Shown here one piece after another: positions 1 through 50,796 of a DNA stretch of 50,796 bases. Below the pieces are notes generated by a model that worked only from the letters and a program-made list of their open reading frames with translations, did no database searches and was not told the origin of the DNA. Position 1 is the stretch's first letter; each line of letters opens with the position of its first letter. Origin of the DNA: a virus (Duplodnaviria; Caudoviricetes); IMG/VR virus record IMGVR_UViG_3300020205_001870, positions 1-50,796 of that record; one strand, written 5' to 3'. A program made the translations under genes and the position numbers.

Positions 1-99
1 CGGCTGCTGTGGATCTACCCGGTAAAAAGAAGAAAAAGAAATTCAAAGGTGGCGCACCGGCTCCTATTCCGGCTCCAGCCTCCCCTTCACCTGCAACTC
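1..99. repeat. Terminal direct repeat, left copy (assembly overlap of a circular or permuted genome)
   Basis: Identical to 50698-50796; 99 bp is a typical assembler k-mer length. Confidence 0.95.
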
Positions 100-494
100 C
101 GGGGGTTGGGATAGGTGATACCTTAAAAAAGGGCGCAGGTTTTATGCGCTTTCTTATGCCCCTTCTTGGTATTTACGGTGCCTATGAAGTAGCAAACATG
201 CTAAAGGAGGGGACCATTGGAGAAGCCGATGAACGGAGACTCCGGACTTTAGAAGCTCTGGGAGCAGTCAGTGGGGGTATGTCCCAAGATCTCCAGAACC
301 AAGAACAAATTAGAACCATGCAACGGATGGTGGATCTTGCAGGGGTAGAACGTCAAAAAAACCTTGACGCTATGCGGCAAGAGTATACAGGAAACATGAG
401 TCTTGATACCCTCCTTCGGGGACAACAAGCCTCGTTGGCGATGCTGGCTCAACCTAGTCGGCCAAGTATTGCGGAGATGATGGCGAGGATGTAA
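1..494 (+). CDS. C-terminal part of an origin-spanning ~601 aa protein starting at 49386; putative internal virion/ejection protein
   Basis: In frame with ATG 49386 across the repeat; Lys run, Pro/Ala linker, hydrophobic segment FMRFLMPLLGIYGAY. Confidence 0.7.
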   Translation, partial: AAVDLPGKKKKKKFKGGAPAPIPAPASPSPATPGVGIGDTLKKGAGFMRFLMPLLGIYGAYEVANMLKEGTIGEADERRLRTLEALGAVSGGMSQDLQNQEQIRTMQRMVDLAGVERQKNLDAMRQEYTGNMSLDTLLRGQQASLAMLAQPSRPSIAEMMARM

Positions 495-862
495 TGATTC
501 AGATTGAGGACGTTAAACAAATTTCCCATGAGGTTGTTGAATCCCACAACAATCGGGGCTTTGCCATTGTGAAGATAACCCCCACTGATTATGGGCCAGT
601 GGGGGTTCTACTCAACATGACTAAAGAACCTTTGATTAAGAAAGGTTCCGAGTTGAGAGCGAAGGCGGATGTCCGAAAGTTCCTGTGGGATCAAAGTAAA
701 AAGTTACAGATGCGGCGACGGGACCGTAGTTTTATTTGGACCCGATATGTCGAGGCGGAAGATTCTAGTGTTATGGGGTTAGCCACGTTGGTTAGCCGGG
801 AGGTTGCAGAACGGATGGCTAAACTGGACAATGGGTACCAGTGGATAGAGGTGCATCCATGA
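494..862 (+). CDS. Hypothetical protein
   Basis: TAATG coupling upstream and ATGA coupling downstream. Confidence 0.7.
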   Translation: MIQIEDVKQISHEVVESHNNRGFAIVKITPTDYGPVGVLLNMTKEPLIKKGSELRAKADVRKFLWDQSKKLQMRRRDRSFIWTRYVEAEDSSVMGLATLVSREVAERMAKLDNGYQWIEVHP

Positions 863-1398
863 GTCGTATTGCCGCATCAGCGTTTAAAAGCTTGTCCAAT
901 TTTGGAGCCCCCCTAAAGACTATCGCCCGCAAGAGCAGGGCTATTGCAAATAAAGTCGAGGGTGTGGCAGACAATATGGGTCTACAGTTTGGATCCCCCA
1001 TGACTGCATTGGGGGTTGGCGTTCCAACAGCCATGTTTCTGGGGGGACTTGGTACCACCCTTGGGTCTGCATCTAAAGAAGAATTCACCGGGTTTGACCG
1101 GGATCTAAAACTAGAACTTGCAAGGCAGCGATATCAGGTAAGCCAGAATTTAAAGGCCCGCCGCCTCCAGCAAGCGATGGCTGCAAACATGACGAGGTTG
1201 GCAGCTGCAAACCCGCAATTGTATAACCAATTGTTGGTTGGGCGAACTCTGCCCCAAGGAGCTGTAGTTATTGGCGGTGGTCAAAAGACAGATTTTCTTG
1301 AAAGTGTTGCTTATCAGATGGCTACCGGGGGGTTTGAAAACCCTACTCAATCCCCCGATTCTCCAGATGTGATGCAGACCCTTTTGAACTCTTATTGA
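859..1398 (+). CDS. Hypothetical protein, possible virion/ejection protein
   Basis: ATGA overlap start at 859; Gly/Ala-rich hydrophobic stretch followed by a helical region. Confidence 0.65.
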   Translation: MSRIAASAFKSLSNFGAPLKTIARKSRAIANKVEGVADNMGLQFGSPMTALGVGVPTAMFLGGLGTTLGSASKEEFTGFDRDLKLELARQRYQVSQNLKARRLQQAMAANMTRLAAANPQLYNQLLVGRTLPQGAVVIGGGQKTDFLESVAYQMATGGFENPTQSPDSPDVMQTLLNSY

Positions 1399-1406
1399 GG
1401 TGAACC

Positions 1407-1853
1407 ATGCCCGGACAAATCCCACTCGACACACGTTACTACCCATCAGACTTCAACATTCATGGCGAGACTATTGTTATTCCCGCTACTGGCGTAATGG
1501 CTATGCCTTTGCTTTACGCGGATCGGGCGATGATTATTGACTCGGTCACAATGTACGTCTTTGGGGGCGTAGCAATTGCTACTAACCCTGTGTCGCTGAA
1601 GATTAAGCAGGTGCCTGCTTCCGCTGAACCGGTTTTTAGCACAGCAACTCAGGACATTGGCTCGTTTACAACCCTTGCTGCGGGTACTACTACGGCAGCT
1701 ACGCAGACCCTTTCCTTTTCCAAGACAAACAACAATGTAAATAATAATCAGGTCCCTGCAGGTTCGTGGGTTTGGTTCCAGACTACAGCTGCAGGTAGTA
1801 TTACGAATACCCCAACCGTTGTTGTCCAAATTCGGTATCGTAGTCAGTCCTGA
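1407..1853 (+). CDS. Putative structural protein (beta-rich, decoration-like)
   Basis: GAGGTG RBS; Thr/Val/Ala-rich; followed by a terminator similar to the one after the capsid gene. Confidence 0.6.
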   Translation: MPGQIPLDTRYYPSDFNIHGETIVIPATGVMAMPLLYADRAMIIDSVTMYVFGGVAIATNPVSLKIKQVPASAEPVFSTATQDIGSFTTLAAGTTTAATQTLSFSKTNNNVNNNQVPAGSWVWFQTTAAGSITNTPTVVVQIRYRSQS

Positions 1854-1877
1854 TTTTAAGATCTTTTTCCCCCCGCG

Positions 1878-1910
1878 AAGGGCCATCCGTCATGGGTGGC
1901 CCTTTGTCTT
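1878..1910 (+). terminator. Probable intrinsic terminator
   Basis: AAGGGCCATCC-GTCAT-GGGTGGCCCTT stem followed by TGTCTT. Confidence 0.6.
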
Positions 1911-1926
1911 AGACGATACTAATTAC

Positions 1927-4900
1927 ATGAGCCAGTTACCCCTCAACCTCCCCTTTGAACAATTGACTGGGTACGACAAACCGCAGATTCTTTTGACCCA
2001 AGCATTAGATAACGAACTGACAATGCGAGGTGCATTGCAGACGTTGGTGGATGTGGATGGGTTAACGCCCAAAGAGCGCGATCTGTTTACCACACGTTTA
2101 AAGGATCGCATCGGTAGAAACGCGATCACAGATACGGTGGTGGATATTGCCACGAACCCGTTTGTCCTGTTGATGGCCATCACCAATCCAGTGGGGGGAC
2201 AGGCCCTAAGCCGAACGGGTAAAGCGATATTTGATATGAGCGCAAGGTTCAGCCCCTTGGTTAAAGATCAAGGGGGAATGCATGCAGCGTTGGGGGCTCT
2301 TGCGCCAATGCAATTGTTTCGAGGGACCGCTTTAACTCCTGCCGTTCAAGCATTTTCAAAAAATGTAGATCAGCTGGAGAAAGAATTGATGGCCCGTGTT
2401 GGGGATCCGCTTAGAAAAGTGCTAGAGAAGAACGGGTTGGATTCGTTGAACCCGGAACATATAAAGGACGCGGCGAAAAAATTAAAGGCTAGTCAACTAA
2501 ACGATGCGCTTGAAGCGTCTTTAAGGGGTCTAGATAAGGAAGTTGTAGATAAGGTTCTTCAGGCTCGGAAGATGATTGGCACAGAAGTTTACAGTAAGAA
2601 GAAGCACACTCGGATGCAGTGGGCTCAATATGGTCGGTACGAACCGGTGGTTAAAAAGCGAGTGACAAAGCGGTATATCCAAAGGGATATGGATCAAGAG
2701 ATTGATCGTTTGGGTTTGACAGAATTGAGAGATGCATACAAGAGTGCGCTCTCCGAACGAGAAAACGCTTTGTTTATGGATGTTGAGAAGACCCTTCGCA
2801 CGGGGAAGAAAGTAGCAGACCCGCAGAAGTTATTGCGTATCTGGGAAGGTGCTCGTTTCGGGGCAAAGCAGGGTGGTGCTTTTAATGGCACGACAGCTGA
2901 GATGGCGGCTATGGCTCTCAACCCCGAGATTGCTTCTTTAATTGCTAGCGGCAAGTTAAATCAGAAAGCCTTTATGGCGGCTATGACCGAAACGATTGAA
3001 GGTCATGCCAGTTATTACATGCCCAGAAATTTGATGGAGCTAAAGGGGACAACAGACATTGGGCGATTGATGGAGCAGAAGAGAAGTCGAAGCTTGGTGG
3101 CTAGTGGGTCAACTTTAAATCGCACCAGTTCAACAGGTACATTTGATCCTGAAGATCTGCAACGAATCTTTGATCAATATGGGGCCACTAAAGCAGGGGC
3201 CAAGTTGTTGGACAACGCGCAAAAGAAAGTTAAGAACATCTTGGGGAAAGGTGGAGTTGCCCGCACTTACCGTCTGAACGCCCAAGAATCTTTGAGCCGT
3301 TACTTCCGAGATACAGGGGTGACTCATGCTTTGTATGTCCAAACAGAGGATGTCCTTCCTCGTCTAGGGCAAGCTTTGCAAGACACCAAGGGTTATGCAA
3401 ACCCTGAGAAACTGAAACAGATAAACAAAGCTCTAAGGCCTAATCCTTTGATGGACGGACGCAAGTCTTTGGCTAAGGTGTTTCAAGAACAACACTTTTT
3501 GCTAGAGGATCGTTTCGCAAAGGAGGCTCTTGAAGTCATCTTGCGGCAAGCAACAGGGGTTCAAAAGATTGAACATGCTGCAACCCACATGGCTTTGATT
3601 AAAGGCAAGCAAGGCTTGCGTTTGATGCTGGATTCCCCGGTAGGAAAAGCCCTTAAAGATTCCAGTAAGTGGGGCGAAGGTGTGTATTCCCGCATGGACG
3701 AAATGGCTAATGCAGAGTTGTCTTTAGGGGGTGCAAAGGGAATCAGTGGACAGTTGGCTAAGTATTTCTATGTCACCCATCTGGGTTTGAATTTGGCATC
3801 TGTGACCATGAACATGATGCAACCCCTTCTTTATGCAAGCGTGTATGGGGGGTTGGGCAACGTACTCAAGTCGTATAAGAGTGCGTTCACAGAACTAGGT
3901 TCTTATATGAGTGCGCGTGTTGGCAAGCACGGATTTAAATCCCTGAATGACGAACAACATCAAGCACTGATCTCTAAGCACTTTAAGTTTGCAAACATGG
4001 AGGGGGAGAATCTTGTCCAAATTGGGCGAGACACATTCTCTACTTTGGATAGCATCTCTTATAAAACATCTGCCCTTGCCGATGCCGCAAAGAAAGAAAG
4101 TTATTTCTTTGACTACCCTATGAAGCTGTTTGAGAAAGCGGAATGGTTGAACCGGAACGTAGCCGCTTACACGGTCGAGAATCTTTATAAGTCAAAGGGT
4201 TTGATTCCCACCAAAGCCAGTCCCACGTATTACCGGATGATAAATGACGTGGATGAAATGGTGAGCGCGACCCAGTTTGGCGGGTCTAACCTCAATACCC
4301 CTATGGTATTTCAAGGGGAGGGTTCTTTAGGACGGCTTGGAAACAATCCTTTGTTCCGTCAGTTCTTAAGCTTTCCTCTTCGTACCACGACAGGTATGAC
4401 GTATGAGGCCGCTCGTCTTGGGGATAGAGGTTTGTTTAAGGGGGTTGGCCAAGATCTTATTAGAGGTTTGGGTATCAGTGCCATCTTCTATGAGGCGGGA
4501 AAGAACACATTTGGTGTGGACCTGAGCCCCGGTTTGTTTGGGGCAAGTCTTGGACAATTGGTTGGTGGGGATCGCTTCTTTCAAGATGGAAACGAGTATG
4601 TTCCTATCCCCCCGGTTATTGATATCCCGGTCAACATTGTTCGTGGTGCATTGGATCCCGGTCAAAGGGAGCTGTTACAGAACAACATTCCCCGCTTGAT
4701 TCCCGGAGGTATCGGGCTGGCTCGAATGTTTAATCTGATGCCCAACTTGCCGGAAAGCCCCCTGTTTAATTTGCCGGGGGCACTACAGAAAACGTACATT
4801 GACCCTCGTCAACGAAGTCCTGAGGGGGGTGTTGCTTTGTTTAAAGGAGATGGAACCCTGATTGGGTATGAGTCTCCGGGTCAGATTTATGCAAAGGCTC

Positions 4901-5364
4901 TTGGTGTGGATCTTGGTACGTTCAAACAGGCCGGGGACTTTGACGGGTACCTATTGAAGAACCGTGACCAGATAGTGAACTATCGGCAACGGGCAATTCA
5001 AGCCTTGTTGAGTAACGAAATCCCCCGGATGCAAGCCATCAAATCCGAATTTAAGAAACGGTATGGCATGGATCTGACGATCAGCAAAGAGCAGTTAGAC
5101 TCGGCTCAAAAGAATAGATTGATCAGCCGAACAGAACGTATTCTGGATCGTATGCCCCCTGATCAACGGGCGCAATTTCAACAGCAGGCTGTGTCTCGCG
5201 CCCCTGAAATGGGTTTGGAAGCAGAGGTCATCATGGGTGCAGACACAGCCCGGGAACGAATGCAGGGCCGGTTAACGCAACAGCAACCTATGTCCCCGGA
5301 ACAAGTTGAAGTTATGCGCCAAGAGACTGGTAATCCGGGATACCAACCCTTCTCTACTTATTAG
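1927..5364 (+). CDS. Large internal virion (ejection) protein, ~1145 aa
   Basis: Long helical ORF ending the virion arm, as in podoviruses; ATG 1927 lies just after the terminator. Confidence 0.6.
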   Translation: MSQLPLNLPFEQLTGYDKPQILLTQALDNELTMRGALQTLVDVDGLTPKERDLFTTRLKDRIGRNAITDTVVDIATNPFVLLMAITNPVGGQALSRTGKAIFDMSARFSPLVKDQGGMHAALGALAPMQLFRGTALTPAVQAFSKNVDQLEKELMARVGDPLRKVLEKNGLDSLNPEHIKDAAKKLKASQLNDALEASLRGLDKEVVDKVLQARKMIGTEVYSKKKHTRMQWAQYGRYEPVVKKRVTKRYIQRDMDQEIDRLGLTELRDAYKSALSERENALFMDVEKTLRTGKKVADPQKLLRIWEGARFGAKQGGAFNGTTAEMAAMALNPEIASLIASGKLNQKAFMAAMTETIEGHASYYMPRNLMELKGTTDIGRLMEQKRSRSLVASGSTLNRTSSTGTFDPEDLQRIFDQYGATKAGAKLLDNAQKKVKNILGKGGVARTYRLNAQESLSRYFRDTGVTHALYVQTEDVLPRLGQALQDTKGYANPEKLKQINKALRPNPLMDGRKSLAKVFQEQHFLLEDRFAKEALEVILRQATGVQKIEHAATHMALIKGKQGLRLMLDSPVGKALKDSSKWGEGVYSRMDEMANAELSLGGAKGISGQLAKYFYVTHLGLNLASVTMNMMQPLLYASVYGGLGNVLKSYKSAFTELGSYMSARVGKHGFKSLNDEQHQALISKHFKFANMEGENLVQIGRDTFSTLDSISYKTSALADAAKKESYFFDYPMKLFEKAEWLNRNVAAYTVENLYKSKGLIPTKASPTYYRMINDVDEMVSATQFGGSNLNTPMVFQGEGSLGRLGNNPLFRQFLSFPLRTTTGMTYEAARLGDRGLFKGVGQDLIRGLGISAIFYEAGKNTFGVDLSPGLFGASLGQLVGGDRFFQDGNEYVPIPPVIDIPVNIVRGALDPGQRELLQNNIPRLIPGGIGLARMFNLMPNLPESPLFNLPGALQKTYIDPRQRSPEGGVALFKGDGTLIGYESPGQIYAKALGVDLGTFKQAGDFDGYLLKNRDQIVNYRQRAIQALLSNEIPRMQAIKSEFKKRYGMDLTISKEQLDSAQKNRLISRTERILDRMPPDQRAQFQQQAVSRAPEMGLEAEVIMGADTARERMQGRLTQQQPMSPEQVEVMRQETGNPGYQPFSTY

Positions 5365-5903
5365 AGGGGAGTCCAGAATTGAAGGCATTGCGTTTTCTCA
5401 AACCAACGAACCACGCCTTGCCCGTATCTAGGGAGTAGGCGGACCAAGATTCTGGAGTCTGGATCTAACTTCATAACTTGGTCCGCCATATCCCGTAGAG
5501 TCTCCCGCCCGATATTAATGTTGGCAAGGTAAGCACCACCCACGGAGGAAAATGTAAGGTGTCCCTTACACGGGCCTCCGTCCACGCGAATGGTCTTTGC
5601 TTCCTTGCCATGCAGTTCAGTGGGGGTTTCTCCAGCTGGCAACGACAATGTCTGTACAAGCCAGTAACCATTGTTTGGATCCAAAATAATTTGGATCGAC
5701 CCCCGTAACGGGAGGGTAAAACATGCTGATTTATTTGTGTTCAGGGGAACGGGTGCAGAAACCCCGAGACTTTTAAATCCAGAATGTTTCACCCTCAACG
5801 GCACGGGCATACTCCACGGACGCGGCGTGTAATTTAAATCCACCATCCGGACAATTGTTTTGCATTCTACGTAAGGGATTGAGGGCTCGTAGGACCGATC
5901 CAT
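5361..5903 (-). CDS. Hypothetical protein (start uncertain)
   Basis: Last ORF of the minus arm; its stop codon overlaps the convergent stop. Confidence 0.5.
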   Translation of the reverse strand: MDRSYEPSIPYVECKTIVRMVDLNYTPRPWSMPVPLRVKHSGFKSLGVSAPVPLNTNKSACFTLPLRGSIQIILDPNNGYWLVQTLSLPAGETPTELHGKEAKTIRVDGGPCKGHLTFSSVGGAYLANINIGRETLRDMADQVMKLDPDSRILVRLLPRYGQGVVRWFEKTQCLQFWTPL

Positions 5904-5999
5904 CGTCTTGCTTTCTAGGGGGAGACAACCACCTAGGCCAACCCGCTAGAGCCAGCAGGCAAGTATGCACCCTCAATCCCGGGAACGTAGCCAAAGGGG

Positions 6000-6031
6000 G
6001 AGGGGGTAGAGCTTGTGGGCCCTACCCCCTC
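6000..6031 (-). terminator. Stem-loop downstream of the SSB-like gene
   Basis: GAGGGGGTAG...CTACCCCCTC inverted repeat; no clear U tract. Confidence 0.45.
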
Positions 6032-6058
6032 TATCAGTGGGGGTTTCAGTTAGGAGGC

Positions 6059-6625
6059 TTAGGCCTCGGACAGAAGCTTGTTGAGAAACTCTGTCTTGTA
6101 GATCTTAGATGCCGACGTGCCCTTCCCTTTACGGTATTGGCAACGGACCGTGCAAACGATCTGCTTGTCACTGGACAAGTTTGTGGTTGTGCGTTCAATC
6201 GCGTCTGCCACATCCAGACCATCGGCAGTTCCAACCTTACTTCCAAGCAAGGTGGACAGATGGCCACAGAAACGATTACGTTCAATCTGAAGACCGGTGC
6301 GCCGACCCTCAGAAGTTACCGCCGCAGGGTTGTCCGGGAAGATGAAGGGAGCCCCACCCCACACAAGCGGACTATCCGGGTTGGCTTCGTCATTGAGAAG
6401 TTGATAGCGGAACCGGAACTCTGTGGCGGAGATCTCTTGCTGTTGCCCTTGTTCGGATGTGAATCGGTAGGTTGCCTTATCGTTGATGTCGAGGGACAGA
6501 ACATAGCAATCGTGCTCCCCCTCATTTGGCCACTCGCCAAGACCACCAATACCAGTGTCCGGGTTGGCATCTCCGAATGCGGCTTTCTGTGCTGCGAACA
6601 TTGCGCTAATCTTTTGATTCGCCAT
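6059..6625 (-). CDS. Putative single-stranded DNA-binding protein
   Basis: AGGAG RBS; follows the AAA_24 ATPase, the usual Sak4-SSB gene order; beta-rich. Function inferred from context. Confidence 0.5.
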   Translation of the reverse strand: MANQKISAMFAAQKAAFGDANPDTGIGGLGEWPNEGEHDCYVLSLDINDKATYRFTSEQGQQQEISATEFRFRYQLLNDEANPDSPLVWGGAPFIFPDNPAAVTSEGRRTGLQIERNRFCGHLSTLLGSKVGTADGLDVADAIERTTTNLSSDKQIVCTVRCQYRKGKGTSASKIYKTEFLNKLLSEA

Positions 6626-6658
6626 AACTATCACTACTCCTGAAAGGTTCTGCAAGCG

Positions 6659-7555
6659 TTACGCGCTTGCGTTGGTGTTGTACTTTTCCACAAAGATACC
6701 CCATCCGCCTGCCTCTGGCAGTTCAAATTCGGAGGGCATCTTAACGCGATGCTTGGTGATACCCGCTAAAGACTCGGAGTCTACAGAGAACAAGTATCGC
6801 TTGCGCTTCTCAGTCACGATCTTTGGTTTGAGGGTGACGGTCTTTCCGTCCCGAACAATCGGGGGCTGTGCAATCTCTCGTTGCTCCGTGACCCACTCTG
6901 TAGAGATGGCGGCAACCATTTCAAACAAGGGGTAAAGACGTTTATAGAAGCCATCCGTAATTGTAAGCTCGGGTTTGATTACATACTTGTCGTCCCCAAG
7001 AGGGATCTTTGCGTTGACGACATGGCAGATAATGTAGACCCCGTAGCCATATCGCCGCAGAGTCAGACAACTGTCAATGACCATATCGTAAAGCTGGTCC
7101 CATGAACGTCGTCCGTCCATCTCCCGCCAGTCCTTCTTATCGTTAGACCGGGTAATCCAATCTTTAAGGAGGGGGATAAAGGTTCCCAAGGAATCAAAGA
7201 ATACAGTTGCTGGGCGGGGTTGATTGTTCTTTGAGAGAGAGCACAACAAATCTATCTTCGCTTGGACCGCCTCCCAAGTCATGACCAAAGGTTGACCATC
7301 AACATCAATTGGCTGGCCTTGTGGATTGATCCCCGGCCAGACACAAGCATGAGGATCACCAAGGGTGGAGGTACAATCCATATTACAAACCCAAGCATCC
7401 GGGTGTGACTGAATGAATTGAGACTTGCCCTCTCCCGGCATACCGCAGATGAGTCCAAACAACTTTTCAGGGGGGTGAACCATCTTAACCCCTTGGAATC
7501 CAAGGGACGAATAGCGGTGCTGTGGTAGCTTACCGGCATGGGTTGTTAGAGTCAT
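6659..7555 (-). CDS. AAA_24 / Sak4-like P-loop ATPase
   Basis: Walker A GMPGEGKS, Walker B TVFFDS, IICH motif. Confidence 0.8.
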   Translation of the reverse strand: MTLTTHAGKLPQHRYSSLGFQGVKMVHPPEKLFGLICGMPGEGKSQFIQSHPDAWVCNMDCTSTLGDPHACVWPGINPQGQPIDVDGQPLVMTWEAVQAKIDLLCSLSKNNQPRPATVFFDSLGTFIPLLKDWITRSNDKKDWREMDGRRSWDQLYDMVIDSCLTLRRYGYGVYIICHVVNAKIPLGDDKYVIKPELTITDGFYKRLYPLFEMVAAISTEWVTEQREIAQPPIVRDGKTVTLKPKIVTEKRKRYLFSVDSESLAGITKHRVKMPSEFELPEAGGWGIFVEKYNTNASA

Positions 7556-7558
7556 CTG

Positions 7559-7897
7559 TTAGTCCTCGAATCCGGGCATCCGGACATTCTGAAACATTTG
7601 ATTTTGAGGGGGCGGAAAATTAAAGTGCCCTTGTTGATGACTTGTTTGGAAGTGTTGTTGATCTGGGGGTGGGGGCAAGGGGGCTTGGTTTCTAATCCGA
7701 GGACCATCAATCTGCACAGTCCTCGTTACTCGGTAGCCGATTGCCTTAAGCCAATCTGTAATTCGATTCTTAGAAACTCGACACCCGTGAAGCTTATTAA
7801 ACTTGGTGGTCATATCCCCAATGGATTCAACCCCGTCTTCTAACACACGATCTATACGTGGCTTAATGACAAGATGCACGTAGTCCTCCTCAAACAT
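7559..7897 (-). CDS. Hypothetical protein, possible HTH with Pro/Gln tail
   Basis: TAATG coupling at 7897 gives MFEEDYVHL. Confidence 0.6.
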   Translation of the reverse strand: MFEEDYVHLVIKPRIDRVLEDGVESIGDMTTKFNKLHGCRVSKNRITDWLKAIGYRVTRTVQIDGPRIRNQAPLPPPPDQQHFQTSHQQGHFNFPPPQNQMFQNVRMPGFED

Positions 7898-9324
7898 TAC
7901 ATGCGGGGCTCGGGCTCTAGGTTCTCTATCAACCCGTCGAACTCGTGCTGCGCGGGCTGCAATGGCAGCTCGCCCGCGTCCCGATGTGCTATTAGGAACT
8001 GCTCGGACTTCAGGAGCATTGGCCAGTCCTTCGGCTCCGTCAGATAAAACGGGCTGTAGTTCGCCAGCTTCGATCCCATCCTTAATCCGTCGATGTTTCT
8101 TAGGTAGTTGCATGGGTTTGCCTCGCGTGTTGCCAAATCGTAAATCATGACAACACGGTTAAGATAGTCTGTTCGCCAATCCTTGTCAAGCATAATGCTT
8201 GCGTGAGTGTAAGAAATGTTTATAGGGGGGTCGTTGTTAAAATCGGGAGCACGGTCCAAGTATTCGCCCTCTCCCTTGTACCAACGCATACACCGCTCTT
8301 GGTATTTGGCAATGGATGGTTCACCTTGGTAGACACGCTCTGGTTTTTTACCTGTTTGGCTATGCAATTCAGCCAAGCAATCCTCTATTGATCCACAAAA
8401 TGGTTCCAGATAAGGAGCTTGGGCAGTCCACTTTATAACGTAGGGCCCAAGGTCTTGAATGTTTACAGGGCTGCGCATGATACGTCCCGCGACCCCCGTC
8501 CTCTTCCCTTCTGATTCCCAATGAAAGTCTCTATCGGCTTGGCCAAATTGAATGGATGGTTTCAAGATGGCCATGTGCATCATGCCCCCTATCTCTGCGT
8601 TGGCTGGGATCTGGGGGTATTGTTTATGGAGTAGTCCCCGCTCAAAGAACCACTCCAATGCATGGATGTAATGCATCGTTTGGAATTCTTCTTTCACGGT
8701 GGACAACCTAATCAGTGGGGGCCCAGCGGTCGTCTTTGCATCCACGATCCACAGCTTATTGGTCTTACGGTTGAGAAGAAGCAGGTCGAACTGGGTCACC
8801 TGACGACACTTTGGAAATCGTTCGTCTAACCATGTGAGTCGTAGTTCCGCGCCGATCTTTATGAAGTTGTCTTGCAATAGGTCGAGGGCGGAATTCTGAT
8901 TGAGGCACGGCAAATTTTCAAAGGCATTATACCAAGCCCCGGCCATAGCCTGATCCAACTGCTCATTCTGAATTGCAGTAGCACGAGCTGTCTCCGAGAT
9001 CCGCAGTTGTTTACAGATGTTGTTGATTTCTGTAAGCCGAGCAGCACACATTCGCTTATAGATTTGTGGCCGATCATCCCGATCAAAGAGGGCGAACAGA
9101 ACATGAAAGTAGCTACCTCTAGACAGGGCTTCTGAATAGGAGAGCGCAGGGATAATTCCTAATCTACGCCGGAGGTAGTACCCAAAGGGATCTGAAAGTG
9201 CAGATCCGTAATCAGAAGAACGAATTGATGGGATACTTGCAGGTAGCCCTTCGGACTCAAGGAAGTGGCGGGCACTTCTTCCGCGATCTTTTGGAAGGGG
9301 GGCTGGGTTTACAACTGGGAACAT
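7897..9324 (-). CDS. PD-(D/E)XK nuclease (RecB/AddB-like exonuclease)
   Basis: IRSS...P..YY N-terminus, RGSYFH, AELRL, QFDLL, IVDAKTT, Q...Y. Confidence 0.8.
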   Translation of the reverse strand: MFPVVNPAPLPKDRGRSARHFLESEGLPASIPSIRSSDYGSALSDPFGYYLRRRLGIIPALSYSEALSRGSYFHVLFALFDRDDRPQIYKRMCAARLTEINNICKQLRISETARATAIQNEQLDQAMAGAWYNAFENLPCLNQNSALDLLQDNFIKIGAELRLTWLDERFPKCRQVTQFDLLLLNRKTNKLWIVDAKTTAGPPLIRLSTVKEEFQTMHYIHALEWFFERGLLHKQYPQIPANAEIGGMMHMAILKPSIQFGQADRDFHWESEGKRTGVAGRIMRSPVNIQDLGPYVIKWTAQAPYLEPFCGSIEDCLAELHSQTGKKPERVYQGEPSIAKYQERCMRWYKGEGEYLDRAPDFNNDPPINISYTHASIMLDKDWRTDYLNRVVMIYDLATREANPCNYLRNIDGLRMGSKLANYSPFYLTEPKDWPMLLKSEQFLIAHRDAGELPLQPAQHEFDGLIENLEPEPRM

Positions 9325-9835
9325 CTTTTTCTTTTTCCTTGTCTTGTTGAAATTTTTCCCGGATATGAGTGAGGCGGTTGTACACGGACTGCGGGCTTTT
9401 CAATTCGAGTACATCGGCTATGCGGGTCATCGTATACCCGTCACAGCGCAACCTGATGATGGTCCATTCTTCTTCCGTCAAGTCAATAGGGAGACAAAAA
9501 GTTTTTTCAGTGGGGGCCGCAAGCTGTTCGTCACAGCTTGAATCTTTTGACAAGGGGATCTTTAAACGAAGACCCTTCTCCGTAAAGCGATAACCCCTTT
9601 CTTTCCAGTATGCATAATGCACTGCCCCCCATAAAAAGGCTTTAAGGAAAGTGATCACCGAAGATTTTTCGGCATCGTAAATTGTGGACAGGAGCCTGTT
9701 CGTTTGGATGTAGGCTTCAGATAGGATCTCGTCTGTCGTCCAAGCCGGGAATCTTTTTTTTCTAGAGACTTCTCGACTCCAGTAAATAAGATAACCTACG
9801 TGGTCATGAGGATTATCGCTATGCCGTTGATCCAC
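9257..9835 (-). CDS. Sigma70/ECF-like transcription factor
   Basis: Region 2-like DEILSEAYI...YDAEKSSVITFL; region 4 LTEEEWTIIRLRCDGYTMTRIADVL...QSVYNRL. Confidence 0.7.
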   Translation of the reverse strand: MDQRHSDNPHDHVGYLIYWSREVSRKKRFPAWTTDEILSEAYIQTNRLLSTIYDAEKSSVITFLKAFLWGAVHYAYWKERGYRFTEKGLRLKIPLSKDSSCDEQLAAPTEKTFCLPIDLTEEEWTIIRLRCDGYTMTRIADVLELKSPQSVYNRLTHIREKFQQDKEKEKDVPSCKPSPPSKRSRKKCPPLP

Positions 9836-9853
9836 GTTTGCAACCCCTGCTGG

Positions 9854-10111
9854 TTATCGACCGAGGTAGTTGCCTATTCCTCTAGCTTTATTATAACCAG
9901 TTGCCTCTTCAAATTCTAGAAGGGCTTGAGGGTGAACGCGCCTATCTCTAGAACCCGGAAGACGAATTCCTAAGAGTCTTCCGCTATCTACCCATTTAGC
10001 AACGGTGCGGGTCGAACAACCTAACCGCTTGGCAACTTGGCTGGTGGTCAACCATTTAGCCGGGAGATCTGCTGGAACTTGTAATCTCTGTAAATAGGAT
10101 TTAGCTTTCAT
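9854..10111 (-). CDS. Excisionase/MerR-type HTH_17 DNA-binding protein
   Basis: LTTSQVAKRLGCSTRTVAKWVDSGRLLGIRLPGSRDRRV. Confidence 0.85.
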   Translation of the reverse strand: MKAKSYLQRLQVPADLPAKWLTTSQVAKRLGCSTRTVAKWVDSGRLLGIRLPGSRDRRVHPQALLEFEEATGYNKARGIGNYLGR

Positions 10112-10352
10112 GACCCAGAGATTCCTCGTTTGATTCAACAAACGACGGCGGAACCAAATACCAGCCCTCAGGATATTCAAGGGGCTGAGAAGACTCTCGC
10201 CACTCTCCGTCAACGCGGTAATAGATTGCGCCGGAGACACGAGGACCAACACGGATGACCGAGTCTTCAGGAACGAGGACTGTCCTGCTTCCGCAGCCAC
10301 TCGCGAATGCGAGAACCACCACGGCGCAGCCGAGCATGATCCACATCAGCAT
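10101..10352 (-). CDS. Lipoprotein, putative o-spanin (Rz1-like)
   Basis: Hydrophobic signal peptide ending in lipobox FASG/C; overlaps the upstream TM gene in another frame. Confidence 0.55.
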   Translation of the reverse strand: MLMWIMLGCAVVVLAFASGCGSRTVLVPEDSVIRVGPRVSGAIYYRVDGEWRESSQPLEYPEGWYLVPPSFVESNEESLGHES

Positions 10353-10437
10353 CCTTGGCAGTAGAGCCTCGCTCAATTCTGCGCTCAAGGAACGAAAAAA
10401 GCGCGAGCGCGAAGGAGGCAATGATTCGGTCGAGCAT
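10267..10437 (-). CDS. Small membrane protein, putative i-spanin (Rz-like); not in the ORF track
   Basis: GAGGAG RBS; MLDRIIASFALALFSFLERRIERGSTAKDADVDHARLRRGGSRIREWLRKQDSPRS (56 aa). Confidence 0.55.
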   Translation of the reverse strand: MLDRIIASFALALFSFLERRIERGSTAKDADVDHARLRRGGSRIREWLRKQDSPRS

Positions 10438-10474
10438 GGGGCATTCTCCTCAAACCAATCATCATACCCTTGGT

Positions 10475-10672
10475 TCACTTAGCACCCGCCTTTTCACTGG
10501 AGACATTGTTGTCCCGTGCAAAGAGCAGTCCGATGCCTGCAATCAAAGCAGCGAATGCTGTTTCCCATTGAGGCATAGTGGTGGGGTCATTATCAAACTG
10601 TGCTTGCACTGCGGCCAACACAGAAATGAGGATGGCGAGAATTCCGGCAGAAGTAGTTTTCCATGAAGTCAT
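10475..10672 (-). CDS. Putative holin (2 TM segments)
   Basis: SWKTT start, two hydrophobic helices, charged C-terminus ARDNNVSSEKAGAK. Confidence 0.7.
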   Translation of the reverse strand: MTSWKTTSAGILAILISVLAAVQAQFDNDPTTMPQWETAFAALIAGIGLLFARDNNVSSEKAGAK

Positions 10673-10938
10673 TTTGAATACCTTTCAAGACGGTCTAGTC
10701 GGGCAGAAAGTTGTGAAAGGCGATCATCGGTTTGTGTTCCCTTAAGGGTCAAACCGATATTGGCCTTTGCCAAATCGGACACAATGCTACTAAGTTCCTT
10801 TACTTGTTCACCGGTCTGGATTAATTGTTGATCCTTGCGGCCCATGTAGACAAGTATAGATCCAAAGACCACCAACATGGCTACAAATTGAGCCCACGTT
10901 GCAACAAGTTGAGATGTTTTTCTTTGCTCTTCGGTCAT
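10669..10938 (-). CDS. Membrane protein with coiled coil, lysis-cassette associated
   Basis: One N-terminal TM segment plus heptad repeats; ATGA-coupled to the holin. Confidence 0.6.
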   Translation of the reverse strand: MTEEQRKTSQLVATWAQFVAMLVVFGSILVYMGRKDQQLIQTGEQVKELSSIVSDLAKANIGLTLKGTQTDDRLSQLSARLDRLERYSK

Positions 10939-11333
10939 GAAAGAATTACTGCCTTTCGTTCGGGAGTGAGCAACCCCTGCATAACAAGATAATCCATCCC
11001 CCCAATAGTGGTAGGATCGTCGGATTTAATCTCTTGTGCAGCCGTGGCCAACGTAAGGAAACGCCATGCAACAGGATCAGTAAGTGCTGCTGCACGGATG
11101 CCAAGCAATTCCGCTTCCGTGAACCGCAGCAAGAACTGGTACGCAGTCCATACAGGGGGGACTACGGGCGGCTTGAACCGAGGGGTCGCGCCAGCCGCAT
11201 AGGTCCAGCCCCGATCAAGTTCTTCACCCTCCTGCAATTCAATCTTGTGTGGAGCAGGGGTTGGAGGGAGGGTGTGTTCTTTGATTACAAGAACGCTGTT
11301 TGTTTCAAGGTTAACGTATGCGTACCAACTCAT
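10935..11333 (-). CDS. Putative tail-fibre assembly chaperone
   Basis: Directly downstream of the fibre gene; FLLRFTEAE...[12 protein letters not shown] signature typical of fibre-adjacent proteins. Confidence 0.55.
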
Positions 11334-12634
11334 CGGACAACCTCCGAAAGAATGCTGAGGTGATCTACCATGATGCTTCCCCCGCCAGATGAGCTTCCAG
11401 CGGAACGAATAGCAACGTGCGGGGACAGCAAAACGCCGTTCATATCTACGCTGTGCGAAGTCGCCAACGTCCCTTTACTAATGGTGTGAACCGTTGCGCC
11501 ACCAATTTTAATGGTGTATGTAATGGCGGCTCCCACAGTTTGAGTGATCAATTGAATCGTGCGCCACGCTGTACTCTTAGGCACCCCGGTAGAGAACTCG
11601 GCGTACCGAAGTTCCCCGATTTCAAAGTCACTTCCGGTGTAGCGCACCATCCAGTTTGGCATACTGGCGTTGATCCATACACAGATTCCGAGTGTGCCAT
11701 ACCCAAACGTTTCCAGAAAGAAGTCAACACCATCTGTAAAGCAAACCCCTGCTTGAAAATTTGCGGTTGCAGAGGGCAACGTATTCACACGCACAACAGC
11801 GGTTATGGTGTTGGAAGACAAAGATTGAGACACGCTGCTTCGACAAATGGTGCCGTTATTGAGAACGAAACCACCGATGGAAGCTGTGTTGCTCGACGAA
11901 CTTCCGAAGGCACCGACAGCACAACTGGTCATCCCTACTTCCAAGACACCCGCACGGTCTACAAACACGCCGTATGCGGGGGCAAGGACAGGGCGGACGT
12001 AGCTGTTTCCTAGCGTGTAGGCATTGAAATCCCCGGTGCTATAGCCTTCCGTAACGGCGTATGCTTGCGTGATGAGGGGGATTGTGCCATCGGATCCACC
12101 GCCACCACCGCCAGCTGGGCCTGTCGGGCCGACCGGGCCAGTCGCGCCTGTCGCACCTTGGATACCTTGGATTCCCTGCGGGCCAGTCGCGCCTTGCGGC
12201 CCGGTCGCTCCCGTAGGTCCAGTTGGACCCGCAACGGTACTAGCCGCGCCCGTTGCGCCCGTTGCGCCTGTCGCTCCCGTCAATCCTTGAATACCCTGCG
12301 GGCCAGTCGCACCAGTCGCGCCCGTCAGACCTTGGATTCCCTGCGGCCCGGTCGGGCCAGTCGCGCCTGTTGGCCCCGCGGCCCATGTTCCATCTCCGCG
12401 CAGGAATGTGGTGTTATTAGCGGTACTCGTTCCAAGTCTGGCGGGCGCAATGAAGCCAGACACAACGGCACTCGCGTCATGCGTGTGAACTAGTGGGGCC
12501 GTTCCAATGCCACCAACGGTTGTGCCATCACCGATGTACAGTTGCTTGGTGTCGGTGGTGAACATAGGCTCACCCGCAACAGGAGTTACCGCTGTACGCT
12601 GTGCATTTGTTCCGCGTCTAACTTGTAGGGGCAT
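11330..12634 (-). CDS. Tail fibre with Mtd_N-like N-terminus and collagen-like repeats
   Basis: LQVRRGT...[17 protein letters not shown]; TFLRGDGTW; (GXY)n; beta-rich C-terminal head. Confidence 0.8.
12115..12378 (-). repeat. Collagen-like Gly-X-Y coding repeat
   Basis: [12 protein letters not shown] triplets. Confidence 0.9.
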
Positions 12635-12643
12635 GGGGAATCC

Positions 12644-12835
12644 TTAAAGAGATCCGAAATCTACGGACTCAATTGATGGAGTAAGGAAGGTTCCAAAATC
12701 TTTAGAGGTTGCCGAAGGCATAAGAAAGGAACCGAAATCAAAGTCTTCGGGAAGACTAGGAGAAACAAAAAAGAAAATGTTAGTGGCTTTAATAATGCTA
12801 CGTCTAGATACATGACGAGATCGTTTTGAGCGCAT
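12644..12835 (-). CDS. Small hypothetical protein with three DFG[S/T] repeats
   Basis: Fills the gap between neighbours; DFGSFLMPS, DFGTFLTPS, DFGSL. Confidence 0.6.
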   Translation of the reverse strand: MRSKRSRHVSRRSIIKATNIFFFVSPSLPEDFDFGSFLMPSATSKDFGTFLTPSIESVDFGSL

Positions 12836-12838
12836 GGT

Positions 12839-13729
12839 TCAACCTAGAAAGACACCCATCATAAAGAAGTTGGCCCCGACAGCTCCGTTCAGAGTTCCGT
12901 CCCCCGCGTTAATTGTGTAGGTCGGGTAGACGGGCGCAGAAGCGAGAGAAAGTACAATCTCTTGGCATCCGGTAGTTGCAAACTCCAAGCCTTGCCCAAT
13001 CATCGGGCCATTCACAGAGCTGGTATACGCAGCAATTTGCGGGCTAGTTAGAGTGGTCGAGCTTGCAGTTGAATTGGAGATAGACACATCTCGGGGCAGA
13101 GCATAAGCCCCACCAACACCTGCTCCCGTAACCAGATTACGGGGAACAGAAGAGAACGCCGTTGCACTATGCACCGCTGTGGAGACATTAGAAGTTGTAA
13201 AATTCGAGGCGTAGGTAGGGAGCGGCATCCACATTCCGTGTTCCCGGACAGAAAATTGGGGTATCGCCAATGGTTGCTTTGTTCGGATCACATCATCAGG
13301 GATAAGAGCCTGCTGCATCTTCCCCGCAAGGGATGTGTTCTTCGTTTCTGGAAGCAGACCGAAGGGGATAATTTGAGGCGGTGTCCATCCTGAAAGATCG
13401 TTGATAAAGGCCACCGGAATTTCAGGTGTGCCTGTAGTATTCGGCACCGTATCTAGCACCAACATTGGAAAGACATAGATGCGGTCATAGGCAGCAGGAA
13501 TCTTGACCGGGTAAACAGCATCGTCTAGGCGATTCACCCACGGAAGAAACCTAGTTGCAGTAAGGGTAGGTGCGGGAAAGGCGGCGGTAGTCTGATTCGA
13601 ACTGGTGTGGGCAGTAGAAGACCGCACGTGATAGAGAACAAAGGGGGACGAGGCCAAGGTGGCGGTTGCACCGAAGGCGTAATTAGCCGGTTCAACTGTG
13701 CGGAATACTTGAAGGGGGGTGTTCGGCAT
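12839..13729 (-). CDS. Hypothetical, probably structural protein
   Basis: GGAG RBS; Thr/Ser/Ala/Pro-rich; first gene of the fibre block. Confidence 0.6.
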   Translation of the reverse strand: MPNTPLQVFRTVEPANYAFGATATLASSPFVLYHVRSSTAHTSSNQTTAAFPAPTLTATRFLPWVNRLDDAVYPVKIPAAYDRIYVFPMLVLDTVPNTTGTPEIPVAFINDLSGWTPPQIIPFGLLPETKNTSLAGKMQQALIPDDVIRTKQPLAIPQFSVREHGMWMPLPTYASNFTTSNVSTAVHSATAFSSVPRNLVTGAGVGGAYALPRDVSISNSTASSTTLTSPQIAAYTSSVNGPMIGQGLEFATTGCQEIVLSLASAPVYPTYTINAGDGTLNGAVGANFFMMGVFLG

Positions 13730-14240
13730 TGGTAATAGCTCCGTTGATTAAGAGTCTTGCGACTTCTTCCCCCACTGATTTGCGTTGTTCGGGGGTTGCG
13801 GCGGGGAGGTAAAGGATTTGAATGCGACGTTCGAGACAGATCCTGTGAAGGGCATCGACCACCAGCCAAGGGTCATAATCTAATTGTGACCGGGCGGTAC
13901 GGACTAAATGGGCAACAGACCCTTCGAGTATTAGTATCGGATGAGAACACTCCAATCGCAAACGATCACAGGCAGAGACGAATCGCTCTCTCCCGCTAGG
14001 GGTCAACAGATTGGACGCGAGTTCAAGAAGATGCTTCTTCCGTTCAACAAGAACCCGAGACTCAAAGTCTTTTAGTGCGTAGTCCCCGGTTTGAAGGCGT
14101 TTTTTTACAACCGTAAGGGAAACGGTACAGGTTTTCCGGGCACACGGAAGATGAGTGTCATCCAACATGACAATGTGCGCGGGAAATATGAGCGGTGTTT
14201 TCTCCCGATCATCCTGAAAGATGGTCCAAGATTTGATCAT
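13692..14240 (-). CDS. ERCC4 (XPF/Mus81-like) nuclease, probable branch or junction resolvase
   Basis: DDREKTPL, LQTGDY, VERK, LILEG motifs. Confidence 0.85.
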   Translation of the reverse strand: MIKSWTIFQDDREKTPLIFPAHIVMLDDTHLPCARKTCTVSLTVVKKRLQTGDYALKDFESRVLVERKKHLLELASNLLTPSGRERFVSACDRLRLECSHPILILEGSVAHLVRTARSQLDYDPWLVVDALHRICLERRIQILYLPAATPEQRKSVGEEVARLLINGAITNAEHPPSSIPHS

Positions 14241-14527
14241 GCAAGAACAGATCTTGTTTCACGGTCCACGCGGGATAGGACTTCCTTGATCCGCGATTCC
14301 GCAATACGGAAGGCCGCAGAAATTTCAGGGATGGTAAGCACCCGAGAAGCGTGAACAATCTGCTTTTCAATTCGGCCACCGGGCTTGACCAATGGGTTGG
14401 TCGGAGCGTTATGCCGACGAGCGAGATCAAAGATTCGCTTTCGGGATAGCCCTACCTTGATGGCAACCTCTGCTGCATTATGACCGCGCTTAAGGAGGTG
14501 GATTACTTCTTTGTGGTTAGGTTGCAT
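14237..14527 (-). CDS. HTH DNA-binding protein
   Basis: GHNAAEVAIKVGLSRKRI and a second HTH-like TIPEISAAFRIAESRI. Confidence 0.65.
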   Translation of the reverse strand: MQPNHKEVIHLLKRGHNAAEVAIKVGLSRKRIFDLARRHNAPTNPLVKPGGRIEKQIVHASRVLTIPEISAAFRIAESRIKEVLSRVDRETRSVLA

Positions 14528-16620
14528 ATAGGCTCATAGATGGTTCGTTCATAACGAATGGGGATACGTCGCCCCAATCTTGTGCATAGTTTACACCAGT
14601 ACCCCTCCTCTGTCACGTAACGAAACGATTCCTTGAACAACATATCTAAGCGGTCAAGGGCTTGAGTGTTTTTAACATCGAAGTAGATGGCATCGTAGAC
14701 GTTTAAGCACATCAGAATATCGGGAGCTGCTGCGTTCAGTGGGGGAAGAGAGTGGTGTAGGCGGTGTTGAATTCGCAGAAGAACATTACCGGCTGTGCAT
14801 TGAATAGGCATATTGACAATTTCGGAAAGGTCATAAGCATCTCCCCCCATGAAGCGGCGGGATTGCCCGATGAAGGGGAGATCTATAAACCCTTTAGCTC
14901 GTGTCTCTTTGATCAGCTGTTCTTGCCAACGCCATAACCCCGGCCTTGTAAGCGCACGGGTTCGGACAATGTTCTCGCAGATCGAAAGCGGCACCACAAT
15001 CCCAGTCATTTTAAATACTTGGGTTTGTAGAGTCGGTGCTCCTGCCCGGAAGAGATCTCCGAAGTTCGCACCCTTGGCGGCTTGTCGATAGATCGTTTTA
15101 AAGTCCGGGTCGTCTGTAATCTGGGGCCCAAATACTTGAAGGGCCCGACCAGTATGTAAATCCAGTGGGGGTTCAGCAAGAAACGCAGAGCACAAAGCGT
15201 CATCTCCAGAGAGAAGGCCCGCGACCACCATTTCTATTTGAGATAGGTCGTAACCAACGATACGGCCCGTTGACCACCGGCTACGGTAGTGGCGTTTAAT
15301 TTCCGGCGGATCGGTTTGATGCCGAAAGTTTTTACAGGTGATACGCCCCTGTAAAGTTCCTCCCTCTCCCCCCGCGCCATCCTTAGAAGCAGTGGGGGTT
15401 ACAAACCATGTAGGGTAGGAGATAGCAACGGAAGATTTAGGACGACGAATAAGGCGACTAGATTTATTGGTTGGATCTTTACGTTGATGGCGGAGCAGCG
15501 GGTAGAAGTAGGAGGACAGTAACTTTTGGAGGCTAGAGTATTTACCTAGGATTTGAAGAAGAGATATAAGATGTGCCGCAACAGGTGTTTGTATGTTCGT
15601 TAGCTGGGCAATGAACAGTTGCCTATTGATATCGTTGACTGCTACCTGCTTACGGGTTTCAGTTAGTTGAAAGAGGGGATGAGATCGGATGTCTGGGTTT
15701 TCTGTTTCAATAAGGAGACAAGATTCTTGGAGCAGTCCCAGTTTGGATGCGGCAGAACCCTTGCCCTCAAGGATTAGATCGTGATCTCGGGCTTGTCCCA
15801 CGAGCTGTGACATCTGGAGCAACAGGCTCTGTTCATGACCCACAAGGCCGTCGTAGTCCATGGGCAACCCCGCCTCTGACATCCGGATAACGGTCCAGAT
15901 CGTGTCGCTGTAGTGGGTGATGCACTCGGGGCTGAGTTTGTCAGTGTCGGGGTAGTCGGAACGGATTCGGCGGGCGAGCTCGGCGCAGGCGAGAAGGGTG
16001 TTGTGGGTGTCGGCTGCGTTGTATCGGTGGAGCTCAGGGGATTTGGCATCATGATATCTCTTGGTTCTATCTAGTTGTTCTTGGGGGTAGGCGTGGGTGC
16101 CAAGGATAGGGCCAAGCGATTTCAGAGATCGTTCAGGACGTAGTTCTGAATGAAGATAATTCAGAACCGAAAGATCAATAAGAACTTGATTGGATAGATG
16201 GAAGCGAAGATCAGGCTGGGACCGGAGGTAGAGCAGATCGAATTGCAGGTTCATGCCAAGGATGGTGTGGGCATGAGTGAGCCATCGGGCTAGATGAACT
16301 CGATGTTCTGGTCGGTGGAGTTGGAAGACGAAGGTTGGCCCGGGACGAAGGTCGGCCAGTTGTACATCATCAGTGGCAACTGTGATTGAAACGGATTGAA
16401 CCAGATCACGAAGTCGGCATCCGTCCACATCAACTGATCGGGCAGGATGGAAGACGGTTTGGTCGGGGAGGAGTTGTCCGGAGACAGAAAATCTGGTGAT
16501 GCCATAGGTTTCAATGTCCAAGGATATGGTATGGGGATCGGGCCGGTTGAATGTCTGGTTCGGTAGGGATTGGGGCGATCCCCTTAATCGTGGAGGTAAG
16601 CAGTTCAATGTGGTCTTCAA
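14503..16620 (-). CDS. polA: Family A DNA polymerase with 3'-5' exonuclease (start unresolved)
   Basis: ExoI LDIET, ExoII NLQFD, ExoIII YNAAD, motif A DLSQIE, motif B RQAAKGANFG, motif C VYDA. Confidence 0.9.
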   Translation of the reverse strand: MKTTLNCLPPRLRGSPQSLPNQTFNRPDPHTISLDIETYGITRFSVSGQLLPDQTVFHPARSVDVDGCRLRDLVQSVSITVATDDVQLADLRPGPTFVFQLHRPEHRVHLARWLTHAHTILGMNLQFDLLYLRSQPDLRFHLSNQVLIDLSVLNYLHSELRPERSLKSLGPILGTHAYPQEQLDRTKRYHDAKSPELHRYNAADTHNTLLACAELARRIRSDYPDTDKLSPECITHYSDTIWTVIRMSEAGLPMDYDGLVGHEQSLLLQMSQLVGQARDHDLILEGKGSAASKLGLLQESCLLIETENPDIRSHPLFQLTETRKQVAVNDINRQLFIAQLTNIQTPVAAHLISLLQILGKYSSLQKLLSSYFYPLLRHQRKDPTNKSSRLIRRPKSSVAISYPTWFVTPTASKDGAGGEGGTLQGRITCKNFRHQTDPPEIKRHYRSRWSTGRIVGYDLSQIEMVVAGLLSGDDALCSAFLAEPPLDLHTGRALQVFGPQITDDPDFKTIYRQAAKGANFGDLFRAGAPTLQTQVFKMTGIVVPLSICENIVRTRALTRPGLWRWQEQLIKETRAKGFIDLPFIGQSRRFMGGDAYDLSEIVNMPIQCTAGNVLLRIQHRLHHSLPPLNAAAPDILMCLNVYDAIYFDVKNTQALDRLDMLFKESFRYVTEEGYWCKLCTRLGRRIPIRYERTIYEPICNLTTKK

Positions 16621-17179
16621 CGGTATGGATGAGAGAGTTGTTGCGAAGGATCGCTGCGGGATGCAGCGTTGTGAAGACCGAGGCAGAACGGCCTAGGATT
16701 TGGCGAAGCTTTCCGTTCTGGGAGATAGATGCTTTATGGGAGTAACGTAGATTTAGATGGAGCCGATGGAATTGGGATGTTGAGGATGACCCTAGAAGTA
16801 GGATGAATATCGGTTGATCTGGATGGCGGGTGAATATGGTTGCGAGATCGTCCCGGTGATGATTGAAACAGGACTTGTAGTCTTTGGATTTAGCGTCAGG
16901 TTCCGGACCGCAGCGTGTGAGATAGGTGCCATAGATTGTGCATAAGGTGGATAGTTCGGATAGAAGAATGTCCCGAAGCAATCGCCCCGGTTTACCAACG
17001 AAGGACTCGGCGTGTATATGTTCGTGATACCCGGGAGAGGGACCGATGCAGACGAGGACGGGCGCGTCCGGCCCCGGCAATCCCCACTGGGTAGTGGGAA
17101 CGCCGGGGTTTCGGGGCACCAGTTCCCATCGACCGCAGGCACGGCAGTCGGGATGTGATGGGAAGACGGGCAGGTTCAC
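16511..17179 (-). CDS. Family-4 uracil-DNA glycosylase-like protein (SPO1 polymerase N-terminal type)
   Basis: CRAC and later Cys (Fe-S type), GPSPG..E....FVGKPGRLL, LHPAAILRN; GTG start with GGAG RBS. Confidence 0.8.
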   Translation of the reverse strand: MNLPVFPSHPDCRACGRWELVPRNPGVPTTQWGLPGPDAPVLVCIGPSPGYHEHIHAESFVGKPGRLLRDILLSELSTLCTIYGTYLTRCGPEPDAKSKDYKSCFNHHRDDLATIFTRHPDQPIFILLLGSSSTSQFHRLHLNLRYSHKASISQNGKLRQILGRSASVFTTLHPAAILRNNSLIHTVEDHIELLTSTIKGIAPIPTEPDIQPARSPYHILGH

Positions 17180-17583
17180 TCGGTGTTCTCCTTGAAGCAG
17201 TCCCATCCCATGATTTCCGCGCAACCTTCGGGAGTTGTGACTTCAACAGTTTTGCCACCGACACGGCGAAACACTCCTCCTATATGGATGCTCATTTTGC
17301 AGACGCTTTGCCTTGCCTCGTCGCGCTCAGTGCGCATTCGGTCACGGTCGTAACTCGCTCCTCGATATGCCAACATAGATCCGTCAAGGTCATTCCGTAG
17401 CCGTTCGATTTCGTCTTCGTAGGCGGCTTCTCGACATCTTGCGCGAAATCCGTAGCCACCCTCAATGTCGCGTAGCCGCTCGATCTCAGCGGTGGCGGAG
17501 GCGAGGGCACGACGGTAGCGGGTGGACTTGGTGGTGCGGGCGAGGGCGGCGAGGTCGTTGAGGTCGGTGGGTTCAGGGTTCAT
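17176..17583 (-). CDS. Hypothetical coiled-coil protein
   Basis: Repeated EIERLR; GWDCF C-terminus; coupled to neighbours. Confidence 0.7.
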   Translation of the reverse strand: MNPEPTDLNDLAALARTTKSTRYRRALASATAEIERLRDIEGGYGFRARCREAAYEDEIERLRNDLDGSMLAYRGASYDRDRMRTERDEARQSVCKMSIHIGGVFRRVGGKTVEVTTPEGCAEIMGWDCFKENTE

Positions 17584-17875
17584 TGTCTACTCCGTCGGAG
17601 TTGGAGCCACGGTCGCAGTGGTTGATGCAGTCGGTGGGTCGAGCGATGTTGTCCCAGTCAGCGTTGGCCCGGTAGAACCCGGTGTACGAGGGCTCACGGG
17701 GCAGGTCGTGGTGGGTGAGCAGGTCTTCGAGGTCGCGGTTGAAAGCAACAAGCTTCTCGTGGTGGACGGTGTCGGTGAAGGGGGGGAAGGCGAGGCGGAT
17801 GTGCTGGACGTTGTGGGTCCAGTTAGATTCCTGCTTACGCCACGGGTGATTCTTGGCGGGGATGTTGGCGGTCAT
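17573..17875 (-). CDS. Hypothetical protein
   Basis: AAGGA RBS; C-ending codon bias. Confidence 0.65.
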   Translation of the reverse strand: MTANIPAKNHPWRKQESNWTHNVQHIRLAFPPFTDTVHHEKLVAFNRDLEDLLTHHDLPREPSYTGFYRANADWDNIARPTDCINHCDRGSNSDGVDNEP

Positions 17876-17927
17876 GGTGGTTCCTTGGTTGGGAGAGGGG
17901 TGGTCGCATCACCCCCACTGCTAGCTG

Positions 17928-18296
17928 TTACTTCCTGTCTTGGATTAAAGCTGCGGCGAGTTTCTTATAGTCCAAGTAGTGGACTATTTCGGCATTGTCT
18001 ACTTCCTTAGCGATCGCATAAGGGGAGACGTAAGTAGCAACGTTTGCGGGTTCGATGAAGTCAATGACCCGATCAATAAATTTAGAGGACTCTAGGTGCT
18101 TGGTCATTTCCCGTTCCATAAACTCCGCGACCGCATGCGTAGTCGGCAAGGTTAAAGAATCCTTTGACTGAGCGGCCAAGATTTCTTTGACCTGCGCAGC
18201 GATTAAATCTTGCACGAAGGACATGCCGAAGATCTCTCGAATAAATCCCTTGAGAGCGAGGGCTTGCGTAAGTTGTTCTTCGATATGGCTGGTCAT
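17928..18296 (-). CDS. Hypothetical protein
   Basis: AAGG RBS; co-oriented with the arm. Confidence 0.65.
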   Translation of the reverse strand: MTSHIEEQLTQALALKGFIREIFGMSFVQDLIAAQVKEILAAQSKDSLTLPTTHAVAEFMEREMTKHLESSKFIDRVIDFIEPANVATYVSPYAIAKEVDNAEIVHYLDYKKLAAALIQDRK

Positions 18297-18403
18297 AGTT
18301 GTGCCTTGTTAGGATGCGAGAATGGAGAAGACGATATACAAGAAGGACGCGATGTAAAGGGTTACGGGGTTAAGAAACCTGAAGGGGTTAGGCGTTGGCC
18401 GTT

Positions 18404-18781
18404 TCAATGTTCTCCCTGCGCCAGTAAATTCTTCCGCTCCGCGTCGGGGCAATAAGTGGGGGCGACGAACATGAATACTTTGTTCGCTTCTTCTTCGTCA
18501 TTCAGTAGGTAGTTACGCACCATGCGTGATGGTTCATGATTCGTGAAGACTCGAAATAGGTACTCGTGATATTCCCCGGGGGTAAGGACTTCGCGTATGG
18601 CGGTACCTTCCGGGGTCAGGACTTTGGTTAGTTCGAGTGACTGGCCCCAACCGAAGGTGAATATAAATATGGCGGTGAAGGATTCCCCCTTGCGAATAGG
18701 CTCGTCAATGGCGCAGTGGACTTCCCCGTCCATCCCGTACTTGTGGACTTGACAATCAAAGATGTCGCATTTAGATGCCAT
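18404..18781 (-). CDS. Hypothetical protein
   Basis: GGAG RBS before MASKCDIF at 18781. Confidence 0.65.
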   Translation of the reverse strand: MASKCDIFDCQVHKYGMDGEVHCAIDEPIRKGESFTAIFIFTFGWGQSLELTKVLTPEGTAIREVLTPGEYHEYLFRVFTNHEPSRMVRNYLLNDEEEANKVFMFVAPTYCPDAERKNLLAQGEH

Positions 18782-19490
18782 TGGTGGCTCCGATGGTGAG
18801 GCGAACGGCACGTTCACGGGGCGTGAGGACATGGCCGTGGGGTAGGTAGTTGACGTAGTCGGTGTCGTCCCAACAGGTGCGGCAGGAGTTGTCGGAGCAG
18901 GAACCGCCGAGCATGGACTTGGGGCAGTTGCGAATACCGGGTAGTCCACTAGACATAGAGACGGTTCCATGTCCTAGGCCCGGTACCACGGGAGGAACGT
19001 CGTCGAAGTTAAGGGCGGATGGACGGACGCAAACATTCTCGCGAGAATGCAAGGCGGACAGGGCAGGAATCCAATGGGGAAACCTATAGGTTCTTGTTGG
19101 AAACCAGAAGCGGGTACCGGGGCACCGATCCACAATTCCGATCCATGTTAGGATGGACGAAAGGTGGTGAAAGTCTCCGCTGTCGTGAACACGAAACCAC
19201 CTTGTTCCTTCGTTGTGTAAGAAGCGGACAAGGATATCGGCAAAGTGGCCGGGGTCGGACTTGAAGAAGGCGAAGCGGGCTGCTTGTGATTCTTGGACGT
19301 TCCGGAATAGGTAGTTAGCCTGTTGGGCGTAGCAAGAATTGCAGATTGAGTTAGGCCCACGATGTTCAGCGGGACATGCGCCCGCCTTTCCTGCGGGCAG
19401 GGACCATGACCAACAAGACATGGCTGTTGTCCATGATAGAAGGGAGTAGGACTTCCCGTTGTGTTGGAAGCGGGGAGAGGATGAAGCCAA
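18771..19490 (-). CDS. Gp88-family protein (radical-SAM-like fold)
   Basis: WSLPA...CP...CNSCYA, FRVHDSGDF, FWFPTR, C-terminal CP...C..CRTCW. Confidence 0.8.
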   Translation of the reverse strand: MASSSPRFQHNGKSYSLLSWTTAMSCWSWSLPAGKAGACPAEHRGPNSICNSCYAQQANYLFRNVQESQAARFAFFKSDPGHFADILVRFLHNEGTRWFRVHDSGDFHHLSSILTWIGIVDRCPGTRFWFPTRTYRFPHWIPALSALHSRENVCVRPSALNFDDVPPVVPGLGHGTVSMSSGLPGIRNCPKSMLGGSCSDNSCRTCWDDTDYVNYLPHGHVLTPRERAVRLTIGATNGI

Positions 19491-19502
19491 CGTTGTCTCC
19501 GT

Positions 19503-19539
19503 TAGGGGTGAAAGAAAGTCCGGCGGTCGTATCGCCGGG
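19503..19539 (-). terminator. Hairpin plus U tract between DUF932 and Gp88 genes
   Basis: CCGGCG/CGCCGG stem, then CTTTCTTTCACCCCTA on the minus strand. Confidence 0.55.
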
Positions 19540-19552
19540 GTAAGGGGTAGAG

Positions 19553-20374
19553 TTAGTTGGGTAGATCGGCTGTCCAGTCGCTGTCGTCAAAGCGAGCATC
19601 GACAAGGGCGCGGCAGGTGCCGTCGAGGATGCTAGAGAGTCGAGCGGTACGGCGTTGCGACTCTCGGGGAGACTCGGATAGTTTCTCTACTTCGGTAAAG
19701 GCGTTGAAGAGGGACCAGAGGTTGTTGCCCTTTAGGGCATTGTGTCCCCCGGGTCCGTCTTCGCGGTTGAATTCTTGCCATACACGAGGGAGAAGCCGAC
19801 CATTTGTGCCCCCTTTAGTGAGGGCAGTCATGCATAGATCGGCGGCGTTGCGCCGCACAGTTATTGGGTCCGTTCCTAGGTAGGTAGACTTCCACCGTTC
19901 TACTTGTTGCTCTGTGTCTTCAAAGTATCCGGGCAGTTCAGCGATCTTGTCGATGCAAAGACGCGGGAAGTCCCGCATGATGTTGGTAGTGTGTCTCCGG
20001 CTGAATTTCACTACGGCATTGTCGGCACGGAAGGCGAGGTTGTCGCAGACAAGGACTCTGCTACCAAGAGCCGCTTGACCCGCGAACACCATACGGTGAC
20101 TGTTACGCAGGCCTAGGACATGGCAGAAGTCACCGTTTGGACTAGTCCGGGACAAGTCGAGAACCCCGAAATAGTCCTCTCCTCCCTTACCCATAAGGGC
20201 ATGCTCTTGGCGTGTAACGGTGTATCCGTGGTACGCAAGAGCCTCTAGCACCATGTCAAGTAGATAGCGGTGTGGAATTGGATGGTGAGTGGCGGTCGAT
20301 CGGGGGGTTACGACATTCGTGATGTCAGCGAGGGATGCGGAGTAGCCACCAGCATGCAACATAAGTTTAGACAT
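19553..20374 (-). CDS. DUF932-family protein
   Basis: THHPIPH, LGLRNSH, RVLVCDNL, RRHT, LWSLFNAFTE. Confidence 0.8.
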   Translation of the reverse strand: MSKLMLHAGGYSASLADITNVVTPRSTATHHPIPHRYLLDMVLEALAYHGYTVTRQEHALMGKGGEDYFGVLDLSRTSPNGDFCHVLGLRNSHRMVFAGQAALGSRVLVCDNLAFRADNAVVKFSRRHTTNIMRDFPRLCIDKIAELPGYFEDTEQQVERWKSTYLGTDPITVRRNAADLCMTALTKGGTNGRLLPRVWQEFNREDGPGGHNALKGNNLWSLFNAFTEVEKLSESPRESQRRTARLSSILDGTCRALVDARFDDSDWTADLPN

Positions 20375-20711
20375 TATCTTTGTCTCCGAAGGGTTCATGA
20401 GGAAACCATATCCGCTGGCCCTTCTTGCAAGCGGATATAGCGATAGCCTCGACAAGCGCACACGCGCCACTGTCGAGGATTTCGAAGTCGAAGTTATCCC
20501 CTTTGTCCTCTAGCACGGACACAAGGTAGAAACGATTAGGGGGCATGTCGGGATCATTGAGAATCCTCGCTTTATGAGGACTGAATATGACGAAGTCGGA
20601 GGTGTTGAAAGTGGGTTGGTCTGGCACAGTTCTCCATTGTACACAAGGTTGCGAAGTAGTAAAGAGGTTAGAGAGATTGTTAAGTGTTTCCGGGGGGTGG
20701 GTCGGTGACAT
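20367..20711 (-). CDS. Hypothetical protein
   Basis: Co-oriented ORF overlapping neighbours. Confidence 0.55.
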   Translation of the reverse strand: MSPTHPPETLNNLSNLFTTSQPCVQWRTVPDQPTFNTSDFVIFSPHKARILNDPDMPPNRFYLVSVLEDKGDNFDFEILDSGACALVEAIAISACKKGQRIWFPHEPFGDKDNV

Positions 20712-20880
20712 CGTCTAGATAGCAGTTGAAGGGGTGGCTTATTCGGTATTCGAGGGAGGCGATGAGGTCGCGGGTAAGTTGGTCGGCGTATTGATCGGGG
20801 TCAACGCCATCGGAGCGGCAGTCGTCGTCGGTAAAGTCGATGGTTAGGCGCACTTCGGCGCGGTAGGTTCTATTAGTCAT
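20680..20880 (-). CDS. Hypothetical protein
   Basis: Coupled ORF with C-ending codon bias. Confidence 0.55.
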   Translation of the reverse strand: MTNRTYRAEVRLTIDFTDDDCRSDGVDPDQYADQLTRDLIASLEYRISHPFNCYLDDVTDPPPGNT

Positions 20881-21124
20881 GGGTGATGGAGTCGAAGCAA
20901 GAGGGGCAGATGCGGGAGATCAAGGCTTCGCGGTCGTCGCGGTTGAGGTAGGGGAAAGCGTGTTGCATTAGTTGGTTTCTATTCAAGGCGGCTAAGCCGG
21001 AGAGCCAGTCGGCTTCGTGAATGTCGAAGCGATGGGGGCGGTGACACTCGCAACAGTTCACGGTAACGCGGACTAAGTCAATGTCCGTGGGGTGGGGATT
21101 GAAGGATATGGGGTCGATGGTCAT
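20873..21124 (-). CDS. Small zinc-ribbon-like protein
   Basis: CCEC and CPSC pairs; QHAFPYL...REALIS. Confidence 0.65.
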   Translation of the reverse strand: MTIDPISFNPHPTDIDLVRVTVNCCECHRPHRFDIHEADWLSGLAALNRNQLMQHAFPYLNRDDREALISRICPSCFDSITHD

Positions 21125-21135
21125 GAGTTGGCTCG

Positions 21136-21183
21136 TAGGGGGTGAAAGAAAGCCCCCTGCACCTTGTGACGGGTGCAGGGGGC
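21136..21183 (-). terminator. Intrinsic terminator
   Basis: Perfect 12-bp stem GCCCCCTGCACC/GGTGCAGGGGGC followed by TTTCTTTC on the minus strand. Confidence 0.75.
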
Positions 21184-21203
21184 CGGGGACAAAGGCGGGT
21201 GGG

Positions 21204-21641
21204 TTAGTTGGTGGCAGCAGTTGGACAGGGAAGAGGACGGGGGAGCGAGGAGTCTCGGTTGGAGACTTCGGGGAGGTTCTCGAAGTTGTTTATACTGACG
21301 TGCTCCTCCATGTCGTCGTTAGGGGGGATGAGGGTGACGGTTTCGAGGAGGACGTTGGTTTGGAGGTGGTGGAGGAGGTCGTCGTCGGAGAGGTGGTTGG
21401 TGCTGTGAAGGTAGACGTTCCAACAGGCGAGGCCGTTGATGATGTCGGCGAGGGAGGCGGTGCCGGGGTCGATGCCGATCATCTTGAGCATCTTCCAGTT
21501 GGTGGTATCGGTGGCAGCGCGGTCAGCGGCCATAGCGGCTTCCCAACGCCCGACGTTGTGGTGGGATTGGTAGTCGGCGATTCGACGTTCGCGGTCGGCG
21601 GCGAGGTTTGCGAACACGAGAAGGGGATTGGTCGTTGTCAT
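21204..21641 (-). CDS. Hypothetical protein
   Basis: GGAG RBS; TNHLSDDDL...RDSSLPRP; strong C-ending codon bias. Confidence 0.7.
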   Translation of the reverse strand: MTTTNPLLVFANLAADRERRIADYQSHHNVGRWEAAMAADRAATDTTNWKMLKMIGIDPGTASLADIINGLACWNVYLHSTNHLSDDDLLHHLQTNVLLETVTLIPPNDDMEEHVSINNFENLPEVSNRDSSLPRPLPCPTAATN

Positions 21642-21705
21642 TGGCGTTGTCTCCGCATGGTTTGGTGGGTTGGTGTCGTTGCCCCATGCAAGCAACGAAA
21701 CCATA

Positions 21706-21747
21706 GTGAAAGAGAAAGCCCCCCGTCTCGGGCAGGAGACGGAGGGC
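21706..21747 (-). terminator. Intrinsic terminator
   Basis: GCCCCCCGTCTC/GAGACGGAGGGC stem followed by TTTCTCTTTC on the minus strand. Confidence 0.65.
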
Positions 21748-21764
21748 CGGAGACTGCAGGGGGT

Positions 21765-22070
21765 TCAAAGGGAGCCGGTATCGGCGGGTACACCGTCGTA
21801 GTCTCCCGCCCATTCAACTTCGACTTCGGGGGCGGGAGTCGGTAGGTTCGGTTGGATAATTTGAACGATGTCCCCCGGGCAAACGAAAGCATAGGGGCGG
21901 TTGTACTTATCCGCGTAGAAGCGACATAGTTCCGCCGCTTCCGCGTACCAACGAACACGAGCGATAGGGTGGATGTACCCTAGGGAGTATATAGCGAATT
22001 CGTCACCCGGTGAGCAATTTGAGCCGTGATGGGGTGCTATGTATGTTCCAACGAGATAGAAGGGATTCAA
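21765..22070 (-). CDS. Hypothetical protein
   Basis: TTG start with GGAG RBS; bounded by two terminators. Confidence 0.5.
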   Translation of the reverse strand: MNPFYLVGTYIAPHHGSNCSPGDEFAIYSLGYIHPIARVRWYAEAAELCRFYADKYNRPYAFVCPGDIVQIIQPNLPTPAPEVEVEWAGDYDGVPADTGSL

Positions 22071-22129
22071 TTTCGTGTCTCCGATTTGGGGGTTTGTAAG
22101 GGGTTTCGTAGTGCGTGAACGGGTACTAG

Positions 22130-22176
22130 GAAAGAGAGAAACAAAGAAAGGGGGGGAGAGCGGTTGCCCTCCCCCC
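22130..22176 (-). terminator. Intrinsic terminator
   Basis: GGGGGGAG/CTCCCCCC stem followed by TTTCTTTGTTTC on the minus strand. Confidence 0.7.
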
Positions 22177-22182
22177 AAGGGG

Positions 22183-22518
22183 TCAGAAGGTGACCGGAGC
22201 ACCTTCGGGTGCAACCGCTCCCGCTGGTTTCAGGTAGATCCGTGATTGTCCTACACGGTCGCCCTCTTTGACGGCCAGTTGCATCATCACCCCGCCGACG
22301 TTGATCATCGGAGCGTCCAACTTCAGGGTTCCGTACCGGGTGTATGTCACTTCCGACTTCCCCTCCGGGGTGAAATTAGCCGTCAACCCTTCGCCAGCCA
22401 ACAACCGCAGCGTTACCACCCATCCGGTTCCTGCGGAATTCTGCTCCACCGTCGCTCCGACTTGTGAGAAGTTCACCACAGGAGCGATCATCATAGCCTT
22501 CGTTGCATTCTTTGCCAT
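22183..22518 (-). CDS. Hypothetical early protein
   Basis: GGAG RBS; followed by a terminator. Confidence 0.7.
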   Translation of the reverse strand: MAKNATKAMMIAPVVNFSQVGATVEQNSAGTGWVVTLRLLAGEGLTANFTPEGKSEVTYTRYGTLKLDAPMINVGGVMMQLAVKEGDRVGQSRIYLKPAGAVAPEGAPVTF

Positions 22519-22795
22519 TGTACTAGTCTCCATTAGAGTGCTATTGCTACCCTAACAATAAGGGCGGCGACACTCTAGGCCTTACGGTGGAGCATGCCCC
22601 GGGGTGAAGTGAGCGTAAACCCTTGGAAATGCTGGACTTACAACAAACCGAAATTCTCTTTGCGTGCTTACTGCCCCCGATCCGTGTCGTGTTATCGGAC
22701 TCCGTTGCCCCTGTGACGCAGCGCACCCCCCCGGAGGCCCCCTGCTGATGGCCACAATTTGCGGGGGAAAGACCCTTTTTGTCTAGTAATTTTTT

Positions 22796-22971
22796 CACTG
22801 ACAACCACTGACAACCCTGCCTGTCAGTACGGACCCGCATTTGCAGGGTGCCAGAGGGGTTTATCTATCCCTTTTTCCCTTACTGACAGGACTGACATAT
22901 ATTTCCAAAGAGATAGGGGTATAGATATACAGAGAGTTTTGTTGTGGGAAAAGTCTGTCAGTACTGTCAGT
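22796..22971. repeat. Iteron cluster (ACTGACA/TGTCAGT x7), putative replication origin
   Basis: ACTGACA at 22797, 22807, 22882, 22891; TGTCAGT at 22822, 22956, 22965; AT-rich spacer; abuts the helicase stop. Confidence 0.7.
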
Positions 22972-22973
22972 CA

Positions 22974-24401
22974 TTAATCCAGCTCATCTTCTTTGTCCTT
23001 CTTCAGCGAAAGACCCCCTAAAACGCGCGTTCCTTCAACACCTTTCCTGATCCTGCTTAGGTCCCAACTAGATTCCGCCTGAATTTTACTTACCAGTTGG
23101 TTGTCAGCCACATGCATTTTCACGTTATTGGACTTGCACCAGTCTTTCCATTCCCTCCGAACAAGGTCATTGGACACAAATCCGGCCTTGTTCTTTAGAA
23201 ACCGGGCCTCCAAAAAATAGTCAAACGGGTTATTGACCAAGTGATATTCTTTAACAACGCGCAACCCGTTATCAGTGGGGGTAAACTTCAGCGCGTCCGG
23301 GGCAGCTTCCAATCTTATAGCTCCCTGTAGGGCCCAATAGGCAATCCCTGCTAGCTCTCCTTTAAGTACATCCATAAGGTTGTGCTGCTCCTTGCCTTCA
23401 AAACTTTTCTCAAACGGAAGCACCAACATCTTGCCGCTGAGTCCTCTGCCCTTATTTGGCAACTGGGGAATTTCATTAGCTTGCACCCAAGGGGCGGCGT
23501 TGACTACAACATTTCTAGTTTGCCTTTTGTACTTCGCATTAATGCTAATGGGATCGCGTCCTAGTACGTTCTTCAGTACACGAACGGCGATTTCCCCCTC
23601 CCTTGAATCAAGTTCGCTGACCTCTGAAATGCATAACACTTTGGCAAACTCCATCCCGTCTAAGCCAAAGCTTCCGGCAATCTCATCTAGGCTGGTTCCT
23701 ACAAATCCGGTTCCCCCAACAAGCCAACGCATCACGGTGCTGATCGTTCCCTTGCCTGCCCGTATTTTCCCGTGAAACAACATCCACTTGGCGTACCTTC
23801 GGTGGCTCATCATTGAGTAGCCCATCCACCGCTGTAGTAACTCGACCCATACAGGATCTCCCCCACTCCATTCCCGCAGGCATTGTTGCCATCTGGGGCA
23901 CACCGCTGCAGAGTCAAGATCTACATCTACGACGCAAGGATCAAACCATTCTGGACCGCGTGGCACAACCACAAGAGTTTCCGAAAGGGCACTGGCCTTG
24001 ATATCCACAACGTAATCCCGAAACGAAATCGAACAGTGGGGGTCCTCAAGAGTCCCTTCTAATTCAGGTCGTAACCATTGAGGAACATCTGTTCTAGCAA
24101 CACGACACAAGGCTTCTAAAGCGCGAACAATCCCATTTACCTTGAACTCTGTTGGGCCAAATCGTTCGACTATTAATCCTGCAGGATCATCACTGACATA
24201 CAGATCCTCGCTCCACCGCCAGACAGCATCCTCTAGCCACTGCTTATCTCGCTGCATCCACCTTCCCCCGTACCATTCAAACAAACGGCCTTGAACTTCT
24301 TTAAGTCCAAGACCTTCTTCAAAGCCCACCTTAAGCATGGCCCGTGCAACTTTTAATGGTTCAAGAGTGCGAAGGGGATTTTGTTGTGTACCCAGAGTCA
24401 T
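22974..24401 (-). CDS. D5/P4-type SF3 helicase with no primase domain
   Basis: CPRWQQCL...LLQRWMGY, Walker A GKIRAGKGT, ISE, INAKYK, QANEIP. Confidence 0.85.
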   Translation of the reverse strand: MTLGTQQNPLRTLEPLKVARAMLKVGFEEGLGLKEVQGRLFEWYGGRWMQRDKQWLEDAVWRWSEDLYVSDDPAGLIVERFGPTEFKVNGIVRALEALCRVARTDVPQWLRPELEGTLEDPHCSISFRDYVVDIKASALSETLVVVPRGPEWFDPCVVDVDLDSAAVCPRWQQCLREWSGGDPVWVELLQRWMGYSMMSHRRYAKWMLFHGKIRAGKGTISTVMRWLVGGTGFVGTSLDEIAGSFGLDGMEFAKVLCISEVSELDSREGEIAVRVLKNVLGRDPISINAKYKRQTRNVVVNAAPWVQANEIPQLPNKGRGLSGKMLVLPFEKSFEGKEQHNLMDVLKGELAGIAYWALQGAIRLEAAPDALKFTPTDNGLRVVKEYHLVNNPFDYFLEARFLKNKAGFVSNDLVRREWKDWCKSNNVKMHVADNQLVSKIQAESSWDLSRIRKGVEGTRVLGGLSLKKDKEDELD

Positions 24402-24429
24402 TCGACTATCCTTCCAACAGGAGTCTTAG

Positions 24430-26373
24430 ATGCCTAACGAATTTTCGCCCACTAACCCACTGCAATTTTCACTTACTGATCCACGAGCTTTCCTTGATAT
24501 TTTGGCTTCCCGTGCTGCAGCCAGTGGTGTTCCTATGGGCACAGGACAGAAAAGGGTAAAGGCTTCTCCAGTCCCTGCAGCTCCGCCAGCGACCCCGCCT
24601 GCTGCCCCGGCAAAGGGAAAAACAACACCCAAGCAGACGTTGCCCACAAATGCGGCAGATAGGCTGAAAGCTGCAAAGGCGGCTGTAGAACAAGCACGAA
24701 TGGCCGATTTAACTCGCCTACAGACACTAGCTCAACAAGGATATGAAATTGATCCTCTGACTGAGCGAAGAGCTATGGAGCGATACCAAAATAGAATGCG
24801 GGGCATTGTGGCAGAAGAAAATCTGCTTCAACGTCAAGGGCTCTACAAGCAACAAATTCGAGATCGGGTTTCCGAAAACAAAGCAAAAAAGCTAGAACGA
24901 GGTGTTGCGAGAGCGGGGGCTAAGGCTGTCCCGCAGTCTACACCAAGTCCGGAAACTACACAAGATACAAGTATTGAAAACCCAGAACAAGTTCTAGATT
25001 CTGTTCCCCCGGTCCCAGTTCCGGCCTTGGCCCCAGTTTCGATCCCAGTCCCGGCTTCGGTCCCGGTTGCGCCTCAGGTTCTGGCCTCGGCTGCTCTTGA
25101 CCAAGCAATAGCTCAAAGCCCCACGGGACAACTAAGTTCTCTAGCCAATAACCCGCTAGGTTATCGTGCAGATTATGGAGCACAACAACCGCTTGATCAA
25201 TTGTTGGGGGAGCTTCTTCCTGAACAACGGGCGATGGTGCAATCACAGATGGCCGCTAATAATCCTTACGGATATCAGCAAAGTATTGGGGGCGGCGTAC
25301 CAGTTAAGCGGCAACCAGAGGATTTTGGAACAACTCTTAGAAAAGGAAACAACGAGGCAGTCCGAAGGATAGAAAATTTCTTGTTTAGTTTACCTGTTGT
25401 GCAATCAACTTTTGCACCCGGTGGAATTCTAGGTCCACCATTGCCTCCCGATCTGGCTCAACGAGCTGTGGACCGGGCGATGACTCCAAACGAAAGGGCG
25501 ATGGCCCAAGCCCAACAAACGCAGGGTGCTATGCAAGGAGCCATTCAAGATATGGCTGGCTTTGGAGCTGGTGCTGGGTCAAGGTCCATTCCTTCGGGGG
25601 CGATTAAACAGACCACCATCAACGAAGGTCCGGTCCTTCAAGGCCGTACTCCTAATGTTGCTGAATCTGCAAGGCCTTCACCTACTTATAGGTTTAACGA
25701 TTTAACTGCTCAACAGCAAGGGGATTTAGCGGCTCTTTCTGAATGGGGTAGCCGAAGTGTTCCTTCTTCTCCCCCTTTAACAGGGCCAAATCCTCAGCCT
25801 AGTGTAGGTATGTTACCCCCTAATATGAATCGGGGCGTGTTGAATGTGACCCCGGGTAATCAGGGGCAAATTAGAGATCTTCCTGTTATCCAAGAACCGG
25901 TGGTACGCGCTCCTTCTCTTGTAGATTCTGTACGCCCAAATATGCCTGTTGATGTTGTACCTTCTCTTGCACCTATTGGTTCGATTTCTAAACCTTATCC
26001 CCGGACCCAAACTACTCCGGATGGCCAAGGTCTTTTACCGGGAATTTCCACAGCTGATGCACCGGCTCTTAGGCCTTATGAAATGCCAGTGCCTCCGGTC
26101 AATCAAATTCCAAGGCCCGAGATCAATGAAATTTTGGGTCAATTGATCTTCCCTTCTAATTTTTCTCAGCTCAAACCAGTTCGTCCTTCTGTCGTCCCAG
26201 CTGAAGCACCTCCAACAACGCCTTCCCCTTCAAAGTTTAATTTTACAGAGGGTCTAAAGCGAGGCGCAAAGGGTTTGATTGAAGGTTATAAGTCCGGCGT
26301 AGCAGAACGTAAGAAGCAGGAAGAAGCAGCAAGACTTGCGAAAGAAAAAGCTAAGAGTCAAGGAAGCTCTTAA
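24430..26373 (+). CDS. Pro/Gln/Ala-rich low-complexity protein
   Basis: AGGAG RBS; 647 aa open frame; first gene of the plus arm. Confidence 0.7.
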   Translation: MPNEFSPTNPLQFSLTDPRAFLDILASRAAASGVPMGTGQKRVKASPVPAAPPATPPAAPAKGKTTPKQTLPTNAADRLKAAKAAVEQARMADLTRLQTLAQQGYEIDPLTERRAMERYQNRMRGIVAEENLLQRQGLYKQQIRDRVSENKAKKLERGVARAGAKAVPQSTPSPETTQDTSIENPEQVLDSVPPVPVPALAPVSIPVPASVPVAPQVLASAALDQAIAQSPTGQLSSLANNPLGYRADYGAQQPLDQLLGELLPEQRAMVQSQMAANNPYGYQQSIGGGVPVKRQPEDFGTTLRKGNNEAVRRIENFLFSLPVVQSTFAPGGILGPPLPPDLAQRAVDRAMTPNERAMAQAQQTQGAMQGAIQDMAGFGAGAGSRSIPSGAIKQTTINEGPVLQGRTPNVAESARPSPTYRFNDLTAQQQGDLAALSEWGSRSVPSSPPLTGPNPQPSVGMLPPNMNRGVLNVTPGNQGQIRDLPVIQEPVVRAPSLVDSVRPNMPVDVVPSLAPIGSISKPYPRTQTTPDGQGLLPGISTADAPALRPYEMPVPPVNQIPRPEINEILGQLIFPSNFSQLKPVRPSVVPAEAPPTTPSPSKFNFTEGLKRGAKGLIEGYKSGVAERKKQEEAARLAKEKAKSQGSS

Positions 26374-26391
26374 GGAAGTATTCGGTATCAA

Positions 26392-26841
26392 ATGACCACG
26401 AAGAAGCGCAAGGGAATGTCATTTAGTTTGGGAGGGGGACTTCGGTGGGTCCATGAATCTCGTTTCTGTGACGAGATGCAATTGACCCCCACTGCTTTCC
26501 GGAAGTTGTGTCGGGCCCTTGGGGTTCCGATGCTGCACATTCATGATGATTGGCTGGTCAATCTGCATATGTTTCGTATCGGAATGTGGGCGGCTTGCCG
26601 GTTTGGCCAAAATGATTTTTTGGTTCCGGGTTGTACAGAGATTGCAAAGGGTAGAAAGCTTGGGCGTACAAAATCCAAAATGCTCTCCCGGGAATACATC
26701 GAAGCCAATTTGCCGATGCTTGTTGAGGAAGTGTGCAAGGCCCGTGTTATGGACGGCATTGAACTCGAACAACGCACCATCGAAGAATCCCAAGACGCTG
26801 CTCGTCGCATGCTCAATCTACTAAACCCAAGGATTCCCTAA
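26392..26841 (+). CDS. Hypothetical protein, possible DNA-binding
   Basis: HTH-like FCDEMQLTPTAFRKLCRALGVP. Confidence 0.6.
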   Translation: MTTKKRKGMSFSLGGGLRWVHESRFCDEMQLTPTAFRKLCRALGVPMLHIHDDWLVNLHMFRIGMWAACRFGQNDFLVPGCTEIAKGRKLGRTKSKMLSREYIEANLPMLVEEVCKARVMDGIELEQRTIEESQDAARRMLNLLNPRIP

Positions 26842-27092
26842 TGGCCGCAAAGAAACGATTTAACCTAAGGGCAGAGCACAAGAATCCCAGTGGGGGTCTT
26901 AATGCTAAAGGCCGAACGGCTTACAACAAAGCCACAGGAAGTAATTTAAAAGCTCCTCAGCCGGAGGGCGGTTCTAGGCGCGATAGCTTTTGTGCACGAA
27001 TGGAAGGGATGAAGAAAAAGTTGACATCCCGAGAAACGGCACGGGACCCAAACAGCCGGATCAATAAAAGCCTGCGGGCGTGGAGGTGTTAA
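26841..27092 (+). CDS. Small basic phage protein (DUF6321-like)
   Basis: KNPSGGLNAKGR...SFCARM...DPNSRINKSLRAWRC. Confidence 0.75.
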   Translation: MAAKKRFNLRAEHKNPSGGLNAKGRTAYNKATGSNLKAPQPEGGSRRDSFCARMEGMKKKLTSRETARDPNSRINKSLRAWRC

Positions 27093-27290
27093 ATGGCTAA
27101 GAAGAAAGACCTGTTGGACATGTTGATGGGGCCCCCTAAAAAGGAACCTAAATACAAGAGTCTTAAGAAAAAGAATGGGGAAGAAAAAGAAGAAGAAGAA
27201 GACGAAATGGACGAAGGGTGTAGTGGACACTCTAAGGGTATTGAAATGCGTATTTCACTTCTTCTTCCTGCAGCATTGCAGGCGAAGTAG
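27093..27290 (+). CDS. Small Lys/Glu-rich protein
   Basis: GGAGG RBS; abuts the previous stop. Confidence 0.6.
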   Translation: MAKKKDLLDMLMGPPKKEPKYKSLKKKNGEEKEEEEDEMDEGCSGHSKGIEMRISLLLPAALQAK

Positions 27291-27352
27291 AAGTTGTTGA
27301 TTTTATTTTTAAACCGCATCCCCTTGTTGGGGAGCTAACAAAAGGAGTGGTC

Positions 27353-27475
27353 ATGCCTAAGGTTAATGGAAAGAAGTTTCCGTACACATTGAAGGGGAAG
27401 ACTGCCGCGAAAGCTGCAGCTAAGAAGATGCCTTCACATATGAAGTCAATGCGCCCTAAGGGTGGTAAAGTTTAA
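27353..27475 (+). CDS. Small basic protein (40 aa); not in the ORF track
   Basis: AAGGAG RBS; MPKVNGKKFPYTLKGKTAAKAAAKKMPSHMKSMRPKGGKV. Confidence 0.7.
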   Translation: MPKVNGKKFPYTLKGKTAAKAAAKKMPSHMKSMRPKGGKV

Positions 27476-27490
27476 AATAGGGATTGCGTA

Positions 27491-28834
27491 ATGGCTCTGG
27501 ACCCTCGTCTTCTAAAACAAATGGAAGCTGTTGGAATTGGACTTCCGTCCGAGGGCGGTGGCTTTCAATTAGGCCAACGGGAAAAACGTCCGGGGGGTCC
27601 AGTCCCATTACGTCCATATCCGGGGCAAGGAACTTTGCTGTCCAACCAGCGAAAGAATCTTGCTTCTAATTTAATGCCAGAACTTGAAGATGCCTTAAAG
27701 GGGATTGTTGAAACGCCCTTTCAAGAAACTTTTGGTTACAGCCGAGCCCCTATAGGAAATTTGGTTGAGCCGTTCTTTACAGTTAATCTTGTAAAGGACC
27801 TCCCCTTTGAGCATTCAGCTGTTTATCCTATTTTAGGGGACCCTAAAGAAACCGACCATTTCTATCGGAACTTGGGGAATAGGTTGTCTAGCGGAAAGTA
27901 CCCCACTGTCCGTGCGGATATTCAGGAAGTTTATTCTGATCTCCGAAGATTCAACAAAGATTACAGGATGGTCATAGATCTAGGATTGGCAAGGGGTCCG
28001 GGCTTTCACGCCCCAACTGTTGATGCAGCCTTTAAACATGGCATATTGCTTGAGTCAATGGCCACGCATCCAGAAGCTGCAAATATGGGGTCGGTTCAAA
28101 GAAGCAACAGTATTATGCGTTTGCATTCCCAACTAGCCGCTCTAAAGGCTAAAGATGTTCGCGCGGGGGGGCCTTTACTTGCTCAAGCAATTCAACAATA
28201 CCGCAATCTTATTGGCCCATCTGTAGGTTTAAGGGCGGGTCGAGGAGTTGATCGCGTTTTGTTTTCGCCAACCCTAACGTCTCAAGATCCCGTTCAGGCT
28301 CGGGCCGTTGCTGTTGCAGGGAAAGGTATTAGGGAACAAGACCGGGCTAATTTGCGAGCTTTAATTTCCCCCCAGATTGAAAAACAAACTCCTGTTCAAA
28401 ATTTTGAACAACTAGAGAAGTTTGTAAAGTCAAACATGGAACCGGAGGACTGGCGTATTTTGCAGTCTTCAATGGGCCCAACGAGCCGGATGGATCCAAA
28501 GAAAAGGGCGGAAGTTTTAATCCGAGAATTAAAAAGCACGTTGGAGTTTGAAGGCCGTTATCGTGCCTTGGCCGATAGGGCATTAGAGGATTACGCAAAC
28601 ACTGGTAGGCCAGTTAAAAAAGTAAAGTCAAAGCCTGTCGGTAAACAACGTCTCACAAAAGAAGCAGTGGAGGCGGGCATGATTAGCGAGGAAACTGCGC
28701 TTAAACGATTGAAGGCCTTGCAGCGAAAGATGAAACCGGTTACAGGCGGGGGCCCAAAAAATCTTGCTTTGATCATGGCTCTTGCGGGAATTTTGTCTGC
28801 TGGATTTATGGCTATGAATGAGCAGGAGGCTTAA
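27491..28834 (+). CDS. Hypothetical protein with C-terminal hydrophobic anchor
   Basis: 447 aa ORF ending LALIMALAGILSAGFMAM. Confidence 0.7.
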   Translation: MALDPRLLKQMEAVGIGLPSEGGGFQLGQREKRPGGPVPLRPYPGQGTLLSNQRKNLASNLMPELEDALKGIVETPFQETFGYSRAPIGNLVEPFFTVNLVKDLPFEHSAVYPILGDPKETDHFYRNLGNRLSSGKYPTVRADIQEVYSDLRRFNKDYRMVIDLGLARGPGFHAPTVDAAFKHGILLESMATHPEAANMGSVQRSNSIMRLHSQLAALKAKDVRAGGPLLAQAIQQYRNLIGPSVGLRAGRGVDRVLFSPTLTSQDPVQARAVAVAGKGIREQDRANLRALISPQIEKQTPVQNFEQLEKFVKSNMEPEDWRILQSSMGPTSRMDPKKRAEVLIRELKSTLEFEGRYRALADRALEDYANTGRPVKKVKSKPVGKQRLTKEAVEAGMISEETALKRLKALQRKMKPVTGGGPKNLALIMALAGILSAGFMAMNEQEA

Positions 28835-28839
28835 ATAAA

Positions 28840-29271
28840 TTGGCAAAGCCGTCAAAGAAACCAATTATTGAAAATGGGGAAGATGTTATTCGCGCAATGT
28901 TTTCTATTGATGGTGCTGCAGCGGCAATTCAAAGATCGGGCTTTGATGTTGAAGAAGAGGTGTCAATGTATATTGACATAGCCCGTAACTCTCTAGAAGA
29001 CAACACAAGACTTTCCGCGCTACAAAGATTGAATAGGCGTGTACGAGAAATTGCGGAAGTGAACGGTATGATCTCCACTGGATCTGTTAGGATGGTATCC
29101 CATGAAGAAGATGGAACCCTTGTTGAACAAGTCCGGTCTGAATCCCGAATCCTCTCACAGGTTCGAGGACTCACGCTCCCCGGAAGTTCACGCATCTCAA
29201 ATCGAGTATTGCCCCCAGCTGCCCAAATCAATCACGGACCTCAACCAGGTTTTGATGCGGTTGAGAAATGA
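28840..29271 (+). CDS. Putative terminase small subunit
   Basis: Helical protein with DIARNS..DNTRLSALQRL upstream of TerL; GGAGG RBS; positional inference. Confidence 0.45.
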   Translation: MAKPSKKPIIENGEDVIRAMFSIDGAAAAIQRSGFDVEEEVSMYIDIARNSLEDNTRLSALQRLNRRVREIAEVNGMISTGSVRMVSHEEDGTLVEQVRSESRILSQVRGLTLPGSSRISNRVLPPAAQINHGPQPGFDAVEK

Positions 29272-29557
29272 AGACTTTGCGAATTGGGGGGCTTACGTTC
29301 TAGAAGACATTGGAATTGTGGAGGTGGATCGGGCTATTGAGTCGATCTCATCCTTTGGGGAATCAATTCGCCAAGAACTTTGTAGTCCTGCAGGAATACT
29401 GAATGCAAAGTGGACGGAGGTTGCTTTGCGTTTGTACGTGTTGTCCCCCTCCACAACGAATCCCAATGCGATGCTTGCTTCGTTGTGTCAACTTTCAGCT
29501 GCACTTCTTTTTACGGAGGGTCGTCATGCCCCAACCCGATATCGAACAACGTCTTGA
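29255..29557 (+). CDS. Hypothetical protein (start uncertain)
   Basis: Co-oriented ORF filling the gap. Confidence 0.5.
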   Translation: MRLRNEDFANWGAYVLEDIGIVEVDRAIESISSFGESIRQELCSPAGILNAKWTEVALRLYVLSPSTTNPNAMLASLCQLSAALLFTEGRHAPTRYRTTS

Positions 29558-29915
29558 AGAACTCCGAGAATTTTACCCCTCGGATGAACACCAAATTTTA
29601 GACGAAGCTCTAGAGACAATTAAAGAATTGCGTCGTCGAGTTCGGAGGGTCACCTATGGACAACGTATGCAAGATGAAATTCAAGAACTTAATCCTGAAG
29701 CTCAATTCCTAGAGGGTATGGATGAAGCCCTTGTTGGATACGCAGTTCAGTGGGGATCCCCCCCTCTGCCAGTATACGACGGCGAGAAAATCGTTGAAAT
29801 TTTGGCAAAGGACATGGGCTTTGAAGAGGCCGCTGAACACTTTAGCTTCAATATCGAATGTGCTTATGTAGGGTCCGGAACACCGTTGATTCTTCATAGG
29901 CCGGAGCTTGACTAA
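29526..29915 (+). CDS. Conserved phage hypothetical protein
   Basis: GGAGG RBS; EGMDEALVG...VYD...EEAAEHFSFNIECAYVG..TP motif common in aquatic phages. Confidence 0.7.
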   Translation: MPQPDIEQRLEELREFYPSDEHQILDEALETIKELRRRVRRVTYGQRMQDEIQELNPEAQFLEGMDEALVGYAVQWGSPPLPVYDGEKIVEILAKDMGFEEAAEHFSFNIECAYVGSGTPLILHRPELD

Positions 29916-31879
29916 TGGATATTAAAAGGATTCCCGCTCGTGAGCAGGGCAATCCAAACTATCCCCTTCCTTCCGATTACGATACTTTAACGGATGCGGG
30001 TCAAAGACAAGCACGAGTAAATGCTTGTAGACAATGGTTGTTGCCGGAAGACAATCTTGAAAAACGAGGAAACAACCTTGTTGCCTCTGTTTGGTTTTTT
30101 GACCGGTTCTATTTGTGGCCGGATGAAGAAGCCGATTTTAATCCTTTGTTTTATGACGACACTCCCCTAGAGACTCCGGACTTTCACTGGGTTCTTCTTA
30201 GGCAGTGGGCTTCTTATCGGCTTACCGCAGCTGTTGCACCACGCGGTTCAGCGAAGTCATATCTCAATTGCAAAGACATGATGCTGCGGATGATCACGCG
30301 GCCTGCTTATTCATTTGTATATGCAACTTCAACCCATCCAAATGCCCGAGAGGTTGGGGAAAGAATCAAAAGGCAATTCATTCACAACGAAAAGATTGCG
30401 AATGACTTTGGCCCGGAGTATGAAGGGGGGCGTATTGTTCCTCGGCGTGGAGAAGGATCCTTTAGTACCGAACATATGATCCTAAACAACGGGTCTTGGT
30501 TGCGATTACTTAGTGCCTCCTCAAAGCAACGTGGTGGTCGTCCCCGACGATACCGGTTGGATGATCCTGAGTACGACCCAAAGAGCTCGACACCTATGTC
30601 GGTGCTGCGGGCGTACATGTCGGAATTGCTCTTTAAAATTGTAATCCCAATGGTTACGCGCCCGGACACAGGCGTTGATTGGGTAGGTACCTTTGTCTCT
30701 AAGAGACATTACCTATGGCATGCAATGCAATTAGAGGATACCCCGGAAGGGCCTCGGGCCAAGGATCCTCGTTTCAATCGTTGGGCGCGTTTAATTATTC
30801 CTGCAGCAATTGAGGACGCTGGAGAAATGTCCTCTTGTTGGCCGGATATGTGGCCGACTACCCGAAAAGAAAGATTAACAAGGGCCGAGACTCAACCAAA
30901 GTTTAAAGAAGCTCTTTCACTAGAAGAGATTCGCGAAGCTATTGGAGCCTCTAACTTTTCTTCTGAGTACATGGCTTCTCCCGGAGACGGGACAGACGGA
31001 TTCTTTGGGGAGTTGGATGAAACAAAACATGCTTGGTGGTATGAAGAAATTGATGATCGTTTAGATCGTCCCCTTCAAACATCCACCTTTATTTGTTGGC
31101 ACGAACGAATCAAAGATAAATTTGAGGTTCGGCGTGTTTCTCTCCCTGAATTTTTGCGGGATCACTGTCGCACATTTATGACTGCTGACACATCTCATAC
31201 GTCTGGAAAGGATTCAGACTATAAGGCTTGTGCTTTGATGGCTGTCACCCCCCAAAACGATCTTTTTGTTTTGGACCTTTGGGCACATCAAGGCCCTGAA
31301 TCTGAACTTGTCAAAGCAATCTTTGAAATGGCTGACCGATGGAAATGTCCAACGGTTCATCCGGAGGCAATTCGACAAGGGGTGTCCCTGTATAACGCTC
31401 TCGCCTCTATTGTCTCAACAAGAGCCAATGACATGGCAGGGGTGGAACATCTCCCTAAAATCTCTAAGTTGAATCCGGGCATGGCGGAAAAGCAGGATAA
31501 GATTGCGGGTCTGCAATTCCGTTTTGAACATGGGAAGATTAAATTTCCTTTGTGGAGACGGGATCAATTGCCTTGGCGGCACCTCTTTGATCAAGTTGAA
31601 TCCTTTAATCCGGAAGCGCAAGACGGGGGTCTAGAGAAAGACGATTGCTTGGACATTGTGGCTATGTCCCAATTTGTATTGAGGGGGCGGCTTTCAAAAG
31701 TTCCGGGTTCCGACCACACCAAGACCCTATTTGAACGTCTTCGGGACGGAGATTTTTACGATAGTGGGCGGCATATAGGGGAGGGTTTAGATTTATCTTC
31801 CCTAAACCCTCAACAGATAAACGAGATATTGGATGCAAGAACCCCTTCAACAACACACTCCCGGCACACCAAGGTCTGA
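29915..31879 (+). CDS. terL: Terminase large subunit
   Basis: Walker A APRGSAKS, RGGRP, Walker B LDDPE, VGT, nuclease ADTS...DY...DDCLD. Confidence 0.9.
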   Translation: MDIKRIPAREQGNPNYPLPSDYDTLTDAGQRQARVNACRQWLLPEDNLEKRGNNLVASVWFFDRFYLWPDEEADFNPLFYDDTPLETPDFHWVLLRQWASYRLTAAVAPRGSAKSYLNCKDMMLRMITRPAYSFVYATSTHPNAREVGERIKRQFIHNEKIANDFGPEYEGGRIVPRRGEGSFSTEHMILNNGSWLRLLSASSKQRGGRPRRYRLDDPEYDPKSSTPMSVLRAYMSELLFKIVIPMVTRPDTGVDWVGTFVSKRHYLWHAMQLEDTPEGPRAKDPRFNRWARLIIPAAIEDAGEMSSCWPDMWPTTRKERLTRAETQPKFKEALSLEEIREAIGASNFSSEYMASPGDGTDGFFGELDETKHAWWYEEIDDRLDRPLQTSTFICWHERIKDKFEVRRVSLPEFLRDHCRTFMTADTSHTSGKDSDYKACALMAVTPQNDLFVLDLWAHQGPESELVKAIFEMADRWKCPTVHPEAIRQGVSLYNALASIVSTRANDMAGVEHLPKISKLNPGMAEKQDKIAGLQFRFEHGKIKFPLWRRDQLPWRHLFDQVESFNPEAQDGGLEKDDCLDIVAMSQFVLRGRLSKVPGSDHTKTLFERLRDGDFYDSGRHIGEGLDLSSLNPQQINEILDARTPSTTHSRHTKV

Positions 31880-32318
31880 ATCGAAGATACCCCTTTCGTT
31901 ATTTGAGGTAATGTCTCGTTGGTATTTCGGAGGATCTGAACAGAAGGAACCACCTGCTTCCCGGATGGCGGACACGGTGGTCACAATTTCCGATGCTTGG
32001 ATGGGGATCCTTTGTCTTTCCTATTACGGAAATGGACCCCGCCACCCATCCACAGGATTCAGTGGGGGCATAGATGTCCCCCCTAAGGATTCTGTGGTTC
32101 AGTATGCCCAAGTAAAAGAACGTATTCGCATGATCCCCGGAGGATATGCGGCAAGGAAAGCAAACAATGGCGAGCGACCCAATCAAATTGACCAAGGATC
32201 CGCTGGCTCTAGCGCGGATTATCGACCAGCACGTGGACCGGGAGATGAATCGGTTGTCCTACCGCCGAGCGACTTGGCTAGTAGCCCTCTATTACCTAAT
32301 GGGGGCCCGCCAGTTTGA
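31833..32318 (+). CDS. Hypothetical protein between terminase and portal
   Basis: Fills the gap; C-terminus overlaps the portal gene. Confidence 0.5.
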   Translation: MQEPLQQHTPGTPRSESKIPLSLFEVMSRWYFGGSEQKEPPASRMADTVVTISDAWMGILCLSYYGNGPRHPSTGFSGGIDVPPKDSVVQYAQVKERIRMIPGGYAARKANNGERPNQIDQGSAGSSADYRPARGPGDESVVLPPSDLASSPLLPNGGPPV

Positions 32319-34179
32319 TGTGTTTGACCCTGAGAGCGGTTCCGTCCGTTATTCATATTTGGATGAGCACGACCGGCTTGACTTTCAGTCTAGCGAGTTG
32401 CTGAGTGCCGTCGATAAAATTTCGGGACGCTTATCGTCCCTTGATTATCGACCCTTGGTTCAACGAGTCGGTTCTTCTTTGAGCTCTATTCGTCAAAGGT
32501 CTATCGCCCAAATTATGTTGGATCAGGTGGTTTCAGACCACCAATTGGCCCGTGTTGTGCCTCAGTTTAACCATGTGTTTTCACTTCTTGGTTCCTGTGG
32601 AATTACGGGGCACATAGTTAATCACGCCACAATCGGCATGACGGCAGATCTAGAGGTTGTACATCCGATTGAATTGTTTCCATTTCCTAGTTTGGCGCAG
32701 GATTACACCAAACAACGGGGGTTGTTGCGTCAACGAATGGTTTCGTTGGAGTATTTGAAGGAAGTTTTTGGGGCGAAGGTTACTCGCAACAAAGAACGTC
32801 TGGAGTTTTACACGATTAAACCCGGAGAGGTTTACGAACAACAGCAGGCGAACGAGTACACGTTGGGCTCAAATGTTTCTTATTCGGATACCCGAGTTGT
32901 TGGGCACAATCAAGAAGCGGAAGCTCAAGAAGTTGTTCGTGTTCGGGAACTTTGGTTAAAGGGTCCTCGGGACACGGTTTCCCGCTACGTAGTTACAAGC
33001 GGAGAATACGTAATTCACGACGAGGATCTTGAAGGCCGGGAGGTTTATTGCCCTATTGGCTTCGCTCGCTTTATGGAGAATGGAACCTTTCATGGAGCAG
33101 GGGTCTTTGATCTTTTGTTCCCATTGTGTCGCGAGGCGGAGAAACTTCAAAAGTCCTTGTTTAAAAACATTCAGGACCTTGATAAGTACGGCGTTTTGGT
33201 TTTGCCGCATGGCTCATTCAACGCCAACACAATGCTGCGAGATGTTGGGCAGGGCTTGCGAGTCTTCCCGTGGGAGCCAGACCCAATTAGTGAAGGCTTT
33301 AAACCGTTCAATATCAACCCCAATAATACAGGGGACGTTCCGGGGCGGGTTAGTGCATTTGCGGTTCAACAGATCGACCGCCTTAACCCTATCCGAGATT
33401 TGATTGCTGAAAAGGGGCGAGTTGATTCGGCAACAGGATTGCAGTTCTTGGACGAACAAGTAAATCGGGCAATGAATACCCCCACTGCTGGAGTTCAACA
33501 GGCTTGGGGCGATTGTTATAGGAGTGTCCTTGCCGGTTCTGTTCGAGAGGTTGTCTTTAGCCCTAAGACGTTTACCGTAGATCAACTTACCTTGGATCTT
33601 GCGGGCGTGGTTGTAGACCCCGAAACAATGGCCGTAAGCTTTGAGCAGAATCCCCTCCCTTCATTGGCTCAATTGTCCTTTAAAATTAAGGACATTAATC
33701 CCCGCAGTAAGGTTGCTAGAAAGCAAGAAGCTCTTCAACTGCAACAACAGTTTCAATTGGATCAGGACACCTTCATGCTGTTCGCTTTGAAGGAAGGTCT
33801 AGACTTTGCAATGTGGACTGATGAACATCAGAGCGGTTATGAATCAGTGGTTCGTAATTGCCTACTGTTGTTTGGGGACGGAAAGACTCCCGGCCAAGTT
33901 GTTTTGACTCCTCAAACTTCAAAACCAGAAATGCAAATCAGGGTTTTGAATGGGTTCATGGCAAGTCCAACTATGGCGGTCGCCTCTTCGGAGGTTCAAG
34001 ATGCCTTTATCAACTACCATAAAACGCTTATGGGATTCATGGGTCTTGTTCTCCCTAACGCCCTTCCCAATCCTGACGATATGGCTATGCTATCGAAGTT
34101 GGACCAGCAGATGGCCCAGATGCAGGGGTTGCAATCCGGTGGTGCTGGCCAACAGGCACCCCAAATGCAAGGAATGTAA
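32167..34179 (+). CDS. Portal protein
   Basis: ~670 aa after TerL; V.VRELW, Gln-rich C-terminal tail as in P22-like portals. Confidence 0.75.
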   Translation: MASDPIKLTKDPLALARIIDQHVDREMNRLSYRRATWLVALYYLMGARQFDVFDPESGSVRYSYLDEHDRLDFQSSELLSAVDKISGRLSSLDYRPLVQRVGSSLSSIRQRSIAQIMLDQVVSDHQLARVVPQFNHVFSLLGSCGITGHIVNHATIGMTADLEVVHPIELFPFPSLAQDYTKQRGLLRQRMVSLEYLKEVFGAKVTRNKERLEFYTIKPGEVYEQQQANEYTLGSNVSYSDTRVVGHNQEAEAQEVVRVRELWLKGPRDTVSRYVVTSGEYVIHDEDLEGREVYCPIGFARFMENGTFHGAGVFDLLFPLCREAEKLQKSLFKNIQDLDKYGVLVLPHGSFNANTMLRDVGQGLRVFPWEPDPISEGFKPFNINPNNTGDVPGRVSAFAVQQIDRLNPIRDLIAEKGRVDSATGLQFLDEQVNRAMNTPTAGVQQAWGDCYRSVLAGSVREVVFSPKTFTVDQLTLDLAGVVVDPETMAVSFEQNPLPSLAQLSFKIKDINPRSKVARKQEALQLQQQFQLDQDTFMLFALKEGLDFAMWTDEHQSGYESVVRNCLLLFGDGKTPGQVVLTPQTSKPEMQIRVLNGFMASPTMAVASSEVQDAFINYHKTLMGFMGLVLPNALPNPDDMAMLSKLDQQMAQMQGLQSGGAGQQAPQMQGM

Positions 34180-35109
34180 ATGAGTCAACTGGATTCACAA
34201 AGCAAGATTACTTTGGAAGATGGCACTGAGGTTTCGGTTGCTGATTTGATTGCCAGCCATAAAGATTTGAAGGATGCTCTCGCGATCAACGAGAACCTTC
34301 AAAAGGATTTTGATGAGGTTGGTTATTTGTTTCGGTCCGACATGCCTATGGAACGAAGGCAAGAGGCTATTCGTAGCGTTCTTTCTAATTTGGGTTACGA
34401 CGATTCCCAAATTCAACAATACGTACAAGCCACACAGGCTTCATCTGCGGAACCCGAAGCCGTGGACGACGAGGTTGCGGAAGTAGATTCCCCCGACCTT
34501 GAAGAAGATTCGGAAGAGAATTCAGAGGACCCCTATTTCAGTGGGGGTTCACGAGAGGACATCATGAGCGAAGAACGAGCAAATCTACTTCAAAAAGAAC
34601 TTGAAACCCAGCGGGCTGAACTTCACAGGATGCGGGTTCGGGAACTGCGGGATAACCTGAATACAAACTTGGATCGGGTATTGAAAAGTAATCCCGATTT
34701 TCAGAAACTAATAGAGAGCACTCGTGCAACTCGCGGCGAGGAAGGTGTGGGGCAGGCTATGCAGACCTTGCGTTCCCAATTGGAACAACGGGCTTTGGAG
34801 CGCATGCAGTCACGCCGTGCTGCCGCAGGAACTTTTGAGGACGCTTGGATGTCTGAAGAAGTCGATAAGGCGGCAGAGCCTGTTTTGGGAACATTTCGGT
34901 CAGTAATCGGAGATATTGACCGGCTCGGTCGATCTTCGGAAACAGTCACCGGATTTGATGCGCAAGAAATTTTGCGTAGTAAGCCAGTACCTGAACCTGA
35001 GTGGAAATCTGGAGCCACCATCTCGGACCTTGAGTCCCAGATTAAGAGCTTTACAAGTGATTCTCTCCGGCGGGCAATGGCCTCGTCTTCTGGTGAATCT
35101 TCCATTTAA
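34180..35109 (+). CDS. Capsid scaffolding protein
   Basis: Acidic coiled-coil protein between portal and capsid genes. Confidence 0.65.
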   Translation: MSQLDSQSKITLEDGTEVSVADLIASHKDLKDALAINENLQKDFDEVGYLFRSDMPMERRQEAIRSVLSNLGYDDSQIQQYVQATQASSAEPEAVDDEVAEVDSPDLEEDSEENSEDPYFSGGSREDIMSEERANLLQKELETQRAELHRMRVRELRDNLNTNLDRVLKSNPDFQKLIESTRATRGEEGVGQAMQTLRSQLEQRALERMQSRRAAAGTFEDAWMSEEVDKAAEPVLGTFRSVIGDIDRLGRSSETVTGFDAQEILRSKPVPEPEWKSGATISDLESQIKSFTSDSLRRAMASSSGESSI

Positions 35110-35126
35110 AATAAAGGTAAGCAACT

Positions 35127-36857
35127 ATGCCATTTGCAACTACGGGATCAATTTTTGATCGCCAATCTCCCCGCATTCAAGAAGTTTTGAACAAGTCAAT
35201 GAAGGTTTTTTTGGCGGGCCTTGATCCTGTCTGGCGTGACGCAGTTGTTACGAGTCAGGGAATTGGGGCTTCAAGCGACCTTGGCCGAGATCTTAAAATC
35301 ACAAAGCTCTTTATGGGTAGCCTCACAGGCGTGATTGAAAACGGACGCGGCTTTAACGATCAGGATCTCTATGGTGATGCAACGGAAGCTCAAGGAGCTT
35401 CGATGCACCTCCAGTCTACTTCACAGGCGTACCCGAGCCCACTTGAGGGTCCGAACGCCACGGCGTATCGTTTGGCTATTCCAATGCGTTCGCTTGTTAC
35501 AAACTTGATGATCACCCTTGGTGAGAAGCAAGCTGACGCAACTCCTGCTCTTATTGATCAGGTGATTGCACCCAAGTTGACTGCGTTTGCGCGTAATATG
35601 GCCCTTACGCTCTGCAACTACTGGTACCTCTCCCAGAACGAGTCGTACAAGCTCTGCACGGCCACGAACTTCTCGACTTCGGTGGCCGCGGGTACGAACG
35701 CCTTCCGGTTCTCGTTTGAGCCAACTAACTTTGCGGTACATCGGTTTAGTCGTGGCCAACGCATCGACTTCCTTTGGAACGCAACCTACAACTCGGGCAA
35801 CCAGACCGGCGTTCGCGCAAACGATTCGAGCATTCAGTCGTCGGCTGCTACCACCGGAACCCTGAGCCACATTTTGGCCACCCGCGCGACCCGTCTGCAG
35901 GTCCTCATTGAGAGCGTCGATCCGTTGAGCAATAAGGTCACCTGCATTGCGGGCGGAGCTCCGGCTACCCCCGGAAGCGGTGTCAACCCGACCGCGTGGC
36001 AGAAGCACACGGGTGCCCCGGGGTCTGTCACTACGGGCACCGTGGCCACGATGAACACGATGAACGGCTTTGTGGACGTGGTTTACGCCAACAGCCATTT
36101 GTTGAACAACCAAGGTCAAACTAGCTTTACGGGTATTGCAGGTATTAATTCTTGGCTCAAGAATGGTACTGAGACGGGCGCAACCCGTCCGACCGCGCTT
36201 CTTGGTGGGGAGTCAGATTCTACTGACTTCATCGACGTGGTTGAGCGTCCGGAGTTTAAGAGCTTTAAGTATGACGTTAATGGGGTGTTGACGGAATACA
36301 ATTTGAAGCGTTATCTTCAGCGCGTCCATTCGGCCTTTGAGCCACTTGGAAACACCATTGATACGCTTATCGCGTCTGAAGGTGTGTGGAGTGCTTACGA
36401 AGCGCAGAAGATTGGCCAGTATCGTATTGACCGCACAAATCGTGTTGCGTCAATTACGAACGAGGGTCAACAGGAAGGGTTTAGCTTTAACTTTGAGGGT
36501 CATACTTATAAGGGCCATACCTCGCGGTTTGTCGAGGCAGGGACCATGTACGGTATTAAGCTCGGAGGAAAGAACTGGAAGAAGTACGTTCCTCCAAGCC
36601 CCGCAGGTATGTCGAAGATGAGTCAAGCGGACGCATATGTTCCGTTTGAATTTGTGGCAAGTGCTCTTACAGGCACGTCTACAAATCAACTTCCGATCTA
36701 TCAGACTGCGTCGGGCGGAGGCCCCAGCCTAGTTACTCAGGGAAGCCAGATGCCGGGACGTATCCGCATGCAGCTGGTTCCAGATCAGGTTAACGGCATG
36801 AAGCTTGTGAACATTGCCGAGGATCGAATCTATATGGGTTCTAACCCCATTCTGTGA
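35127..36857 (+). CDS. Major capsid protein with a large insertion
   Basis: Follows the scaffold gene; AAAGG RBS; FTGIAGINSWL; followed by a terminator. Confidence 0.75.
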   Translation: MPFATTGSIFDRQSPRIQEVLNKSMKVFLAGLDPVWRDAVVTSQGIGASSDLGRDLKITKLFMGSLTGVIENGRGFNDQDLYGDATEAQGASMHLQSTSQAYPSPLEGPNATAYRLAIPMRSLVTNLMITLGEKQADATPALIDQVIAPKLTAFARNMALTLCNYWYLSQNESYKLCTATNFSTSVAAGTNAFRFSFEPTNFAVHRFSRGQRIDFLWNATYNSGNQTGVRANDSSIQSSAATTGTLSHILATRATRLQVLIESVDPLSNKVTCIAGGAPATPGSGVNPTAWQKHTGAPGSVTTGTVATMNTMNGFVDVVYANSHLLNNQGQTSFTGIAGINSWLKNGTETGATRPTALLGGESDSTDFIDVVERPEFKSFKYDVNGVLTEYNLKRYLQRVHSAFEPLGNTIDTLIASEGVWSAYEAQKIGQYRIDRTNRVASITNEGQQEGFSFNFEGHTYKGHTSRFVEAGTMYGIKLGGKNWKKYVPPSPAGMSKMSQADAYVPFEFVASALTGTSTNQLPIYQTASGGGPSLVTQGSQMPGRIRMQLVPDQVNGMKLVNIAEDRIYMGSNPIL

Positions 36858-36881
36858 TCTGAGTTCTTAAAGACTGATACA

Positions 36882-36919
36882 ATGGGGCCACCTCGTAAAT
36901 GGGGTGGCCCCTATTCTTT
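36882..36919 (+). terminator. Terminator after the capsid gene
   Basis: GGGGCCACC...GGTGGCCCC stem followed by TATTCTTT. Confidence 0.7.
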
Positions 36920-36927
36920 GGAAGAAC

Positions 36928-37479
36928 ATGACTCAATCAGACGACGAAATTACAATTGCCCTGATGATGGGGACAGAGATGACCCCCGAGAAGTATGAAC
37001 TTGTTTCGGATTGTCCTTGGATTGAAAGTTTGAGGCGCAAAACAGGTTTAAAGGATTTGTTTATCCATCGCCATCGAAAAACAGGAAAGTTTGGGTTGGC
37101 GCAATGGAGTGTCAAACCTAAAGTTTTTGGGCAGGGAGTTGCTGCCGCCACAGAGATCTGTCTTTTTTCTGCCCCTCCCGGTCAAAATCCTGCCGACCTT
37201 CCGGATATGGAATGGCTGTTATGGCGGTGTCAACCCGCCCATATTGTTACAGAAGAGGGTAAACAAAAAAGAATGCACGCCCTGAGCGAAAAGCATTTGG
37301 CCTTAGTTGAGCGAAAAAATATGCTCGACGAGATGGAGAAGGTGTTACGAAAAAAGAAATTGAATGAGGCGGCTGAAAATCTGAGTCTTGAAGATGTACC
37401 TGATGATGGCCCTGAGCTGGATGAAATGCGTGAACTATTGCACTGGGCCGTAAATCAAAAGACCATTTCTATAGGGTAA
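36928..37479 (+). CDS. Hypothetical protein
   Basis: Co-oriented ORF after the terminator. Confidence 0.65.
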   Translation: MTQSDDEITIALMMGTEMTPEKYELVSDCPWIESLRRKTGLKDLFIHRHRKTGKFGLAQWSVKPKVFGQGVAAATEICLFSAPPGQNPADLPDMEWLLWRCQPAHIVTEEGKQKRMHALSEKHLALVERKNMLDEMEKVLRKKKLNEAAENLSLEDVPDDGPELDEMRELLHWAVNQKTISIG

Positions 37480-37481
37480 CT

Positions 37482-38540
37482 ATGCACTCTTCCGGATCTA
37501 TCATTAAGACGTATTGCGAAAAGGTCCGTCACTACTTGGATGATCCTGATTTGGATGCTAAGTACGACGATAATTATTTGGTTCGTTTCTTCTTGTCGAG
37601 CGCAATGACGGACATCATTTCAAGGGTGTCCCAAATGTCTGATGCGCAAGTTCTTTCTGCGATCAGCATCAATGTTGTAGCTGGGACCAACAGTTACAAA
37701 CTGCCCCCGGCTGTAGCGCAAGTCATGCGTATTGGCACGGTAGATTCTTCGACGGGTCTATTTATTGAAGACCTAAAACCGAGGGGCCATTTTAATCCCT
37801 TTGGTTCAAATTGGTCTATTCAAGGGAACACCATTGTCTTTCAACCTGCGATCCAAGAAACTAAAACCTACACGCTGGTTTTTATTCCTAGTGGGGACGT
37901 TGTTTGCCATTACGTTTCTACTGCCACGGGGTCATTGAATTCCAATGAGACGTTCACTATGCCTACAACCGTGACCATTGGGTCATTGGATAAAAGGCCG
38001 AACGCTTATACCGGTTCTTATCTTCGAGTGTTTGGGCCATCTATTACAGACGAAGTTCTTGTAACGGACCATGATGCAGCCCTACGAATTCTAACCCCCT
38101 CAACGCTTTTTCAGAATTCTGCAGGAACATACTCTTATGAGGTTGTTCCGTTTCTGATGGAGCCAATGATCGACGCTATTTCAATTAGCGCGGCTATGCG
38201 AGCGGGTGTAGGGCGTAAGATTTCTCAAGCGCACATGCAGGCTTTGACATTGGCTTATAAACAAGCCATTAAAACTGCGCATGACACGCTTGGAAATATG
38301 AACGGACGCATAGGAAAGCGATTTGATGATAACACCATTGACGCGCCTCCGTTTTTTATAGGCTCTTCTACTGGCGGGGGAGCAGGATCTAATGCAGGTG
38401 GCACAGGGGCTTGTGATTGCAATGACGTTGCGAGCGAAACGCTTCAACAACAAATCATTTTGACCCTAGATCAAATTCAGGTGGATATAAATTTGCTCCA
38501 GACTGAAGGGGTAAACGGGGAGTATTGGGGTGCACCTTAA
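37482..38540 (+). CDS. Putative head-tail adaptor
   Basis: VRHYLDD...AMTDI...INVVAGTNSYKLP pattern typical of adaptor proteins. Confidence 0.6.
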   Translation: MHSSGSIIKTYCEKVRHYLDDPDLDAKYDDNYLVRFFLSSAMTDIISRVSQMSDAQVLSAISINVVAGTNSYKLPPAVAQVMRIGTVDSSTGLFIEDLKPRGHFNPFGSNWSIQGNTIVFQPAIQETKTYTLVFIPSGDVVCHYVSTATGSLNSNETFTMPTTVTIGSLDKRPNAYTGSYLRVFGPSITDEVLVTDHDAALRILTPSTLFQNSAGTYSYEVVPFLMEPMIDAISISAAMRAGVGRKISQAHMQALTLAYKQAIKTAHDTLGNMNGRIGKRFDDNTIDAPPFFIGSSTGGGAGSNAGGTGACDCNDVASETLQQQIILTLDQIQVDINLLQTEGVNGEYWGAP

Positions 38541-38555
38541 GAAGAGGACAAAATA

Positions 38556-39677
38556 ATGGCGGGCATTGGTTACCCCTACGTTTCTGCAGTTCAAGATCTT
38601 TGGTTGTATGAACCAAGAACTGTGACGTGGAATAGTGGTTCAAATAGCGGGGTGTTTGAATACCCTGTTGCTTGGAATCCCGGATCTCCTCTTTATGGAT
38701 ATCGCGCATCCCTTCAGGGTATTTCTCTTCGCTGGAGAATTGCAACCGCCTCTGCAGCTACGTATTTAGCACCTGCTTTGTATGCGGCTTATGCGGCGAT
38801 TAATAACCCCGCAACGCCCGCTAATAAATGGGCGTTTTTCAATTGTTATCCGATGCCTCTTTATGCGGTGTCTAAAAAGTTTTGTTGGACCTGCGCTCAT
38901 TGCTTTGCTGCTTCGGGAGAAAGAAACCCCACTAGAACTTTTAGAGAAAGTGTGTTCGGCCCTGAAACTTTAAACGATAAGTTGATGGTTTCAAAGTGGA
39001 TGAACAAAGACAATCAGATCACAGACACAGTGCAGACAGATCAAATGTTGCCTCCATTTAACGTGGACACACCTCAAAATTTTAGAAGTGGCTTTGATCT
39101 TTCACTTACGGAACTGCACAACCCCCTGTCCTTTAATCCCTTAACGGTTGTGGATGTTCGTTCGTTGCGTCCGGGTTCGACAATGTGGTATATCGACTCG
39201 GCAATGAAAATTATTCGTTTCCGTATGGACGGAGCGGGAGTAAAAAGGAGAACGGTGTCAAGTTCACCATACTCCTTTGACCGGGTAAAGGCTACGGCTA
39301 TGTTGCCTGATGGATCTGCGGTCGCATCCGCTTATGCTTATCAGCATGATTCGGGCTCTGTTTTTCTTGCAGAGATTCAACCGCCCTCAAGTCCTACGGC
39401 GGGAGATGGAGTTTTGGGCTTGGTTCCTTGGCACCAATTTACGGGGGGTCAATTAGGAGAGACAACGGACCATGAAAACTATGGGGAATTTACAGCCTAT
39501 GGTTATCAAGGTTCTTCCCCTGTTTATTCAAACGTGCGCAATTATATGAGTGCCCGGTTTTTTCCCATGACTCCGGCTCAAAAAGCAAAGAGGCAACATT
39601 CGGATCTTTTGCTCGTCAGCACATTAGACCGCTTGGTTGAAAAAGTAAATTCTATCACTGTGGATCTTACCCCATGA
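38556..39677 (+). CDS. Trypsin-fold serine-protease-like tail-module protein
   Basis: Ordered triad motifs TCAHC (His), FDLSL (Asp), HDSGS (Ser). Confidence 0.6.
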   Translation: MAGIGYPYVSAVQDLWLYEPRTVTWNSGSNSGVFEYPVAWNPGSPLYGYRASLQGISLRWRIATASAATYLAPALYAAYAAINNPATPANKWAFFNCYPMPLYAVSKKFCWTCAHCFAASGERNPTRTFRESVFGPETLNDKLMVSKWMNKDNQITDTVQTDQMLPPFNVDTPQNFRSGFDLSLTELHNPLSFNPLTVVDVRSLRPGSTMWYIDSAMKIIRFRMDGAGVKRRTVSSSPYSFDRVKATAMLPDGSAVASAYAYQHDSGSVFLAEIQPPSSPTAGDGVLGLVPWHQFTGGQLGETTDHENYGEFTAYGYQGSSPVYSNVRNYMSARFFPMTPAQKAKRQHSDLLLVSTLDRLVEKVNSITVDLTP

Positions 39678-40549
39678 TTACCGGCCCAATTCTTCTTCGG
39701 ACCTTTCACGATGTTAATTCAGTGGCCCCTTATCCAGCGTACAACACTGTGGGGGGTAACCCCGGGGAGATAGTGACCTGCAGTAAAACAGGGCGTATGT
39801 GGATCCTGCAGAAAAACGGGTCAGAACGAGTATACATCCCTGTGCGCCCTGAATTTAGATACTCAGATCCATTAGCGGGAGTGTCGGAAGCAGGTGTGAA
39901 GGGGTATACCTTTTCATCAGGCCCTTCCACTTATCAGGGCTTAGAACTGTATGGCCCAACTAAAGTAACAGGTAGTTCGTTTGAAGTTTCAAATCTAGTT
40001 CTTATTAACAATACAGCTGCAGCGTTTAAAACAAAGATCCAAGGCCAAAAGGGTATTTACCTTTATAAGCTGGATGTGGGTACGGGAAACGATGTTCTTG
40101 CTCCGGACATTCCTAGTTTAGGAACAAATGAGTTTGGGGAGATTGTTGCCACGGAATCTTATGCCCTAAGAAACATCTTAGACGCAGATCTCCCGTTGAC
40201 CCCAAACACTAGCACAGAAATAGTGGACTTAAGATCAAGTACGGGAACTACAGGAGAGGGTAAAAGTGTGTATGTAGAAGCGGTTATTCAGTTTAACCAC
40301 ACTGGAAGTCACGTCGTGACTGCCGCTCTGTATGACCATAGTCTTTCAGTCTATATTTCTAGTTCTAAAGTATCTATGAACGGGTGGGCTCAAGTAAAAC
40401 TGAGCGGCTTTGCGCCCGCTGGAAATCAAATCCGGGTTTATGTCCAGTGTGATGTTAACGCTGTTGTAAAGGCGCAGGTCGGAACTTATAACTCCCCTGC
40501 TACCCACATAACGCTGACCGAAACAAGATATCCTGATCCATCGTTATGA
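39674..40549 (+). CDS. Putative tail fibre/spike protein
   Basis: ATGA-coupled; beta-rich C-terminal domain. Confidence 0.55.
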   Translation: MITGPILLRTFHDVNSVAPYPAYNTVGGNPGEIVTCSKTGRMWILQKNGSERVYIPVRPEFRYSDPLAGVSEAGVKGYTFSSGPSTYQGLELYGPTKVTGSSFEVSNLVLINNTAAAFKTKIQGQKGIYLYKLDVGTGNDVLAPDIPSLGTNEFGEIVATESYALRNILDADLPLTPNTSTEIVDLRSSTGTTGEGKSVYVEAVIQFNHTGSHVVTAALYDHSLSVYISSSKVSMNGWAQVKLSGFAPAGNQIRVYVQCDVNAVVKAQVGTYNSPATHITLTETRYPDPSL

Positions 40550-41334
40550 GCAATAACCCAGAGCAACTTGACACTGCAAATAGGGAATTTGAACAGATAG
40601 GCCCATCTGTTTCGACTGTCCTATCCCAACGATTGACTCAGGGTTTTCAAATTGCAACCATTTCCCCGGGCCTTAAATTTTTAGGGCCAACAAACTATTC
40701 CGCTCCCGGATCTGTTCCCAACCAAACCGGACCATCGTTAGCCGCAAACTTCTTCAGTGGGGGTGGCGACGGCTTTGGCGATTCAAGTCCGATGTTTTTT
40801 AATGTCATAAACAATCCTCCCCTTTCGGGAACTGCAAATCCTGAATCTGTTCCTGCTACGGGCCCTGAAGAAAAGATCCGTTATTCGTGTGTGGATGGAA
40901 GATGTCTACAGGATCCCAATGGGGATTATTTAGGCATTGAAGAATGTTTGGCTGCCCCCTGCATTTCTTCAGGCGGGGGTCCGGGAGATGATCCCTGCGA
41001 TTGCGGCTATGGACCCAGCTTAACGATCTTTAAAGCTCGTATTACAGGAATTACAAATACCGAGGGGGGTAGTTCTTCAGGTGGTAAAACTTATTGGACT
41101 TATAGTTTTACAGAGGTTACTGCTGGAACCCCGAGAACAAATGTTACTTTAAGTTCTGCGGCTCGAAATGAGCATGAACTTACAATGCCTAATAACGGCG
41201 GTAATTCTGTTCCTGCAGGAACAACTATAACCCGCAAAAGAATTCCGAACGATGCAGTAGTCCCTTTGTTTTTAGATGAAGACGGGATTCCTTGGTTCCA
41301 CTTTATTAATCCCTTAGGGATAACTTGCACATGA
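40546..41334 (+). CDS. Tail-module protein with a small Cys motif
   Basis: YSCVDGRCLQDPNGDY...EC...C; WTYSFTEV...ARNEHE. Confidence 0.55.
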   Translation: MSNNPEQLDTANREFEQIGPSVSTVLSQRLTQGFQIATISPGLKFLGPTNYSAPGSVPNQTGPSLAANFFSGGGDGFGDSSPMFFNVINNPPLSGTANPESVPATGPEEKIRYSCVDGRCLQDPNGDYLGIEECLAAPCISSGGGPGDDPCDCGYGPSLTIFKARITGITNTEGGSSSGGKTYWTYSFTEVTAGTPRTNVTLSSAARNEHELTMPNNGGNSVPAGTTITRKRIPNDAVVPLFLDEDGIPWFHFINPLGITCT

Positions 41335-42401
41335 GTATTCTTGCGGCTGCTTGTTGTTGCACAGTTCCTTCTGTGTGTCCTAAGTGGTACGCAACCTCCT
41401 ATTTGGCAAGCGGCATTAGTGGAAGTGTTTCTTTCTCTAAACAATACAACTTTAGTTATAGTTGTTGGTGCCCGGTAGGGGAACCCAATACTATCCCTAC
41501 GTCCTACTCTATTGATGTCTCTTATAGTCAAGTGACACCAATTGTTATGGTGTTAGATGATTCTCTTGGCCCAAGTGGTTGTTGCTATAGAGGACAAGGA
41601 CAAATTGAAATTCAGTATTCGGTAACTCTTATACACGCAGTACACTGGTGTGATTGGTCCGATGCAAATCTTTGTCCTTGGGGGGAAGGAGATCCCCCGG
41701 ACGATTGGACCGCAGTTCAATACGAAGAAGTAACTCTTACGGGATCTGCAACTGTAGATTGTTGTTTAGACGTTATCCCCTTCGGAACATTTGCTAATGA
41801 AGGTTGGCCCGCAGGTGCAACGGGGGCTACGCCTACCTTTCTCCACACCTTAAACATTTGCGACTTCCCTGTAGGGGGATCTATTACCCCGCTTTATGAC
41901 AGCGTCGGTGGGATCTATGGCCCTTGTTATGCGGTGGGAGGGATTCCTTTCAGTTTACGATGCGTAGGGGCGCAATTTGCTTGGATTAGCCCCCGGCAGG
42001 AGTTGGATACTTTGGCGGGAGAACCGAAAGGTTTTCTTAGCGTCTGTCAAACTTCAAGTAATGAATCTCTTAGGCGATGTGGACCCGGTTTGCAGTCAGG
42101 GGTTTGTGCTTCAGATCAGCTCTCTTGCTACCCCTGTGTCGCACTGAACCAACTAAATCACGGCCCCTTCGCAATGGTTGGGGTTGAAGAATTTGGGGGC
42201 CAAGATATTCCGGAACCATGTACGCTCGGCACAACTGGAACTCTGGCCACATTTAAAACTGTCCCCACAGCGGGTGGTGGTAGTCAGACTTGTGGGTTAG
42301 ATCCAAGTTTAGATTGCAATCCATATGGGTCTTTAGATGAGGCTACGCTCTGCTGCGACATTCTCCGAACCATCTCAAAGACGGGATGGATTTACACATG
42401 A
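41331..42401 (+). CDS. Cysteine-rich tail-module protein
   Basis: AAACCC N-terminus; 25 Cys counted. Confidence 0.65.
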   Translation: MSILAAACCCTVPSVCPKWYATSYLASGISGSVSFSKQYNFSYSCWCPVGEPNTIPTSYSIDVSYSQVTPIVMVLDDSLGPSGCCYRGQGQIEIQYSVTLIHAVHWCDWSDANLCPWGEGDPPDDWTAVQYEEVTLTGSATVDCCLDVIPFGTFANEGWPAGATGATPTFLHTLNICDFPVGGSITPLYDSVGGIYGPCYAVGGIPFSLRCVGAQFAWISPRQELDTLAGEPKGFLSVCQTSSNESLRRCGPGLQSGVCASDQLSCYPCVALNQLNHGPFAMVGVEEFGGQDIPEPCTLGTTGTLATFKTVPTAGGGSQTCGLDPSLDCNPYGSLDEATLCCDILRTISKTGWIYT

Positions 42402-42838
42402 TCTGCATTTCGTTGATTGAAAAAAATTGCACGAACGCCGAGGCCGTTGCTCTTTACGGATCCCGTCCTAGTCCGGGCATTTGCTCTATTTGTGCTTTGC
42501 ATTCCGAGCGTGCCCCCACTGAACCGCCTTTGCCCCTACCCCCAGAACCAGTGGGGGTCCCTAAAATCACTTCCCGAGTTGCAAGCTGGCTAAAGGCAGA
42601 AGTTAGTTTAGTTGTGGAAGGGCCTTTGGCGGATCTTGATTATGAAGTAAGAATGGATACGTGCCGTAAATGTGATCGTCTTGAAAGTTCTTCTGAGCCT
42701 AATAAAGTGGGATTTTGTTCCGCTTGTGGGTGTGGGAGTAATCGGCGAGCAGAGTTGACTGTAAAGGGCCGAATGCCAAAGGCTAAATGCCCACTGAATT
42801 ACTGGCCCAAAATTGAAAGTAGAACGGGAGAACCTTAA
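42398..42838 (+). CDS. Small CxxC-rich protein
   Basis: CSIC, RMDTCRKC, CSACGC, KCPLNYW. Confidence 0.7.
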   Translation: MICISLIEKNCTNAEAVALYGSRPSPGICSICALHSERAPTEPPLPLPPEPVGVPKITSRVASWLKAEVSLVVEGPLADLDYEVRMDTCRKCDRLESSSEPNKVGFCSACGCGSNRRAELTVKGRMPKAKCPLNYWPKIESRTGEP

Positions 42839-45800
42839 TGACGGACATTAAAAACGATTGGTCTTATCCAGTAATGGAAACTACGTTGGACAAACGCCTT
42901 GAAAGGCCGGGAGTTCAGCGGGGTTACGCTAGTGAAATGACCGGCGTAGATGGACGTAGTGAGGGGGGCCTTAAACCCTTCCCCGGTTTTAAAAAGGTTT
43001 ACACACTTTCCGGGTTGCAGAGCCAGCCGAATCACACAATTAAATCTGTTGTGTCGGATTTAAAGGCTGTCGATTTTAGGATTGGCTCAGATCATTATGC
43101 TTATGGATTTGTTTATCGCGCCATCCGCCCCGCTGCGCCGACGCTAAGTGATGTCTTTCTAGACTATTGGGACTCTGTAAATCAAAGTTGGACTCAAGCG
43201 ATTGTGTTGATGAGTGGCGTTTCAATCTCGGCACAGTTTGATGTTCAAGTTGCAGGGCGGTTTGTTTATTGTTTTGCGGAAGGTCGTAGCCCTTCGTTGT
43301 TTTATATTGAGGCTACACGCACGAAAGAATACATTTGTGAAGCCGATGCATTTGTAAACAGTGCTGCAGCTACAACAAATTACGAATCTAGTCAACCGTT
43401 AACCCTAGAACTTATTAGCGGTTCAAGTACAAAAAATATCTTTTTGCGCTTCGATACTTCGGCAGAAACAAATGAGCTTGTTGAGTCTGCCGTTCTAGAG
43501 TTTACGGTCACCGGTAATTCAATTACTGCTGCATCGGGAACCCTACATGTTGCCCCTCTAAGTGATCCGGGAACAACGGCGGTTCTTTGGAATGAAGCTC
43601 AAACAACATGGAACCTGCGAGCAACGGCTGTAAATTGGTCTACAGCCGGAGGTTCTTATGAAGCAGGTCATGAAATCAATTACACGCTGCTTAAAAATTA
43701 TTTAGGCAAAGTGCAGTTGTCAACAACAAACATTGTACAACGAGCCGTAAATGGTTTGTCTCAAGCCTTTACCCGTAAAACAGATGTAATTGTTCGAGGG
43801 ACGACAGGGAATAATTTGGTTTCTCTTGCGGGTAAATCGCAATCAAATTACTCTATTCGACCTAAGTTAGTTGTCACCTACACCAATAAAGTGTTTTTGA
43901 CCCCCACAATTATTGGGGTTACGGGAACAGGATCTATTCCGGGCCCCGGTAAGCAGCCTTCTTTGTCTAGTCCTGAGCGGGGTATCGCTCCCGGAAGCTT
44001 TACCAGTTTGGATGCTGGAAGACCCTCTAGTGCTCAAATTGTTTTGATCTCTGATAACCCTTATTCCTCAGACAACTTTTTTCCCAATCAAGCAACAGGA
44101 ATTTGTTACAACGATACGGTTCCTTCCCCAGCTGTTGTTACTCCCCCGGGAAGCCCCTATACCCATACTCCTACGGCGGGTGCTTGTACGGGCTACACAA
44201 GTACAGGACTGATTACACAACTGTTGACCCCTGCAAATAAGCAGACCAGTGTCAGCGTTACGCCGAAATTGGATTGGACAACGTATTACACAACTGGCCA
44301 AAGCATCGGTCCAAACACTCGGTGGGATGTTTACATGGTTGAGGATGGGCAGGGCATACTCTCACAAAAACGATTGAATACAGTTGACTTGACAGAGACA
44401 AGCTTTGAACCAGCAAATTTGTTCCCAAACCTTCGCCTAGCTTACGGTAAAAAGTATTTGTGGAAGGTTGTTGCAAAGCGCATGGACTGTGCTGACTTTT
44501 ATGTTGAAAGCACTGTCGGTTCCTTTACAACAGAGAATAGATATCAAGCTCGAAAGTTTGAACCGGGTGATTACAGCTTCGGCTACGTTTTGGGTAGTTC
44601 AAAGACGGGGCGTAAAAGTGCCTTTAGCACTGTTGCTCAAGTCCGCAGTGAAGACTTTACGATTGCCCGGACACAAAATGGAAATACCATCAGTGTCAAA
44701 CAAGATCAGTATGTCGGCGTAGAGATCGTATATGACTCCGCTAAATACGATCAAATGTATGTTTATCGCAGCGTCAAGATTCAAGATGCAGGAGGCACCA
44801 TGGTTGCTGGTCTGCCCTTTCTTGATGCAATTGTCCGATTGTCGGATTACCACACTTGTTTGAATGGGACTGGTCGCACCTTTGGAGATGCAACGACTAA
44901 TCGACATGCAATGTATTTCTACGAACTTGAGGACAAGCAACTTGTTTATCAAAATGCATACGTAGATCGAAGCGTCTTTGATGAAACAATGCCATTTGCG
45001 GGCACTGCGTTCTTTTATCAGAACACAATGCTGACATCTAAGATTTCTACCCCTCAAGTTTCTACGACTGAAGAGAATAGAATTTCCGACTCTACGCGAG
45101 GGCTTGGGGAAATGCGTTGGTCTAGTCTCATGGACCTAACGCCAGAATTGTTCCCACCCTTTAACCGTTATAACCCAACGGTACCGAGCAATGAAATTAT
45201 ACGGTTTTCGGGGGTGGGTTCAAACGTATTGGGTTTTTCGAGGGACAAAGTATATCACCTTCGTAAGTCTGGTCCTTACGTCAAGGTGACAGAAATGCAT
45301 GAGGGCTACGGGATTGTAAATCAGAAGGCTGTAGATACCGTTGGCTCTGCTGCTTACTACGTAACTAGCCACGGGTTGAAGAGTGTTGATGGTCAAGGAC
45401 AACTTGATGAGATCCGAAATCTCAACACGGTCTTTGTTCGTGAGTGGAAGAACACGCTTCAATATGTGCAGGTGGTTCATGACCCATTTATGAACTGCTT
45501 GTTTATCCACAACCCTGTAAGAGAAGAAACTTATATTCTTTGGTTTTCTACGGGTAAAACAACGAAGCTTGAAGACACAAATTTTGATTTGGTGGCTCAA
45601 GGTTCATGGCCTATTCAGTGGTTAACAAATCTACAAGCGTCTAATGATCTAAGTCGTCGGGCTTTCTTTCTGCAGAACAATCAAGACCCGCGTGTAAGTG
45701 GGGTAGGATTTAATACCTTTACAGGCCCCACGATTTATATCGTGGACAACTATGGATTTAAATCCGTAGTAAATGGTTCTAGTTCTTGGAACGGACAAAG

Positions 45801-46545
45801 ACGGATAACAACTCTTGACTTTCAGGGCGATAGTCGATTTGTTGCTTCGGCCAACTGGGATCCAACAAATCTCCAGATTCCAATTACAAGTGCCACAGGC
45901 ACAGTCGTTGGAACAAACAATTGGCGATTCGCCTATGTTTACCTAGTGGCATCCTCGACAAACCCTTCATTGGTGGGTTCAAAAGCCAAAGTGTTACATA
46001 ACACATCGACGGGGGTCTATGTTCAAAACACCGGATCTCAAGCGTGGGTTACATCTATTGTGGCCGGGGACATCTTTGTCGTTAGCCCGGTTCCATTTGA
46101 GTGGGTCGGACATCCACTAGGCCTGTCTAACGAACAAGGGCTAATCTATTCAAACGCGGACTTTTTCCGTATGAAAATTGTCAGCAGTTTGGGGGCAAGT
46201 TTTTCCGATGTCTCGGGCCCCCCGATAACGGATGTAATTACAACTACTTCACCGTTGGACAGATTTTCAGCCGTTATTTATTCCGGAACTCAAGATCTTC
46301 CTTTGGCAACGGCTTTGACTAAAGAGACTAATGGAACCCTTTATAGTTCGGTTGAAGACGATGAAGGGTTGGTGTATGCGGCGTTTGGTTCCGATTCTTC
46401 AGATGGAAGATACGGAGTCAAAGGAACGACTTTGAGTCCGGGCATTAAAATTTTGTGCCCTGATCTCGACTTTCGTCTCTTGGGTTGCATTGTTCGGGGA
46501 AGCATTACGTCCGTTGAACGGACATCTAACAACCGAGGTAGCTGA
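42838..46545 (+). CDS. Putative tail nozzle/stabilisation protein with inserted DNRLRE(CBM96)-like and FN3-like domains
   Basis: GEMRWS...PELFP and GYGIVNQKAV propeller-like motifs; ADAFV...TNY...LRFD...WNE..TTWN...WSTAGG; YLWKVVA. Confidence 0.6.
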   Translation: MTDIKNDWSYPVMETTLDKRLERPGVQRGYASEMTGVDGRSEGGLKPFPGFKKVYTLSGLQSQPNHTIKSVVSDLKAVDFRIGSDHYAYGFVYRAIRPAAPTLSDVFLDYWDSVNQSWTQAIVLMSGVSISAQFDVQVAGRFVYCFAEGRSPSLFYIEATRTKEYICEADAFVNSAAATTNYESSQPLTLELISGSSTKNIFLRFDTSAETNELVESAVLEFTVTGNSITAASGTLHVAPLSDPGTTAVLWNEAQTTWNLRATAVNWSTAGGSYEAGHEINYTLLKNYLGKVQLSTTNIVQRAVNGLSQAFTRKTDVIVRGTTGNNLVSLAGKSQSNYSIRPKLVVTYTNKVFLTPTIIGVTGTGSIPGPGKQPSLSSPERGIAPGSFTSLDAGRPSSAQIVLISDNPYSSDNFFPNQATGICYNDTVPSPAVVTPPGSPYTHTPTAGACTGYTSTGLITQLLTPANKQTSVSVTPKLDWTTYYTTGQSIGPNTRWDVYMVEDGQGILSQKRLNTVDLTETSFEPANLFPNLRLAYGKKYLWKVVAKRMDCADFYVESTVGSFTTENRYQARKFEPGDYSFGYVLGSSKTGRKSAFSTVAQVRSEDFTIARTQNGNTISVKQDQYVGVEIVYDSAKYDQMYVYRSVKIQDAGGTMVAGLPFLDAIVRLSDYHTCLNGTGRTFGDATTNRHAMYFYELEDKQLVYQNAYVDRSVFDETMPFAGTAFFYQNTMLTSKISTPQVSTTEENRISDSTRGLGEMRWSSLMDLTPELFPPFNRYNPTVPSNEIIRFSGVGSNVLGFSRDKVYHLRKSGPYVKVTEMHEGYGIVNQKAVDTVGSAAYYVTSHGLKSVDGQGQLDEIRNLNTVFVREWKNTLQYVQVVHDPFMNCLFIHNPVREETYILWFSTGKTTKLEDTNFDLVAQGSWPIQWLTNLQASNDLSRRAFFLQNNQDPRVSGVGFNTFTGPTIYIVDNYGFKSVVNGSSSWNGQRRITTLDFQGDSRFVASANWDPTNLQIPITSATGTVVGTNNWRFAYVYLVASSTNPSLVGSKAKVLHNTSTGVYVQNTGSQAWVTSIVAGDIFVVSPVPFEWVGHPLGLSNEQGLIYSNADFFRMKIVSSLGASFSDVSGPPITDVITTTSPLDRFSAVIYSGTQDLPLATALTKETNGTLYSSVEDDEGLVYAAFGSDSSDGRYGVKGTTLSPGIKILCPDLDFRLLGCIVRGSITSVERTSNNRGS

Positions 46546-47747
46546 TGAGCCAGTTTCAATCTTATAATAATCAAGGTGGTTCTTCGGGTTACGATCCCGT
46601 TTCTGCGCTTTCAAATTTCGGAGGTAACCCCTTTGATCAACCGGGATTTAATCAGTCGGGCCCTCGTCAAAATCGAAGTCCAGCCCCGAAGCCACCTACT
46701 TTAACTCCCCCTACAAGTCGAAGTTCCCAAAGTGGATTCCAACCGCGAACAAATGGGATCATGGGTAATGTGGCCCGCGCCGGTTCTTTGCCCCGAACAA
46801 CGACAACTTCCGGAATTAACCCGGGGTATTTGCGTTGGGATGCGGCCCTTGCGGGAGCAATGGGGACGGATATCCGCAACCAGCAAGGTGAAATGAACCG
46901 GATGTTTGGCGCGGGGCAGAAACAAATCGGAATGAGTGAAGACGCTCTTCAGCGGGGCATCGGCACTATGCAATCAGTGGGGGCTGAACAGCGACAGAAT
47001 TTCTCCCAGATGGCGGGAGGACTAGAACAACAGGGTCAAAAGGACTTTGAGGGATTTACAAAGTACCGGGACGAACAAATGGGCCGGGTGGATAAGGATA
47101 TTTCTGTGGCTAATCAGCAGGCTGCAGGGGCTGTTTCTGGTTATGAACAGGCTATTGGTCAGTTCAAAGATACAGGCGCACAAGACGCGGCCAATGCTGC
47201 CTTTGGAATGCGTCGAAACATTGAGATGGCAAACAAGCAAATTGATGCGGGTTTAAATGCGGACGGTTCCATGATGAGCCCTGCAGAGAAACAAGCAGCA
47301 CGTCAACAGCTTTATTCTGAGTCTGAGAGCCAAGTCTCTCAGGCTGTTACAGGCATCTATAGCAATATGAATCAACAGGTTGCTTCAATGCAAGGGAATC
47401 TTGCAGGACTCCGGACAGGTCAAGCACAACAGACGTTGGCTGGTGGTCAACTTCGGGGTCAGATAGGTACAACCTTTGGGGCTCAAACTTTAGATGCCCA
47501 ACAGACAAATTACCGGATGAAGGAACTAGGTTCTAATTTGCGAACAATGGGAGAGCAGGCATATGCCAGTGCTATGCAGCAATCCGTAATGTTTGAAATG
47601 CAAGGACGGCAAACCATGGCCCAGATGGTGAGAGAAAACCCAAGGCAGTTTGTCAGTATGTTTGCTGGACTCACAGGATTCCTCGCGGGGGCAACAACTC
47701 CGGGTCTTCGAGATATCAGCATTCCTAACTTTGGAGCCATGACATGA
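46545..47747 (+). CDS. Gln/Gly-rich putative ejection protein
   Basis: Composition and position after the nozzle gene. Confidence 0.55.
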   Translation: MSQFQSYNNQGGSSGYDPVSALSNFGGNPFDQPGFNQSGPRQNRSPAPKPPTLTPPTSRSSQSGFQPRTNGIMGNVARAGSLPRTTTTSGINPGYLRWDAALAGAMGTDIRNQQGEMNRMFGAGQKQIGMSEDALQRGIGTMQSVGAEQRQNFSQMAGGLEQQGQKDFEGFTKYRDEQMGRVDKDISVANQQAAGAVSGYEQAIGQFKDTGAQDAANAAFGMRRNIEMANKQIDAGLNADGSMMSPAEKQAARQQLYSESESQVSQAVTGIYSNMNQQVASMQGNLAGLRTGQAQQTLAGGQLRGQIGTTFGAQTLDAQQTNYRMKELGSNLRTMGEQAYASAMQQSVMFEMQGRQTMAQMVRENPRQFVSMFAGLTGFLAGATTPGLRDISIPNFGAMT

Positions 47748-49393
47748 GCGCACTTCCCAGTAGCAGCGAACAATTCCTAGGTGGCCTTGCAGCGGGGGCT
47801 CAAAATTTAAACATTGCTTCTGCTAATCAGCAAGCCAAAATGAACTATTCCCTTGGACAACAGCAGATGGGGTTGCAGCGGGAAAAGATGGCCCAAGAAC
47901 AACAGATGCAACAGGCCCAGTTGGCCGCAGAAGAAACCAATAATGTAAACCGCCAAAAGATGCATGAACGCGAAATGGCTCAACAGCAATCGCAGTTTAC
48001 GGAAGGGCAAAAGTTTACGCGGGAACAAAACAATCTTGAACAAATGGCCAATATCCGGATGAAGAAAATTGAAATGGATTTGATGGCCAATGAACAAGAG
48101 ATTGCGGCATCAATGGACAACGATCCTGCTCTTCAGGAAAAACGAGCCAAACGTAGAAACCTTAAACAAGAAGCAATTAAACTCCAAAGCCTTATCACAT
48201 CCAGTCAAACGGCAATGAGTCTTGCCCAAGGTCTAAGAGAAGACCGTCTAAAGGAAGTAGATGGTCGTTTAACCGCTTTTCAAGAAAGTGTTGATACGCG
48301 CAGGAGTGAAGCAGAGAAGGCTGTTCAACGAGGCTTTCAATATGCTATGACCAAGAATGCAGCCGAAGGGGGTTTTTTTAACGAAGCTCAACGACTAAGT
48401 TCTGCGGGCGAAGATTATCAAGTTCAGTTCTTTGGGGACCGTCAACTTTGGACAAGTCAAGTAGGCGCAGGAGCGGCCATTGCGTTGGACAATCTCATGC
48501 AGTGGTTTGGTATGAATGGCAATGCCGATCTTGCAGCGTCTAAAATGACTGACTTTATGCAGAATGGGGGGGCCATGGCCGCTCAAACTGTTTACAACGC
48601 AATTGATCTTGATGATGGTGCATTTGGTCTTGATGCAGGCAATAAGGCTAAAGCGGCCACACTTGCCGCAGAGCTAGTTACCAACGCAGGGCTCTATGCA
48701 TACATGCCCCCAGAAGTACGCAACAGCCAAGAGCCTCAAATTGTTTCTCTGAAAGAAAAAATTGCTCAAGGTATTGGCGAGTTTAGAAGGATGGGTATGG
48801 GCGATGAACAGATTTCTGCAGTTTTTGAAGGCCTTGAGGCCTTGTCCCAAAACCGAGCGGAAATAAGTATGCAATATGCTCTAAAGCCTAATGACCCTAC
48901 CTTTAAACTTCTTGATCGCTCGCTCCAAGGCGTTGGACGTATTGAAGATCTAATTCAAAATGTTCTTGAGGATGAGAAATTCATGGCTCCAGTGGGTGGT
49001 AAAATTGTTGACCACTCTAAATTTGATTGGGTAGGCGTTACTAAAAATGCCCGCATTGCTTACGGTATGGGACAGAGTCCCGAGATGACCAACATGATGC
49101 GTGAGTTGCAAGCTTTAGGTGCAACAACCCAAGAAATTCAAGCGATTGCTCAAACTCTTACGGAGAGCGATCCTCGCCTTAAAGGTTTGCGGCCAGAAGA
49201 TTATGCTCAAGCCTTAACTCAGTTGGGGATTCAGCAGCAAGAACAAGCTTTGGACTTTGAAACTGCGACTGAGGAACAAGATTTGACAGAAGCCCGACTT
49301 ATGGCTCGTGGTCGAACCAAGGGTCTTCAACGAGGACAACAAAATCTAGAAGCTTTGTCTTCGCTTTATGAGGGAGGGGAACCAAATGACTAA
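47744..49393 (+). CDS. Gln-rich coiled-coil putative ejection protein
   Basis: FLGGLAAG N-terminus and long Q/E-rich helices. Confidence 0.55.
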   Translation: MSALPSSSEQFLGGLAAGAQNLNIASANQQAKMNYSLGQQQMGLQREKMAQEQQMQQAQLAAEETNNVNRQKMHEREMAQQQSQFTEGQKFTREQNNLEQMANIRMKKIEMDLMANEQEIAASMDNDPALQEKRAKRRNLKQEAIKLQSLITSSQTAMSLAQGLREDRLKEVDGRLTAFQESVDTRRSEAEKAVQRGFQYAMTKNAAEGGFFNEAQRLSSAGEDYQVQFFGDRQLWTSQVGAGAAIALDNLMQWFGMNGNADLAASKMTDFMQNGGAMAAQTVYNAIDLDDGAFGLDAGNKAKAATLAAELVTNAGLYAYMPPEVRNSQEPQIVSLKEKIAQGIGEFRRMGMGDEQISAVFEGLEALSQNRAEISMQYALKPNDPTFKLLDRSLQGVGRIEDLIQNVLEDEKFMAPVGGKIVDHSKFDWVGVTKNARIAYGMGQSPEMTNMMRELQALGATTQEIQAIAQTLTESDPRLKGLRPEDYAQALTQLGIQQQEQALDFETATEEQDLTEARLMARGRTKGLQRGQQNLEALSSLYEGGEPND

Positions 49394-50796
49394 TAAAGAT
49401 AAAGAACGTATCAAAGAAATTAAAGATCGGCTGGAAGGAATTTTTTCAGGCAAGGCTCTAATTAAAGCGGAAAAAACTATTGCCGCTCTTGGGGGTGTGA
49501 AGCAAGTTAATCAACTTCCCGCCGACGAAGAGGTTTTAAAGGCCGCAGAGGAAATGATCTCCTCTCTAGAGCAAAACCAATCTGCTGTGCCCCAACCAAA
49601 GATGGACCCAAATACCCCGGTAAGTTCAGTAGACATTCAGCCGGGTTATCAAGCTCCTCCTGCTGCACCCGTTAATGCTCCTACGCAAGATGTAATCAAC
49701 AACCTTCGGCTCAACAATTTTAAGAAGTCTTGGGCTCAGACAACGGATAAGGCCCAAAAAGATGTTTTAGGAAAGGCGTTTGGCCCGCGCGTTTTTGAAT
49801 TGAATAAGGTGCAAAGGAACAAACTTGGTGAAATGCTTTTAGCTGAAGAAGGTTTTTCTAAGGCAGGTTTAACGACTTTGCCTGATATGGAAGATCGTTT
49901 GGGATCCTTAAAGCTATTAAAGGAAGCAATTAAAGATAAGTCGCGCAGCATTAAAAGTATTGATACATCTATTGGTATTGCGCATAAGGGACTATTGACA
50001 AGTGCCGGAAGGATCCCTTCAAGGATCTTGTCTTTCCCCATGCCCAAGGGTCCAACAAAGGTTGAGCCTACATCTTCTATCTCAACTGCAGATTTTGATG
50101 TGGATCCCCGTGGAAAAAGTAAAAGTGTGGAGGTGGATCGTAAGCAGTTGATAATGAACTTAGACCCTCAACAATCGGGAGGAGCGTCGGCACCTACTGC
50201 TGCCCCTACTGCCTCGGCTCCTGCTCCTGCGGCTGTTGCTGTTCCTACACCTAACGCCTCAGGCGTTCGTGAACCAACGGAGTTTGCTAAACTAGTTGCT
50301 GCGGACCCAGCAAAATATGGAACTGGTTGGGGGCGTGGCAAGGTAGTTGCAACAAAGGAACAATGGGCAGCGCGTAACGCTTTGGCCCGAGAACTAGATC
50401 CTGTAACTGCTGCGATCAAAAAAGAGTGGGCCGAAACGCTTAAAACAAATAAAGCGAAGTATGGCTCCGGCAAAACAAAGAATAAAACTGCGGCTCAAAA
50501 GGAGGCAAGCAGTAATCTTTATACTGAAATTGAAACCCGTGTTCGTCAAGGCACAGCTCCTGTTCTTGCTGGGACACGTGTTAAGTATGTCCAAACAGCT
50601 GCGGACCCGGCTCCCGCCCCCGCCCCCGCCCCCGCACCGGCACCGGCTCCCGCATCAGCTCCATCGGCACCGGCCCCGACTCCTGCACCGGAACCACCGG
50701 CTGCTGTGGATCTACCCGGTAAAAAGAAGAAAAAGAAATTCAAAGGTGGCGCACCGGCTCCTATTCCGGCTCCAGCCTCCCCTTCACCTGCAACTC
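49386..50796 (+). CDS. N-terminal part of the origin-spanning ~601 aa protein; absent from the ORF track
   Basis: GGAGG RBS; MTNKDKERIKEIKDRLEG; frame continues into 9..494. Confidence 0.75.
   Translation, partial: MTNKDKERIKEIKDRLEGIFSGKALIKAEKTIAALGGVKQVNQLPADEEVLKAAEEMISSLEQNQSAVPQPKMDPNTPVSSVDIQPGYQAPPAAPVNAPTQDVINNLRLNNFKKSWAQTTDKAQKDVLGKAFGPRVFELNKVQRNKLGEMLLAEEGFSKAGLTTLPDMEDRLGSLKLLKEAIKDKSRSIKSIDTSIGIAHKGLLTSAGRIPSRILSFPMPKGPTKVEPTSSISTADFDVDPRGKSKSVEVDRKQLIMNLDPQQSGGASAPTAAPTASAPAPAAVAVPTPNASGVREPTEFAKLVAADPAKYGTGWGRGKVVATKEQWAARNALARELDPVTAAIKKEWAETLKTNKAKYGSGKTKNKTAAQKEASSNLYTEIETRVRQGTAPVLAGTRVKYVQTAADPAPAPAPAPAPAPAPASAPSAPAPTPAPEPPAAVDLPGKKKKKKFKGGAPAPIPAPASPSPAT
50606..50700 (+). 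repeat. Pro-Ala coding repeat
   Basis: (CCCGCC)n and CCGGCA units encoding PAPAPAPA. Confidence 0.85.
50698..50796. repeat. Terminal direct repeat, right copy
   Basis: Identical to 1-99. Confidence 0.95.

Follow-up and report, generated by a model that had tools for sequence, protein, structure and literature searches.

A clade-specific 9-mer kept as a selected signal word across a phage family, with a Chi-like role as the leading, tentative explanation

Why would a phage carry the same asymmetric 9-letter word about once every 2 kb? The window analyzed here is a whole IMG/VR virus record, the complete 50.7-kb genome (49.5% GC) of an uncultured freshwater phage, and it contains 24 exact copies of CAGTGGGGG, 18 on the plus strand and 6 on the minus strand. 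Our recount reproduced exactly the positions and strands given in a preliminary description of the sequence, as well as its observation that C precedes AGTGGGGG at 24 of the 26 sites (19 + 7) in the genome. The 99-base terminal repeat of the record is an assembly overlap and holds none of the copies. These are listed below with their conservation in the relatives G001, G002 and G003 (G000 is the phage under study).

269..277, plus: sense in ORF 9-494 (VSGG); not conserved in G001-G003
579..587, minus: antisense in ORF 494-862; forms an inverted pair with 597 as its left member; identical in G001 and G003
597..605, plus: sense in ORF 494-862; right member of the pair with 579, 9-nt spacer; identical in G001 and G003
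2189..2197, plus: sense in the 1181-aa ORF 1819-5364; exact only in G002, 2-3 substitutions off in G001 and G003
5618..5626, plus: antisense in ORF 5361-5903; exact in G001
6035..6043, plus: intergenic, adjoining a conserved hairpin (~5990-6030); exact in G001, G002 and G003
8713..8721, plus: antisense within the gene for the RecB-family exonuclease (PPL codons); exact in 3/3 relatives, while nearby synonymous sites differ
9508..9516, plus: antisense in ORF 9257-9835 (sigma-factor-like); not conserved
13769..13777, minus (minority strand): sense in the ERCC4 nuclease gene; exact in 3/3 relatives
14737..14745, plus: antisense in the PolA gene; private to G000
15163..15171, plus: antisense in the PolA gene; exact in G001 only
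15390..15398, plus: antisense within the PolA gene; identical in G002 and G003
17912..17920, minus: intergenic, upstream of ORF 17573-17875 and 36 nt from its start; not conserved
23273..23281, plus: antisense within the SF3 helicase gene; identical in G002 and G003
24034..24042, plus: antisense in the SF3 helicase gene (DPHC); exact in 3/3 relatives
26486..26494, minus: antisense in ORF 26392-26841; private
26888..26896, plus: sense in the DUF6321 gene 26841-27092; exact in G002
32060..32068, plus: in ORF 31833-32318, directly upstream of the portal gene; identical in G001 and G002
33479..33487, minus: antisense in the portal-size ORF 32146-34179; exact in G003 only, 2-3 substitutions off in G001 and G002
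34539..34547, plus: in a variable linker of ORF 34180-35109; exact in 3/3 relatives, upstream flank unalignable
40755..40763, plus: sense in ORF 40546-41334; private
42513..42521, minus: left-hand partner of 42549 in an inverted pair separated by a 27-nt spacer
42549..42557, plus: in ORF 42386-42838; right half of the inverted pair with 42513
46975..46983, plus: sense in ORF 46545-47747; exact in G003

Could so many copies be a by-product, without function, of base composition, codon usage or common descent? One hundred dinucleotide-preserving shuffles gave a mean of 0.55 copies and a maximum of 3, none of the 100 reaching 24, and Markov models of orders 0-4 expect 0.26-0.84 copies on the plus strand and 0.13-0.22 on the minus strand. 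When codons were shuffled within 56 rough gene calls, 1000 synonymous-codon shuffles yielded totals with a mean of 5.19 (maximum 10) and 1000 codon-order shuffles a mean of 4.42 (maximum 7); since these totals contain the 4 copies outside the gene calls, which are never shuffled, about 1 in-gene copy is expected compared with 20 observed. The enrichment therefore survives both the Markov and the codon-aware nulls, the check that the preliminary description had called for. CAGTGGGGG is the top 9-mer of the genome, the runner-up being an unrelated word with 6 + 1 copies. The plus strand is somewhat rich in G-runs, and Markov models of orders 6-7 absorb the signal, as models of such high order necessarily do with any repeated word. 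On the other hand, the identical word is top-ranked at 49.5% and at 66.6% GC alike, and most positions are unshared between genomes, so ancestry cannot account for the counts. These results, together with the site conservation described below, refute a by-product, to which we give almost no credence, and confirm that the enrichment is real.

The preliminary description had made its proposal depend on related phages sharing the enrichment. Three complete relatives with 63-67% GC carry 28-35 exact copies each, mostly at different positions, and the proposal therefore stands on this point. Of 61 word positions mapped in four genomes, 43 are private to one genome. The aligned sites are exact in 10/23, 9/20 and 10/19 cases, compared with 2-3% for other 9-mers (10-20 times more), and alignment of the relatives shows copies gained via point substitution. 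This positional turnover at constant density shows that selection maintains the density and not the individual positions. Each of the nine core positions is strict (9-11 strict positions overall), and flank preferences, W and T before the word and T after it, extend the footprint to ~12-13 bp; single-mismatch variants occur at the chance level, neither depleted nor enriched. Copies are evenly spread along the genomes, without clustering at one end (KS p = 0.27-0.94, the ends being record ends that may not be true ends), and their spacing is slightly more regular than random (CV 0.71-0.88). Close pairs are inverted in 14 of 15 cases, with the members of conserved inverted pairs 7-43 nt apart. 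Furthermore, 10-13 of 24-35 sites have a CCCC run in the 40 nt upstream, compared with a 14-21% background, and downstream there is mostly no such enrichment. Accessory phage DNA is nearly devoid of the word (1 site in 10.2 kb versus 23 in 40.5 kb elsewhere).

Does the word act through protein, transcription or the DNA itself? The reading frames described earlier at the copies (VSGG, PVGV, TPTD, PPL and DPHC) are correct, and our check against the gene calls agrees that the sites at 6035 and 17912 lie between ORFs; these 2 of 24 are the truly intergenic copies. Relative to the rough gene calls, there are 9 sense and 11 antisense copies, with 4 more outside them, which makes orientation independent of transcription. 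Copies occur in every frame, in sense and antisense orientation and in intergenic DNA, and they remain exact where flanks and synonymous positions have diverged; selection therefore acts at the level of DNA rather than protein, as had been suggested. The further claim that orientation follows the genome strand held only in part: the independence from transcription stands, but the 18:6 bias is mostly predicted from GC skew. With a GC skew of +0.072, the plus strand is rich in G, and from composition by itself 62-70% of copies should fall there; the split in this single genome is therefore not significant beyond composition (p = 0.2-0.5). When six clades were pooled, 113 of 156 copies (~72%) lay on the strand encoding the large terminase (TerL), compared with 94.3 (~60%) expected from composition (p = 0.001). 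There is thus a conserved, moderate bias toward the TerL-coding strand, whose excess beyond composition is modest and seen only on pooling. The majority strand is the G-rich one throughout, including the minus-strand gene arm, and the minority strand holds 25-36% of the copies in each clade A genome.

Among 266 TerL relatives in IMG/VR, taken as the wider family, each clade has one version of the word, CGTGGGGGGAC, AGTGGGGGGA, GAGTGGGGG, GTGGGGGGG or AGCGGGGAA, and in each of 55 rows the version agrees with the TerL clade. GC content spans 50-67%, 45-61% and 41-57% inside clades (a variation of 12-17 points), with ranges that overlap between clades; what the version tracks is the TerL tree and not GC. 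The words of different clades are separated by small steps, and one version starts with AGCGG, which we take to be the Chi sequence of Bacillus subtilis. In ten family genomes, the word occurs once per 1.5-2.9 kb, 35-201 times the order-3 Markov expectation, and the word ranks first among 9-mers in the family genomes examined.

Which protein might read it? The phage genes that bear on this question are as follows.

6659..7555, minus: Sak4-like annealase (AAA_24)
7897..9324, minus: RecB-family (PD-(D/E)XK) exonuclease (Pfam PDDEXK_1, 6.6e-09; PHROG exonuclease)
13692..14240, minus: ERCC4-type nuclease, a core gene
22974..24401, minus: SF3 (D5-like) helicase, a core gene
29915..31879, plus: TerL; in 10/10 genomes most copies of the word are on the strand that encodes it

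The annealase and the exonuclease are the phage's own Rec module. The exonuclease is a core gene in all word-bearing clades, with a ~50-aa insertion in clade A, and its AF2 model (pLDDT 81) has AdnA, AddB, RecE, MGME1 and RecB as top Foldseek matches, which makes it a candidate phage-encoded reader or effector of the word. The HTH proteins, put forward earlier as binders, are poor candidates: that at 9854-10300 is missing from even the nearest relatives, that at 14237-14527 is present in clade A and the outliers G775 and G778 but absent from clades B, C and D, and sister words occur in clades lacking both. As for a host reader, neither AGTGGGGG nor CAGTGGGGG is enriched genome-wide in any of 864 bacterial genomes, a sample of <0.5% of species in which only the clade A/C version was counted, and this sample gave no evidence for any host. 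The suggestion of a Planctomycetota Chi or KOPS word is unsupported, with AGTGGGGG enriched in 0 of 201 Planctomycetota genomes and mostly rarer there than the reversed control; both points hold as well for 201 Actinomycetota, 201 Gammaproteobacteria, 151 Alphaproteobacteria and 101 Verrucomicrobiota genomes. Two low-power scans of viral sequences found scattered copies only in relatives of the phage family.

Could the word be a Chi-like signal? Chi sites are short, asymmetric, G-rich words of 5-8 nt, shorter than CAGTGGGGG with its strict positions, that are read on one strand by a helicase-nuclease degrading from a DNA end; at Chi, the enzyme goes from degradation to a protected, recombination-prone state. 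A Chi-like end-processing signal, with the phage PD-(D/E)XK enzyme counted among its potential readers, is the leading class of explanation, and from the comparisons below we favor it tentatively. Phages LLS, P1 and MD8 carry 23 (1 per 1.86 kb), 50 (1 per 1.90 kb) and 32 Chi sites, respectively, and Chi is the commonest octamer in all three and only the 43rd in the host of MD8 (excerpt of PMC12315714). The present phage resembles them in density (~1 per 1.9 kb), in top rank among k-mers and in a short, asymmetric, G-rich word with its majority on one map strand. Sites are gained and lost between relatives there as with CAGTGGGGG, and the active or putatively active Chi strand of LLS and MD8 is reported as the top strand (excerpt of PMC12315714) of maps that, we infer, start at the terminase gene. 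Between E. coli and Pseudomonas, the Chi words have 6 of 8 positions in common, and related bacteria use related words, as do the phage clades here (excerpt of PMC12315714). That a RecB/AddB/AdnA-fold nuclease is a core gene also favors a Chi-like reading. On the other hand, the one-strand bias is ~72% here versus 20/23 in LLS and 32/32 in MD8 (87-100%; excerpt of PMC12315714), copies do not cluster terminally, unlike in Chi-rich phages, and the version tracks the phage tree rather than GC content. Further points against a Chi-like signal are the greater length of the word, the lack of an enriched bacterium among the 864, the even spread of copies and the phage's own Rec module, which Chi-rich lambdoid phages mostly lack in the excerpt of PMC12315714.

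Since the version follows the phage tree across wide GC ranges, a phage-encoded reader is simpler than a host reader, and this alternative ranks just below the Chi-like signal as nearly as likely. A sequence-specific phage protein co-evolving with the word might serve a function other than a Chi-like one, possibly marking or coating phage DNA, providing many packaging-initiation sites (small terminase) or loading the helicase or replisome, although even jointly we consider these roles doubtful. The agreement of version and clade in every row, the strict core and footprint with mismatch variants at chance, and the lack of enrichment in the 864 bacterial genomes and in unrelated viral contigs all fit such a protein, as does a small-terminase-size ORF (29403-29915) that, like the word, diverges quickly between clades; the stoperators of Cluster A mycobacteriophages, whose motifs co-vary with a phage-encoded repressor, are a precedent (excerpt of PMC6550527), also for monomeric asymmetric recognition (excerpt of PMC9283540). 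However, the HTH proteins are not common to all word-bearing clades and one is sigma-factor-like, the functionally uncharacterized core proteins 494-862, 841-1398, 6059-6655 and DUF6321 have no recognizable DNA-binding domain, and a pure double-strand binder does not predict the strand bias beyond composition. Strand-specific nick motifs and stoperators fit less well than a Chi-like signal. If the word were a nickase site, packaged DNA would be interrupted in one strand at each copy, in the manner of phages tf, T5 and phiKMV; the tf motif is an over-represented 9-mer of unknown function, oriented by genome strand (excerpt of PMC3517423). The 46-kb tf genome has 14 nicks at TACTRTGMC (11 exact copies), all on one strand, and because it has two convergent transcription units, this orientation follows the genome strand, not transcription (excerpt of PMC3517423). 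That match in length, over-representation and independence from transcription, along with two PD-(D/E)XK-fold nucleases in the phage, is set against ~2-fold higher density here, a minority-strand share that includes conserved sites (13769 in four genomes) and the conserved inverted pairs, where nicking both members would make double-strand breaks; we regard nicking as improbable.

Initiation on exposed single-stranded DNA, such as lagging- or displaced-strand priming, with the word often a hairpin 3' arm, is slightly less probable still. The spacing is comparable to the size of Okazaki fragments and slightly regular, the G-rich majority strand would be expected to stay single-stranded longer, and both the upstream CCCC runs and the inverted pairs would suit it, but no primase domain was found in the phage (the helicase ORF matches just the helicase half of primase-helicases), known primase sites are only 3-5 nt long and the 28% of copies on the other strand are conserved. 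A regulator silencing or pacing transcription from stoperator-like sites is quite unlikely. Cluster A phages (L5 gp71-type) likewise have tens of asymmetric sites per 50-kb genome in phylogeny-linked versions, and the HTH and sigma-factor-like genes directly upstream of a Cas4-family-like exonuclease loosely recall their repressor-Cas4 neighborhood; stoperators, however, lie predominantly in one orientation relative to transcription (excerpt of PMC6550527). The mixed orientation here largely refutes this reading, most sites are in genes, and stoperators need a conserved repressor in temperate phages, whereas no repressor, integrase or partition genes were found in this phage, which looks lytic. 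It is equally unlikely that the phage has absorbed another kind of host-wide signal or a word generated by mutational or repair drive. DNA uptake sequences (DUS/USS), which are host-genome-wide signals in naturally competent bacteria, resemble the word in having a strict core between weakly constrained flanks, copies in either orientation, inverted pairs and variants specific to lineages, but the word is at high density in no sampled bacterium and nearly missing from accessory phage DNA. A lytic-looking phage offers no obvious route for an uptake-and-recombination drive, and mismatch variants at chance disfavor a conversion drive.

More than a quirk of a single genome, CAGTGGGGG is a selected signal word kept across the whole phage family. 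If, as in the leading Chi-like reading, it is read during end processing, by a host RecBCD/AddAB/AdnAB-type enzyme or by the phage's own RecB-family nuclease module, the dense copies would shield linear and concatemeric phage DNA and may feed recombination-dependent replication.

The G-rich word CAGTGGGGG is the top-ranked 9-mer of the window, threefold ahead of the next, and we recovered it at the positions and in the number that the preliminary description had claimed (24 copies, 18 on the plus strand and 6 on the minus strand). The reported excess also held against each of the null models: dinucleotide shuffles gave a mean of 0.55 copies and never more than 3, Markov models of orders 0–4 predicted fewer than one copy per strand, and synonymous-codon and codon-order shuffles left about one in-gene copy compared with the 20 observed. 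Each of the nine positions is strict; summed over all 27 single-mismatch variants, there are 14 occurrences compared with 12.2 expected. The flanks show preferences only for A or T at −2, T at −1, and T at +1. As had been described, copies occur in all three reading frames and two lie between genes, and the orientation is independent of transcription, with 9 copies sense, 11 antisense, and 4 outside gene calls.

IMG/VR classes the record as having direct terminal repeats and as 100% complete, and 99 bases are identical at the start and end of the window. This identity is an assembly overlap, and the genome is circular or permuted, with a length of 50,697 bp. Its genes form three blocks, on the plus strand at 1–5364, on the minus strand at 5361–24401, and on the plus strand from 24430 to the end.

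Annotated features of the window
6659–7555, minus strand: Sak4-like annealase
7897–9324, minus strand: PD-(D/E)XK exonuclease of the RecB family
11330–12634, minus strand: protein with an Mtd_N domain and collagen repeats
13692–14240, minus strand: ERCC4 nuclease
14503–16620, minus-strand block: family A DNA polymerase (PolA)
16511–17224, minus strand: UDG-superfamily ORF that overlaps the start of the PolA gene; core gene of the phage family
22974–24401, minus strand: SF3 helicase without a primase domain
29915–31879, plus strand: large terminase (TerL)

Most structural ORFs had no match in the Pfam and PHROG scans of ~70 ORFs, and PDB sequence searches with the ORFs at 24430–26373 and 27491–28834 gave nothing. 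The ORF at 11330–12634 is placed in the middle of the early/replication arm. Mtd_N is a domain of the tropism determinant of Bordetella phage diversity-generating retroelements; no reverse transcriptase was found among the window ORFs scanned. A second repeated word, a 15-mer with five copies (12134–12367), proved to be a collagen-type coding repeat of the same ORF. The DUF6321 protein (83 aa, 26841–27092, plus strand) is unusually conserved, with 72–73% identity to clade B of the TerL-based groups, where TerL itself is ~50% identical; its PHROG matches are to C-terminal ends of far longer proteins. The helicase ORF and the divergent ORF at 24430–26373 are only 28 bases apart (24402–24429), and unless one start codon is miscalled, coding sequence must contain the early promoters.

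A TerL search of IMG/VR returned 28 loci with 51–83% identity, and all 28 carry the word, which bears out the conservation in related phages that the earlier reading had named as a check. The three complete relatives (TerL 80–83% or 71% identity) hold 28, 35, and 32 copies at a GC content of 64.0, 66.6, and 62.9%, compared with 49.5% in the window. When the window sites were mapped by tblastx, the aligned sites were exact in 10 of 23, 9 of 20, and 10 of 19 cases, whereas the background exactness was 2.1–3.1% for other 9-mers and 4.1–4.9% for GC-rich 9-mers. Five sites (6035, 8713, 13769, 24034, and 34539) carry the exact word in every one of the four genomes while their flanks and nearby synonymous positions vary, and at 34539 the word is still exact even though the upstream flank is unalignable. 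Most positions are not shared: 43 of 61 mapped positions are private to one genome (a few of these calls being offset artefacts), and 28 further sites of the relatives sit in DNA without an alignment to the window. The 40.5 kb of window DNA common to at least two relatives hold 23 sites, and the other 10.2 kb hold 1. Insertion of the word as a unit was ruled out, because orthologous non-sites differ from it through substitutions in ungapped alignments. Exactness combined with positional turnover marks selection that maintains how densely an exact DNA word occurs, while single copies are continually lost and gained.

Beyond these close relatives, the word itself changes. A distant relative (TerL 51%) has only two copies of CAGTGGGGG, and its own commonest word, present 31 times, is GTGGGGGGA, with the consensus CGTGGGGGGAC. 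An alignment query retrieved 266 TerL relatives in IMG/VR, including loci missed by a scan with one TerL protein of 61% identity (P0049), which gave no locus. Six versions occur in the family, clade by clade (CAGTGGGGG, CGTGGGGGGAC, AGTGGGGGGA, GAGTGGGGG, GTGGGGGGG, and AGCGGGGAA), and in a TerL tree of 55 rows, built by a quick IQ-TREE search, the version agrees with the clade in 55 of 55 rows. The GC content ranges over 50–67%, 45–61%, and 41–57% inside clades, with overlap between them. Across the family, there is one copy per 1.5–2.9 kb, 35–201 fold over the order-3 expectation.

Words of other family genomes
G017: GTGGGGGGA, 22 copies
G016: AGTGGGGGG(A), 23 copies
G777 (41% GC): GAGTGGGGG, 28 copies
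G778: GTGGGGGGG, 32 copies
G775: AGCGGGGAA, 18 copies; AGCGGGGA, 24 copies

The 18:6 split had been presented as a strand bias. The split is there, but it is not significant by itself, since Markov models made with the CAGTGGGGG copies masked already predict 62–70% of copies on the plus strand from composition. Pooling one genome per version of the word, we found 113 of 156 copies (72%) on the TerL strand compared with 94.3 (60%) expected (z = 3.09), and the TerL-coding, G-rich strand is the majority strand in all 10 family genomes examined. The strand bias of the word is real and conserved, yet moderate. Minority-strand copies number 6 of 24 in the window and 10 of 28, 12 of 35, and 10 of 32 in the three close relatives. 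The suggestion of a KOPS/FtsK-type word finds no support here, as the near-complete skew flipping at defined points is absent and the six minority copies of the window (579, 13769, 17912, 26486, 33479, and 42513) are dispersed, without a point at which the strand switches. Positive skew in 22 of 25 two-kb windows makes the plus strand G-rich along almost its whole length, the minus-strand gene block included, so that these genes are C-rich on their coding strand. The plus-strand skew reaches +0.18 to +0.27 at 16–22 kb, inside that block; over the window as a whole, it is negative only at 10–12 kb and 22–26 kb.

Copies that lie close together have a preferred arrangement. Among pairs ≤60 nt apart, drawn from the window (579–605 and 42513–42557), its three complete relatives (G001–G003), and further family genomes (G004, G016, G017, G777, and G778), 14 of 15 are inverted, with spacers of 7 to 43 nt, and the C-rich complement comes first in 12 of 15. 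The pair at 579/597, within a core gene, is kept in G001 and G003. Of single copies, 36–46% have a C-run ≤40 nt upstream compared with 14–21% in the background. Both the inverted pairs and the upstream C-runs suggest that hairpins could form with the G-run as part of the 3′ arm, a property that none of the models considered predicts. Directly upstream of the intergenic copy at 6035 lies a conserved GC-rich hairpin (~5990–6030) in which a G5-containing arm is separated from its complement by ~12 nt; it is kept in G001–G003, with one compensatory change in the stem.

Which host does the phage infect? The window contains no tRNA genes, and the Pfam and PHROG scans of its ~70 ORFs gave no host-indicating gene. 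A 9.7-kb DNA query and TerL found no cultured relative among 50,697 phage records, in which PolA matched only at 24–30% identity; 367 TerL homologues (E ≤ 1e-20) are all metagenomic and carry no host-indicating names, and an ESM Atlas search returned viruses only. The sequencing-run index places near-identical DNA in metagenomes of freshwater, estuary, wetland, and sediment from nine studies, with no culture among them.

The enrichment in Planctomycetota that had been envisaged was absent from 201 genomes in which AGTGGGGG was counted, and likewise from 201 Actinomycetota, 201 Gammaproteobacteria, 151 Alphaproteobacteria, and 101 Verrucomicrobiota. These scans used evenly drawn samples of 101–201 species per group, with Bacteroidota, Cyanobacteriota, Chloroflexota, and others represented by single genomes at most, and because they counted only AGTGGGGG, hosts of other versions of the word would escape them. 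None of the 864 bacterial genomes, comprising the five sampled phyla or classes and single genomes, is enriched: the highest count was 362 in 9.4 Mb (control 320), and the best ratios of ~2–3 came at low counts; a phage-like density would amount to thousands of copies. Fifteen bacterial genomes from pattern matches had 4–106 copies of the 9-mer each, about as many as the reversed control. In 2.9 million viral contigs, searched twice for close pairs of the word, family relatives were the only ones with scattered copies. In the first search, all 15 loci with at least four copies were such relatives; in the second, 12 unrelated loci with at least four copies were local tandem or coding repeats within ≤1.4 kb. 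Among the matches listed in the inverted-pair genome scan, REP-like palindromic elements of Bacillaceae (L176 and L199) and of one Planctomycetaceae MAG (L160, L170, L190, and L244) carry the 9-mer in both arms inside a longer conserved repeat and have no relation to the dispersed word of the phage; in its 5 Mb, the latter MAG has 106 copies compared with 110 of the reversed control. On contigs of a Verrucomicrobiota MAG (G787), local clusters of AGTGGGGG resembled a co-binned phage, a possibility dropped when tblastx gave only spurious short matches.

Among known systems, the Chi-rich phages are the best match in density, rank, turnover, and strand relative to the map: there too, a short asymmetric word is the top-ranked k-mer at about one copy per 2 kb. 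Chi is read by the helicase-nuclease of the host (RecBCD/AddAB) and is over-represented or skewed in its genome, and none of the 864 bacterial genomes sampled is enriched in the phage word. A host Chi need not abound, as the Pseudomonas word is reported to rank only 43rd in PAO1 (PMC12315714). The likeness has its limits. Stated relative to the TerL gene, 72% of our copies lie on one strand (60% expected), which is far weaker than the active or putatively active orientation given for Chi in LLS (20 of 23) and MD8 (32 of 32) in the same source (PMC12315714). Terminal clustering is a feature of the Chi-rich phages, and these mostly have neither a RecBCD inhibitor nor a Rec module of their own, the latter unlike the present family, in which the Sak4-like annealase and the RecB-family exonuclease are core genes. 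Of the localized-nick motifs (phages tf, T5, and phiKMV), that of tf resembles the word in length and in its indifference to transcription but is confined to one strand (14 of 14 sites on the top strand, as reported in PMC3517423), whereas the word lies on both. Stoperators of Cluster A mycobacteriophages share its number and lineage-specific variation; however, their orientation is described as following transcription and a repressor as being needed (PMC6550527), while the word is sense and antisense alike and no HTH gene is conserved with the sites. DNA uptake sequences are dense across the host genome, and no sampled bacterial genome is enriched in the word. Since Chi-rich phages match best, the nick motif is one-stranded, and stoperators are bound to transcription, we tentatively favour a Chi-like signal in end processing over every other single mechanism.

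Could the reader instead be a different protein, encoded by the phage? We consider this less probable, although it stands close behind the Chi-like signal. The proteins common to all word-bearing clades include the exonuclease, Sak4, ERCC4, PolA, UDG, helicase, TerL, portal, and several unknowns. The HTH proteins proposed earlier as binders are not among them, being restricted to clade A (the clade of the window), to a few outlying genomes, or to the window alone, and clades B and C have none at the syntenic positions. The model of the exonuclease (pLDDT 81, pTM 0.75) is nearest to the nuclease parts of AdnA, AddB, RecE, MGME1, and RecB and has no helicase part; clade A exonucleases carry a ~50-residue insertion (about residues 265–315) that is missing in the five other clades aligned. 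The ORF at 9257–9835 (minus strand, 192 aa) has a two-domain ECF-like sigma-factor fold (AF2, pLDDT 84), and its top Foldseek matches are all sigma factors (SigL, sigmaE, SigH, AlgU, and SigK). It has only 26 homologues in 1.8 billion representative proteins and was found in clade A and the outlying genome G778. A promoter for such a sigma-factor-like protein was ruled out because copies of the word occur in both senses and mostly within genes. It is possible, if rather doubtful, that recognition is private, the word of each clade, present about every 2 kb, being read by a co-evolving core phage protein. Candidates would be the RecB-family nuclease with the Sak4 module, the terminase, or an unannotated core protein. 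The word would then serve as a phage-owned Chi or self-marker by which phage DNA may be told from the DNA of the host and of related phages, and the discrimination would act during end processing, recombination, or packaging.

The family offers a natural experiment, in which one word persists unchanged and at a constant density despite large shifts in GC content and extensive turnover of positions. Consequently, selection on DNA words can be measured directly, and the function of the word can be tested directly with oligonucleotides. If the word is a host Chi, the phages reveal recombination hotspot words of uncultured aquatic bacteria, and the related words, one per phage clade, would provide a sequence-only handle for phage–host matching. 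If its reader is phage-encoded, the word would represent a self-marking system that diversifies between clades and would bear on the protection of the phage's own DNA, the exclusion of relatives, and the onset of recombination-dependent replication.
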